64,000 nucleotides of DNA from Selaginella moellendorffii. Taxonomy: Eukaryota > Plantae > Lycopodiophyta. Positions within the stretch are counted from its first letter, which is position 1. Each line of letters opens with the position of its first letter. The position numbers and the translations under genes were made by a program. Below are positions 1 through 64,000 of the stretch, piece after piece. The DNA lies in NCBI RefSeq assembly GCF_000143415.4, contig NW_003314264.1:896624-960623 (forward strand). Reading direction: 5' to 3'. The notes beneath the pieces are model-generated. The model saw nothing but the letters and a program-made list of their open reading frames with translations, was not told the origin of the DNA and ran no database searches.

Positions 1-267
1 TCCTCTATAGAGGTGGGGAGGGATGGAAAGAATCCTTTGTAGAGTAGTGGCTGCATTTTCCCATATCTACAAGTGAATTACAATAAGAAAGATTATTAGA
101 AATTAAGTTTTTACTCTCTTGGACATCCTCGTGGGACATGGTGTCACCATTGCTATCAGGTGGTACCTGATATCAGTGTCAGTATCAATGGTGGGTTCCT
201 CCACCAGGTCAAGAGACTCTCTGACAGTGGGTTAGAACAAAGCATGATGTTATGGACGTCAGCCTCC

Positions 268-331
268 AGGTCTGCATTTCTAGGCTGGTGTCTAGTGCTC
301 AAGGCTGAAAAGCTAGTGCTGTGTGAGATGG
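268..331 (+). repeat. Short dispersed duplication of the 29194-29258 segment (tail of a PPR-fragment block)
   Basis: AGGTCTGCATTTCTAGGCTGGTGTCTAGTGCTCAAGGCTGAAAAGCTAGTGCTGTG aligns with AGGTCTGCATTACTGGGCTGGTGTCTGCGGTGCTCAAGGCTGAAAAGCTAGTGCTGTG at ~29194-29251. Confidence 0.8.
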
Positions 332-614
332 CTTATAGAAGTTTGCAAAGCCAAAACAACATTTGATATTACAAATACAACTGGGGTGCTACTACTCAAA
401 AATGGTGAAAACTTTGGCAAGATTAAAATAATATGAAATAAAAACTCTGATTTAATGAGCATTTTTTCAAATTAAAAAGGCTATGTTATTGAAGGTGTTG
501 GAGAATAAAATGAACATGATGATCTCTCATAAAAAATGAGAATGCCATCATTCAATGCATATAAAAATTTATCATATTTATAGTTTAGATAATAAGATTA
601 AAATTACAATGAAA

Positions 615-891
615 TAATCATTCACTGCAACTAAACCTCCTTGTGATAAACATATATTCCATATATCATTAGTTGCTTCCACAACATCACTAAATGTTAA
701 TCTATTGAGACTGCTGAACTCTTAAAGGCAATCTAAACTCCAACTAAAGGTATAAAGACAGACAAACTAGAAGAAAAGCTATACCACACTAAACTTATAC
801 ATCTACAATAGTCTCCACAAATCATTCCTTTATAAAATGTCCTAGTGCAACTTTGAAAGGATCTAGAGTAGTAAGAGTGGGTTTCTTTGTA
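615..891 (-). pseudogene. Pseudogene of the small secreted 6-Cys family (copy 1; no signal peptide, frameshifted, truncated)
   Basis: Manual minus-strand translation gives YKETHSYYSRSFQSCTRTFYKGMICGDYCRCISLVWYSFSSSLSV, then a stop/frameshift, then LTFSDVVEATNDIWNICLSQGGLVAVND. This is collinear with the 2925-3374 protein. Confidence 0.88.
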
Positions 892-2222
892 AGATACTCA
901 GAGATCAATGCTTGATCCTGTCAAGCATTTGAATCCACACAACTGATCATTGATTGCAATGGAATGCCACTTGATTCTAAATTCCACCATATTATACACA
1001 CATAAAAACATCTTTTATCCACAATATTATAAATAATTTGCTGCACATTACATGTAGTAACTCTTGGTTTGCTTAATAATAGTGTTATTCCTATTTAATA
1101 ATCAATAAATAAAGAATTATAAACATTTTTATAATTTATAAATACAATATTAATCTTATTAAATATCATAATATTTACACAGTTAGAATGAATTGTGCAA
1201 TTTTTGACAACTGATCCACAACCACCATCAAACCATTAGATGATAAAATAAACTAGAATATACTAGAAAGTGTTTAGAAAAGTTTCTAAATTATAAATAC
1301 AAGACTAATCTAAATAAACAACAATCATTAGATATTAGAATATTCTAGAATATTCAAGCATATTCTAGATATATCCAATAGTTTTGCTTAAGCAAACAAA
1401 AATACAGGAAATATTAGAAAGATACATTAATACAATTAATTTTTATTTTTGTTCTATTGTAGTGGCAAGACTTTATGGTATTTCAAATGGCAAGACAGAC
1501 ATAAAACTATCATAAAACTAATATGTTACTAATCAATACTATAAACTAAGATATCCTCATATGTCCATAAACAAAAGTTATAATCATTTTTAGTGCTCAA
1601 TGTAGTTAACATATACTTTCTAGTACTGAATTAAGTATGCTTCATAGATAATCATATCTAAAATAGTACATACAAGCATACATTCATATAATATGAATTC
1701 ATACCTTATGCTACATCTAGTGTTAACTAGCTTGAGCCATGATAAAGAGCTTATAAAGTATATAATCTCTTGCCAATATGGCAATAAAAGAAAAAGAACC
1801 TGTCAAAAAAAAGCTTTGCATACCTAGTGGTTAATAAATAGTTTTTGATACCCAAAGTCACATTTGTGATATTTGGGACAGGTATTGAAAGTTTCATCTT
1901 GTGGTACATGATAAAGTTGTCTCTTTGAAATATTTTAATGTAAATTTTAAAAAGTTACTAGTATCCAGTGGCAAGTTTGAGAAGAAAGAAATGCCTATCC
2001 TATAACTATAGTAAATTTTTAATGTAAAACTTTAATTTCATCAAATTAGTCATGAATTCAATCTGATTAAATCTTTAAATGGGATAATTACCCCTTCAAA
2101 CTCAATAAATAATTATGATTCAAAGGTTGTTGCAAAGTATTGAGACTTGAGATGTCTTAAAGAATTTTCTGTAAAGATGACTTATTCTCAACAACATCAT
2201 AGAGCAATTCAAACCAGATGCT
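850..2222. repeat. Left arm of a large inverted duplication (partner 3592-5515)
   Basis: Reverse complement of 3592-5515 throughout; for example 2100-2218 versus 3596-3720 are near-identical. The right arm has ~545 bp extra (about 4376-4922). Confidence 0.95.
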
Positions 2223-2432
2223 GCTCAAAATGTATGAAGGAAACTCCGTCCCAAGGATGTTCAAGAGAGTAAAAACTTGATTTCTAATAATCTTTCTTAT
2301 TGTAATTCATTTATAGATATGGGAGAATGCTGCCACCACTCTATGTGCCAATGTACAAATCATTCTTTCCATGATGATTTTACTCTTTTGAACATCCTCA
2401 TGATGGAGTTGCCTTCATACATTTTGAGCAGC
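2220..2432. repeat. Nested short inverted repeat (arms 2220-2274 and 2378-2432, ~100 bp loop)
   Basis: GCTGCTCAAAATGTATGAAGGAAACTCCGTCCCAAGGATGTTCAAGAGAGTAAAA versus the reverse complement of the right arm, GCTGCTCAAAATGTATGAAGGCAACTCCATCATGAGGATGTTCAAAAGAGTAAAA. Confidence 0.9.
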
Positions 2433-2544
2433 TGGGGTAAGACAAGCTGCAATAGTAGGAGCTGGGATAGGAGCAGCTGTAATAAGACGAGGTGGGGCAG
2501 GAGAGTTTTCAGCCAGGTTCTCTACTTGTTCCATTTAGTTTTCT

Positions 2545-2860
2545 TAATAGACAATAGGCCTAGATGCCTTGAACTTATAGTGTCACTACCACTGACTATA
2601 ACACTTGATCCAACACCTATTCGATGGCATGCCCAAGAGGAGCCTCATGTCATGGTCGGCAATGCTAGTGGTTTTTCCAAGGGCGGCTGCATAGATGACA
2701 CCACAAGGCTGTTCAATGTGATGCCAATAGCCATAATCACTGCTTGTGCAGACCATGACCTGGCCCGGGTCAATGACGTGTTTGATGGGTGTGAGCAAAT
2801 GCCCTCTATTTGCATGACACAGCAAGGTTGACAAGCCTCTTAGAGTAGGAACATTCTTCT
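2545..2860 (+). pseudogene. Degenerate PLS-class PPR fragment; CpG-decayed duplicate of 28835-29135
   Basis: Encodes GCIDDTTRLFNVMP. The nucleotide sequence is collinear with 28835-29135, differing mainly by CG>TG/CA. Confidence 0.8.
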
Positions 2861-2924
2861 TTATGGTCTCTCTAACAAGGCTAAGGTCTAGTTATCTATA
2901 TAAAATGGCATTTTAATTTAGAGA

Positions 2925-3374
2925 TTAAACATCACAACCAATTAAAATCGTTGATGTGTTTATACGAGAGTTTATCTTAAGAAGTTCATCTCTTGAATGT
3001 TCTACTCGAAAACGCATTGATCTATCATCTAGTGTAACTACACCTCCTGGATCATTATATGATAGACAAATGCTCCATATATCCCCAACTGCTTCTACAT
3101 AATCACTATATGTGAATTGGTGGGATTGCCTAACCTTGAGGAAACAACCTAAACTTCCAACTCGAGCAGTATAAATCCCTGGTACAGATAAATTAAAAGC
3201 AAATCTAGACCACACCAAACTCACACATCTGCAATAATCTTGATAATTTGTTGCTCTCTGGAATGTTCTAGTGCAACTTTGAAAGGATCCAGAAGAGTAA
3301 GAGTGGGTTTCTTTGTAATAAGAAAACAAAAATATAGTAATAAAAATAAACATAAGGAATTTTTGAGATTTCAT
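2925..3374 (-). CDS. Small secreted cysteine-containing protein of unknown family, 149 aa (copy 2, intact)
   Basis: Intronless ATG-to-TAA ORF with a hydrophobic N-terminus (MKSQKFLMFIFITIFLFSYYKETHS) and 6 Cys conserved with the 17449-17901 paralog (~56% identity in the mature region, manual count 70/124). TATA-like TTATAAA ~45 bp upstream. Confidence 0.88.
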   Translation of the reverse strand: MKSQKFLMFIFITIFLFSYYKETHSYSSGSFQSCTRTFQRATNYQDYCRCVSLVWSRFAFNLSVPGIYTARVGSLGCFLKVRQSHQFTYSDYVEAVGDIWSICLSYNDPGGVVTLDDRSMRFRVEHSRDELLKINSRINTSTILIGCDV

Positions 3375-3591
3375 ACCAAGCTCTTCTTTCTTCTTCCTCT
3401 CAATTCTTGCTTGTGGTGGGTTTATAAGTCAAATAAAAAGGACAAATTCTTGGCAACTTTCTATGGTTTTCTTGTATTTTATTTTCTTTTTTTCCTTCTT
3501 TGTTTTCTAATATATTTTAAATTATTATTAGACTTATTTATTGTAAAATAGTCATTTCGAAGATGTATTTCTAACCAATTAGAAAATTCAT

Positions 3592-5515
3592 AGCTTCTGG
3601 TTTGAATTGCTCTATGATGTTGTTGAGAATAAGTCACCTTTACAGAAAATTCTTTAAGACATCTCAAGTCTCAATACTTTGCAACAACCTTTGAATCATA
3701 ATTATTTATTGAGTTTGAAGGGGTAATTATCCCATTTAAAGATTTAATCAGATTGAATTCATGACTAATTTGATGAAATTAAAGTTTTTCATTAAAAATT
3801 TACTATAGTTATAGGATAGACATTTCTTTCTTCTCAAACTTGCCACTGGATACTAGTAACTTTTTAAAATTTACATTAAATATTTCAAAGAGACAACTTT
3901 ATCATGTACCACAAGATGAAACTTTCAATACCTGTCCCAAATATCACAAATGTGACTTTGGGTATCAAAACTATTTGTTAACCACTAGGTATGCAAAGCT
4001 TTTTTTATAGGTTTTTTTTTTTATTGCCATATTGGCAAGAGATTATATACTTTATAAGCTCTTTATCATGGCTCAAGCTAGCTAACACTAGATGAGCATA
4101 AGGTATGAATTCATATTATATGAATGTATGCTTGTATGTACTATTTTAGATATGATTATCTATGAAGCATACTTAATTCAGTACTAGAAAGTATATGTTA
4201 ACTACATTGAGCACTAAAAATGATTATAGCTTTTGTTTATGAACATATGAGCATATATTAGTTTATAGTATTGATTAGTAGCAACTTTCCATTGGTTTTA
4301 TGATAGTTGTATACCATTTGAAATATCATAAAGTCTTGCCACTACAATAGAAGAAAAATATAAATTAATTGTATTTGCCTCATAAGTACATATCACAATT
4401 ATGGAGAGTGTCAACATTTTAACATATCCACTATTGGTATTTTTTGGTCATTTAAAACAAATTAAAATCCATTTTAGTTGTGAATGACTTGATGGGGCTT
4501 TTTCCATAATCTAATACATGGTATTAGTATATACACTATGCATATAATTTTGTGACATAGTTTTTTCATCATATCCTCTGGCTTCTTCAGTTATTAAGGC
4601 ATTGATATAGTATATAATGAATATTAAACAATCCCATTAGCTTAATTTATCATCTTTAGACAAGTAGATTGGTTGCATTTAAGGCAGATTCATTATTATG
4701 ATATAAGACATTTTCCAACAGTATTTTCTAGTGAAAGATAGATTTTTCTGATGCGATTTTTGAATGTGAGGAGAGGTTGCAAAATTCCTTTGGAAAAACT
4801 ATGTCATATGTTATTTCTTGTGTGATTTACAAATTACATGGTGATGTTTATTTTGTGATGTTTGTTGAATCTAAGGTTATAAATTTGAGTTAATGTGGAT
4901 AGAGATAAGAAAACTTTATGAATATTAATGTATCTTTTCTAGTATTTCCTCTATTTTTTGTTTGCTTAAGCAAAACTGTAGGGGGAGTGGGATATATCTA
5001 GAATATGCTTAAATATTCTAGAATATTCTACAATTTAACTGTTGTTATTTCATTTATATTAATCTTGTATTTATAACTTAGAAACTTTCCTAAACACTTT
5101 CTAGTATATTCTAGGTTATTTTATCATCTAATGAATTGATGGTGGTTGTGGATCAGCTGTCAAAGATTGCACACTTCATTCTAACTATGGAAACAGTGTG
5201 ATATTTAAGATTAATATTGTATTTATAAATTATAAAAAATGTTTATAATTTTTAATTTATTGATTATTAAATAGGAATAACACTACTATTAAGCAAACCA
5301 AGTGTTACTACATGCAATACACAGCAAATTATTTATAATATTGTGGATAAAAGATGTTTTTATGTGTTTATGATACAGTGGAATTTAGAATCAAGTGGCA
5401 TTCCATAGTAATCAATGATCAATTGTGTGGATTCAAATGCTCAATAGGATCAAGTATTGATCTCTAAGTATTTTATGAAGAAACCCACTCTTAATCCTCT
5501 AGATCCTTTCTAAGT
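3592..5515. repeat. Right arm of the large inverted duplication; contains retroelement debris and ends inside a ~45-bp fragment of the secreted-protein family
   Basis: Reverse complement of 850-2222. Contains the Gypsy integrase-like peptide LMVVVDQLSKIAHFI (5136-5180) and GAAACCCACTCTTA...AGATCCTTTC (ETHS..SF) at ~5480-5510. Confidence 0.93.
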
Positions 5516-6498
5516 AAGGTTTTTTTATTTATACTCGCTTTTTGCCCTTGTCTACAAAGTAATGACAAACAAACAGAGATAAGAACATAAAGAAGAGAAG
5601 AAGAGAACAATAAAAAGAAAATAGAAGAGAACTTAGCCTTGAACTTTAAAGCGTGAGTAGGGATAAACATATATCATTTTTTCAACTCTACTTTGCATAA
5701 ATAGTTATAAGTAACAGAAAATATAGTTAATTCAATGCAAATGCATACACTAGTGAGTGCAACACGTCTAAGTGCTACTTATATACTATATAATTTTATA
5801 ATCATTTCTAACTAGTTCTTGCTTGTTTATAACAACTATTGCCTAGGTTGGGTTTTTCTTTTTTTGATGCTTAAGCTTAAGCATAACTCTATTTCATTTA
5901 ATCTTCCTTCTTTTGCTATGTTTGGGAAGATACACAAGATAAAAAATTTACCTTTTCATCACTCCCACACGACAAAGTTACTCTCTATCCTCAAGCAGTC
6001 GAATTCTCCAAATCCTAATCTAGGCTATTGAGTTTGCTCTTCATATTGATAAGCTCAATGCTTTGATACAAATCATCAAGTTCTTGATGTATATTCTGAT
6101 TTTCCTGGTCGAGCATTGCAATGCATTGGTTTTGGTGGTTGATGTGCTCTACATCAGTCCCATAACTCCATCCACTTTCTGGATGATTGTCTTGAGGTAG
6201 CTTAAGACTTGTATGTGGTATTTCATGTTTCCCTCATTTTTTACTAGCTGTATTGCTTATCAACTAACTACTTGCCTCCTCCCTTGATGTGTTGAGCAAA
6301 CTCCTTTATGAAGCTTCAGATTTCTAGCTTGCTTGGCTGATTTGTGGTTTTGTGAGTGAAAGTGTGGCTAGCCTTGACTTTGTAGTGTTGCTGTGGCATC
6401 TACTGCTACTATGGCTACCATGTCTCGCTAGATTGATTGGTTGAGAGTGTGTCACTGTCAAATGCATAAGTGGACTAAAGAAGACTAAGCCTGTACTC

Positions 6499-6859
6499 TA
6501 TTAGGAATCCCCCAATTCTTGCCACATTCCTGACTCTTGCCGCATTCCTGACCTGCAGACCACATTCCTGACTCTCAAGACACTTCCCTATTCCTGACTC
6601 TTTGATTTCCCATATGATTCCTGAGTCTCGAACCACATTCCTGATGATGATGTGGTGCCTCCTCGACCTCAACTATATTTATGCCATCCTCGATCCAAGA
6701 GTGGTGGAGCTTCATCAACCTATAGTATATATAGGTTAGCCTTGTTCCATTTCTCCACAATCTGAATCAACATTAGTTTAAGGCCTCTTCCTCGTTTCCA
6801 CTAGCTTTTCTCTTTGTCTTCTGCATTTTCCAATCCTAATCTTGTTGGGGGTCTTGACA
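6499..6859 (+). mobile_element. Solo LTR (family A, same family as the chromovirus 3' LTR at 60907-61265)
   Basis: Aligns end to end with 60907-61265 (TGTCAGGAATCCCC...TCTTGACA). Flanked by TACTC/TATTC, a 5-bp TSD with one C>T change. Confidence 0.88.
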
Positions 6860-7439
6860 TATTCCTTCGATTCACCTAAACCCTTTTTTGTAACCTTATC
6901 CTCTTCATCCTAGTGAGTTTCTTGGCCATGATTTTCTTGGCCTAAGCTCTCCTCATTGGTTGTGTCTACAACCAATGGTTTTGCAATATCTGTAAGCACA
7001 TTGTGTGTTGGACTTTGTGGCCTAAGTTGTGAAATTTCTTTCACAACTTTAGCATCTATCATTTGCCTAGTGTTGTTCATTTGTGTGCTTGTCACTTCCT
7101 CAATGCTCAGAGAGATTTGCATCGACATCAGGGTCATCTTTGTAGACATAGGCAAGTCATGACTTTGTTCTTGATTCGGGCATGGGATTTTATCACCGTA
7201 TTTATTGTGTCCAGCTTTTCTACAGTATACTCAGCCATTGGATTTCTGTGGAACAAACCCTAGAGGTCTCACAGCCTAGATTTTCAGATTTAGGTGGAAT
7301 TTCTTTTTGAAGGGAGAATTTTCTTTGCCTGAATTTGTATCATTGAGATTTTGGGAAGCTTATTTTGCATCCACATCCCTCACTGGATTCCCCTCCCTCG
7401 CTATCTCCCTCAGGGGAGATACTAGAGGTGGTAGACCAA

Positions 7440-8330
7440 TGGCAAAGAAAGGCATGAGATTCTCTTGAGTTGTGTAATGCTAGTAAATGTATTGTAAAAA
7501 GATGAAGAGTCCTATTGTCACTTGCCTTTCCTTGCCTATTTGTAAGGTAACATGCTTTATTTCAGTTACAAATCCATTGTAGGTGAAATGAGCTATATTT
7601 ATTTGCTGTTCAATCTTGATAAAATGTCCTATCTTGATGTTGGCATTTTGTGCAACTGTCCACCTGTCAATGATGGCACACAACACCTTAAGCCTAACAT
7701 GATAGTCAAGCTTTAAGTAGGTGAAATTGCCTCTTTATTCGGATGTGTAGTTAAGGAGGATAGGGCATATGATCTTTTTTGCTCATAGTGATTATTTTGC
7801 CCTTGTTGCTTAGGCAAAAAATCTGAGCAAACTAGGTAAGTCCAAAGGGATGAACTTACTTGCAAAAGAGAAATGCATGCTCCATTGGGTATCACTTCTG
7901 CATGAGCTTAATCCCTTGCTCGATTGATATTTCTCTTTTGAGCAACTCCACATAGGCGGGTAACCCAAAAACATCAAGCTAAGATATGTCACAGGGAGAA
8001 AGCACAAGCTCCTTAACTAACTTCACTTGGATATAGTTAAGCTTTTTGTTTCCGGATGAGATTTCCTCCACATGCTTTTCTTGCTTAAGCATTTTTGCCA
8101 TCTATGGAGATCTGTAGGCAAAACACTTGGTATTAAGCAATCGAAAGATGTAGTGTAGTGCCGATAGAGGTGCCCAAGTGAGATCTTGCGTTGATGGTGC
8201 TTCAAAAGTGGAGTTAATGGCATGTAGTGGTGGCATGAGCACAAGGTCACTCCACCCAATCAAGAGTGCACTCAACTCAGTAGGCTATAGCGATAGTGTT
8301 TGCTCTTATGCAGCCTTTGAGCTACTGTAA
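7440..8330 (-). mobile_element. Highly degenerate retrotransposon gag/protease-like remnant
   Basis: LCAIID motif resembling a retroviral aspartic protease active-site strand; many stops; TE-rich context. Boundaries uncertain. Confidence 0.3.
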
Positions 8331-8821
8331 ATTGCTTTAGAACTAAGCTTGGAGTGTTGGCACATCTTGGTAGAGGTGTAGGTGTAAGTGTAGAGTGAGT
8401 GAGAGGGAAAAAGTGAGAGAGAAAAAAGAGCTCCTTAGTTGCCTTCAATTTACTTAAGTCACCTTACTTTATTACATTAGCCCTAAACTTATTCCTTTTT
8501 CCTTTGTTTGCTTTTGTATGCAAACATATTGTGGAATTTTTTTTCCTTATTGGCCTAGTAATCTCTACTCATTAACCTTGTGGTTTGCTAACAAAGATTA
8601 TAGAATAAGGCAAAAAAAATATAAACATTGCTCTTAGAGTATTTGCTTCTTCTTTTATTTTCCTCTAAGTTTTGTACCCTAGTTGAAGGTGTTAACTTCA
8701 AAAGGGGTGGCCCATAGGGCCAAACATGGAAGAATCCATGTATGATCATAGATTTGTTAAGTGAAAGGATTTGATAATATGGAGGAATCAAGTTCTTAAG
8801 CTGTGATCTGTAGCACATTTT

Positions 8822-9414
8822 TGTAAGCTCCTGAGTTTGGACTTCCCGGGAGGTCACCCAACCCAGTACTATTCACACCCAAGGACGTTTAACCCCAAAT
8901 ATCCCAAGACCCTTAACCATTTGGAAAAGGGGGTGCACTCTTGTTCATGGGCCCTTTCCCTCTATATTTGAACCCCATGGATCGTCTCTCAAGTTGTTCT
9001 CTTTGGTTGCTTATAATCCACCATGCTTCCCTGCAAGTTCACGCCCTCGTGAACGGAAGCTGAAAGCCACAGCTCTCCTGAGAGCCCCGCTCTCTTGACA
9101 CCCTACCCCTCGGGTCGAGCCCAGTGGAAGCAAACTGGACCAGCCAGATGTCAATCAACATGTGGTGTGATTCCCTTAGCCAACCAACAGAGTCGGACCT
9201 GAGACCCCTCTGATACCAAATGTAAGCTCCTGAGTTTGGACTTCCCGGGAGATCACCTAGCCCAGTACTATTCACACCCAAGGACGCTTAACCCCAAATA
9301 TCCCAAGACCCTTAACCGTTTGGAAAAGGGGGTGCACTCTTGTTCATGGGCCCTTTCCCTCTATATTTGAACCCCATGAATCGTCTCTCAAGTCGTTCTC
9401 TTTGGTTGCTTACA
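8822..9414 (-). mobile_element. Complete Cassandra-like TRIM retrotransposon with a 5S rRNA-derived segment in both LTRs
   Basis: Two 194-bp LTRs (8822-9015, 9221-9414) with TGTAAGC...GCTTACA ends (GCTTATA in the 8822-9015 LTR), 205-bp non-coding interior, Met-tRNA PBS TGGTATCAGAG (minus strand, 9208-9218) and perfect ATTTT TSD. The LTRs contain GTTAA(A/G)CGTCCTTGGGTGTGAATAGTACTGGG(T/C)T(G/A)GGTGA(C/T)CTCCCGGGAAGTCC, matching the plant 5S rRNA internal control region. Confidence 0.92.
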
Positions 9415-11000
9415 ATTTTAAATATAAGTTGGTGCACCAACATGGGGAGTCATACCAGGCATCCTGGGTGATGCCATCCTTAAATGCATATATAGAGGTT
9501 GGGTTCAAGTCCCAACCCTCTAGTGCATGGGTTCAAGTCCTAACTCACTAGGGCGTAGTGATGGTTTGGAATATGAGGACACTCTTTTTTCGGTGGTCAT
9601 GGACTCTCAGGAAGGAGACTAGCTTGGGCACACCACCAAGCAAGGGATGCCCCGAAGTCGTGATGCACGGTTAGATTGCTCAGTGTGGCTCGACATATCT
9701 AACTTGAACACTTTGGTGCAAGTGACACCAAGGACGTGGTGAATAAAATGGGGACACCCAGTGTCAGTTGTTATGGACCCTTGGCTAAAAAGGGTTTGCT
9801 TAGGTGCACCACCAAGTGCGAGGGATGCCCCCGGCGTTATGGTTAACAACGTAAAAATTTGGAAAACATAATACCTATTGGCAAATCTGTTAAGGTGCCA
9901 AAGTAAGATCACTAGGTGATCTTGTGGCTAAATAAGGACAAGGTCCTTATTTGGTTAAAGAATAAGATTCCTAGTTCAAAGTCGTGATTTGAACTGTTGG
10001 TAATAGTGTGACTTAATCAAAGTGACTAGGTGGGAAAGACACCTAAATGGAAATCAATAGTGTCAATACAACGATATGGTAAATCCAAAAAAGTAGTCTC
10101 TAGGAAAGACCCATTAGAGAGTCGCAAAGTTGAGCCATGGATAGAGCCTATAGTAGAAAATGTTAAAGAGACATATTAAGGGTAAACACCCTCCGAACTT
10201 AGCAAAGTGGAGCTTTTGCTATGGAACCAAAAAAATACCTTAAGGATGGAGGTAATAATCCTATATTGTTTTGTGCAACAATCAATGGATAGAAACAAAA
10301 GACTAATGACCAAGTGTGGGCTATAGAATTCATTGGAAGGAATCCAAATGGCAAAATTAGGAGAGAAACACTAATGTGTTGAATGCTAACGGATTGTGGG
10401 AAAGAAAGTGTGTTTCCAAGGATGGATTCTAAAATACTCCAATTTGGCAAAGGTGAAAACTCCAAGGGAGGGAGCAGCAAGGTAGCTAAATGATAAGGCC
10501 GTGGACAACTTTAGCACAACTTATGATAACTAGAACTTAGTGTCAAAGGTGGCATGAAATAAAAAAGAGGATAATAATGCCCTCAAGTAGAGAACTTCCT
10601 AGGATAGGGACATGGAGTTTGCACAATATGTGTAATGAAAGGTGTCAAAGACACTTAGGAAATTGACTTCAAGAAGTCAAAATTAAAGTTCTAAAGAGGA
10701 ATGGTTATATCGATAGAAGTTGAGACTACTCGAGAATGAGTAGTGAGATTGAGATAGAGAAGGTATCTCTAACAGGTTTAGCAAGAATTAAACTAATAAA
10801 GGGAAAGAACCAGCATAAGTGGTCTAATGAGTTTTTAAGTTGGAGAGACTATACTAAGGCATGGTGAGCCTTCGGTGACCAACCATTGACGAATATTAAC
10901 TTGGTGCTAAAAGTGAAAAGGGTAATACATGTTGGTGTTACTTTATAAAATGGTTTACCATTTGATGAGGACATCAAACTTCATCTATGGGTGGTGGAGT

Positions 11001-11820
11001 TGTGAGACATGAAATCCCTAGGCCCCAAAAAGGAGCCGAAAGGGTGCCACATAGTAGTGGTTGAGGCAAAAGCCAAATGAGTGTAACATATATAGACTAA
11101 AAGCTCCGACTTGAAAAGTTGAGAGCGGGAGTGGAACTCCCAATGAAGAGCTCGAGGAATGAGCACAAAGTGAGAAATAAATGAGTCTCTAAAAAAGGGA
11201 TAAAAAAGGACCAACACATAACACATGAAAAGACTCGAGATGAAGTCCGAGATGGAGTCTGAGATGAACCTAAGATGGAGTCTAAAATGGACCTAATATG
11301 GAGTATGAGATGGACCTTAGATGGAGTCCAAAGTGGATCCGAGATGAAGTCCAAGATGGACCCGAGATGGAGTCCAAAGTGGACCCAAGATGGAACCGAG
11401 ACCGAAACCGAAACCATGTCTGAGCCCAAAACTGAGACCGAGACCAAGTCTAAGTCCAAATCAGAGTCCAAGTTTGAGTCCGAATACTAATACAGGCTGT
11501 TGGGTGAAAGCCCAAAGTGATTGTCCCCTGAAGGGGGGGGGGGTTGCAGAGGGTTCCAAAAGTATAGTAGGGAGAGTGTGGGGGTTGGACCTTAATGGAG
11601 CCAATTTGGGTAAGAAAGGATAGTTTGGCCCAAGAAGGCAGGTGTTGAATGATAAGATAACCACTGGGAAGTCCAAAGCTAGAGTGACTACGGACTGACA
11701 AACGGGGTAGTTTGGTGAAGTGTTCAAGAGCCGGCTCTAGTTCCCTTAGGAGATCGAATGGCCAATGCTTCCAATCCAAGCATGGGTGGCGCTATCTACT
11801 TGGATATCTAGTGTGGCTCA
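11001..11820 (+). mobile_element. Degenerate LTR related to family C (62643-63869), probably a 3' LTR; right end uncertain
   Basis: Starts TGTGAGAC...GGAGCCGAAAGGGTG after purine-rich GGGTGGTGGAGT. Shares the hexamer minisatellite and the GGGTGAAAGCCC/G-run/GTATAGTAGGG module with 62643-63869. Confidence 0.7.
11175..11485. repeat. Degenerate 6/12-bp minisatellite (GAGTCC/GAGACC/GATG-type units) inside an LTR
   Basis: Repeating GATGGAGTCC and GAGACCGA units. A homologous array lies at 62770-63058. Confidence 0.8.
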
Positions 11821-12479
11821 ACAGAACCTTGCTCTAGCCCCATGGCTAGAGCATCCAAAGGCAAAAGGTGGGGAGAGCACCCATGAGGCTCATGTAAGGC
11901 TATAGTGTTCCGAAATGTTATCCCAATGTCCCAAATTGTGGAAAGGAAAAAGGGTAATCCTTTAGTGTAGTGACCAAGGATACGGTCATATAGTGAGGAA
12001 GTTCCAAAGGACAATGGGATTTAGTGGTCAGGCCAATAGGCCTTGACCCAATAGTAATATTGGTGAACACAGCCATGGATAAAAAGGGATTTGGTGGGGA
12101 TTGAAAAAAGGATATTGAGGAAGGTTGTTCCCCATGTCTGCTAAAGATGCTAAGGAGTGGATCTGGGATGATCAGTCATGGATGGATGGCCTAGTCTTTA
12201 GGAGATGAGACTGTGATGTTGGTCATGTTGGATAACTAGTGTGACAAAGGTGAATAGGCAAGGCTTTAGCATAATGGGCTGATATGTTAATAGTACCTTT
12301 GGATGTCGGTCATGGGATTAGATATGTGGAGCACTTGGACCAAGTGCAAAGGTTGAGTAGTATGGATGCCATTTCCAAGGCTAATAAGCCCCAAGTCCTA
12401 AATTGGACTTATAGAGGTTATGAATGAGACTCCTCCAAGTAGTTAAAGATGTGGTTAAGTGATTAAAATAGAATGGAAA

Positions 12480-14300
12480 AATTAATCGCTTACACTTTCC
12501 TTCAGAAATCAAATGTTTAGGACATTTCTTATACAAAAGTCCCAAAAAAAATTCAAATAACAAATGTTATTTTTCATAGCGTATCTATCTTGATTAGGTA
12601 TGGTCCATCTTAAAAGACTTTTACTCCACAAATTTTATTGCCTATCAATCTAGATTCCGGATTGATCCAACATATATTAACCCAATTATTAGCTAGTGTA
12701 TTTCTGCATATGGGTATCCAAGATTTATTATCCTATAATAGGTTTTTTGCCTAAGATTGCATAAAATTTTAGCAATTGTTTAATAGGTAAAATTTTATAA
12801 ATCCTTTGCAAGTTATAATATTTAGGATTTGCATCTAACTTAGATAAGTAAATTATCTCTCTATCTAGGAAAAATCATGGTACTATTTTCTTTTTGTATA
12901 GGTAGCTCTATAGATATAAATTTTGCTTACACTATGTACCTACAAAGTAATCTAAGTGTATTATCACACCTTTTTTTATAATAGTAAAGGTACAAGGAGT
13001 TAAACTTTTGTATACCTTAAACAAAATATTATCAAGTATCTTACTTGATAATTCGTCAAGTTGTTTAAGCAATTTCATTAAATCTATCATTTCTTGGCTT
13101 AGTTGAGCATACAAAATAGTTTAATTTTTTCTTTTTTAAACTTTTGCCTAGTCACATAGAGTGAGGATCAACCAACTTCCAGTCTATAAGCAAAATGTAT
13201 CTTTTGATAGGTGTGGTGGATTGCTAATAAACATTCTTATTTTGTCTATCTTAATTCCCCCAATCAACTTTTATCAGAACTATAGAGGGTTATCAATCTT
13301 CAATCTTTTCACCTATGTGCATAGGAGGATCTTCCCTTTCTACTCATGCTTAATATGATTAAGATTAATTCAATGCAAAGGTCTTTGGTATATAAGAGTC
13401 AATTCTAGAGTAGTTTATTTGTTTCACAATGGTTTTACCCTTTGGCTTACAATCAACCTTGCCCTTACAATTGAAATTAGAAAGAGTGGTTTATTATTCT
13501 TGGCAAATTTTAGGCAAACCTCTTTTAAATAGATCAACATTAGGGATTAATTTGAACAGGGCGTGGAGATTATTCTGTGAAATTACTCTGCGAAATTAAT
13601 ATAAAGGTTAAATTATCTAGCACATGATAGCTTATTCTAGATCAATTTTCTTGTGGAATGACGTTAGGTAGTATTTCAAACATATAATAACTAATTCATG
13701 GAAGACTTTATTTTATATCTAGATAAAAATTGTTTTTCAAGGCAAATTTCTCTCTAACCTCTTCACCAACAAGTAGTAATGGTCAATACAAATCTCTACT
13801 AAATCTTGTATGATAAATTCTTGAGCTTTAAAATAAATTTCAAAATTTTTGGAAGTATATATAACTATTTCACCTTTTTAGACAAAACCCCTCTAAACTT
13901 ATTCTATTTTTTTAGAGATTAAAGTGATGGTAGTAGTGTCTCCAAAACTGATGCCTAAACCTAATAGCAAACTCTATAACTTTTTATTCTGCTTTTATGG
14001 TGTGAAGCTTCTCATGTGCTTCGTCTAACAAAATTTTATTAGTGTATATAGTGATTTATGCATTCCAAATGTAGGTGGAAATTGAGTTATAACTCTTACT
14101 AGAGTACTTGTATAATTTTGCCTATATTGAAAATATTCACTCTCTTATATGAAGACATACATACAACTATGGATTATATCTCATAAATGATGGTCCACAC
14201 CTTGCAAAGGGTGTTTCACTAGTGAGTGTTACCCCTATCAATTGAGCGTCACTCAACTAGTTTGAAGGGTAAATTTTCACACTTATTTATTTGTATATTT
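12480..14300 (-). mobile_element. Heavily decayed Ty1/copia pol remnant
   Basis: The minus strand gives traces of copia RT motifs (ARLIV...KG...IDSY..KTFA near 13375-13470; YPYAE...LIY near 12660-12720) broken by stops and frameshifts. Confidence 0.45.
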
Positions 14301-15294
14301 GCTCTTTGTGTATGCCTCATTACAGGGGATATAAGGCATGTTTCATGTGATTGCCCTTGATTCCTTTTTATGGGGCTAGATGTGATATAAGTGCTCTCAA
14401 AATCTATAAAAAAAGTGACACCTTTCACACTAAGCAATGTTTGTAATCTCAAATGTTTGAGTAAGCTCTTTATATGTAGGAGATAAGCCTTGACTAATTC
14501 ACTTAGTTATACTAGGCATAGAGTGGTTCAAATAGTTAGAGTGGTTTCTAATAATCACTTTCAAATTTTTGATTCATGAGTCTTATTCAAGTCTCATAAA
14601 ATCCTGCAATATGCATAGAAGACTTAAACTTTGGACAAATCTACTTTTAAACCATGTTTAAATAGTTGTCCAAACTAAAGAAGCTTGGATTAAAGCCTTG
14701 AATCAACATAATGTTCTAAGGGTATACTCCTTACTTCTAAGATCTCTTTAGCACCAATGCCATCACCATAACCTAGATTTCTCAAGAATTTGCTCTAAAA
14801 CCCCAAAAAAAACCAAAGAACCAATAATCCTTCTCAATAGAGTTGCCAAATGTTGAAAAAAGGAGCCTCTCAATGGTGGGGAGAATATTATTATATTATA
14901 AAATCCAGCTTAAACATCTCTTTTGTATGAATTCCTTGCCATAGAAAATGGGGAAGAAGGGGAATATACTTTGTGCCCTAGCATCTCTTTATGCCCTAAG
15001 AATATTCTGATAGTGGAATATTCTAAGGCTTAAAGCTCTATACCCTTCTAAAATTAATGTTTTGGCTTTACATTAGATTTGGAAGATGATTGAAAAAAAG
15101 TGTTAGTGCAATATAGATATTCGAAAATATAGTTTTTGTGATCAAGTTTTATGTGTTCATTTTGCATTTTGCAAATGTCAATATTATATATATGGGCATA
15201 ATATTCAACACTTAGGTCATGAGAATTTATGTTAAAGTGAACTTATGTAAAGTTGGTCATGAGAATTTATGTTAAGGTGAACTTATGTAAAGTT

Positions 15295-15890
15295 GTAGGT
15301 AGAAGAAAGTTAGTTGAGTCTTAAAAAAATTACATTTCTAGAATGAAAGTCATTCTTTTTTAAGATGGAAATTTTTCTACAAAATTTCTAAGGCTTTTGC
15401 AATGGTTGATATATTAATTATTTTGCCACTCAATTCATTTTTGTGTACTATTGCAAATTAGTGAAGGGGTTAGAGTTGACTTCGATTACTTTAGATCTTA
15501 GTAGATAGTTTATATAATGTGGCCTAAAAAGCATGTTAACTTTTGGGGCTAAAGTAACAACTAGAATGAGTCTAAAGTTAACATAGAAGGGTGGATATTT
15601 TTCTTTTCTAGTGTAGTGCACCCTAGGCTATATTTAATCCATAGTGTTGAATTGTATTGAGTCTTGGACATGATGATTCACTCTTTGGTGATTTATTATC
15701 TGTAGCTGAGTATTATTAAAGGATTAATCTTAAATATTGAATAAAGTATCTTTAACATTGTTTAATTTGGTTGCTATAGAGTTTTGAGTGGTGATTCGCT
15801 CTTGCTTTCTTTTAACTTTGTTTTAGTGTTGATTATATTGAAATGATACCTTGATATTGACATTATTGATGTTGGGAATGGAGTGAAATA
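15295..15890 (+). mobile_element. Old internally deleted fragment of the family-B LTR element interior
   Basis: Collinear with 55365-55660 (e.g. TAGTGAAGGGGTTAGAGTTGACTTCG) and then 56350-56620 (GAGTTTTGAGTGGTGATTC). Confidence 0.75.
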
Positions 15891-16139
15891 AAATAATTCT
15901 CCATATGCATATTGCAGAAGTTATATTTTCCATCTATAATGGTTTAGATAATTGAGGATTAATTGTGCATATTGGAGATTAACATTTTGTTTCACTAGTC
16001 TTGATAAAAATGGTGTTGATAGTTTAGATATAAGTTCACACAACATCTTAATGTGTAGCGAGATAAACTTTTCATTGAAAAGCTTCCTCTTCTGCAAAAT
16101 AAAAAGAAAGATCTCAAGTCATGAAACCATGACAATAAT

Positions 16140-16445
16140 ATGACCTTATCTGACCAGGAAGCAGCAGTACATACTTGAGAAGCAATTGGGATAAACTTGA
16201 CTTGTCCCTAGGACAGCATCCATTTAGCAAGACCTTGATGTGCATTCCACCTAGTTGCACTGCAGCCTATGAAGAGAAACTTTGCCATGAAAGATGCCCA
16301 ATGTGGGCATATGCAATCACCATTGTAGTCCAGGTCACCATGTCCCTCTTCTATAGAGAATCAAAGGTTTTTCTATCCTTAGCAACACAATTCATTGCAA
16401 AAGGCTTATAACAAGATTTTCCATAATAAGACATTGGGATCCTGA
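16140..16445 (-). pseudogene. PLS-class PPR remnant
   Basis: Minus-strand translation PNVLLWKILL*AFA...FDSL*KRDMVTWTTMVIAYAHIGHL, with in-frame stops. Confidence 0.7.
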
Positions 16446-17448
16446 ATTGAGTGAAAGACCTTGATTGCCTCCACTCTTAACTTTACGAGTTAAAGATTTT
16501 AGTCTAAAAGTGTTATATTCATTACTTTAGCCACTATGTTATAGATCATTTTCAGCTCCACTTTAGGATATCTTACAATTATGTTTTTTTTTTCATACAT
16601 AAAAACAGCATTTTAAATTCACAAGTCCAACCATAATAAAAATAATTATTTTTTGATGATGAATTATCACATTCTTTTTCAAAATATCGATTTAAAATAA
16701 AATATAAAAGCATTTCATAAAATTTAAATATCATAATATCTGACTTTATATTTTTACTTAATTTTTAAATAATATATTTTAAAAGTAACATTGAGTCTTC
16801 TATTCATATATGTGTTAGTGTGCATAGAGAAGAACTTCATCTGTGTGGAGTCCACGATGGCTCTACACATAAATAACCTTGTGGAGAAACAATCATAATT
16901 GCATCATCAATAATTTGTGGATGATACTCATAGATAGCACACATAAACATTACAATAATCCTAATCAACTCAAATGTATTAAGTCCACTCAAGTCAACAG
17001 CATAAAGTCTCTCTCCTTAAAACCATCATAATGGTTTACATGACCAAAATGTTTGTTTAGAAGAAAACCAGATTTAGAAGAAAGTATTATTTTAGGTTAT
17101 TTTATAAGTAGGATAAATCTGACTGAATGATTTGGCTGTTACAAGCTGCAGAAGAAGACATCCAAACCTAGATATTGTATGAATCTTAGTGCTTATTTTC
17201 AATGGAAAATAATTCAAGCTACTTATATATTTATATTAAATCTACAAAATGGAAATTAGACTTTAGTGTGAGTCTTTATAATAGTTGTGTATATCCAGTA
17301 GTGTCCTTTAAACATATATACTACTGATAGCTCACTGATATGACATTGATAATGACATCATAGTAATACTATGAAAGAAGATTGTCATTACTTCAGAAGC
17401 TTCATTTCTTAGAATTTAATACTATTTTTATTATAGAAATTAACATAA

Positions 17449-17901
17449 TTAAATATTAATATCACATGAAAAGAGAACCATCAATGATTTTGTATATGCG
17501 TCTAACTCTAATAGCTCATCTCTTGAATGCTCCACTCGTAAGCACATTGACCCATCATGTAGTCTAACAACACCTCCTGAGTCATTATTTACAAGACATA
17601 TATTCCATATGTTCATTGTAGCTTCTAGAAAGTCATTAAATGTTAATCCATGATATTGCCTAACCACAAAGAAACAACCTAAACTTCCAACTTGGGCAGT
17701 ATAAATACCTGGTGTAAAGCTAAATGCAAAATTATACCACACTTGGCTTATACATGAACAATAGCTATCATAATTTGTTCTTATGTGAAATGTGGTAATG
17801 CAATTTTGAAAGGATCCAACAGAGTAACAGTGAGTCTCTTTCCAATAAGTGAAAATAATCATAACAGTAAGCATAATTATAAGAGATAAATTAAATTTCA
17901 T
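17449..17901 (-). CDS. Small secreted cysteine-containing protein of unknown family, 150 aa (copy 3, intact)
   Basis: Intronless ORF with a signal-peptide-like N-terminus ending KETHC. Shares the motifs FQxC, YCxC, PGIYTAxVGSLGCF, IWxICL, GGVVxL, RVEHSRDELL and C-terminal CD with 2925-3374. Confidence 0.88.
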   Translation of the reverse strand: MKFNLSLIIMLTVMIIFTYWKETHCYSVGSFQNCITTFHIRTNYDSYCSCISQVWYNFAFSFTPGIYTAQVGSLGCFFVVRQYHGLTFNDFLEATMNIWNICLVNNDSGGVVRLHDGSMCLRVEHSRDELLELDAYTKSLMVLFSCDINI

Positions 17902-20316
17902 AGCTGTAAAAATGATTGAAGCTTATAGCTATAAAAATGACCAAAACTTAAAATTATTAAAGCTTATAAATTCTAAGAAATAAGACAAAGTTGTTGACAA
18001 AGTTATATCATGATTCAAAAAGTTTTTTTTTTCTACTCTATTTTTGTTTCTTCCTTTCCCTTTCTATTTTTAAATTTTTTTAAATACTTCAGCATCACTA
18101 ATTGTGATATTTTGAGTCCTATATTGCAAATTTTTTGTCAAAAGTAGATGATATCTAGATTTTATAAGACTTTACATATTGTGAGCTTGTTGGTATTTGA
18201 TAATAGCTCTATTTTGGAACAGTAGTAGCTTGATAAAACTGAATTAGAGCATTATCAATCATAAAGTAAAATATTTATTAGAGAGTTAAGAAGAAAGAAG
18301 TGAATATATTCATTTCACATAACTATATATAACACAAAATCATGTTATTTGCTAAGCTTTCCAATAGAAGTGTGTAACACTTATTCTAAACGGTCCTCAT
18401 TTTTAACATGAAAAAGAGTCTCCTTCATAAAGAGTTTTAAAAGAGTTTTTTTTCCAAGATACAATTCTATTTGAGAAAGTTTGTATGAGTTGAGAAAATG
18501 AAGCAAACAAAGACCTTAGTTGGCCTTATAATGAGGCCTAGATTTACTCTTGTCTTGTAGAACCCTTATAATTTTTCTCTCAATGTAATCCCTTGTATTA
18601 GTGCGTGTAATTTTGATTATATGAAATCCACATACTCAAGTATATTTATTAGGTTTTATTCATGTAAGATACATCTTCACTCATCAGTCATAATACTATA
18701 GAGGCTAAAGCCTTTAGGTAATGCTTTGTTTAGTTTTCAAAATGGTGCTTTTTTATTTTTATTTCTTCATTCTTTTTTAGATCTAGATCTATGTTAGTTT
18801 TTCACCAAATCTAGAATTGTAGTTATTAGATTAGTTTTTCCTTTTCAATCTCTATGACATTCTCTTCTTCTACCATGTTATGCCATTATTGATGAAGAAG
18901 TATTGTCATTTGATGTTGCTATTGTTGTTCCATTGAATTAAGCTTTTGGTGTTATAGGGCATAATCATATTAGTGTTACACCCATTCTTCATGTGTTGCC
19001 ATGACCAACTTCCATGGGACTTGATTATATAGTGTTATTCACCTCTTGCTAATATGGAGTGTGATTGTGACATCAATTAGAGAATTATAGATAATGCAAT
19101 TCAGTTTTTGGAGAATGTTCAAAGATCAAGCTTATGGGAAGATGATGTATATAATTTAATGGATTCTTGACAATGATGGGAAATTTGATTACTTTAGAAA
19201 TAACTATGAGGACAAATTATAGATTTTGCAAAGTAGATGTCAATCCTTCAATCTATCATATAATCTTTTTTTATTGCCTTCTACTCTTTTGCAACCTTTT
19301 TTTATATCCTAGCTTGAACCACTTCCTTATGTTTTTTTTATTTTTTCCTTATTTGTAACATTTTTTTCTCCTTGTATGTTGATAATTTGTGACTCTTATA
19401 TTTCTCATTCTTAATCTGGTGTTGAATTTAGTGTTTCTATTGTCCTTATACTAATTTGAATACTAAACATATATGTGAAGCAACAGAATTTGTTTTGTTT
19501 TGTTAGTAAAGTCTTTGATCAATTCTCATATTGAGTATTCCTTTGTTCCAAGGGTTGAGTCACTTTTGCCAAAGTTTCAAACTAAGTATATTTCTTTGGT
19601 TATGAGTGCTATTGAATCTCTTTACCTTACCACTGCTACTAAGGAATTTTTTAATTAATTTTCTTATCTCAAATATTAAATTGTGTGTTGAAGAAGTTGA
19701 GCAATAAAAGTCTTTTCCTTATCTTCTAGTGGCTAAAATATTTTATAACATAATATCCCTTATCCAACCTTTCTACTTGGATGGAGTCTCTTATAATAGT
19801 AGATTCTTTATTATCTAAGCTTTATACACATTTCCTTCTTCTTATTTCCCTATTTTCCCATTGACAATAGCTAAAAATTACTCTTTTGATATTTCTTTAT
19901 CCACTTTTTCTTCTTCTATAACATTTCTTCCTTAATATTTTTAATTTTCTCTTCTTTGCTCTGACATTTTAAACTTTTTTTTCTTCAGAGGAAGGGGTAG
20001 AGGGGACAAATAAAAGTCTAACCCCAATGATGGAGTAAGGACAAGCAAATGTGACAGTTAAACAAGGATAAATGATATGGATTGTGGAGTGAGGATTTAT
20101 AATAAATCTGAAGTATATAAAAACATCTAACCCAATGTAGTGAGGCCAAAAAAATGTGATAGTGAAATATAAATTGTAAAGTAAGGATAAGCATAGTAAA
20201 TATAAATAAAGCCAATGCTTCAAAACTTTTTCTCTATTTTTTTCTTAGGGTTAAGGAGGATATGGAGAACAAACGAAGTGAGTCTAACCTCCTATATGCA
20301 ATGCTAAATGAAAATT

Positions 20317-20520
20317 GAAAACTCTTGAATTTAAAATTTTTGAGATTCAAATTTAAAGACACTTAACCCCAAGTATCCCAAGACCTTAACTAATTAAAAA
20401 AAGGGTGAATTAAACCCTTTTCCTCTATATTTAAACTTCTATATATCATCTTTTAAGTTATTTTCTAAGACTCTTAACTAATTAGAAAAGGGGGTGCATT
20501 ATTGTTCATGGGTCCTTTAT
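20317..20520 (-). mobile_element. Degenerate fragment of the Cassandra-like LTR
   Basis: CTTAACCCCAAGTATCCCAAGACCTTAAC and GAAAAGGGGGTGCATTATTGTTCATGGG match the LTRs at 8822-9414. Confidence 0.7.
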
Positions 20521-21351
20521 AATCACCTAATAGATATCTAGCTTATTGTCATCACCTTTTCATCTTCTGAAAGGGAAAATGCTTTTATATATATTATAAT
20601 AAACAAAGGCTTGCAGCCATCAAATCATAGGCCTAGGAGAGGATCAGTATATGGTCAAAAGAAATTTTTTATAAATGTTATACTTGGCCAATAGAAGACT
20701 AGTACATTGGCTAAGAGGACAAATGCAATTGATTAGATTGTATAGTTTTGGGGCGTTTTTTTCTATTGACCTTGAGGAGTCACTACTAGGATCATAAATT
20801 GTCATCATACTCTGCCTCCACTTCAGGTTTGATAATAAGCTTGGACTTTCTCTCTGGATTAATCTAAGCAAACAGTAATCACCAACTCTAGCCACTAGTG
20901 GAATTCAAGGCAAGCATGCCCTTGTGCACAAGGATTTTGTACACAAGCCCAAGCAGCTTCCTCTCTATTTCCAGTGAAGACTGTAGAAAAATAGTCCTTG
21001 AATTGTTTTTAAACAGGAGTTTAACATCTTTACCAAGTATTTGTTTTAAATTTTAGTACACTCTGCATTCCCAGTCAGATTTCTCTAGCAGCATCTCTTG
21101 GACATTCCAGCCTTAGAAGCAAGCCACGATCCTAAGCCATGCTCAGCAACTTCAGTAAGTTTATACTTTTTAGAGCTAGGAACAAAGACAAAAAGTTGTT
21201 AGGGTGTGGTCATGGCTGTATTGGGAGCTCAACAGTGAAAGAAGGTGGGGGAAGGAAGCAGCTTGATTTTGCACCATCAATGAGCAGCCATTTTAGCTTC
21301 TGTTTATTCTCTTTAATGATCAAAGATGGAGTAGGAGAATTAGTATCGAAG

Positions 21352-22495
21352 TGTCGCGAATGTGACTTCAGGTATCGAAAGTTATCTGTCGGCTAGTCCT
21401 TATGGACACTCTTACCTTACTGCCATGACGGCAGGAGGTCAGTACTGCTGGTTCCCTTTATTGGCCCCTCTTGTCCAAGTGTTACTAAACTAGACTTAGC
21501 ATCTGTACTTGGCCGGATGAGCATAAGGACGGAATTCCTAAGTGTCTATTTGGCCAAGCATACTTGGCCTGGCTTTTTAGTTCTCTTTTGCTCTGTCTTG
21601 CACTGGCTTGGCAAGAACTCTCGCGTATTGAGACTAGTCCCTCAATATCGCTATATGATAGCTTACCGTGTCTGCCAAACACCCTTGCTATCAACCCTTT
21701 GTGTTAGTCTCAATTCATCCCAGATGCTATTTATGGAAAGTGTCCAGATTTGCTCATTTGGCATATTTGCGGAATGTAGAGATTGTCCTAAACACAATGG
21801 TGTTCGTCCCATGTCCAAATTCGCAATCTAGGGACATTCCACATTTAGTAAGTTTTGAGCTTGTCCCAGATACTAACTCCAGATACTAAGGGAGGCTTGG
21901 GGTGAAAGCCCAAAGCGTGTGTTCCTCAAGGGGGGGGGGCTATGGGGGGTTCCAAATGTATAGTAGGGATAGTGGGTAAATCGGGCATGGCTGACCAACC
22001 TGAGGCATAGTGTAGCTCCCGCTTGCATGCTTGTCTTTGTTTTGCGTCCGGCTTGGGTCTAAGCCCAAGTTCCATTCCATGCTAGTTGGTGGAGTACACA
22101 TATCCTCGTGTTAGGCCACCGGTATGCCGAAATAGCACCAGACTCCATTTGGCTCCGTTTTGCGTGCTAGTCCTGGCATTGGGATGCTGGTTACTCTAGG
22201 ATTGTTCCAAGTCGCTCCGGGCTCCTGTCCCTTCGCTCCTTGGGTTGTATGCTCCGGAGTTGCTCAGTGGTTCAGTTCCATCACTCCTTGGCTCCATGCT
22301 TGGGAGTTTGGCACCGTTCCTTCGTTCAGTGGCCCAAGGCCCTGAACCTTGGGTTCCACACCACTGTCCTTTGGACACGTGGCATGTGACACGTGGCATC
22401 TGTCATGTGGCACAAAGAGGGTTTAGGTTCCGCTTCGTGGTATTATCCTATGGTAAATCACCATAAGATAAAGGGTAAAAACCACGTCCGCTACA
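21352..22495 (+). mobile_element. Solo LTR of family B (~1.14 kb)
   Basis: TGTCGCGAATGTGACTTCAGG...CCACGTCCGCTACA aligns over its full length with 52872-54022. No PBS or PPT in the flanks; flanks read ..TCGAAG|LTR|TTCGAAG.. Confidence 0.9.
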
Positions 22496-23325
22496 TTCGA
22501 AGCTTCCTGACAACAAAGCTTTGATGAACTTGATATTGGGTATAATAAGTGAACTTTTTATTTCAATTTCAATTTTGGATATATTATCATATTTAGATTA
22601 ATCTTGTGTTTATAAATTTGAAATAATTTCATCTATTTATAATTTTCCCACCAAGTATATTCTAACATATTCCACCATTTGGCATAGTATTCTCTGATTC
22701 ATGATCTTAAGCATCCCTGGCGCCGGAATCAGACGCTTCTCTTCGATTTCCATGGCAATGTCGTCTCCAGAAGGAAATCTCACAGTATTGTGTTCGGGAT
22801 CCAGGAATCCGGGGCCCGGGATCACGGTAGAGCCTTCGTCCGTCAGGATTGCGAGGAAGAATGTCAAGGACAAGGAATTAAATATAGCTTAGATTCTCCC
22901 CAAATTGATTTTCAATTGGATCCTTATGTCATCCCAAAGTTTGTTTGTGTGCCAACTGCGTAAAGTTCTATGGGGTAGAGTTGCCTTGAAGAGAGTCCCC
23001 CGATCGATCCTTCCTCGAGCCCAGCACACCCTGTACCAAGCTCCTTCCTTCCGTGCGCTGGGTAGTCAGCATCCGCCTGGAGCTTTGTAGCACCTGCGCC
23101 CTAGCTGTTGCTCGAGTATGATCGAAGGCGCCTAAAGCGTGATCAGCTAAGTGCTCAAGCAGCTGAATACCTACTCAATAATAGCGCAAGCGCAGCAATT
23201 TTGAAAGGTTCATTAAAAATTGAAATATAAATTTATAAACCTAAGTTGGACGAAATTACTCCTCAAACTTTTATTCAAATAATATATACTAAGTACTTCT
23301 AATTTGTAAATGCCTTCATTTTTAC

Positions 23326-24688
23326 TCAGCAGGAGCACTTAATACACGACTTTGCTTCAGGAACACCAGATGCTGGAGGAACTGCGTAAGGGACTTGGCA
23401 TTGCTTCACACACGGTTTAGCCTCTTGGAGGATTAGTGCCGGCCGGGTGGACTCCGATCCAAATCCATCGCCAAGAGAACTAAAGTTTTGGATCGCCACT
23501 TCTTCCGACAGAAGCTCATCGCTGTCAAACTCTCCCAAGATACCCCCGGACGGCCATGAACCGGCATCAAATGCGTGGCTCCTGTTCTGGACGGCTCTCT
23601 TTCTCAGCACGAAGACGTTGAAGAAGTAGTCTACCAAATCTTCCCGACTCCTCCTTCCAGCAAAAGAAGCTTGGAGCTCGGGCCAGAGCTTGTCTCCTTG
23701 GCAGCACTCCTTCACAATCGCAGTAAACTCGGCCTCCTCTTGCCTGCTCCACTTGGCTGACTCCACCAAACTCTCTCCCATTTTGTTGAATCCCCACTCC
23801 CGGAAAACTTCCTCTCCAAGCTCGAGCTTCAGCTTCCTACGTTGCTCCTCGATCCGCCGCTTCACACATGATCCTCCCTCCACGCAAATACTATTACTAC
23901 TACTACCAGTGCCGACTTCCTTCCCTTGCGGCCACACTACTCTACCGGAAAAGAGCGTCGAATCCTCGTCACTCCCAGTCACAACGGCAGGAACTTGAGC
24001 TTGGAAGTTGGGTCCTATGCGGATAGAAACTTTCTTGGTCGTCGGGAGCGATAAGAGCTGGCCATTTTCGTGCCTGTAGGAACGAAGGCTGTACTTGGAA
24101 GTTATGGAACTCACTCCTCGCCGTCCTGGTCGCTGTATACTCACGTAAGTGAGAGAGCCGAATGATCATACTCTAACCTATACACTATACCTCTACATGG
24201 TGGTGATGGTGTTGTTCTTCTTCCTCTTTCCTCCGGAGGCCGCCCAAGACCCTCTTCACAGTTGCTCGAAACTCACCATTCTCTGGAGCGCTGTGCGTGG
24301 CATTCCCTGGATCCAGAGCCAATCTTCTCAGATAGGAGAGAGCCTCTGGAAGAGCAGCGGTGGATGCGAGTGAAGAAGCCTCCACATTTTTGGTGGCATT
24401 TGCATTGAAGATGTGGCCACTCTCCAAGCTCTTGAGGTATTTGAGATAGACGAGCTTGACGCTGGGGCCGCAATGCGGGGGTAAGCCCATGGAGGTGGCC
24501 ACAGTGCCCCACTTCCTGGCACCACTGGCCTTGGTGTACCCACCAAAATCTTTCACCTTGGCGAGGAGGAGAGGGAGGTCTACCTGGGTGCCGCCAATCA
24601 GGACTGTGAGTGGCCTCTCCCCTGGAGATCCTCTGGCTTGGAGGGCTCTTCCCACCAGCTTCACAACTCTATCACCTGTTATCGCCAT
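23326..24688 (-). CDS. ARID + ELM2/SANT-like domain protein (plant ARID1/ARID2-like); 2 exons (24688-24191, 24132-23326)
   Basis: ARID motif VDLPLLLAKVKDFGGYTKASGARKWGTVATSMGL...LVYLKYLKSLE; ELM2-like IRIGPNFQAQVP; C-terminal WSRQEEAEF...LVDYFFNVFVLRKRAVQNR. A 58-bp GT-AG intron (24133-24190) joins the frames in phase 0. The start codon is tentative. Confidence 0.88.
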
Positions 24689-27269
24689 TTCCACTCAGAA
24701 AAACCCTTACCTAAACAGAAAACTTTTTAACTTTGATTATGAAAAATGATTTTTCCTCCTTGCATTGTTTACCTCTTCAAATAGAGGAGAGCTCTCTTTG
24801 GACGATAGCGTTCAGGATCCAGCATCACTATATGAAGATGGAGGTCCTCCAGATCCAGTCCGTGGCCTTCATTACATATCAGCATGTGTATTTAATATGA
24901 AATGCAAACACTTTTGTGAAGAATGTAACCTATTGAATTTTTTACATTTGGAAAAACTTTTTGCAGAATTTTGTACATGAACTAGGCCTTTATAACCAAA
25001 CAATTTATTGTTTGTTTTATGTTTTGAGTCCTGTGATACTATTCTAGAGGAATATTATAAAATCTGGGGGCCAGAAGAGAATTTACAAACTCTACATGCT
25101 GTGAGTTACACTTCTCACTTGCTCGATCACAAGATGGTGGTGCCATTCTACATAATGTTTCAAGTTTGTCATCTTTATGTTTGCCTGTGTTGTTTATTTG
25201 AATAGAAGGGATCTCTTGTCGTCTTTGTGTTTGCCACTTTCCACACTGTGTTGTCTATCTGAATAGAAGGGATCTCTTGTTGTCTTAGAGGAATGAAAAC
25301 TTGGGTGTATCACAAGATTACAAGGAGAATGCATGACCCATCAAAGAATTCTAGTCCTAGCCACTAATCAAGAAATTGGAGAGGCGGAAAATGATTATAT
25401 TTCTTAACAAGCGAACTGTTTATACAAGATCATAAAGAAGAATGATTACCATTACTCCACCTCAAGAGAGCAAATTCATTCCATTTCTTTTATGTCCAAA
25501 CTTTTCCAACGTAACCCTAATTTAAGCTTTAGCAAATCTGTTTGAAGTTTTTCAATGAGCCGCTAGACACCAAGACATTGTGTGAGGTCATGTCGCCAGC
25601 CGAAAGCCTTGAGGTGGACTTGACCAGTCGACTCTAGCTCGGATGATCTAAGGAAAGACACCGAAAGAGATCCGGACTGCCAGACGATCTAACTGAATGT
25701 TATAAATCTCTCACAGGCATGGCAAGAATCAAGTTCGTTATGCGAATTGTTTAACTCCTACTCGGCTGTGGACAAGGGATGCATTTTGCTGGCGAGCTTC
25801 ATGCAGATTGGAGATGTAGACATGGTGTCGTGGATGAAATTGCAGCACAGCACAAGATGAAGGCAGAGAAATGTTTGATCGATAAATCTCGTGAACACAA
25901 TGCTAGAAGCATCAAATTCATGATCACGGCTCTTTCTCCCCAAGGTGGATATTGTGCTCTTTCAATTCGCTTAGGACCACCAAAAGTACAACACAAGTGT
26001 CCACAAGCCATCCAGCAGGCTGTCCAAGGATTCCTCATCCCCGCAACAACTAATTAAGTTAACTCTCCAGTTGTTTTCTTCTTCCCCTTTTTTTTCTGCC
26101 AAGTTTAGGGTTCATCGTTGAAGGGCTAGAGGACGAGATGTCTTGGGGTTGGGGTTGGGGTCGCTGCCCGGTCCACTCTGCCCAGGTAGGCCGCTTCGCA
26201 CGGTAAGTTCGTTTAGGTAGGGCTTTTCTTTGCATGAGCAATAAGTGAGTAAAGAAAGCAAAGCTGCTTGCAACGAGCTGAGGTATGATCAACGATGAAA
26301 GAAAGGCTAGTGGCGATCAGGAATTCGTGTTGAACCTCTAACGTTTGAAGACGATTGCAACGCAAAAAGGAGCTCAAACAACTCAGAAAATCAAAGTGCA
26401 AAACAACGGGCCAAGGATGTGGACAATACGAACGATCATTGAAAGTTGACAATACTTAGCTTCAGGTTTGCGTGTGTTTCAATTGGTTCTAATTTCTTGC
26501 CATGAACAAGCCAAGTTGCCTGCTCAACGACGATAAGAACTGAAAAACACCGTGTCTGCCAAGAAGAATAATGCTACGAGATTGGAGATATTTTGTGTCA
26601 ACGTGATTGTCAACGCTTTGAGTTATGTTGTTGCTGCGCTCAACGCAAGACCTGCGAGCTGAGAAACAACGTCGCCTGCGATCTTCAGAACCTCAATCCA
26701 GCTGAAGACGTACATGACAATGGTCCAACCTCAATGACCATGAAAACTCCAAGGGCAAAGGAATGCCTGTGCTCTCAATGGCTGTAAGAAGCATAGTGAT
26801 CATAGCGTGAAAGACGCTCACTCGTATACTGTTTGTTTTGTTTGCTGTTCAACGAAACGGACATCGGTTCGTGAACTGTTTATTCTAACCAAAATGTATG
26901 TTCAACGAACTGGACAACGCCCAAAAGGGCTAGAGGCTTCAACCTTCCAGTCTATGTTCTCTATAGTTTTCTTTATGGTTTCTTTAACTTCTTTTTGCTT
27001 TTGCAACGGTGCCATAGAACAACGTTAGATGGAAGTTTACGCTTTGGCAGTGGCAAAACCGGACGATCTACACAGAGCTACCCTGTGGTTTCCCTGAAAA
27101 GAAATGAATACAGTTACAAAGTTGCAAGTAGTTGTGTCAAAAAACACCAAAGTAGCTTGGGAGCTTCCCAGAGACGAGCATCTGGGCGCTGTGGCAGCTA
27201 CTCAAGAGCTCGTTAAGCCTCCTGTAGCTGTCCGAGCTTGAAGACCTCGGGCACGTCACTTCCAAAACT

Positions 27270-27700
27270 TAGCTCGGTAGGGGATTCTCATGCCTTGTTC
27301 CAGAGCTTTCAGTCTGATCATCTAGAGCCGAGCAAGTCTTGATGGCCGCGAAGAAAGTTCCGGAATCCGGTGCAGAGCCCTGGCATGAGAAGGCTTCCAG
27401 TTCTCTGCGTGTCCCAAGATGAAAGCGTTCTACATTGTGGCAAGGCATCCTGTCAAACACCTCCTCGCCTCAACCAGGCTGCCACACCTCCCATACATGC
27501 CAATCAAGCTGCAAGAAGTGTAGAGATTGGAGCAAACCCCGCTTTGGATGGCGCGATTCCCCTCTCTAAATCCTTGGAGCTCCCGCAGCATTTCAACCCT
27601 GAAAGGAGCTCTACTGAACAGTTTGTGCTGTGAACCTGGCATTGTCCCAATCTGTGGCAGTACCTGTGGAGCGCGGGTCGAAGGAAATGCATCCATCCGT
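27270..27700 (-). pseudogene. PLS-class PPR remnant
   Basis: SNLYTSCSLIGMYGRCGSLVEARR...FDRMP...APDSGTFFAAIKTC spread over several frames. Confidence 0.75.
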
Positions 27701-28059
27701 CGAGCGCCAAAAGAATCTTTGTGCCTTTAAATGACAAGGCAAAATTTCCTCTTCTTCTCACTGCCATTCTTTCGTGGGGCTTTGCGTCCATGGGAATTTG
27801 ATGTGGCTCTTCTCAGTGCGTTTTAGTTTCTTTTGATAGGAACCAAAGAAACTTAAGGATTCGAACCTTGGACTTGTGATTCATAATCCTCAGCAACCGG
27901 GTTCGCATTATTTTATTATCGACTTATCCCACACACGGCCAACGTTTCTTCTCCCGCGCGAGACGCCACTGCCGGGAAGGTCTTCAGAGCCCATCGTGAG
28001 CAGCGTCGTCCAGGTGAAGGTTTGCTTGGCCTAGCCCGGGCATATCGCCACAAGCAGCG

Positions 28060-28168
28060 GATTCCACGAGACGAGGCGGCATCGGGAAGGAGGCGTTTGA
28101 TCAAAACCTTGTGGCGTGGAACACGCTGCTTGCTGCATACTCGAGGCAGGGGCTTGTGAAGGAGGCCC
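28060..28168 (+). pseudogene. Short PLS-class PPR fragment
   Basis: Translates as DQNLVAWNTLLAAYSRQGLVKEA and ends abruptly against the SBP fragment. Confidence 0.7.
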
Positions 28169-28169
28169 C

Positions 28170-28833
28170 GCAATTCACACACTTTGTGTTGACGGTGATA
28201 GTGCTTTGCTCCACTCAAATCCGCCTTGCATCCTTACGCCTACACAGTGGTGCTTGAGCTCCAGGGGAATTTGCTCGGGGCCCTCGCTAGCGTGTCTTCC
28301 AAGTACGTCTTCACACCCAGATTCAGACCGATTCAAGAGTTTGCCTCAGAAATCCTCCCTTCTCATACCGTCAGCGAAGTTCCTGGGATCCATCTCCAGC
28401 CGCCCAGACAGTCGTCTCCGCTGCTCCTGAAACAACCTTGGATCCTGGCCGCTTCCCGGAACAAGACTTCCACTCATGTTTGCCAAAGGAAGAATCGTTG
28501 CTGCCGCTGTTCCTGGAAAGTCTTGCGATCCATATACTAGTGGCTGAGCGGCCTCTAGAGCTTCTCCCTGTCTCCCGACTCCTCTCCTCCAAGTCCTCGA
28601 AAGTCTAGAGTTGAGATCCCGTGACTTCCTGGCATGAAATGTTGCTGGTGTGGTTGGAATAGACGATGAGAAACGTTGTTGACGCTGTGGAGGTTCCCAG
28701 AGGAAGACTGTAAGATCGGCTTGAGAAAACCAGGAACTAGCTGAGACATCTTTGATCGTTGTCCAGCGTCATGGGACACTATCAGTGGCGGCCATGTTGA
28801 GCTGCCAGCTGCTGATAATTCTTCCACTCCCAC
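28170..28833 (-). pseudogene. Truncated, frameshifted SBP-box (SPL8-like) transcription factor fragment
   Basis: IGLNLGVKTY (compare SPL IGLNLGGRTYF), RANSPGAQAPLC, then GCKADLSGAKHYHRQHKVCEL, the first half of the SBP zinc-binding domain. The rest of the domain is absent. Confidence 0.82.
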
Positions 28834-28834
28834 T

Positions 28835-29258
28835 ATGATAGACGATGAGGCCCTGGATGCCTTGAACTTATAGTGTCACTGCCGCCGACTATGACGCTTG
28901 ATCCACCACCTGTTCGATGGCATGCCCGAGAGGAGCCTCGTGTAGTGGTTGGCGATGCTAATGGTGTTTGCAAACTGCGGCTGCATAGATGACGCCACAA
29001 GGCTGTTCGATGCCATGCCGATAGCCATGATCACCGCTTGTGCCGACCGCGACCTGGCCCGAGCCAAGGACGCGTTTGACGGGTGTTTGCACGACATGGC
29101 AAGGTTGACGAGCCTCCCCGAGCAGGACATGTTCTCTTGGGATGCCCTCTTAGCCCCACAGCAAGCATTTCTCTCTGTCAGCGTGCTGGATCGAGGTCTG
29201 CATTACTGGGCTGGTGTCTGCGGTGCTCAAGGCTGAAAAGCTAGTGCTGTGAGATGGC
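28835..29258 (+). pseudogene. PLS-class PPR remnant (CpG-rich source of the copies at 2545-2860 and 268-331)
   Basis: LFDGMPERSLV*WLAMLMVFANCGCIDDATRLFDAMP...LPEQDMFSWDALL. Confidence 0.8.
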
Positions 29259-32200
29259 CTTGCCTGGGCCCTGGGGGTCCTAACCCCAAGAAGCATCACT
29301 CCTCGTGGGTCCATTTTTTTCCCCATTCTAAAACCAACATTAGTCACTAACAAAACTTGCTTCTTGGGCAATGAACAAGATCAAAACACTAGCGAGCTGA
29401 GATAAGAGGGGTACTCATCTTCATATTGAATCTCCAGGGCCTTCTCTACTTCCAAACACGTCACCTTGCTCTGCCGTGGAGGTTGATGGGCTCGAGTCGG
29501 AACCAGCCATTGATCTTCTCCATGGCCAAGATCCGCCTGACATCGACATGTGTTCTGGAGGGATGGAGGTTGATGGACTCGAGTGAGGGATCTGGATAAA
29601 TCGAAGAACAAGGCAACTGGATGTTTTCGCAAAAATCTCTGCCAGTGGTCTTTTTATGTATGAAGCTCGAACAGGGACTTGAGCAATCCAACCAGATCCA
29701 AAAAAAATCTGGGTGATATATATAGAAAGTCTAGATAAAATTGCCATCATAAGCTGGAGGTGGACCAAATTCCACTTAATGAATATTTCCTCAATTAACA
29801 CTTACATAGAGAACTTTAATATTTGCTGTTGAGAAACAAAGAAGAAGAAAAAGTTATTTGAACTAGAAAAATTAGAAATGGGATCATCCAACAAGCTCGT
29901 GTGTCTTTGGCTGACAATAAGTATGTGTTGGGCTTGTCGTCGTCGGCGTCCAAAGCCTGTGTTCTTGATTCCTCCGAGATGCTAAGTCTTGGCTGGGCCA
30001 GTCGGCATTTAGTCTCCTTGCAAAATCTTCGATTTCCCTGAATCTTAATCATTGTATGTCACCTTGAACGAAACGAGCGCCTGAAAATTGGACTGGAGAT
30101 GAAGAACCTTGCTTTTTGAGCTCTAGAGACGAGAACAATGCTCTCAAAGGAAAAAAATGTGGAAGAAGGGAGTACACACGCGCATACCTCCTTTGAGAAG
30201 CTGTCCTGAAGAAGGGGATGTGATTCTCTGGAATGCCATGATCTCAGCATATGCTCTGAAACATTTGAGTGTTTAGTTAACAAATAAAGTTGGTTTTAGA
30301 ATGCAAACCTGGAGGCTAAGTTGCGAATGTTGTGGTTCCACTCGTTTCACGCACGAATCAATGGCATTGCTACTCCATCACCATCACCAGATGGAGAATA
30401 GCCTTCATTGCCCTCCCAAAGCTGTGATGTCAATTCATATAGCGGTGGCGTGGCAGGGAAGACTATAGTTCAAATTTGCACATTGATATACTTGCCTTCT
30501 GCAGCTCCATCCCAAGAACGTAGAGCTTGCTGCCCAGAACCTGGCTCCCCATGTCTTTAGTGATACAAGAATATCAAATGTATTCTTACAATGTATGGCA
30601 TAGCTCCACCACATTATCAAGAAGGTGATTAACAAAGTGAGTTGGTATTGATAAAATTTCCTCAACTCAGAGATCCATGGATGAAAGAAGATTGAGTTGG
30701 TAAGTAACCTCAAAAGTATGAAAGAGCATAAACTTAAATATTGACTTTTTAAATTGTTACAAGAGCAAGTGGTGATAACAAAGAAGACAAATCTTGGTTG
30801 GTAATTTGTCATCTTGGGTATAAGAAAGGACTAATTAATATGATTAAAGAGGATAAAAGCCATAATTAACAAAGAATAAAAACGAAGAGTGTTAAGAATT
30901 GTTATAAATAAACTTATTAGAAAGAAGAAACTCAATCATGTTGATGAGAAATATTACTTTTAAGTGTTTAAATAATATACTTTAATTGCCCATCATCTTG
31001 AGGATGATAAGAAGTTGACAACTTACCTTTGATGTGGAGGAAAGAAAGAAATTAGTGCTAAAAGGTGAAAATAAAATTAAAGATTTTGATCACTAATAAT
31101 ATTATCTAGCAATCCATAAAAGCAAAAAATGTCATTTTGAAAAACCAATCAACCACAATAAAGACAGTATCAATCCTCAAGAATACAGAAGATTAATAAA
31201 GAAGTTTATAGAGGCAGACATCCAAAGCCCAAAAGTAAAAAGAAGTGGCTAGAGAAAATTAGATAGAGCATTTCAAGGCGTTTTAGACTGCTAATAAATG
31301 AATGAAGCTATCTATTTCATAAATGTTTGTGACAAGAAGGTTTAGAGATCAACCACTAAGAGAAAAATAAATATGTATGTGAGTCCAAACAAAATCCACT
31401 CTCAAATTGTTATTTAGGCTCCTTTGTAGGTATTCTTCTATGTGATCTAAAATGTATTATTGATCACGATCAAGAGAGATCATTCGTAAAAAATGTATAT
31501 TTACTAGCACTTGATTTTTCTAAAATTTTATTTTCAAGGTGGACAGAAAGAGATTTTAGCAAAAGCATATTAGGCTACAAAAGGTAAGGCAAGATCAAAA
31601 ACTTTAATCATGTATAATTATGAGAATAAACATAATTAAAACCATGATCACTTCCCAATTATATAGGCATGAAAAGTGCCCTCTTATTGTGCTCTTGTCC
31701 AATTAAAATGAACCAAAGTTGAAAACAATTAAAATGTAGGTGATATCATCAAATTGTTTGCTATAGTAACCAGCATTCTTTGTATAATCATTAGGTAGTT
31801 TATTTAGTACAAGTAAACCTCAATTTGTCATACCTAGAGGTGACTTCAATTTGCTGCATTAGCCAAATTCTATTGATTATATTGCCTTGGACTTATTGTA
31901 GAAGAATTAACTAAGATATAGTCTAAGGTGGCCCCATGATCATAGACTTTGCCCATCCAGATTCATGATCCACTCATTGTAACTTGGATTTTAGACTAGT
32001 GGCTAACCTCTGGATTGATGGAATCCATTAGCTCATTGATAAAAGGTCAAATGGAGGAAGCAAGGAGAGGTGAACTTTGTTGTGAGGAGAGAAGCTCCTC
32101 CAAGCTTCTTTTGCTTGAAAGAGGCTGCAAATGCTGAAAATATAGATAGTGGGTTGATAATGAATTTGGATTAGAGTCCATCAAATAATATATTTCTAGA

Positions 32201-32350
32201 ACGACAAATTTAATAATCAGAAACTACGATTTTAATTTTCAAATAATAATTTAGAAAAAACAAAAGAGATGAAACTTTTGTCAACAACTTTGTCCCGGGA
32301 CAAAGTTATATAAATTTAAGAATTTATAAACCCATTAAATCTCTATAGGC

Positions 32351-32787
32351 ATGGAATCTCAAAAATCCCATATATTAGTGTTTATTGCTATGGTTGTTTT
32401 TTCTTTTTGCATTAAAAAGACTCCTCTATACACTTCCAAAGGTGCATTACAACATTCCAAAGAGGAACAAATTATCAAGACTATTGTAGGTGTGTGAACC
32501 TAGTTTGGTATAGATTTGCTTTTGGTTTATCTATGCCAGGATATTATACAGCTCGAGTTGGAAGTTTGGGTTGTTTTTTCAGGGTTAGGCAATCCCATGA
32601 ATTTATATTTAGGGATTTCATAGAAGCAGTTAGTGATATATGGGATATATGTTTATTTTATAATAACCCAGGAGGTATAATTGCGCTAAGTGATATCTCT
32701 TTATGAGTAGATTATTCAAGAGATGAGCTTAGGGAGACAAACTCTTCTATAAATATGTCAATGGTATTGTTTAATTGTAATATTTAA
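32351..32787 (+). pseudogene. Full-length pseudogene of the small secreted 6-Cys family (copy 4)
   Basis: Signal MESQKSHILVFIAMVVFSF, frameshift near 32430, then FQRCITTFQRGTNYQDYCRCVNLVWYRFAFGLSMPGYYTARVGSLGCFFRVRQSHE...DIWDICL..NNPGG..., TGA at 32704-32706 where the paralogs have Arg (CGA), then VDYSRDEL...FNCNI*. Confidence 0.9.
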
Positions 32788-34504
32788 CTTACAAGTCTCT
32801 AAAAACAAATAATTGATGTTTTTGGGTTACTACCACAACTATTATTTTGTAAAAATAAAAATGCTTCGTTTCTGAGACATCCAAATATATTTTAGGATAT
32901 TCTTCAATCTATTTCTTTTGTAAATGTTTACTATTAATTTTTCTTTATTTAGGACCTTGTTACTAATATTTATAACACAAAGCCATCCTGAATCCGATTA
33001 GAAGAAGCTCAAAATTCTTGCCGTGGATGTCTAGAGAAAGATCGTGAGGAAATCACAACGCTCTACGTCAATGGCAAGACCGGTGTCACAGGTTTGATTG
33101 GTATGGGATGAGAAGGGCTAAGGCAGGTTTCCTTGATCACTGCATGGGTGTTTGGCTTTGAGAATGTTTAGTAACAATAAAAAGAGCATACTAGAGCATG
33201 AAGAAAGAATAAAATATATGAGATCTTCTAGAGGGATGGATATTTTAGGTAGCAAAACGAATGAAGAAGGCTTATTTTGGATATGAAGAGATGAGGGAGA
33301 AACTTGTGGCCACTAAAAACTTCATCAATATGCAAAGACTATTCTTCTTGGAGAGTTTTACATCAGCAAACAGTTCAACTCAAGCATAACAGCTGCAAAT
33401 ATCTAACAAATATAACAGAAATAGCATAAAGACATGAGGTTTTTTAAGAGGTGAGTGCTAATATTACATATAACACACTTATTAAACTGTTACTCCAGCA
33501 CGACTTGGCTGCTGGGGGGATGCTCTCGATTGGGACGGTGGTGAGGTCAATGATGCAGAGCGTGGAGGTGATGCAGTTCTTTTAATACTCTCACATATAT
33601 AACCCCACTATAAGAAATGAAGTTCCTTATGTTTCTCTAGTGCTCTCTATGGAGCAAGCACCATGTCCGTGGACTTCTAGAGGATGTACCAAAGTTGAAA
33701 AAGTGGTTGAGAAATTCTCTCACCATCTTGAGATTTGACATGATCACCAAGCCAGTGTTTATATTGTGAGAGGTAGTGAGGAGTGATAGGATGGTTGATA
33801 ATTGGCAGTCGAATGGGTACTGATAGCAAATTGAATGTGCTGGAGAAAACAACCAAGCGTAACACCATTGTACAAACTTCCAACAAGATGAGAGTTGCAT
33901 TAAAGCTGTTGAGTTGGAGAGGTCTGGTTGCAAGCTAGTTGTAGAAAAAGAAGAAGATGAAAGTCATAAATGAAAAAAATTGTTTAAAATTTAAGTAAAC
34001 TCTGGCTCACCAACAATGATCTTATGAGGACTTGGTGGTGGAACACATTAAATGGGGCATGATATAGTTCTAATAAAGAAACATGGTTAGAGATTACAGA
34101 GAAAAAGACGAGACTAATCATTAGAAGTGATCAGTATAAGCAATATTAAATAATGTGTGAGACAAGTGTTGGATGAAATTAATATATCCAATGATAATAA
34201 AGGCCATAATTGAAAAAAATGATGCATCCAAAGGTCTACTGAACTCCATAATTCTTATAGGAACTTTATAAATGCCAGCAATAGGAATTCTCCCAGAATG
34301 GCCAAACATCTTTACTCCAAACCCTGAATGCCTGGTTGTAACAAAATTGGATGGAATAACTCTTCTCCCTGGAGGCCTTTGGTTATCGGATGAAGCAGTT
34401 CGTGCTTTGAGTATTATCCAGTGAAGCATCCAATCAGAAAGAGTTTGTAGTGTTTATGCAAGACTTCCACAAGTTTACATGCTTTTGAGTCTTTTAGTGT
34501 GCTG

Positions 34505-34693
34505 TTAAAGTGTGCTTCGATCTTGATGTTCCATGAAATGAGATCTTTCATCAACAAGCTGCAATTTCCATCCAATCTTCCCATGCATGGACGAGAATAA
34601 CTCGAGAGCTCGCTCAGGCTCACCACCTATTGCATATCCCATGAACATACATTCCAGGAGACTGAATCCCGCTGATCGAAAACTCGGCGCCAA
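34505..34693 (-). pseudogene. PPR-like remnant
   Basis: MGYAIGGEPERALELFSSMHG resembles a PLS-PPR repeat; there is no extended frame. Confidence 0.5.
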
Positions 34694-34845
34694 AATGCCG
34701 GATCAGATTTTAGGGTTCTTTGGTATGGGTTTAGGGCTTTTGCGCCAAAACTCTAGGGCAACGCAAACTATCAGGAACACGAGAATGCCCAGTCTCGTTC
34801 GTCCGCATTTTGATTCGGATCGAGGGCCTCGATGATCAGCGCTCT

Positions 34846-37245
34846 ATGTGGCGCCGGATTGCGCCGCCTGGGAGCCGGCATTTGAGCAGCGAGGTGAGAT
34901 CGAGAACGAGCATTCCCAAGGCTGCGGCTCACAATCCTGGTAGGGAAGTGTATTCGCCTCCAAAGTGCTCGCCGGTGGCGGCCAGGATCATCGGCTTGCT
35001 GCGCGAGGCCGGCGACGAGGATGATTTGGATCGGGTGATCGGGGGATGGAATGGGATGCTTGGAAGGTACACAGTAGTGGGAGAGGTTTTGCGGCATTTG
35101 GGGAAGATCTCCACGATCGTGAGGCTCTTCGATTGGCTGGGCAGGCAAAAGGGATACCAGCACTCGGTCTTCACGTATAACTGCTTCCTCGACGCTCTAG
35201 CCAAGGCAAACGCTGGCCAGCTCGCCTATGAGAAGTTCCAGCAGATGCAAAGGCGTGGCTATCCTCCCGACGATTTCACCTACAGCATTGTTCTTCGCGG
35301 CCTCTGCAAGGCCGGGGAGCTGGACAAGGCCAAGGAGCTCCTCGGCCAGCTACGCGAGAGTGGAGTGAAGCTCAACGTGATAACTTACAGCGTCGTGATC
35401 GATGGCTGCTGCAAGGCGTCGAGAGTGGACGACGCTCTGGAGATTTTCAAGACGATGAGCTCCGGTGGTGGCTGCGTTCCGGACGTGGTGACTTTCAATA
35501 GCTTGCTCAAGGGGCTGTGCTCGGGCGAGAGGATGAGCGAGGCTTTCGTGCTCTTTGAGTACATGGCCAAGGCTGGTTGCGAGCCAAACGTGATAAGCTA
35601 CAGCACTCTTCTCGACGGGCTCTGCAAGGCTGGGAGGCTGGACGAGGCTTGCCGGCTGTGGGAGGAGATGGTCGAGAAGAGCTGTGTTCCAGACCTTGTA
35701 GCGTATACTTCCTTCGTGACCGGGCTTTGCAAGGCGAACCGGGTGGCCGAGGCTTGCGACTGCTGCCGGAAGATGGTCACGAAGGGGAGTAAGGCGGACG
35801 CTGTGGCGTTTAGCACCGTGATTGGGATTCTCTGCAAGAAAGGCCATGCCGAGGAGGCCCAGAAGTTGCTCGTCGAGATGGTGGGAAGCTGCTTCGGTCG
35901 CAAAAGAGTGACCGTGGAGGAAGGCCAGCTAATATCACTGTCCGATGCTTTGGAGCTCTTCGCGTTTCTTACAGAGAGGGGAGTTCCAATCGACTCGTCA
36001 ACATTGCACACCCTCGTCTGTTGCTTTTGCATGGGAAACAAGGTAAGAAACACCCAACTCACCTCTGGAACTTTTACTGATCTTTTTCTTGTTTTTTTCC
36101 AGGTTCCAGAGGCATTTCAGCTGTTCAGGACGGTCAAGAGAGTAACTCCGCTAGCTGCGACGTACAGCCAAATGATTGAGCATCTATGCAGAAGCGGGAT
36201 GCTAGACGAGGCGTGCAAAACTTTCGAGGAGATGATCTCTCGCAACCATCCGCCGAGTGCCGAGCTTTTCAACACGCTGATCCACGCGGTGTGCAAGTCT
36301 AAGAGGCTCCCAGACGGCGTGCTGCTGTTCCAGAGAATGAAAAGCATGAAGGAGTTCTACTGCCCTCCCAACTTGGAAACGTACAACATCATGGTGGACA
36401 ACCTCTGCAAAGCCAAGCAGCTGGACGAGGCTCAGGAGCTCGTGAACGAAATGGCCAACTACGGCCTGTCCCCAGACGTGGTGACATACAGCGCTCTTGT
36501 CGACGGACTCTGCAAGCTTGGCAAGCTGGACCGGGCCTGCGACCTCCTGGAAGAGATGAGCAAGGAGGGAGTTTTTCCAGATTCCTTCACGGACGCCTCC
36601 ATCCTCAACGCCCTGAGCAAAGCCGGCAAAGTCGACTACGCTCTCAGCCACCTGGAGACGATGAAAGCCAGGGGATCAACGCCGGACCTGGTGACTTACA
36701 ACACCCTCCTCGACGGCCTCTGCAAGGCAGGACGTATCGACGAGGCCATCACGTTTCTGGCCAAGATGGTCGCGGCCAAATGCACACCGGACGTTTTCTC
36801 CTACACGATCATCATCACGGCGCTGTGCAGGAGCGGCCAGGCGGCCGGTGCTCACGCCATCTTCCAGGAGATGGTCAAGCGAGGCGTCCTCCCGGACACG
36901 GTCTTGTATCACTCGCTGCTGGACGGGCTGGCGAGGAACGGTCTGGAGGACCTGGCTCTGGAGCTGCTCAAGACGAGCCTGTGCAAGCCCGACTTCGTGA
37001 TGCACAAGATGGTGTTGGACGGGCTGTGCAAGGCAGGGAAAGCCGAGGACGCTTGCGAGGTTGTGGAGAGAATGGCCGACGCTGGCTTCCCGGCCGATGC
37101 CTTCACGTATATCAGTGTGGTGAGTGGCCTCCGGAAGCTTGGAAAGGTGGACAAGGCTCGCCAGCTCGTGGACGACGCGTCCGAGACTCATACTAGCGTG
37201 GAGAGGCTGTCCATGGAGAAGGCCGAGGCTGGAGCGCTCTCTTAG
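34846..37245 (+). CDS. P-class pentatricopeptide repeat protein, with a probable 60-bp intron at 36043-36102
   Basis: Many tandem 35-aa P repeats (e.g. PDVVTFNSLLKGLC, PNVISYSTLLDGLCKAG, PDLVTYNTLLDGLCKAG). First ATG at 34846 gives a basic, transit-peptide-like N-terminus. GTAAG...polypyrimidine...CAG intron signals. Confidence 0.95.
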   Translation: MWRRIAPPGSRHLSSEVRSRTSIPKAAAHNPGREVYSPPKCSPVAARIIGLLREAGDEDDLDRVIGGWNGMLGRYTVVGEVLRHLGKISTIVRLFDWLGRQKGYQHSVFTYNCFLDALAKANAGQLAYEKFQQMQRRGYPPDDFTYSIVLRGLCKAGELDKAKELLGQLRESGVKLNVITYSVVIDGCCKASRVDDALEIFKTMSSGGGCVPDVVTFNSLLKGLCSGERMSEAFVLFEYMAKAGCEPNVISYSTLLDGLCKAGRLDEACRLWEEMVEKSCVPDLVAYTSFVTGLCKANRVAEACDCCRKMVTKGSKADAVAFSTVIGILCKKGHAEEAQKLLVEMVGSCFGRKRVTVEEGQLISLSDALELFAFLTERGVPIDSSTLHTLVCCFCMGNKVRNTQLTSGTFTDLFLVFFQVPEAFQLFRTVKRVTPLAATYSQMIEHLCRSGMLDEACKTFEEMISRNHPPSAELFNTLIHAVCKSKRLPDGVLLFQRMKSMKEFYCPPNLETYNIMVDNLCKAKQLDEAQELVNEMANYGLSPDVVTYSALVDGLCKLGKLDRACDLLEEMSKEGVFPDSFTDASILNALSKAGKVDYALSHLETMKARGSTPDLVTYNTLLDGLCKAGRIDEAITFLAKMVAAKCTPDVFSYTIIITALCRSGQAAGAHAIFQEMVKRGVLPDTVLYHSLLDGLARNGLEDLALELLKTSLCKPDFVMHKMVLDGLCKAGKAEDACEVVERMADAGFPADAFTYISVVSGLRKLGKVDKARQLVDDASETHTSVERLSMEKAEAGALS

Positions 37246-37341
37246 CTTTGGAAGTCATAATGGCAAAGGAGCAGGGCTACATGGCAAACCGAGCTCTACA
37301 TGCGATTTGGAGCTAATAGAAAGACAATAGTTATCACGCTA

Positions 37342-37402
37342 TAAACCCTAAACCTTTGAAAAGGGGATATACTTTTATCGTTGGTATCTTCATAAACCCT
37401 AA
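37342..37402 (+). promoter_or_regulatory. Two telo-boxes (AAACCCTAA) in a short direct duplication upstream of the 37432 ORF
   Basis: AAACCCTAAACCTTTGAAAAGGG and AAACCCTAAACTTTTGAAAAGGG, 30-90 bp before the ATG. Confidence 0.5.
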
Positions 37403-37431
37403 ACTTTTGAAAAGGGTGAGGGGCGAGAAGG

Positions 37432-38226
37432 ATGTGGAGGTACGTGTTTTCGGAGCCAGATGCGCCACACTCGATCAACATCAGCGATGTGAGCTTGGAT
37501 CCGACTGGGCTTCTCGAGTACGTGGAGACGCAGCACCAAGAGGGCGTTTGCCTGGACGAGCTGGCCATTCCGAGCAGCCCGCCACTGCCCTTGACCCCGG
37601 CGCTGTGGAGCTCGCATCTCCTCCAGGGCAATCCGCAGGCTAGCGGATTCGAGGCGCTCTACGCGTCCTGGAGCAGCTCACACCAGGAGCACGTCGCATG
37701 CAAGCAGCAGCTCCGATCGCCCGGCTGCAAGAAGGTGTTTTTCAAGCTCCTGGCGTTTGTGGCGGACCTGGTGGACTACGACCACGCAAGAGGTGCTCAG
37801 GAGAGGATTGATTACTTGCTTCCCACCGCCGCGGGACTGCTCAAGTCCCCTCTCTACTTCACCGCCCAGGAGAGCTCGCTGCTCGAGAGCTTTGTGTCGC
37901 CAAGCGGTGCTAGCGTGGCGGAGGCCGTGGCTCGCAAGTTTCAGTCGGCGCCGCTGTTGCAGGGCGTGTGCACCGCGCATGTCGTGGCGCCGCTCCTCAA
38001 GAGGCTGTTTTGCATTGGCGATGGCTGCTTTGGAAAGGAGTTTAACGAGTTCCGGGAGGAGTTTAACAAGGGGACGATCGCCATGATCCAGCAGCGGAGA
38101 AAGGAGGTCCACGCTTTCCTGGAGACGAGCGTAAAGCCGTCTAGCCAGCCGAGGAAACAAGAAAAGACCAACGCTAAGCTCCAAGGCAAAGACCAGAAGA
38201 AGAAAAGCACCCAAAAGAAGAAGTGA
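37432..38226 (+). CDS. Hypothetical protein, 264 aa, Lys-rich C-terminal tail (possible NLS)
   Basis: Uninterrupted GC-rich ORF with host-like codon usage, lying between two real genes. No domain recognised. Confidence 0.72.
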   Translation: MWRYVFSEPDAPHSINISDVSLDPTGLLEYVETQHQEGVCLDELAIPSSPPLPLTPALWSSHLLQGNPQASGFEALYASWSSSHQEHVACKQQLRSPGCKKVFFKLLAFVADLVDYDHARGAQERIDYLLPTAAGLLKSPLYFTAQESSLLESFVSPSGASVAEAVARKFQSAPLLQGVCTAHVVAPLLKRLFCIGDGCFGKEFNEFREEFNKGTIAMIQQRRKEVHAFLETSVKPSSQPRKQEKTNAKLQGKDQKKKSTQKKK

Positions 38227-38397
38227 GAAAGAAGCGCCAGACTTGGGATGAATGTTTCTTCTAACACTCTATCAAAACCATTTTTTTTAATCAACATTGC
38301 CACAAGCTGGTCGATCCAATCCTAGTGAAGATTTGATGTTGTCCAGGGACTGCTTTATCTCTGGAGATTCAGCTCCAAATTTTTCTCCCCATATTTT

Positions 38398-41300
38398 TTA
38401 GCTCTGGCACCAGTTGTGAGCGTTTTCGAAGAGCTTGAGCCAGGGACTCGGCCCCGCCGGATCGATCTGCCACTCCCTCGGGTACCACGGGAACTGCCAC
38501 ATCATGAAGCACCTCTCCGGGTGAGGCATCATCGCCAAGTGCCTCCCGTCCGGCGAGCACAGGGCCGCCACACCTCTCGGAGATCCATTCGGGTTGAAAG
38601 GATACTGCTCGGTCACCTCTCCGGCGTCGTCGCAGTAGCGCAGCGGGGCCAGGTTGGAGTCGAGAACTTCCGTCAATATCTCGGGCTGAGGGAAGAATGC
38701 GCGGCCTTCGCCGTTGGCCACCCAGATTCCCACCGTCGTGCCTTCCATGCCTTTGAGCATGATGGACGGGGACTGCTCGATGGTAACCGACGCAAACCGG
38801 CACTCGAAGCGTCCTGACTCGTTGTGGACAAACCGGGGCTGTGACTTGTCGCCGCCGACGTCTTTCACTCCGGGAACCCAGCCCAGGAGAGCCATAAGTT
38901 GGCAGCCGTTGCAAACTCCAAGGCTGAAGGTGTCAGGACGATCATAAAACTTTTGGAACTGCAAGACAAGACCACTTTGCTAGACCTCCCGAAAGAGAAG
39001 AAAACGTTTTACCTCGTCAAGAAGAGACTTGTTGAATCGTATAGTTCCGGCCCAGCCTTTGGCGGAGTCGAGGACGTCTCCATAGCTGAAACCGCCGACG
39101 AAGACCAGCCCTCTAAAGTCGCTTAGAGAAACCTTCCCGTCCCGTAAGTCGGACATGGAAACGTCCCAGGGATCAAATCCCGCACAGTAAACCATAGCTG
39201 CCATTTCCCGGTCACCGTTGCTACCTTCTTCGCGGATAACAGCGACCTTGTGCTTTTTCGTCGACATCAGAGCTTGCTTGTTGATCTTTGTGGGCAGTGA
39301 AGGAAGATTCCAGAGTGGAGTGGTCCTCGAACTCAGCCCTTCTTGCTCAGCTTTCACGCAGGACTCGAGGCATTGCTGCTTTTCCAAAGCAAAACTGGTC
39401 TCCTCCCAGGTGTCCCGCAGAGACGCTGTCGGCTCGTCAAGGTATAGTTTACCATTGACGGAGAGTTTTACTGTCGGCTCTGATCTCACACGTCCCAATA
39501 CTTCACAGACTACTCCGTGACTATGAAGAACTTCAATCACTTTGCCCAAGTTGCCGCGATGAATCTGCACAGGAGGAAGTGAGTTAATAAAACGTGAATA
39601 CTTTGGGCAACCTCATAAATAAGTCCAAGTTCCTCCGAAAAGAGCGCGCTGAAAGCCGCTGTGTCTGGTTCTGAAGCGGGAATGTCTACTTCAATGCCAC
39701 AATTGCCCGCAAAAGACATTTCTAGCAATGAAACTATAACTCCACCATCGCTGATATCATGTCCCGCAGAAATAAGTTTCTTGCCAATAAGGTCCTGTCC
39801 GCAGTAAAATCCACATGGTTTCAAAAAGAAAAGCGATGAATGAAAAGATCACCTGCGTCGCATTGAAGGCACGTTTTAAATATTGGACATTAACGTCCGG
39901 GCAAGTATCACCAATCTGCAGTGGAAGTTAGCAAGGAAAGAAAAACACAGTTTGTCTCAGACCTGATCAAAAGCTTGGGCCAGTGCAGAACCTCCTAGAC
40001 GACCTTTGCCACTCCCAACATTAATGTGCAAAAGAACACCTTCATCTCCCAACTGGAAGAAGCAAGTAATCGGATTTAAATGAAAGGGATCTGAATTTCA
40101 GTACCTTCAAATCAGGGGTGACGGTGAGTGTAATGTCTGGACAAGTCACGTACGCACTAATGACGAGATTCCCGGGTGCCTTGACGGTTTCACCACCTGC
40201 TTGAGCAGCCATTGACAAGCTGTCCTTTCCACCGTCTATTGCGACCTCAAGCTCGATCATAGCGTCGCGAAGAGCAACGGCAGCATCGTACATATCTGCT
40301 CCTTCGGAATCAAGCTTTGCAGCGTACATCCAGTTCCCGCTTGCTTTGACATCCTTCAAAGCGGTAACCTGCAAAGTTAAACACATCATAAGGTGTGTAA
40401 CAATCAAGATGAGAGTACCTTAGCCCAAACAAGATTCGTCAAAGCTTCTCCAAGCGCCACCCTAGCCATGGCTGCAGGATTCAGCAGTCCCTGCAAATTG
40501 TCTTCAGAAAAAAGTAAAGAATTTTCAATCTACCTTGATCGGTTGTTCACCAATAGCGCAAGCAGCACCGGTGAGACCAAGATGGCTCTGGAATAACAGA
40601 ACGTGAGATGCCAACAAGATTATCACTAGACACCTGAGCAATGACTGCAACGTCCGCCAAAGGGAGCTGCAGGGGTCCAACAGTTTGCTGCTGAGCTACC
40701 AGTCCGGTGACACATCGATCAACCTGCACAAGGCAAATGTTTAGAAGACTACCAGCTGTTATCCAAAGTATTTAAACCTTTGTCGTTAGAAAACGCTTCG
40801 AGCACACTGATGGTAAACTGAGCACACGTCTCAAGGCATCCCTCACCGAGACTCCTGGCGTAATATCTAGAGGTTCACAAGTTACTGGTTTCCTATCAAA
40901 AGTAAATGTTTTGCGTGGCATGTCTCCGAGAACCTGAGACATGAATGCTAGCTGAACGACAAGAAGAAAAAATCGAACGTTCTACCTTCTCAAGGTCCAA
41001 ATCAACCGCCGGCGGATGTGGGGAGACATTGTTGGCTTCAGCTAGTTTCTGGGCTGCGCTGTCTATAAGAACAATCTTTCCCTCGCCACTAAAACATATT
41101 TTGAAAACTATCAATACGAATGAGTGATAAAATGGAGAACGGTACCTGATTTTTCCTATCACAGCCATGGACACACGCTCCCTGTCGCAAATAGACTGCA
41201 GTAAAGCCTCACTTTCTGGTCTAATCAATAAAGCATCCTTCACACATGTAAACAACGTGAGTCGATCTGGAAAGGAAAACAAAAATGATATCTACCTGTT

Positions 41301-44222
41301 CTTGGTACTCGGCACCCCAGATTTCTAAAACTGACATTGTTTCGTCACCAACAACAATAGACCTTATGTCAATTGTTGCTCCCTAAGATTCACAGATAAT
41401 CCAGTTACGCCTGGGAAGTAATGAGTGAGCTTACCTTGGGGTATATTATCTCTTTAACAACGTTACAGTTTCCTCCAGCGCCTTGATCGTGAATGCTAAC
41501 GATCGGATTATCATCGCCCATTTCTACACAGGTGCGAATTACGCGGTAAAGTTTCTGTGCCATTTCCGCATCTCCTCGCTGGACTGCGTTGAAATCTAGC
41601 TCGGCATCATTTTGGCCACTAACCTGGAACACATAATAGTTTAAGGTAATGTGTGAGGCTGAGCTCCTTACCATGCTAGATGCAGCTCCCCCACCCATCC
41701 CGATTCGGTATGCTGGACCGCCAACCTACAAGTTACAGGTAGGAAAAGCAAAGAAAGACAAATAAAAGCTACCTTGACAACAAGCATGCCAAGATCTGGA
41801 TCTTCTTTCTTCAAATGCTTTTCATCGATCTGAATCAACACATTTGGTTTATTTTTATTATGTATGGAGTCTTACCGACCTGACCAATTCCTCCACTGAA
41901 CATTATCGGCTTGAGCCACTCCCTCCGTTCACCATTAGGCAGTCTCATGCCGAAAGTACGAGTGTATCCCTGAGCGAGTGGGAATCATTAAACCGCTAAA
42001 GGAAGGGTAGCATTGTTACCTGAATCAGAGGCTCCCCAAACTTGTTACCGTAATCAGAGGCTCCGTTACTCGCATCGATAAGAATCTAGAAGAAAAGGTG
42101 CACGTCATGTCAGCTCAAAGGCATTTGAAGGAAGTACCTGAAGAGGAGGAGCCAAGTTCGGAGGATAAGCAAATGAAGAATCTTCCCAGGGAGCAAACGT
42201 TCCTTCAAGCTAAAAACGTTTGCTGATGTTAAGTTTCCATGCTACAAACTCAAATTAATGCAAACCTGCAGATTTCCTACACAGTAACCTGCTGTCGAGG
42301 CAACAACAAGAGAACCTATGCCAGTTGCATGCGTATCGCGAATACGACCACCAGCACCAGTTTCGGCTCCCGGAAAAGGCGCAACCTGTTTGTAACATTA
42401 ATCTCCATGAGCTGCACCAAGAACTGTACCTTACCGCGCAAGGGAAGTTGTGAGTTTCAGCAGTGAAAAGGATACATAAGTCCCTTGTGACAGGTACGAT
42501 AACACATGGAATTCCAGGACGTGACGGAAGGAGCACTTCAGCACGAAATCCCCGAATGGCACTGTTTCAATTACAGCCAGGTTTTTGCAGGATAGAAACA
42601 TCACCGTACCTCGAATTATCTTTGAACCCAATGACAGAGTTGTTCCGATTTGCTTTTAACGTATCGGCGACAAGTTCCATTAGAGACTTTGGCATGGCCC
42701 TTCCGTCAATGACCAGTTCGCCCTGTAGACATAATTGCAAGTTACAAGCCAGAGAAAACTCATGCTTTCCACACCTTGAAAAACCAGTGTCGGCTGTGTT
42801 CGCTGTTCGATTGGGCAATATCAAAGAGTTCCACATTGGTGGGATTCCGTTTGATATCCACTTGAAATAGATTTGTGTAATACTACAGCACAGTACTGTT
42901 CAGAACCTCTTTAGCATTTGCAGACACTACCTTAAGGTCATCTTCGTCAAACGCAAGACCCATCGATTTATTTATCTCCTCCAGAGCTAGCCTTCCTTTC
43001 TTAAAAGAAGAAGAAAGAACATATAAACAAGTGCAGTGGAAAGGAGAATAACGCACCTCCATGACCGGTATAAAATATATTGGTTCCGGAACCACATTTA
43101 TTTTGAATGTGCTTAATGGTGTTGGATATACGGTTTCAGTCATCCTGTCGTGAACCTGAGTGAGAAAAGTTATTAAAAAGGAGAAAAACAAAGCAAGCTT
43201 ACCATGGAACTGAACTTATTTATTTGTAGCTCATCTAGAGGAGAGGTGCCAGGACTCAGATTCAATAGATATCTGCGAGATCTCTCAATACGATCAATTT
43301 CCTGCAAATCGCAGGACTTGAAGATTGACAAGGCATTCGCGGACCAGGCCGTAGTAAATGAGAGTCGAGGTCCAAATTCAAGCAGTATAGCCCCTGTTGA
43401 ACGTAAAGTTAGTTGCAAGGAAAGTACAATGTACGCTAATTACATACTGTCGGATTTCTCAGACAGAGAACTTGTCGAGAGAAGGTTCTCCGGTTCAAAA
43501 GTTTCTTGAAGAAGCCATTTCAGATGTTTAAGCTTGGCTTCTGATAGAGGCGCCTTCAGCGATATGTTATAACACTTTCAAGTAACACCATATTAGCCAG
43601 ACACTGTAGTATATATATAAAAAAGAATAACCTGTTCCGTGTCAATGGATAGAACTTCCCCTGATACGTCAGATTGGACCTGTATGACGCTATCAAGATC
43701 ATGCAACACAGATTCCCACTCGCAAAGAAATGTCCACCTTCCTGAGAAGTTGAGCGGTAGCATTTGATGAAAGGAACGGGCGTCGATAGTAATGAAGCAT
43801 TTCGGGAAGAGCTTCATCGCTTCCCAGAACAATCTGTGAGGAAAAAAAAACGAAACCATCAGCCATAGACCAAACCAAAGATTTCATAGAAAAGTCCTTA
43901 CTTGCTGCTGCTTGGAGGCTACACCACGAGGAAAAGCTCCAAAAATGCGAGAGCTTGCGGACGAGAATGCGCTCTTGCTTTGAGCTGCAAAACAAACTAG
44001 AAATTCTCACAAGAGGAAAGAAGGAACCTTTTCCAAACTCGATCGAGAGGAATCCATACCCGAGAAAGCGGCCGGACAAAAAGCTCTCCGCGTCTTCTGC
44101 CCCGGAAGGATGCTACAACACAAATTTCCCACGAGATTACGATCCGCGACGAGGAGATCGAGCGAATACCTCGGCTGGCGCTGGAAATGCGATTGGACGA
44201 GCTGCGCCTGGCCGCAAGACAT
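38398..44222 (-). CDS. PUR4: Phosphoribosylformylglycinamidine (FGAM) synthase, multi-exon, organelle-targeted
   Basis: Motifs TAETHNFP..VAPFPGAETG, KPIMFSGGIG, IHDQGAGGNCN, GNWMYAAK, AIDGGKDSLSM, GHDISDGG, REEGSNGDREM, GGFSYGDVL, catalytic LGVCNGCQL and MMPHPER. Many short GT-AG introns. Start ATG at 44222 (MSCGQAQLV) is inferred. Confidence 0.96.
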
Positions 44223-44246
44223 CGCGCCCAAAGCTTAAACCCCCCG

Positions 44247-44255
44247 AAACCCTAA
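44247..44255 (+). promoter_or_regulatory. Telo-box in the 72-bp divergent intergenic region
   Basis: AAACCCTAA lies between the two divergent ATGs. Telo-boxes are typical of plant ribosome-biogenesis gene promoters. Confidence 0.55.
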
Positions 44256-44294
44256 TCCAAAGAGCGCATATTGCAAGGATATACTGTTCTTCCC

Positions 44295-45248
44295 ATGGCG
44301 GATCGCGGCGGCGGCCCTAGCGGCGTGGAGGTGAGGGTGGACAGCGATCGAATCGGCAAGGCCGTGGACGCGCTGCTGCGATGGGTCGCGGGGGCCAAGG
44401 ATCAGCAGCGCATTCGTCTCCTGGACGAGGATCAGCTCCTCTATCTGGTAATCTCTCTCCGGAAGATCCCCGAGAGCGCCCGGGTGCGCCCTCACAGGAT
44501 TCCAATCCCACACCCGCTGATAGAGGCGGGCGGGAGCCAGGAGGTTTGCCTCATCGTCAACGACCTAAGCCGCGGGATGCCGCGCAAGGAGGCCAAGAGG
44601 AAGATCGCGGAGGAGGGTCTCAAGGTTTCCAAGGTGCTGGGCTTCTCCAAGATGAAGAAGGACTTCGCGAGCCACGAATCCAAGCGCAAGCTCTGTGGCT
44701 CGTATGATCTCTTCCTGGTGGACAGGAGGATCCAGCCCTTCCTCTCCAAGGCCCTCGGCAAGGCGTTCTACCAGAAGAAGAAGATCCCCATTCCAGTGGA
44801 CCTCTCCAAGGGGCAGTGGAAGAGCCAGTTTGAGAGCGTTTGCAGCTCCACCTTCTTGTTCCTCTCGACTGGATCGTGCAGCGTTGTCAAGGTGGCCAGG
44901 ATCTCACAGACGAGGGAGGAGATTGTGGAGAACTTGATGGCGGTGATCGACGGGGTGGCGGGGTTGATGCCCAAGAAATGGGACAGTATCATGGCGCTCC
45001 ACTTGAAGACGATGGACTCGCTGGCCCTGCCAATTTATCAGTCCAAGCCGAGCTTCCCGCTCAAGATCGACGTGAATTTCGGGAAGAAGAAAAGACCATC
45101 GGGCGTTGGAAAGCTCGATCCTTTGGTGGTGAAGAAGAAGATTGAGAGTCCTCCGAGAACCTCTCCTCTGGTGGCGATGGAGAAGAAGACTGCGAGCTCT
45201 TGGAAAAGCTCGTCCAAGAAAAAGAAGAAGCTCAAGGAGCAAGTTTAA
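44295..45248 (+). CDS. Ribosomal protein L1p/L10e-domain protein (RSL1D1/Cic1-like ribosome biogenesis factor), intronless
   Basis: PHRIPIPHPL..EVCLIVND, KRKLCGSYDLFLVDRRI...LGKAFYQKKKIPIPVDL, SLALPIY, Lys-rich tail. First ATG at 44295. Confidence 0.92.
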   Translation: MADRGGGPSGVEVRVDSDRIGKAVDALLRWVAGAKDQQRIRLLDEDQLLYLVISLRKIPESARVRPHRIPIPHPLIEAGGSQEVCLIVNDLSRGMPRKEAKRKIAEEGLKVSKVLGFSKMKKDFASHESKRKLCGSYDLFLVDRRIQPFLSKALGKAFYQKKKIPIPVDLSKGQWKSQFESVCSSTFLFLSTGSCSVVKVARISQTREEIVENLMAVIDGVAGLMPKKWDSIMALHLKTMDSLALPIYQSKPSFPLKIDVNFGKKKRPSGVGKLDPLVVKKKIESPPRTSPLVAMEKKTASSWKSSSKKKKKLKEQV

Positions 45249-46139
45249 GAAGAAAGTCTTTCCTAAAAATCTCTGAGCGGGAAAGTTAGCAGCAGGAAAT
45301 GTTTTGCAAGAACAACTGAGCTGCATGAACGCTTTAGCAATTTGAAAAGAAAGTGAGTTTCATTCCGTTAGCTAATTTGTTTCCTTTATTTTGGTTTTTT
45401 ATTGGACTTTAAACATAGACCCAGTACCTTATTCAGTACTAGTTGGTAATTGGCGAGCAATGCTAGGCTGTTGGGAACACTTCCACCATCAGAAGAGCTA
45501 AGATCCCCACTAAGTAAAATATTTGGACTGTTATAATTTTGTCACACATCACACCCCACTATAGAAAAGGGAAAAAACATCATCGTTAGTTCCTGGACAA
45601 AAGTCCTTGAGCTCCAGAGAATAAGGCCATAGTGCTTGTTGATTCCAGAAGCAGAGGCATCAGGCAATTCAGCAGCCACAAACCTCACCTTGTCAAGTGC
45701 AAGATCCTGCTCTCTCATTGGCATGTTGGCATGGCCCTGCTCTCCCCACTTCTCTAGTGCAATTTGCCTTACATGCAGAAATCTGAAGTTTTTTCCAAGA
45801 AACCAAAATGTTAAATATACTTTTGCCTTTTTTGCCGGGGAAAGAAGAAATATGCCCCCCCCATTCAACAATCTAAAAAATTCTAATAAGCTCATCTCAC
45901 TGTAGCTCCACCCTTCTATTAATAGACATTTGTTCAAAGCATTGATCGGATTGGTTTCCATGTTCCTACTCTCTCAACAGGAGCATCGATCGGCTGCTTT
46001 TCCAGTGCATCGCAGGCTCTCAATCTCAGCTACAATTACCTGATTGAGAAGCATTGGAAAGACGTGAGCAAAGCCCTCAGTCACGAAAAGAAACTGAGGA
46101 CGAAAACATACTCTCTAGAATCCAATGCCAAAGAGTAAG

Positions 46140-46345
46140 GCTGCGGCTGTATGCCAAGAACGGGAACCTTGCCGAGGGGCGGAGATGTTCCAGAATATTC
46201 GCTACCCTCCTGAAAACTTATTTATGGGCATTTGGATCGTGTTTGGTTCGATGCCCCAGCGCACAGTTGTCGGCTTGCGCTGGAAGCCTCAAAGATGGCA
46301 AGATATTCTTCGATGGAATGCCCGACAAGAATCTCATCATCCATC
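46140..46345 (+). pseudogene. PLS-class PPR remnant
   Basis: LYAKNGNLAEG..MFQ...VFGSMPQR...GSLKDGKIFFDGMPDKNLI across shifted frames. Confidence 0.65.
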
Positions 46346-46384
46346 TGGGCTGTGCCTTGGTTTTCCAGGGAGGAGATTGTAGCC

Positions 46385-47142
46385 GCTATGGGGTGGAATG
46401 ACGCTCGCCGCGATCGCAAGCCTGCTTCTACTTCAGGCGCGTCCGCGAGACTCAGCCGATCTCTGGAAATCGCTACTCGGTCACTGGTCTCGTTTTGATG
46501 CGGATGAGCTACATTTTCATAGATCTTCAGTGGAGCATGGCTCAAGAAGCTGAAATCACCGGTTTTCTCTAGCTTGTTCTTTAAGAACAATTTGCTACTT
46601 TTATCTAGGGCCTGTTTACCATGGATCTCCATTACTGCTGGAAATCATCGGCCCACTTGGTGCAAATAGGTGAGAGGAAGTGGTCAAGGTTTTTCTCAAG
46701 CAAAAGCCAACGTTGTCTGTCTCAGCCCCATTGTTTTTCTTCTTTCGGATTTTGCTACAGCGCTGTTGATAATTTTCATTAGAAAACGTCTCTCTGCTGT
46801 TCACAATCACTACACTCGTCTTCTGGAGCTGCAAATACCTTCCAAAGGCAGGAGAAAAGTAAGATTGGAACTTTAGAATTACTTACTCCATGCTTTTTCT
46901 TACAGGTGAAACTCTTGACACTGAAGAGGTCTTTTGAATCCCTTCACAGTTTTTGTCTATGTTGGAGGATCGACATCGTCTTTATTGTATGCTTGGCTCC
47001 CTATGCTTCATTGCGGCATATCACACTTTGGAATTAATTTTCACCATAGTTTTTCTATGCAGGAAATGCTCTGCTTGCTGCTTTTGCATGGGTCATGGCT
47101 TCACACTTCGCAATGTATCCTGTTGTCCTGTTGATTCCAGTA
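46385..47142 (+). pseudogene. PIGU: GPI transamidase subunit PIG-U/GAB1 remnant (N-terminal half, frameshifted, 3' part lost)
   Basis: Collinear peptides LSRSLEIAT, GAWLKKLKSP, GPVYHGSPLLLEIIGPL, IVFLLSDFATALLI, LNPFTVFVYVGGSTS and LLAAFAWVMASHFAMYPVVLLIP match plant PIG-U motifs as I recall them. Homology stops before the Gypsy gag. Confidence 0.8.
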
Positions 47143-47339
47143 TGTTAACGCACTTCTGATCTTGCAAGTCTAATTCCTTGCGTCTATTTTTAAGATTGCT
47201 CCACCCCAATACTGGACCAATATAACACCTCGTATGAAAAGGATTGAGGAAGTTGTAGTAAGAAAACAATAGGACTACATACCATCGTGACAAAGAATCA
47301 GGTTACACAATCCTAGTATGCAAGATTGTGTAACTTGAG

Positions 47340-49796
47340 TCTTCGGGGCATACTCCTGAACTTATTGCTCCGGTCCCGATAGATATCTCTGGTATTTCCC
47401 GACTCATAAAAAGGAAGTTAAATCCAATGTCGAGTATTTCATAATCTTTGCCTCTACTGTGCTAATCCTAATCATAAAGTAGTTGTGTGTCCCAAGAAGC
47501 CTCCCCGACTACTCGAGTTCACTCTGCCTCAAGGTCCACCTTTGTTGCAAATAGAGTAGGAGCTATTTGTTTGGACTCCCCGAATAAAAATCACTTTTCT
47601 TCTTTATCAAGCTCCTCACCACCTTTCATCAAAGCCACCATCAATTCCCGCAACTTCTTCATCCCATGTCTCCTTTCTTTCACCGGACAATCAGGATTCA
47701 AGGCTCTAGCGCTACTGGACTTGGGTGCAACTTCCTGCTTCATAAACACGGACTTTGCTGCTTAACATCACGTTCCTCTTTCTCTTACCATATAGGATTT
47801 GAGGGTTGAAGGCATCGGTGGGCATTTTGTGTCTCCATCTTTTGGACTTAGAGAAATGTTGCCTGTTCGAGTACACATTAGGTCCACCTTCATTAATATT
47901 GCCTTTAACATCATCAACAACAAGTCCTCCTCTGTGGTGCTCAGCTTTCCTTGGTTCCAACTACACCAGCCTCAAATCTGTTGGAAGGAATTACAGCTTG
48001 TCTCTCCCACGTCTTCATCGAGTTTGAATCAGGAAAAGTTCCCTAAACTCAAATCAGGGTTCTGTTCCTAACTCTACAAAGTTTTCACCCTCTTCTTTCC
48101 CCTCTCTTCCATCTTACATTGGACAGTATCTTCATCTCATCATTCCATTCAATTGTACGCCTCCTTCTCCACAATCACTATGAAAGAACTCCTTCACGAA
48201 GAACCTATTTTCATTTTTGCTTTGCATGTTTCTCCTGTCAATTTTCCTGAGAAGTATCATGATTTTGGGGATGTGTTTGACAAGAAAAAAGCTAGTGTAC
48301 TACCTATTCATCGGCCTTACGACTGTCCCATTGATTTACAGGAAGGAGCATCACTTCCATGGGGGCTTATCTACGGGTTATCCCTGTCCAAGCTTAAGGC
48401 CCTCAAAGAGTACGTGGACAAGAACCTTGCCTCAGGGTACATTCAGCATTTGCAATCCCCAGCTGGAGCACCTGTCTTCTTTGTCAAAAAGAAGGATGGG
48501 AGTTTGTGGCTAGTCATCAACTACTGAGGTTTGAACAAGGTGACTGTTCGGAACCGTTATCCACTACCCCTAATCTCGGACCTATTGGAATGCCTTGGCG
48601 GTGCCCGCTTCTTCACCAAGATTGACCTCTGTGGAGCATATAACTTGATCCGGATCCAGCTTGATGATGAATGGAAGATTATGTTCCAAACCCCCTATGG
48701 CCACTTCGAGTACACTGTCATGCTGTTTGGCTTGACAAATGCTCTAGCAGTTTTCCAACATATGGTGAATGACGTCTTTCGGGAGTTTCTTGATCAGATG
48801 GTGATCATCTACCTCGACGACATCCTCATTTACTAAAAAACTCAGGAGGAGCACGACGAGCATGTGCGCAAGGTGTTGGTGAAGCTGCGGGAACACGGCC
48901 TATACGAGAAGCTTGAGAAATGTTCCTTTGATTAAGAGTCTATGGAGTTCCTTGAGTATATTGTCACTCCTGAAGGTATCACGATGGATCCTACCAAAGT
49001 CAAGACTATTCTCGAATGGGAGCCTCCACAATCAATGTCAGACGTTCAAGTTTTCCTTGGCTTTGCCAACTTTTACCGTAAATTCATTGCTCACTACTCC
49101 GACATTGTCCTTCCTCTCATGCATCTCATTCGCAAGGATATTCCCTTCTCTTGGTTTGCTATTGCCCAGCAGGCCTTTGACACACTCAAGGTGGCCTTCA
49201 GTTCTGCTTCCGTCTTGATCCATGCTGATCCCTCACAACCTTTCTTCATTGAGGCGGACGCCTCCAACTTTGCCATTGGTGCTGTGTTGTCTTAACTCGG
49301 AGCGGATCAGGAATTTCATCCAATTGCTTTCCATTCTCGGAAATTCTAGCCTGTGGAGATTAATTACGAAATCCATGACAAGGAGCTCCTTGCCATCATG
49401 GATTCCTTTGGAGAGTGGCGTTGTTTCTTGGAGGGGCCAATCCATCAAACAATGGTCTGGACGGATCACAAAAATCTCGAGTACTTTGCCACTTCCCAAG
49501 TTTTGAGCCATTGTCAAGTAAGGTGGGCACAATTCTTGACTCGATTTGACTTTGTTATCAAGTACAGACCTGGAAAGCTTCAGGGCCTTCCTGATGCTCT
49601 TTCAAGGCACTCCTATCTTAGTCTCAAGCCTGGTAATCCTGCCTTTGATCAACAGGATCAGGTTATCCTCAGTCCTAATGAACTTCACGTTATGACAATT
49701 TCCCTGGCCCCTTAGGACTCCTCCTTGATGGATGCGATCAGAAACAATCTTCAATCCAATGACCTCGCTAGCGACATTTTCCCCCATCTTCCTAGT
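47340..49796 (+). mobile_element. Chromoviral Ty3/Gypsy gag-pol, 5' part (zinc knuckle, PR, RT, RNase H), pseudogenised
   Basis: CLYCANPNHKVVVC (CCHC), ALLDLGATSCFI (protease), [25 protein letters not shown] (RT), EADASNFAIGAVL, NYEIHDKELLAI, WTDHKNL (RNase H); several in-frame stops. Confidence 0.95.
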
Positions 49797-52700
49797 GGAA
49801 TGTTCCTAGATTGCAAATTTGGACACGGGATGAACACCATTGTGTTCAAAACAATCTCTACATTCTATAGATATGCCAAATGAGCAAATTTGGACACTTT
49901 CCATAAATAGCATTTGGGACCGAAATGAGACTAACACAAAGGGTATGATAGCGAGGGTGTTTGGCAGACACGGTAAGCTATCATTTAGCGATGTTGAGGG
50001 ACTAATCTCAATATCGCGGGGGTTCTTGATACTAGCAAGTGCAAGCCAATGACAAGAGTTTCTCAAACCAGGCCAAAGTATGCTCAACAAGAAACACATA
50101 GTGTTCCTACCTTATGTTTATCTGATCTAAGTACACGGTCATTGACTAGTTTCTCAACTAGCTCAAATGGGAAACTGATAATGGGTCCAGCAATACCGAC
50201 CTCCTGCCATCGTGGCAGTAAAGAAAGAATATCCAAAAGGACTAGCCGACATGTAATTTTCGATACCCAAAGTCACATTTGCGACACTCTCCCCCCTTTA
50301 GGGAAGATCGACGTCGTCGTCGATGGATACTCCAGTCTAGAATACTGCCAAGGAAACAACCCTAGAAAAAGTTCACGGTATTCACACTATGTGAGAAATG
50401 CACCAACTTAAATGAGTTAAGGGTAACCTCTTTGTTTAACGCGGATGCGCTACCAACTCAGACACCTTCCGGCCATCGTCGATAAGGAAATGACCAACAG
50501 AGTCAGCCACCCTTGTTGCCTTGGGAGTCACCCAACTTACAAAAGTATGATATGCCATTGCCCACAAGAACATAGAGAGAGAAGCCAGAGGCCCCAACCC
50601 TCATGAGCAAAGAAACCAAACCCGTTAGTAAGGTTTAGATAGATTACTGTAAACAGGCAGTTAGAGTTGTTTACACGGTCACACCCTTGTAATGGAATAA
50701 GGAACATCGACAAAGAGGCGGGTTATGTGACCAGTTGACAGTAGCTACCCCATGACTAAAGATTTCAACATGCACACGAAGTGCCAAAGACAGTCTGCCC
50801 ATTACTAGCCCAAACTCAAAGATCAATAAATGGACAATATCAAAGTCATAAACAATGATATCTTAGAGATTTAATTATCAGTGAGTATATCTTAGATTAG
50901 AACACAAAAGTATTCCAAGTAAGTTATCATCCGATAAAGAACCACCAAAATCACTATAGTTAGTAAATATAGGATTCACCATTCTACAAAATTCAATAGC
51001 TAGTATATTATCAAGAAAACACAATGATAAAACTTAACTACTGAAGGTTGTAGACAGTATGTCAAACAACTTACCAAAGATATCTCAAAGAACACAAAGT
51101 ATCATTGATTGACAAGCACAATGCTCGCAAATGTATCACTCAAAGGAAATAACATCCAAATCTATCAAAACTAACTCGAGCAACAATCAATAAAACATAA
51201 TGAATGTGGTAAGACCAACAAACACTTAGTCATGCCAACCATTGCACTAACCAATCTGAATAGATCCCGATCAACAATACGAAGGAACTAGAGTTGCTTA
51301 AACAAGTGTCAGCAACGTCCTACTGATGTCTCAAACCCAAAAGACCAATCCAAAGCAAACCACAAAGAACATATGGTATTGCGAAAAAGCCATAAGCTAT
51401 CAAAAAGATTAACTAACTATCATGAAAGATCATCAATCATCCTATCAATAAAGAGATGCAGAATCATTGGCTAAGAAGGAATCCACCATCCCGAAGAATA
51501 GGAAATCATTCTAAATCAACGATAATCAAGAAAAACCTTTAACAAGGACAATCAATTATCTTAGATGATAGTTAATCATCACCAATGATTGCTAGATGCA
51601 AATACTAACTTCAATATTGAAGCTAGGAGCCAAAATGCCTTCCCCAACAACTTCTAATAAATGGAGCAATGAGCACAAAACTCAAGGGACCAAAAGCTCG
51701 AAAAAACCTATAGGTAAGTTTTGCTTAACAATAATCACAACATCCATATAAACTAACTTCAATGCTAAAGAGAAATTATGGTACAACCCACAATATCCCC
51801 CTCAACACATCCATAAGCTAAACTTCATAATGTCAAAGCTAATGAAGAGTATGTCTGCATCAATCCAAAAGCTAAGTATAACGAAGCTATGCTCAACAAG
51901 TGATCATTAAACGATCCTCCATGAATCCATTTATAGAAAACGTAACTCACTTCATAACAAGCACAAGAAGAATCATCAATGATTAACATATTCCAATTCA
52001 AATCTAAGAAGGACTCAAATATTCTAATATCAATCACTAACTCTTCCTCTCGTAAAGTTAGTATAGTCCACGATTAAATCACTTTTCAAGGAAAAGCTAA
52101 AGCTCAACCTCAACTAAGAAATCTCATCGAGAACGCAACTAACTCAGCTTGCCACTTACTTCATTTGAACGTCAACATAGTTGCCAACTAGCAAATGCGC
52201 AAATGCTAATAACACAAAGCTATAGCCAAATCATCAACACTATCTTCATCAAGACTAATGAAACTCAATATCAATCCTTGGAAGGATATCTCATTTCATT
52301 CAGATCTCAATATCAACAATATCAATGACAAGGCATCACTTCAATGCCATTAACACCATAACAAAGCTAGAAGAAAGCAAGAGTGAATCACCATTCAAAG
52401 CTCTTTAGCAACCAAGCTAACTAAAGTCGAAAATGCTATATTTAGTATTCGAGACTAATCCTTCAACAATACTCAGCTACAGATAACACATCTTCAAGGA
52501 GTGAATCACCACGTCCAAGACTCAATGAAATCCAACATTATGGACTAAATGTAACCAAATGATATTGACAAAGGTAGAGTCGACATGTCAACATGAAAAA
52601 TTCATGTAAGTCTAATGACACGATCCTCCACAACACCATCCGGTAAAGCAAGCCCATCACTGTTAAATCATCTTCAAATAAAGCAAGTGTCAACAGTCCT

Positions 52701-52871
52701 GAGCAAAGTCTATAAGTAATGACTAGTCGCTAAGCAACTAACAATCACCCTTCAACTTGCCTTCACAAGACCCAACACTAAACTTACGTCATCAAGTTAT
52801 ATACTTGTCCAACATAAACGTAATACCCCAGATTGAGATAAAAGTTCATAGACAAGCACAAACTAAATGAC
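49797..52871 (-). mobile_element. Family-B element copy B1, 3' part (truncated 3' LTR 49797-50286, PPT 50287-50297, interior)
   Basis: Reverse complement of the family-B LTR start (..CACATTTGCGACA), followed by CTCTCCCCCC (PPT). The interior 50287-52871 is the reverse complement of 56036-58641. Confidence 0.9.
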
Positions 52872-55800
52872 TGTTGCGAATGTGACTTCAGGTATCGAAA
52901 GTTACCTGTCGGCCAGTCCTTACGGACACTCTTACCTTACTGCCACGATGGCAGGAGGTCGGTATTGCTGGACCCTTTATTAGTCCCTCTTGTTCAAGTG
53001 TTAGTAAACTGGACTTTGCATCTGTACTTGGCCGGATGAGCATAAGGAAGGAATTCCTAAGTGTCTATTTAGCTTAGCATACTTGGCCCGGCTTTTTAGT
53101 TATCTTTTGCTCTGTCTTGCACTGGCTTGACAAGAACCCTCACGTATTGAGATTGGTCCCTCAATATCACTACATGATAGCTTACCGTGTCTGCCAAACA
53201 CCCTCGCTATCATGCCCTCTGTGTTAGTCTCATTTCGGTCCCAAATGCTATTTATAAAAAGTGTCTAGATTCGCTCATTTGGCATATCTATGGAATGTAG
53301 AGGTCGGCCTGAACACAATGGTGTTCGTCCCGTGTCCAAATTCGCAATCTAAGGACATTCCATATTTAGTAAGTTTCAAGCTTGTCCCAGAGACTAACTC
53401 CTGATATTAAGGGAGGCTTAGGGTGAAAGCCCAAAGCGTGTGTTCCTCAAGGGGGGGGGGGGGGCGCTATGGGGGGTTCCAAATGTATAGTAGGGATAGT
53501 GGGTAGGTCGGGCATGGCCGACCAACCTGAGGCATAGTCTAGCTCCCGCTTGCGTGCATGTCCTTGTTCTGCGTCTGGCTTGGGTCTAAGCCCAAGTTCC
53601 ATTCCATGCTAGCTGGTGGAGTACCCATACTCTCACGTTAGGCCACCGGTATGCCGAAATAGCGCCAGACTCTGTTTGGCTCTGTTTTGCGTGCTGGTCC
53701 TGGCATTGGGATGTTGGTTGCTCCAGGACTGTTCCAAGTCGCTCCGGACCCCTGTCCCTTCGCTCCTTGGGCTGTATGCTCGGGAGTTGCTCTGTGGTCT
53801 GGTTCCATCACTCCTTGGCTCCACGCTTGGGAGTTTGGCACCATTCTTTCGTTCAGCGGCCCAAGGCCCTGAACCTCGGGTTCCTATGGACACGTGGCAT
53901 GGACACGTGGCATGTAACACGTGACATGGACAAGTGGCACAAAGAGGGTTTAGGTTCCGTTTCGTGGTGTTATCCTATGGTAAATCACCATAGGATAAAG
54001 GGTCAAAACCACGTGCGCTACATTTGGTATCAGAGAATGAGTCTCAGCAAGTACTATTCAATGAGATTGGGCAACTAGTCTCGTTGCATACGTAGAGATG
54101 AAAACGATGATCCGAGTGGGTACATGTTTGGGTGCAAAGGCTTCGCAATTGTTCCTTGAGTATGGATTTGGTTACCGTTTTGTACCGTATTATATGAGCT
54201 TGCTCTTGGGCTCATAAGAAGGATTGAGTTGTTCCAGTAGCACAAGTTTGCGCTTGGGCTCGTGAGTGAGGCACATTAGCAACTCAAGGTTACACTTAGA
54301 GTTGGCAGGATTAATGTTAGCCTATCAGTGGTTCCATGAGTTGTTCCATGTACCATGGGTGAAAGTAAACTTTCCTTGGGTTTGCTATGAGTAACAAATA
54401 GGCTGGTCCATAGCTGTTTAGCATGGCACTAGTGGATCCTTCTTATGCATGATTACAAGTGAGTCAATCAAGACTAGAGATTAGTCTATTAGTTCAAGTA
54501 GTCATTGCTGTGCTCTCTCATAAGTTTTTCTTGGACTGGACTAAAGGCAGTGCGAAAGCAAGCTTGAGGTTTAGTCAAAGATGAGACCGAAAAGAGAGTC
54601 ATCGGGGACGGAGGATCAAATACGTAAATCATTTTCTCTTTTTGGAGAGATGATCTGCAACGAGGTGTTAACTTATTGCATGTGTTCACATCATGCAATC
54701 AAGAGTCCTTATCTTGATGCATGTTGGAGATGGTGGTCTTACAATGGTGAGTTGTGGGATGGATAGCGGTGAAGTGCTATACCATTTTGTCTAAGTTTGC
54801 TATTGAAAGACTTAGGTTGCAATGCTCAATTCTTTTCCGGGGACCCTTGTTATTGCTCCTTGTGTAGCTTGGTGTTAGATTAGTTTTGAGATTGGTCAAA
54901 AAGAGAGTGGCATGAGCTTGTCTGTGTTGTGAACAAAAGTTAGTGATGTCGGGTGTTGTAAATCTCTATCGGTGGGGTGTGGCATTTATGTTGCATTTTG
55001 TCGAATCGAGTTGGCACTTGATATTCACATAAACCTTTGCAGTAGTGACATGGGCATTGCTCATAGTGTTGCTTGATTGATGATCAAGTCATTGTGGTTT
55101 ATATCATATCCATGTGATAATGAGCAATGTGTTTACGAAGTTGCTTGGATAAACGATGATCAACCCCCGAAGTGGTTGATAGTAAAGCTAGTCTACTTGC
55201 ACGAAGTAGCATTATAGTAGCTTTGACTGGATTCTTAATGGTGGTCCATTATGCTAAGCTTATGTTGGTTGAGTTTGCCCATAAGGTGTTGGAAAGGGTT
55301 GTAGCATTCATTTGCTATAGCTCGTCAGTTGATCCGTTAGTACTTGGAGTAGATTGTTGGTAGGAGGAAGTTGGTTGAGTCTTGAAAGTTTGCAATCTTG
55401 GACTGAGAGTCATTCTTTCTCTAGGATGGAAATTTTCCACAAATTTTCTTAGACTTTTCCAATGGCTGATCTATTGATCACTTTGCTCGAAAACCATTCC
55501 GTTTTCGTAAGCTAGTACAAACTAGTGAAGGGGTTAGAGTTGACTTCGGTTACCTTAGACCTTGGTAGGTAGTTTGTATGATGCGACCCGAAAGGGATGC
55601 TGACTTTTGGGGCTAAGGCAATTGAGTTAGATAGAGTCTAGAGTTAATGTAGAAAAGTGGCCATTGCACTTTTCTCAGAAAGGTGACCCTTGTACCTTTC
55701 TTTTGTAGCGTTGTGCTTGGTGGCAGGTTGCACCTTGCATTATGTTAGACTCTATGAGAGTAGTGAGCTCTCACTGATCTTGACTTGGTTTTGGTAGCCC

Positions 55801-58800
55801 TGCGCCTTGGCTGAGGATGGTGATGTCCAACTTAGTTGTTCGAGTTGAGATGTTGGTACCCGTACTATAGCTTTGTCTATGAGGAGGTTGTGTACCAATA
55901 TGAGTCCATCTTATGGTCTTCACTTTAGTTTCGACTAAGTGTTGATCATGCATAGCTAGCCTATTCAAGGCATGCTCAGAGCTAGTGGCCAAATGTTTTA
56001 GTGAGCTTATTGCGGTTGAGTTGGATTCGAGTGATCATTTAGTTTGTGCTTGTCTATGAACTTTTATCTCCTACCTGGGGTATTATGTTCATGTTGGACA
56101 AGTATATAACTTGATGACAAGAGTTGGTGTTTGGGTCTTATGAAGGCAAGTTGAGGAGTGATTGTTAGTTGCTTTGCGACTAGTGATTACTTGTAGACTT
56201 CATCAAGGACCGTTGACACTTGCTTTGCTCGATGACGATTTAGCAGTGATGGGCTTGCTTTACCAGATGGTGTTGCGGAGGATCGTGTCGTTAGACTTAC
56301 ATGAGTTTTTCATGTTGGCATATCGACTCTACCTCTGTTGATATCATTTGGTTACATTTAGTCCATAGTGTTAGATTTCATTGAGTCTTGGACGTGGTGA
56401 ATCACTCCTTGATGATGTGTTGTCTGCAACTGAGTTTTGCTGAAGGATTGATCTCGGATACTAAATAAAGTATTTTCGACCTTGGTTAGCTTAGTTGCTG
56501 GAGAGTTTTGAGTGGTGATTCACTCTTACTTTCTGTTAGCTTGTTATAGTGTTGATAGCATTCAAGTGATGCCCTATCGTTGACATTGTTGGTATTGAGA
56601 TTCAGATGAAATGAGATGTCTCTCTCTGTAGGGTTGATATTGAGTTTCATTAGTCTCGATGCAAATAGCGTTGATGATTTGGTTATAGCTTTATGTTATT
56701 GGCATTAGTGCATTTGCTAGTTAGCAACTATGTTGACGTTCAAATGAACTGAGTGGCAAGTTGAGTTAGTTGTGTTCTAGATGAGATTGCTTAGTTGAGG
56801 TTGAGCTTTAGCTTTTCTTTGAAAAGCGATTTAGTCGTGGACAATGCTACCTCTATGAGAGGAAGAGTTAGTGATTGGTATTAAAGTGATTAAATCCTTG
56901 TTGGATTTCAGTTGGGATATATCGATCATTGATGATTTTTCTTGTGCTTGTTATGAGGTGAATTACATCTTGCTGTAGATGGGTTCATGGAGGATCAGTT
57001 TGGTGATCACTTGTTGAGCATAGCTCCATTGTGCTTAGCTTTTGGATTGATGCAAAAATGCTCTTCATTAGCTTTGGCATTATGAAGTTTGGCTTATGAA
57101 TGTGTTGAGGAAGATATTGTGGGTTACACCATGATTTCTTCTTTAGCATTGAAGTTAGCTTCTATGAGACTCGTGATCATTATTAGGCAAGACTTAATTA
57201 TAGGCTTCTTCGAGCTTTTGGTTCATTGAGTTTTGTGCTCATTGTTCCATTTGTTAGAAGTTGTTGGGGAAGGCATTTTGGCTCCTAGCTTCAATGTTGA
57301 AGTTGGTTTTTGCATCTAGCAATCATTGATGATGATTGACTACCATCTAGGATAGTTGATCATCCTTGTCAAAAGTTTTGCTTGATTATCGTTGATCTAG
57401 AATGATTTGCTATTCTTCGGGATGGTGGATTCCTTCTTAGACGATGATTCTGCATATCTCTTTTTGATAGGATGATTGATGGTCTTTCCTGATAGTTAGT
57501 TGTTCTCTTTGTTGGTTTATGAATTTTTGCACTACCACATGTTCTTTGTGGTTTGCTTTGGATTGGTCTTTTGGGTTTGAGACATCAGTAGGATGTTGCT
57601 GACACTTGCTTAAGCAACTTGAGTTCCTTGGTGTTATTGGTTGGGATCTATCTGGATTGGCTAGTGCAATGGTTGATATGAACAAGCGTTTATTTCCTTT
57701 GCAACATTCATTTTGTTCTGTTGATTATTGCTCGAGTTAGCTCTCATAGATTAGGATGTTATTTCCTTCAGGTGATACATTTGCAAGCATTGTGCTTATT
57801 AGTCAATGATACTTTGTGTTCTTTGAGTTGTGTTCTGTGAGTTGTTTGGCATGCTATTTGCCATTTTCGGTAGTTAAGTTTTATCATTGAGTTTCCTTGA
57901 TGATCTACTTGCTATTGAATTTTGTTGGATGGTGATTCCTATGTTTATCAATTATGATGATCTTGGTGGTTCCTATACTCAAATACTAGTTTATCGGATG
58001 ATAACTTACTTGGAATACTTTTGTGTTATAATATAAGATTTATTCACTGATAGTTCCGACTCTAAGATATCATTGTCTATGACTTTGATATTGTCCATCT
58101 ATTCATCTTTGAGTTTGGGCCTGTAATGGGCAGTCTGGCTTCGGCACTTCGTGTGCATGGTGAAATCTCTAGTCATGGGGTAGCTACTGTCGACTGGTCA
58201 CATAACCCGCCTCTCTGTCGATGTTCCTTATTCCATTGAAAGGGCGTGACCGTGTAAACAACTCTAACTGCCTGTTTACAGTAGTCTATCTAAACCTTGC
58301 CGACGGGTTTGGTTTCTTTGCTCATGAGGGTTGGGGCCTCTGGCTTCTCTCTCTATGTTCCTGTAGGCAGGGGCATATCACACTTTTGTAAGCTAGGTGA
58401 CTCCCAGAGTAGCAAGGGTGGCTGACTCCGTTGGTCATTTCCTTGTCGGCGACAGTCGGAAGGTGTCTGAGCTTGTAGCGCATCCACGTTAGACAAAGAG
58501 GTTGCCCCCTAACTCATTTAAGTTGGTGCATTTCTCACATAGTGTGAGTACCGTGAACTTTTTCAAGAGTTGTTTCCTTGGCGGTATTCTCGACTCGAGT
58601 ATCCATCGACGAGGACATCGATCTTCCCTAGGGGGGGAGAGTGTCGCGAATATGACTTCAGGTATCGAAAGTTACCTGTCGGCCAGTCCTTACAGACACT
58701 CTTACCTTACTGCCACGATGGCAGGAGGTCGGTATTGCTGGACCCTTTATTAGTCCCTCTTGTTCAAGTGTTAGTAAACTGGACTTTGCATCTGTACTTG

Positions 58801-59056
58801 GCCGGATGAGCATAAGGAAGGAATTCCTAAGTGTCTATTTAGCTTAGCATACTTGGCCCGGCTTTTTAGTTCTCTTTTGCTCTGTCTTGCACTGGCTTGA
58901 CAAGAACCCTTGCGTATTGAGATTGGTCCCTCAATATCGCTACATGATAGCTTACCGTGTCTGCCAAACACCCTCGCTATCATGCCCTTTGTGTTAGTCT
59001 CATTTCGGTCCCAAATGCTATTTATGGAAAGTGTCTAGATTCGCTCATTTGGCATA
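52872..59056 (+). mobile_element. Family-B element copy B2, non-autonomous and LARD-like, nested in B1 (5' LTR 52872-54022, PBS 54025-54035, PPT ~58631-58641, truncated 3' LTR 58642-59056)
   Basis: TG..CA LTR, TGGTATCAGAG PBS, GGGGGGGAGAG PPT. The LTRs differ at ~10 of ~415 shared bp. No long ORF in the 4.6-kb interior, only an eroded integrase trace near 55200-55610. Confidence 0.92.
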
Positions 59057-60352
59057 GGAACAACTTACAGAACCACTAGAACCATCGATAGGCTTACATT
59101 AATCCTGCCAACTCAAAGTATAACTTTGAGTTGCTAATGTGCCTCACTCATGAGCCCAAGCGAAAACTCGTGTAAACGGTACACCTCAAATCCATACCCA
59201 AGGAACAAATGCAAAGTCTTAGCACCCAAACGTGTACCCACTCGGATCATCGTTTTCATCTCTGCGTATGCAACGAGATTAGTTGCCTAATCTCATCAAA
59301 TAGTACTTGCTGAGACTCTTCCTTTGATACCAAATGTAGCGCACATGGTTTTTACCCTTTATCCTATGGTGATTTACCATAGGATAACACCATGAAGCGG
59401 AACCTAAACCCTCTTTGTGCCACATGACAAATGCCACGTGTCACATGCCATGTGTCCAAAGGATAGTGGTGTGGAACCCGAGGTTCAGGGCCTTGGGCCA
59501 CTGAACGAAGGAATGGTGCCAAACTCCCAAGCATGGAGCCAAGGAGTGATAGAACCGAACCACAGAGCAACTCCCGAGCATATAGCCCAAGGAGCGAAGG
59601 GACAGGAGCCCGAAGTGACTTGGAACAGTCCTGGACCAACCAACATCCTAATGCCAGGACCAGCACGCAAAACGGAGCCAAATAGAGTCTGGTGCTATTT
59701 CGGCATACCGGTGGCTTAACGTGAGGACATGGGTACTCCACCAGCTAGCATGGAATGGAACTTGGGCTTAGACCCAGGCCGGATGCAAAACAAGAACAGG
59801 CACACAAGCGGGAGCTAGACTATGCCTCAGGTTGGTCAGCCATGCCCGACCTACCCACTATCCCTACTATACATTTGGAATCCCCCACAGCCCCCCCTTT
59901 GAGGAACACACGCTTTGGGCTTTCACCCCAAGCCTCCCTTAGTATTAGGAGTTAGTCTCTGGGACAAGCTCGAAACTTACTAAATATGGAATGTTCCTAG
60001 ATTGCAAATTTGGACACGGGACGAACACCATTATGTTCAGAACAATCTCTACATTCTGTAGATATGCCAAATGAGCAAATTTGGACACTTTCCATAAATA
60101 GCATTTGGGACTGAAATGAGACTAACACAAAGGGCATGATAGCGAGGGTGTTTGGCAGACACGGTAAGCTATCATTTAGCAATGTTGAGGGACCAATCTC
60201 AATATCATGGGGGTTCTTGATACTAGCAAGTGCAAGCCAATGACAAAAGTTTCTCAAACCAAGCCGAGTATGCTATCGTGGCAGTAAGGAAAGAATATCC
60301 GAAAGGACTAACCGATAAGTAACTTTCGATACCTGAAGTCACATTCGCGACA
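59057..60352 (-). mobile_element. Family-B element copy B1, 5' part (interior 59057-59334 with PBS; 5' LTR 59335-60352)
   Basis: TTGATACCAAA (PBS, reverse) followed by TGTAGCGC...CACATTCGCGACA, the reverse complement of the family-B LTR. 59057-59334 mirrors ~54023-54350. Confidence 0.9.
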
Positions 60353-61265
60353 GCCAATGTCCATAATTAGGATTGTCCCCCTTACAATATCGGGGATAAA
60401 TTCTGGCTCCTTAGGCGAAATATTTCCACCACTAGGCCATGTCCCAAACTCGATTTCAAACGCTTTGGTACTTTTCCTATCACTGCCATCATTAATCCTG
60501 TCACTTATTGCCTTGCACTTCCCTCATATCAAATTCACCATGTTTTTCACTCCTAGACTTATATTCCCAGTCCTATTCCAAATCGGGTCATTCCTTTGCC
60601 TCCACTAGTGCAGCTTGAGGATGGGTCTGAGTATGAGGTTCAAGACATCCTTGATTCCCAGATCTCACAGTCTAAACTCTACTATCTGGTAGACTGGAAG
60701 GGTTACGTATTTGAGGAACGCACTTGGGAACCTGCGGATAACCTGATTCATTCTCTTGACTTTATTCAGGACTTCCACCACCGCTATCCTTCTCGTCCCA
60801 GTCCTCATTCTTTTCATTCTCCCTCTCCCGTCCCTTGCCACCCATCTCATCCTCCTCTTCGTTCTCATTCACGTCCTTGTTCCACTCGTTCTTGAGGAGG
60901 GTGTGTTGTCAGGAATCCCCCAATTCTTGCCACATTCCTGACTTTCGCCAAATTCCTAACCTGCAAACCATATTGCTGACTCTCGAGACACTTCTCTATT
61001 CTTGACTCTGATTTCCCATATGATTCTTGAGTCTCGAACCACATTCTTGATGATGACGTGGTGCCTCTTCGACCTCAGCTATATTTAGGCCGTCCTCGAT
61101 CCAAGAGTGGTGGAGCTTCATCAACTTATAGTATATATAGGTTAGCTTTGTTCCATTTCTCCACAATCTGAATAAATGCTAGTTGAAGGCCTTTTTTTCG
61201 TTTCCACTAGCTTTTCTCTTTGTCTTCTGCATTTTCCAATCTTGATTTTGTTGAGGGTCTTGACA
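60353..61265 (+). mobile_element. Chromoviral Gypsy 3' part: integrase C-terminus, chromodomain, PPT and 3' LTR (60907-61265)
   Basis: IGDKFWL..RPCPKLDFKRFGTF..IHHVFH (GPY/F-type module); EYEVQDILDS..YYLVDWKGY...RTWEPADNL (chromodomain); GAGGAGGG PPT before TGTCAGG...TTGACA. Confidence 0.92.
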
Positions 61266-61439
61266 CTAGTGATATTCTAGCGGATGATGGATGAGATTCT
61301 TTGCAATATGTTAGAGGTGACTATTGACTTTATTGATGATGTCTTGATCCATTTAAAGGGGACGAAGGAGGAATATATTAGTGATATTTGTAAAGTGTTG
61401 GATTGGCTATAGGATATTAATTTTAAGTTGAAGTGGTCA

Positions 61440-62050
61440 AAGTGTGTGTTTAAGTTCCCTACTCTAAAGTGTGTGAATGATATGTAACATTTATTGGGCA
61501 AAGTGCAATATCTCAGTCATTTTATGGATTATCTTTTTAATTGCACTACACTGTTGCGAGTGTTGCTAAAGTCATCAACGTCATCTTTCATCTAGTCTCT
61601 GGATTTTGAGTGGGCGTTTACAGATCTCAAAAAGCTATTGACGACTCCTCCAGTTTTGGCATATCTTGACTACACTTGACTTTTTATTTTGCGCGTGAAT
61701 GCTTCTGATATTAGTGTTGGAGGTGTGTTGATGCAAGAGAGCACGAGTGTGCCTGGTCAGTGCCATCCCATTGCATATATAAGCCATATATTACAACCAT
61801 TGGAGGTGAACTACTCCACGATAGAGAAAAAGTGTTTAACAACAGTCAGGGGTTTCAAGAAACTTCATGCATATCTACATAGTTCTTGGACGTTACTAAA
61901 AAGTAATCATATTATTGTTACTTCATTATTGAAGTGGAAGAACTTGATTAATCATACTATTCAGTAATCTATGAAGCTTTAAATATATGATTTTGATATT
62001 GTTCATTGCCCAGTGAGTTCTATAGTTGATGCTGATGCCCATTCTCGAGC
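61440..62050 (+). mobile_element. Degenerate Gypsy RT-connection/RNase H remnant
   Basis: LTTPPVLAY..VNASDISVGGVLMQE..HPIAYISHILQPLEVNYSTIEKKCL. Confidence 0.8.
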
Positions 62051-62149
62051 TCTTCTTTATTTTTGACGAGTCTATTGTTCTAGTATCTAGGAATTTTCTA
62101 GACAAGGATTTTGTGCCATCATAAAAAAACCTTATTCATCATTTGTTAG

Positions 62150-62642
62150 AAAATTCTCAGAATATTGTTCAAATTGAATGGCATCGCTAAGAGCTTGTAT
62201 AAACCAAATAATATATAAAAAATAGTTTTTTTAACCTCTTCCTTGACCATTGGCATTTGCCAATATTCATAAGTAAGATCTAATTTAATGAACTAATAAC
62301 TTTTCCTTAGACAATCCAAAAAATCAGTAGTGTGAGGAAGAAGGTACATATTTGGGATAGTTATTATGTTTAATGAATAATATTCAATGCAAAATTGAAT
62401 ACTCCATTAAGTTTTGTCACAAGATGAGGTTTACATTCCCAAGGACTTTGAGATTTTTGGATAACACCCTTCTCTAACATCTCCTTCACATTCATGCATA
62501 AAATTTTGATCTCCTTTGATAACCAATATTGAATAAAAATCTTGATTGGACGAGTATCCTTAGTTGGAATAGAATAACGTATTGCAATCTTGCTCTCAAA
62601 CGATAGGTCAAAATCAAAGAGATTAACATATTCCTTTGTATA
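62150..62642 (-). mobile_element. Degenerate Gypsy RT N-terminal remnant, interrupted by the family-C LTR
   Basis: IPTKDTRPIK..VKEMLEKGVIQKSQSPW..LVTKLNG. Confidence 0.75.
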
Positions 62643-64000
62643 TGTGAGACACAAATCCTTAAGCCCCAAAGCGGAGCCGAAAGGGTGTCATTGTAAGGAG
62701 CCAACTCGCCGAGGTATCGTAGGCTAAAGGAACCCCAAAAGCATGACCAAAATGACAAAGAGTTCATCGGATGGGACCAAGTTGAAGATCGAGTCCAAGA
62801 CCGACTCTAGGACCGAGTTCGAGATAGAGTCTGGAATCGAGTCTGAGACCGACTCGGGGACCAAGTTCGAGTCCGAGTTTGAGACCGAGTTCGAGACGGA
62901 GTCCGAGATCCGAAATTGGGTCCGAGACCGAGTCCGAGGTCGAGTCCGAGGTCGGGTCTGAGATCGGGTCCGAGATCGAGTCTAAGATCGAGACCGAGAC
63001 CGAATCCGAAGTCGGATCCGAAATCGGGTCCGAGATCGAGCCAGAGACTAAGTCCAAATACTAATACGGATCAAGGGGTGAAAGCCCAAAGCGTGTGTCT
63101 CCCAGGGGCGATCGTTTGGGGGGGGGGGGGGGGGCTGCAGGGGGTTCCAAAAGTATAGTAGGGATAGTGAGGTCCAGGAACCAGTCTTGAAGGAACTCTC
63201 CAGTGGTGCTTCCAAACTGACTTGAGGTTGAGACTGGGGCCGAGGGGCCTTGGGTGGGAGTGAGCATGGGCTTGAGTGGTGCCGGAGGGGCCACCCAGGG
63301 AAGTGCTCAAGAGCAGCTCCCACTCCCGAAAGGGAAACCGACTGCGGTGCTCCCGGCTCATGTGGAGTGGTGCCCCACTTGAGTACCTTGTGGCTCATTC
63401 GTCCTTGCCCTTCCTAGGGGCTTGGGCCTTCCCTTCGGGATGGAAGTGGGGGGGTAGAGGTACCCATACCGGGCCGTTAGGCCACGGTGTTTCGCCCCGA
63501 CGTCCCGAAGCAAATGCTGCACCCAAGGCTTGGGATTTAGAGGGTCCCATGATCAAGTCTTGTGGTACTAAGGGGTGTTAGGAACCTGGAGGCTTGGTGT
63601 GCTTGGCTGCTTGTGCCTGCGGGGAGTGTAGCCGAACCTTAAGTCCAGTCTAACCCGGGGAGGGGGATTGGGAGAGATTTGGGAATTCGTAGATGGATGG
63701 CTAACACCCCGTTGCTCGTGCAGTGAGTAGTTGAAACCAAGTAGGACCAAGTAGGAGCTGGTACCATAGGCGGGAACCTTGGCGAGGGAACTTAGCACAA
63801 GCCAAGGCAAAGTTGGTTGGATAGACGAGGTAAGCTGGCAAATTGGAAAGGAAAAATTTGTGGCTTACAATTTGGTATCGGAGCCTCTTCCTCAGTTCTA
63901 GCGAAGGATAGAGGCGGATTGCTAGGAGATGGCAAGGGCAGGATGTAAGCGAACCCAGGCGGAGACGGAACCTCCTCTAGAGCTGGAGCCTCCGGTCGAA
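62643..64000 (+). mobile_element. Family-C LTR retrotransposon 5' end (LTR 62643-63869, PBS ~63873-63884, possible gag start 63929), running off the window
   Basis: TGTGAGAC...GGCTTACA followed by ATT-TGGTATCGGAGC (Met-tRNA PBS-like). Contains the hexamer minisatellite 62770-63058. Confidence 0.85.

Follow-up and report, generated by a model that had tools for sequence, protein, structure and literature searches.

Along scaffold GL377568.1 of Selaginella moellendorffii, a 64-kb window (the whole stretch of DNA analysed, 64,000 nucleotides) holds a set of related, AT-rich open reading frames, which raises the question of whether these are real genes and, if so, what they encode and where they came from. 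An initial annotation had described a local intronless family turning over by duplication and loss, and our results support that account. Using the open reading frame listing, BLASTP and tblastn, we found all five family elements where it had placed them:

2925..3374, minus strand: gene A, 149-aa ORF, intact and without introns; residues 1-25 signal-peptide-like, mature domain of 124 aa
17449..17901, minus strand: gene B, 150-aa ORF, intact and without introns; identity to A 53%
32351..32787, plus strand: gene C, null allele (window haplotype); tblastn match split over two frames
581..897 (tblastn match 617-891), minus strand: copy D, degenerate pseudogene; two frames, stops, internal deletions
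5478..5515 (tblastn 5471-5515), plus strand: 38-bp piece of a family member's 5′ coding end, at the edge of the inverted copy of the DNA upstream of D
850..2222: first arm (arm 1) of an inverted segmental duplication, taking in the 5′ end of D and DNA upstream of it
3592..5515: arm 2 of the same duplication; begins 218 bp upstream of A's ATG

We consider it reasonably probable that these are real, unannotated nuclear genes of S. moellendorffii for secreted, defence-lectin-like proteins with a DUF26/Gnk2 fold, in a family that grows by duplication and loses members to decay.

A and B share 53% identity overall (BLASTP E 7e-59) and 57% over the mature part, close to the ~56% first estimated, and DNA similarity between paralogues ends at the borders of the coding sequence. 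The fragment, previously put at ~45 bp, is genuine but measures 38 bp and forms the edge of the inverted segmental duplication, whose arms match at 88% (850-1432 against 5515-4923) and 95% (1429-2222 against 4375-3592), with an insertion at ~4376-4922 in arm 2. We propose that new members arise locally, through tandem and inverted segmental duplication. Fragments of LTR elements lie at 6.5, 15.3-15.9 and 21.3-22.5 kb and nested elements at 49.8-60.3 kb, bearing out in part the description of this DNA as TE-dense. Such LTR fragments between the copies, and the AT-rich, intronless and repeat-rich setting, could suggest that these are no host genes but ORFs carried by a transposable element or an integrated (giant) virus. 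We regard this as extremely improbable: similarity stops at the coding borders, neither shared terminal repeats nor protein domains of TEs were found around the copies, the duplications seen are local and segmental, 2.9 million viral contigs yielded no relative, and viral structural matches reached a TM of at most 0.31. The public annotation calls no gene at B, and A is likewise unannotated. A second locus carries a further family member, E (34% identical), inside a chimeric gene model, together with remnants.

The N-terminus combines a charged n-region, a hydrophobic core of 12-13 residues (Kyte-Doolittle 2.5-3.1) and small residues at −3/−1, features that agree with the signal-peptide-like start first proposed and from which secretion is predicted. 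The precursor would enter the secretory pathway and be cut before YSS, a motif conserved after the predicted cleavage site; N-glycosylation sequons are also present. The mature cysteines of A fall at positions 9, 23, 25, 52, 78 and 122 (C-X13-C-X-C, then C-X25-C). The six conserved cysteines reported at the outset hold for A, B and C but not for every product, as the B precursor has eight, seven of them in the mature part with an extra Cys95 in β5, and E has five, giving odd numbers in mature B (7) and E (5). The motifs originally read as PGIYTAxVGSLGCF and RVEHSRDELL are present in the family as PG(I/Y)YTA.VGSLGCF and (H/Y)SRDEL. The family genes would encode small secreted proteins, ~14 kDa when mature, built as a disulfide-stabilised sandwich.

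ORF length in this AT-rich DNA is not beyond chance, as shuffles reach 170 codons, so the argument that these are real genes comes from homology limited to the coding sequence, dN/dS below 1 and a confident fold. The initial annotation had named a lack of expression together with a dN/dS near 1 between the intact copies as a result that would count against it; for dN/dS we obtained 0.36-0.52 for A against B (bootstrap 95% interval 0.31-0.83, none of 500 replicates reaching 1), with 0.37 in the fold core and ~1.2 in the signal peptide. An alternative accepts the fold but takes the window copies to be functionless relics of a formerly useful family that is now heterochromatin-silenced and dying out, A and B being intact because too little time has elapsed. 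It draws on the chance occurrence of ORFs of such length, on the absence of gene support in annotation pipelines and on the finding that neither A nor D was covered by any RNA read in three S. moellendorffii RNA-seq runs (~9 million reads sampled each), a test of one gene in unknown tissues and with no host-gene control. Against it, the split between A and B is old (dS 0.6-0.86), yet their dN/dS remains clearly below 1.

Allelic comparisons bear on the same choice. C and D had both been counted as pseudogenes. This holds for D, whose translations contain multiple stops, frameshifts and deletions and lack a start codon or C-terminal part, but C is broken in the window haplotype only, where a 10-bp deletion between 32419 and 32420 shifts the frame at the signal-peptide/mature junction and an in-frame TGA stands at 32704-32706. 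That codon is CGA in paralogue A and CAA in the other haplotype, and haplotype 2 (L003 4668-5105) retains an intact ORF of 145 aa; C is a segregating null allele. The loss of D and of the fragment, the null state of C in one haplotype, and an allelic dN/dS of ~1 in B, calculated on 5 changes, are all as expected of relics. B, on the other hand, is intact and indel-free in both haplotypes, with 5 nucleotide and 4 amino acid differences, none of them in the fold core. Between the two haplotypes, no other part of B's island differs as little as its coding sequence (5/453 differences vs 146/2898 in the rest of the island, Fisher p 2.6e-5), within a gradient of low divergence that continues into the 3′ flank.

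Short motifs stand at three sites upstream of the coding sequences:

17984..17998, minus strand: 15-mer GTCAACAACTTTGTC, exact and in gene orientation; 83-97 nt ahead of the ATG of B
32280..32294, plus strand: 15-mer GTCAACAACTTTGTC, exact; 57-71 nt upstream of C's ATG
3421..3426, minus strand: TATAAA, ~50 nt upstream of A's ATG, inside TTATAAACCCA

The two exact copies of GTCAACAACTTTGTC are the only ones in the 64-kb window, and the remaining flanks of B and C are unalignable; we regard it as a candidate cis-element common to B and C, and its retention argues against relics. TTATAAACCCA is present upstream of A and of C, and it and the TATAAA within it carry little weight because AT-rich DNA commonly holds such motifs. 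Taken with the constraint on A and B, we judge the relic explanation rather unlikely.

The base composition of the copies reflects their surroundings. GC3 is 0.22-0.25 in the window copies vs 0.75-0.80 in the PPR and L1-domain genes nearby, in line with the AT-richness relative to host genes noted at the start, and CpG o/e is 0.07-0.20 in the islands vs 0.83 in genic DNA. Transitions account for 69-77% of the differences between alleles, and C contains three CA/TG allelic doublets, the stop codon among them. The CpG-exhausted island DNA mutates 3-4 times faster than genic DNA, a point that would also suit relics. In the reading we favour, indels and C-to-T decay would remove members, since most copies sit in AT-rich, CpG-exhausted and probably methylated islands. 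E, which lies in DNA of normal composition (42% GC), has a GC3 of 0.50.

This pattern bears on a further alternative, in which a fungal Hce2/Ecp2- or KP4-type effector or toxin gene was acquired horizontally, as for moss KP4, and then amplified locally. Horizontal acquisition had been suggested by the initial annotation, but AT-richness follows the local C-to-T hypermutating, CpG-depleted regime and so lends transfer no support. The intronless genes and the moss precedent are compatible with it; moss KP4 genes are given as fungal-derived where Guan et al. 2023 is cited in PMC12513842 and PMC12382754. Sequence searches speak against it. When 1.84 billion representatives were scanned exhaustively with HMMER, no fungal protein reached E 1e-3, a word-indexed profile search found none at E<=1, and at the HMMER level there was no fungal, viral or metagenomic relative. 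Among ~15 billion proteins, E was the sole relative, the exact sequence of A was absent, and no PDB sequence was related. In hmmscan of A, B, part of C and E against Pfam, no family matched at a maximum E of 10, PF01657, PF14856 and PF09044 included, which agrees with the earlier remark that the cysteine pattern fits no recognised plant family. At the level of sequence, then, the family is lineage-restricted, known from S. moellendorffii only and unannotated. In favour of a fungal source, a protein-language-model search placed A (0.88, 189/256 shared features) and B (0.83, 178 shared features) closest to clusters of small secreted fungal proteins, some of them carrying Hce2; these scores are leads only, falling below the tool's 0.9 level for anything firmer, and E does not reproduce the Hce2 lead.

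Structure prediction places the family more closely. The AlphaFold2 model of the mature A domain, built on an alignment of 9 rows from ~4 independent sequences, has pLDDT 76 (core ~88) and pTM 0.73; three of five models agree and two failed. Its elements (E8-10 H19-35 E41-47 E50-56 H63-77 E85-89 E95-101) give a predicted α/β sandwich in the order β1-α1-β2-β3-α2-β4-β5, matching the order first read by eye. The model has the two helices on one face of a five-stranded antiparallel sheet that mark the DUF26 fold, and it also conforms to the LDL-type fold (4NDS). Foldseek ranked the PDLP5/8 DUF26 ectodomains, the LDL lectin and ginkbilobin-2 at the top, with probabilities of 0.96-1.0 (LDL 0.99). 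VIA-align, exhaustive over 48,161 chains, gave Z 9.4 for PDLP8 (rmsd 2.6 Å, 94 aa), 8.8 for PDLP5 and 8.4 for Gnk2 (96 aa), with rmsd 2.6-2.9 Å across PDLP5/8 and Gnk2. LDL (4NDS) scored 8.2 (rmsd 2.6 Å, 87/94 residues), Y3 (5V6I) 7.5, Zt-KP4 5.9-6.3 (rmsd 3.8 Å, 91-95 residues) and UmV-KP4 4.3 (rmsd 4.3 Å), and the unrelated folds ranked below exceeded 9 Å. A PF01657 cluster likewise came first in an ESM-atlas shape search (TM 0.59).

The KP4/Ecp2-like fold originally suggested thus stands at the level of the superfamily, as shown by the Zt-KP4 and UmV-KP4 matches, but the nearest structures are plant DUF26/Gnk2 domains and LDL (Z 8.2-9.4). On this model the family fold is that of the superfamily holding DUF26/Gnk2, LDL, Y3 and, more distantly, Hce2/KP4. 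Structure-based identity to DUF26 domains is 12-21%, and the likeness is one of fold with no sequence-level link, so that it may reflect homology or fold convergence. For a fungal source it can be said that LDL and Y3 score nearly as well as DUF26 and that the 29 residues from Cys23 to Cys52 equal the Cys60-Cys89 spacing of Zt-KP4-1 (PMC12382754). With Zt-KP4 and KP4 below plant DUF26 and a GC3 in E that tracks its own locus, we hold horizontal acquisition to be very unlikely.

Among known systems, DUF26/Gnk2 proteins (ginkbilobin-2, cysteine-rich repeat secretory proteins, and PDLP and CRK ectodomains) share the α/β sandwich and its element order, overlapping the model over 94-96 of ~100 core residues at 2.6-2.9 Å. 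Both they and this family are secreted and ~105-125 aa long, with a single domain, as in sdCRRSPs, and three presumed disulfides. By analogy, the mature protein might bind a microbial glycan or other surface component outside the cell, as a Gnk2-like antifungal or defence lectin. Gnk2 itself binds carbohydrate (mannose) and has antifungal activity. No binding was seen between any tested sugar and PDLP5, although that is a true DUF26 protein, and true DUF26 genes exist in the S. moellendorffii genome (PMC6368629). Unlike these, the family is AT-rich, unannotated, without a PF01657 match and found in S. moellendorffii only, with two cysteines in α1 (C-X-C) and a further one in the C-terminal tail that follows the conserved SRDELL. 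The DUF26 core motif C-8X-C-2X-C, formed by C2, C3 and C4 (PMC6368629), is absent, there being no cysteine in the first turns of α2. DUF26 disulfides pair C1-C5, C2-C3 and C4-C6; in the model, Cys9 (β1) and Cys78 (end of α2) lie in the elements of C1-C5 and Cys52 (β3) in that of C2, and C3, C4 and C6 have no counterpart except Cys95 (β5) of B. LDL (Lyophyllum decastes) and Y3 (Coprinus comatus), small, secreted and disulfide-bonded, come near DUF26 in fold fit but belong to another host kingdom and show no sequence similarity to the family. They have just one DUF26-type bridge (PMC6368629), as the family would.

Hce2/Ecp2 (PF14856; Zt-KP4-1, 8ACX) and KP4 (PF09044; UmV-KP4, 1KPT) belong to the same superfamily, and Zt-KP4-1 has the identical 29-residue cysteine spacing from helix 1 to hairpin strand, but both are fungal or viral families with weaker fit (rmsd 3.8-4.3 Å), no Pfam match to ours, and two bridges in Zt-KP4-1 or five in KP4. 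PF09044 is marked by four conserved cysteines, three glycines and two aromatic motifs. PF14856 has three conserved cysteines and a W/F/Y motif, and one KP4 structural classification holds HCE2, KP4 and plant PF01657 proteins (PMC12382754). Zt-KP4-1 disulfides join H1 to β4 (Cys60-Cys89, PMC12382754) and β2 to β7, and in the model Cys23/25 (α1) and Cys52 (β3) take the place of its helix-to-strand bridge, as putative partners. Moss KP4, as far as the citing papers describe it, is likewise a small secreted protein of this superfamily in a non-seed plant, but with a recognisable PF09044 domain and clear fungal relatives, neither of which our family has, being structurally nearer DUF26. A broader reading, which we think quite unlikely, is that an AT-rich, C-to-T hypermutating, repeat-rich 'second-speed' compartment is both cradle and grave of intronless, unannotated families of secreted lectin-fold proteins, with this one a structural intermediate between plant DUF26 and fungal proteins of Hce2/LDL type. 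It would combine a DUF26-like β1-α2 bridge with an Hce2-like α1-β3 bridge. If true, the compartment would have a counterpart in the AT-isochore effector compartments that some fungal pathogens have, and the intermediate family would bear on the origin of the land-plant DUF26 domain.

The analysis confirms the family as real; it is missing from the annotation, and Selaginella moellendorffii is the only species in which it is known to date. Both minus-strand open reading frames (ORFs) that the initial annotation had proposed as intact paralogues, A and B, appear in the ORF list at exactly the positions it gave, and tblastn searches with A and B recovered the other copies it had described, as follows.

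Copies of the family in the window
2925-3374, minus strand: gene A, intact ORF of 149 aa (ORF list)
17449-17901, minus strand: gene B, intact ORF of 150 aa (ORF list)
32351-32787, plus strand: copy C, in two frames (tblastn with A and B)
617-891, minus strand: copy D, in two frames (tblastn with A and B)
5471-5515: fragment of 15 codons (tblastn with A and B)

Scanning every six-frame piece of the window with a family HMM turned up no further copies. Identity between A and B is 53% across the whole ORF (E = 7e-59) and 57% in the mature part. The fragment forms the margin of an inverted segmental duplication in which 850-2222 matches 5515-3592 at 88-95% identity, and repeats lie between the copies. 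The AT-richness first noted for these genes was borne out, with GC3 of 0.22-0.25 in A, B and C compared with 0.75 and 0.80 in the adjoining PPR and ribosomal-L1-domain genes. We rejected ORF length as coding evidence, since shuffled AT-rich islands give open frames of up to 170 codons and one of 150 codons is thus not improbable per se in the window DNA.

Comparison of A with B gave dS of 0.6-0.86 and dN/dS between 0.36 (maximum likelihood) and 0.52 (NG86). The bootstrap 95% interval is 0.31-0.83, with no replicate reaching 1. By part, dN/dS is 0.37 in the fold core and ~1.2 in the signal peptide, and nucleotide similarity between the paralogues stops at the CDS borders. The neighbouring genes led us to the assembly's other haplotype (haplotype 2, GL377614.1), where B is intact and differs by 5 nucleotides and 4 amino acids; three of the amino-acid changes fall within the signal peptide and the fourth in the tail, leaving the fold core unchanged. 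The B CDS is free of indels and carries 5 allelic differences in 453 positions vs 146 in 2898 for the remainder of its island (P = 2.6e-5), a low divergence that forms the low end of a gradient also covering the 3′ flank. The pseudogene status first assigned to C and D stands for D, which has many stops, a deleted PGIYTA region and no C-terminus in translation, and for the window allele of C, which has a frameshift and an in-frame stop; it fails for C in haplotype 2, where we found an intact 145-aa ORF (locus L003, 4668-5105).

Public annotation has no gene call at B, and a collection of 15 billion proteins holds no exact sequence of A or B. Window positions 13326-34688 are 100% identical to locus L005 (GL377568.1, GCA_000143415.2), where a 929-aa public model (window ~29020-37245; L005 1-5674) spans the locus of gene C and continues into the PPR gene; in haplotype 2 the PPR model has 779 aa, and the 929-aa version has probably been extended too far on the window haplotype. 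The surroundings are ordinary plant genes (ARID, PPR, FGAM synthase and the L1-domain gene) plus Ty3 remnants, and the L1-domain protein matches an NCBI record exactly and groups with proteins of Selaginella moellendorffii. When 1.84 billion cluster representatives were scanned exhaustively with HMMER, a single true match emerged, P0001 (E = 1.6e-6), corresponding to the C-terminal portion of EFJ30363.1/SELMODRAFT_409220, an S. moellendorffii gene model. This 554-aa model (locus L001 10001-12944, scaffold GL377575.1) is a chimera of a kinase-like fragment, unrelated sequence and a further family member, E, whose C-terminus is replaced in the model through a predicted intron.

Member at the second locus
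L001 12125-12586 (scaffold GL377575.1): member E, stand-alone ORF of 143-153 aa

E is in reality a contiguous ORF with its own predicted signal peptide, five Cys and 30-34% identity to A, B and C. Upstream of it lie two degraded copies, F and G, derived from a tandem segmental duplication of ~6.2 kb.

Searches for relatives outside the species were negative. Neither A, B, part of C nor E matched a Pfam family up to E = 10, and PDB sequences gave only noise in both the single-protein search (HIV protease and Pizza proteins, E from ~0.1 upwards) and the profile search (SAGA subunits, E = 0.16). A word-indexed homology search found no relative with A alone or with a 10-row profile, and nothing in the viral structure library matched. 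Metagenome and viral contigs searched with a narrow family alignment likewise gave no relative, a weak negative because the patterns were narrow. Two leads were set aside: P0002, from the exhaustive HMMER scan, is a low-complexity artefact with repeats of PGQYTEQVGAYRVLSM, and an embedding lead to Hce2 was not reproducible across the family, since the search with E gave unnamed bacterial clusters (0.84).

The islands that hold the genes differ from the genic part of the window in their mutational regime. CpG observed/expected is 0.07-0.20 in the islands vs 0.83 in the genic part, and allelic divergence is 3-4.5% vs 1.0% in genic DNA (window 12000-20500 and 30000-34000 against loci L003 and L004), with transitions making up 69-77% of the island differences. 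Per available site, C/T differences in the islands reach ~40% at CG, 12.5% at CA, 10.7% at CT and 6% at CC, compared with 0.8-1.9% in the genic part; most island differences are C/T changes in CpA and CpT contexts, plus the few remaining CpGs. This pattern suggests methylation-type cytosine decay in all contexts. In copy C, the window allele has lost 10 bp between 32419 and 32420 and has a TGA at 32704-32706, a codon that reads CAA in haplotype 2 and CGA in paralogue A; three CA/TG allelic doublets in the CDS point to CpGs that decayed on one strand in the window haplotype and on the other strand in haplotype 2. Gene A, gene B and their relatives belong to a family whose evolution proceeds by local duplication and by decay within AT-rich islands that hypermutate. 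The initial annotation had also raised horizontal acquisition, for which we found no support: E lies in 42% GC DNA of normal CpG content and has GC3 of 0.50 while the islands decay, so base composition goes with location, and a foreign origin cannot be argued from AT-richness.

The window has several further features. Adjoining gene A, fragment 2547-2850 is 79% identical to 28838-29127 (ORFs 2277-2831 and 28949-29236); their translations resemble PPR repeats (e.g. CIDDATRLFDAMP), the first fragment has no Pfam match, and both are likely to be PPR pseudogene debris. Repeated elements at 21350-22497, 52869-54334 and 58640-60275 encode a conserved ORF (…SLLGSMLGSLAPFLRSVAQGPEP…HVAQRGFRFRF…) that likely belongs to LTR elements. 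When window 45800-60300 was compared with locus L002 (12600-15300), haplotype 2 had a DUF674 gene within ~1.5 kb after the L1-domain gene; in the window, nested LTR retrotransposons (49.8-60.3 kb) come after that gene instead, with a Ty3-type RNase H at 49353-49715, and the cluster is probably a large hemizygous TE insertion. Window 14826-16426 aligns to L004 17094-21363 in the orientation opposite to the remaining haplotype-2 alignment; either the two haplotypes differ by an inversion here, or repeat copies immediately past gene B have been rearranged.

No indexed RNA run contains the locus, and three raw RNA-seq runs of S. moellendorffii gave zero reads on A and D, which is not proof of silence, the stretch concerned (500-5700) containing no control gene. 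A 40-nt purine-rich stretch in the gene A leader (3379-3418) drew partial matches from 13-49 reads per run; both ends of these reads diverge into unrelated sequence, which marks them as products of a different transcript sharing the low-complexity motif. Upstream of the genes, one 15-mer recurs.

Candidate shared upstream element, in gene orientation
83-97 nt upstream of the B ATG and 57-71 nt upstream of the C ATG: 15-mer GTCAACAACTTTGTC

The exact 15-mer occurs only twice in the window, and haplotype 2 retains the B copy. We dropped a W-box reading because its reverse strand reads TTGACA, not TTGAC[C/T]. A sigma-70 and terminator scan, irrelevant to a plant gene, found nothing above chance.

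We modeled the fold with AlphaFold2. A run on three rows with the signal peptide was unusable (pLDDT 46); once the signal peptide was taken off and E plus fragments had joined the alignment (A4), the model reached pLDDT 76 and pTM 0.73, with a core near 88. The predicted elements are beta1 8-10, alpha1 19-35, beta2 41-47, beta3 50-56, alpha2 63-77, beta4 85-89 and beta5 95-101, with a disordered tail at 105-120. Foldseek against PDB placed the tandem-DUF26 ectodomains of PDLP5 and PDLP8 first (probability 1.0, E = 1e-3 to 2e-2), followed by the L. decastes lectin (0.99) and ginkbilobin-2 (0.96). A Foldseek-independent aligner run over 48,161 representative chains gave PDLP8 (Z = 9.4; 2.6 Å over 94 aa), PDLP5 (8.8) and Gnk2 (8.4), and lower down the fungal lectins LDL (8.2) and Y3 (7.5), Zt-KP4 (5.9) and UmV-KP4 (4.3), with intervening and following rows at rmsd above 9 Å. 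A second-look structural alignment returned the same ranking, and an ESM-atlas shape search ranked a PF01657 cluster first (TM 0.59). The KP4/Ecp2-like fold first guessed from sequence was therefore right at the superfamily level (Zt-KP4 Z = 5.9, KP4 Z = 4.3). The members are predicted secreted proteins whose modeled fold is that of DUF26/Gnk2, fungal lectins and KP4 and whose cysteine pattern is non-canonical; by analogy, they may act as extracellular glycan-binding or antimicrobial proteins.

Single-domain secreted DUF26 forms and the first DUF26 kinases occur together in lycophytes. A family with the same predicted fold and a rewired cysteine pattern, missed by Pfam and by annotation, would mean that fold diversity in early vascular plants is under-counted. 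The C alleles (CGA in the paralogue, TGA in one haplotype, CAA in the other) offer a clean natural case of gene death by cytosine decay, set in heterochromatin-like DNA. If glycan binding or fungal inhibition is true, the family would supply new antifungal lectin scaffolds; if the copies are silent relics, they record the turnover of a defence-type family.

Among the domain families that land plants use in receptors and secreted proteins, DUF26 ranks with the largest; by sequence it is restricted to plants, and it is present in S. moellendorffii and structurally like LDL and Y3, which have only one bridge in common with it (PMC6368629). HCE2, KP4 and plant PF01657 proteins fall in a single KP4 structural classification (PMC12382754), and the present family offers a tangible case in which to examine the relationship between DUF26, the fungal LDL/Y3 lectins and the Hce2/KP4 proteins. 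Its mature cysteines are at 9 (beta1), 23 and 25 (alpha1), 52 (beta3), 78 (end of alpha2) and 122 (tail). DUF26 has bridges C1-C5, C2-C3 and C4-C6 and the motif C-8X-C-2X-C (PMC6368629); the family lacks this motif. In the model its Cys9 and Cys78 appear to be placed in the elements of the C1-C5 bridge. The 29-residue spacing between Cys23 and Cys52 equals that of the helix-strand bridge of Zt-KP4-1, H1-beta4 (Cys60-Cys89; PMC12382754).
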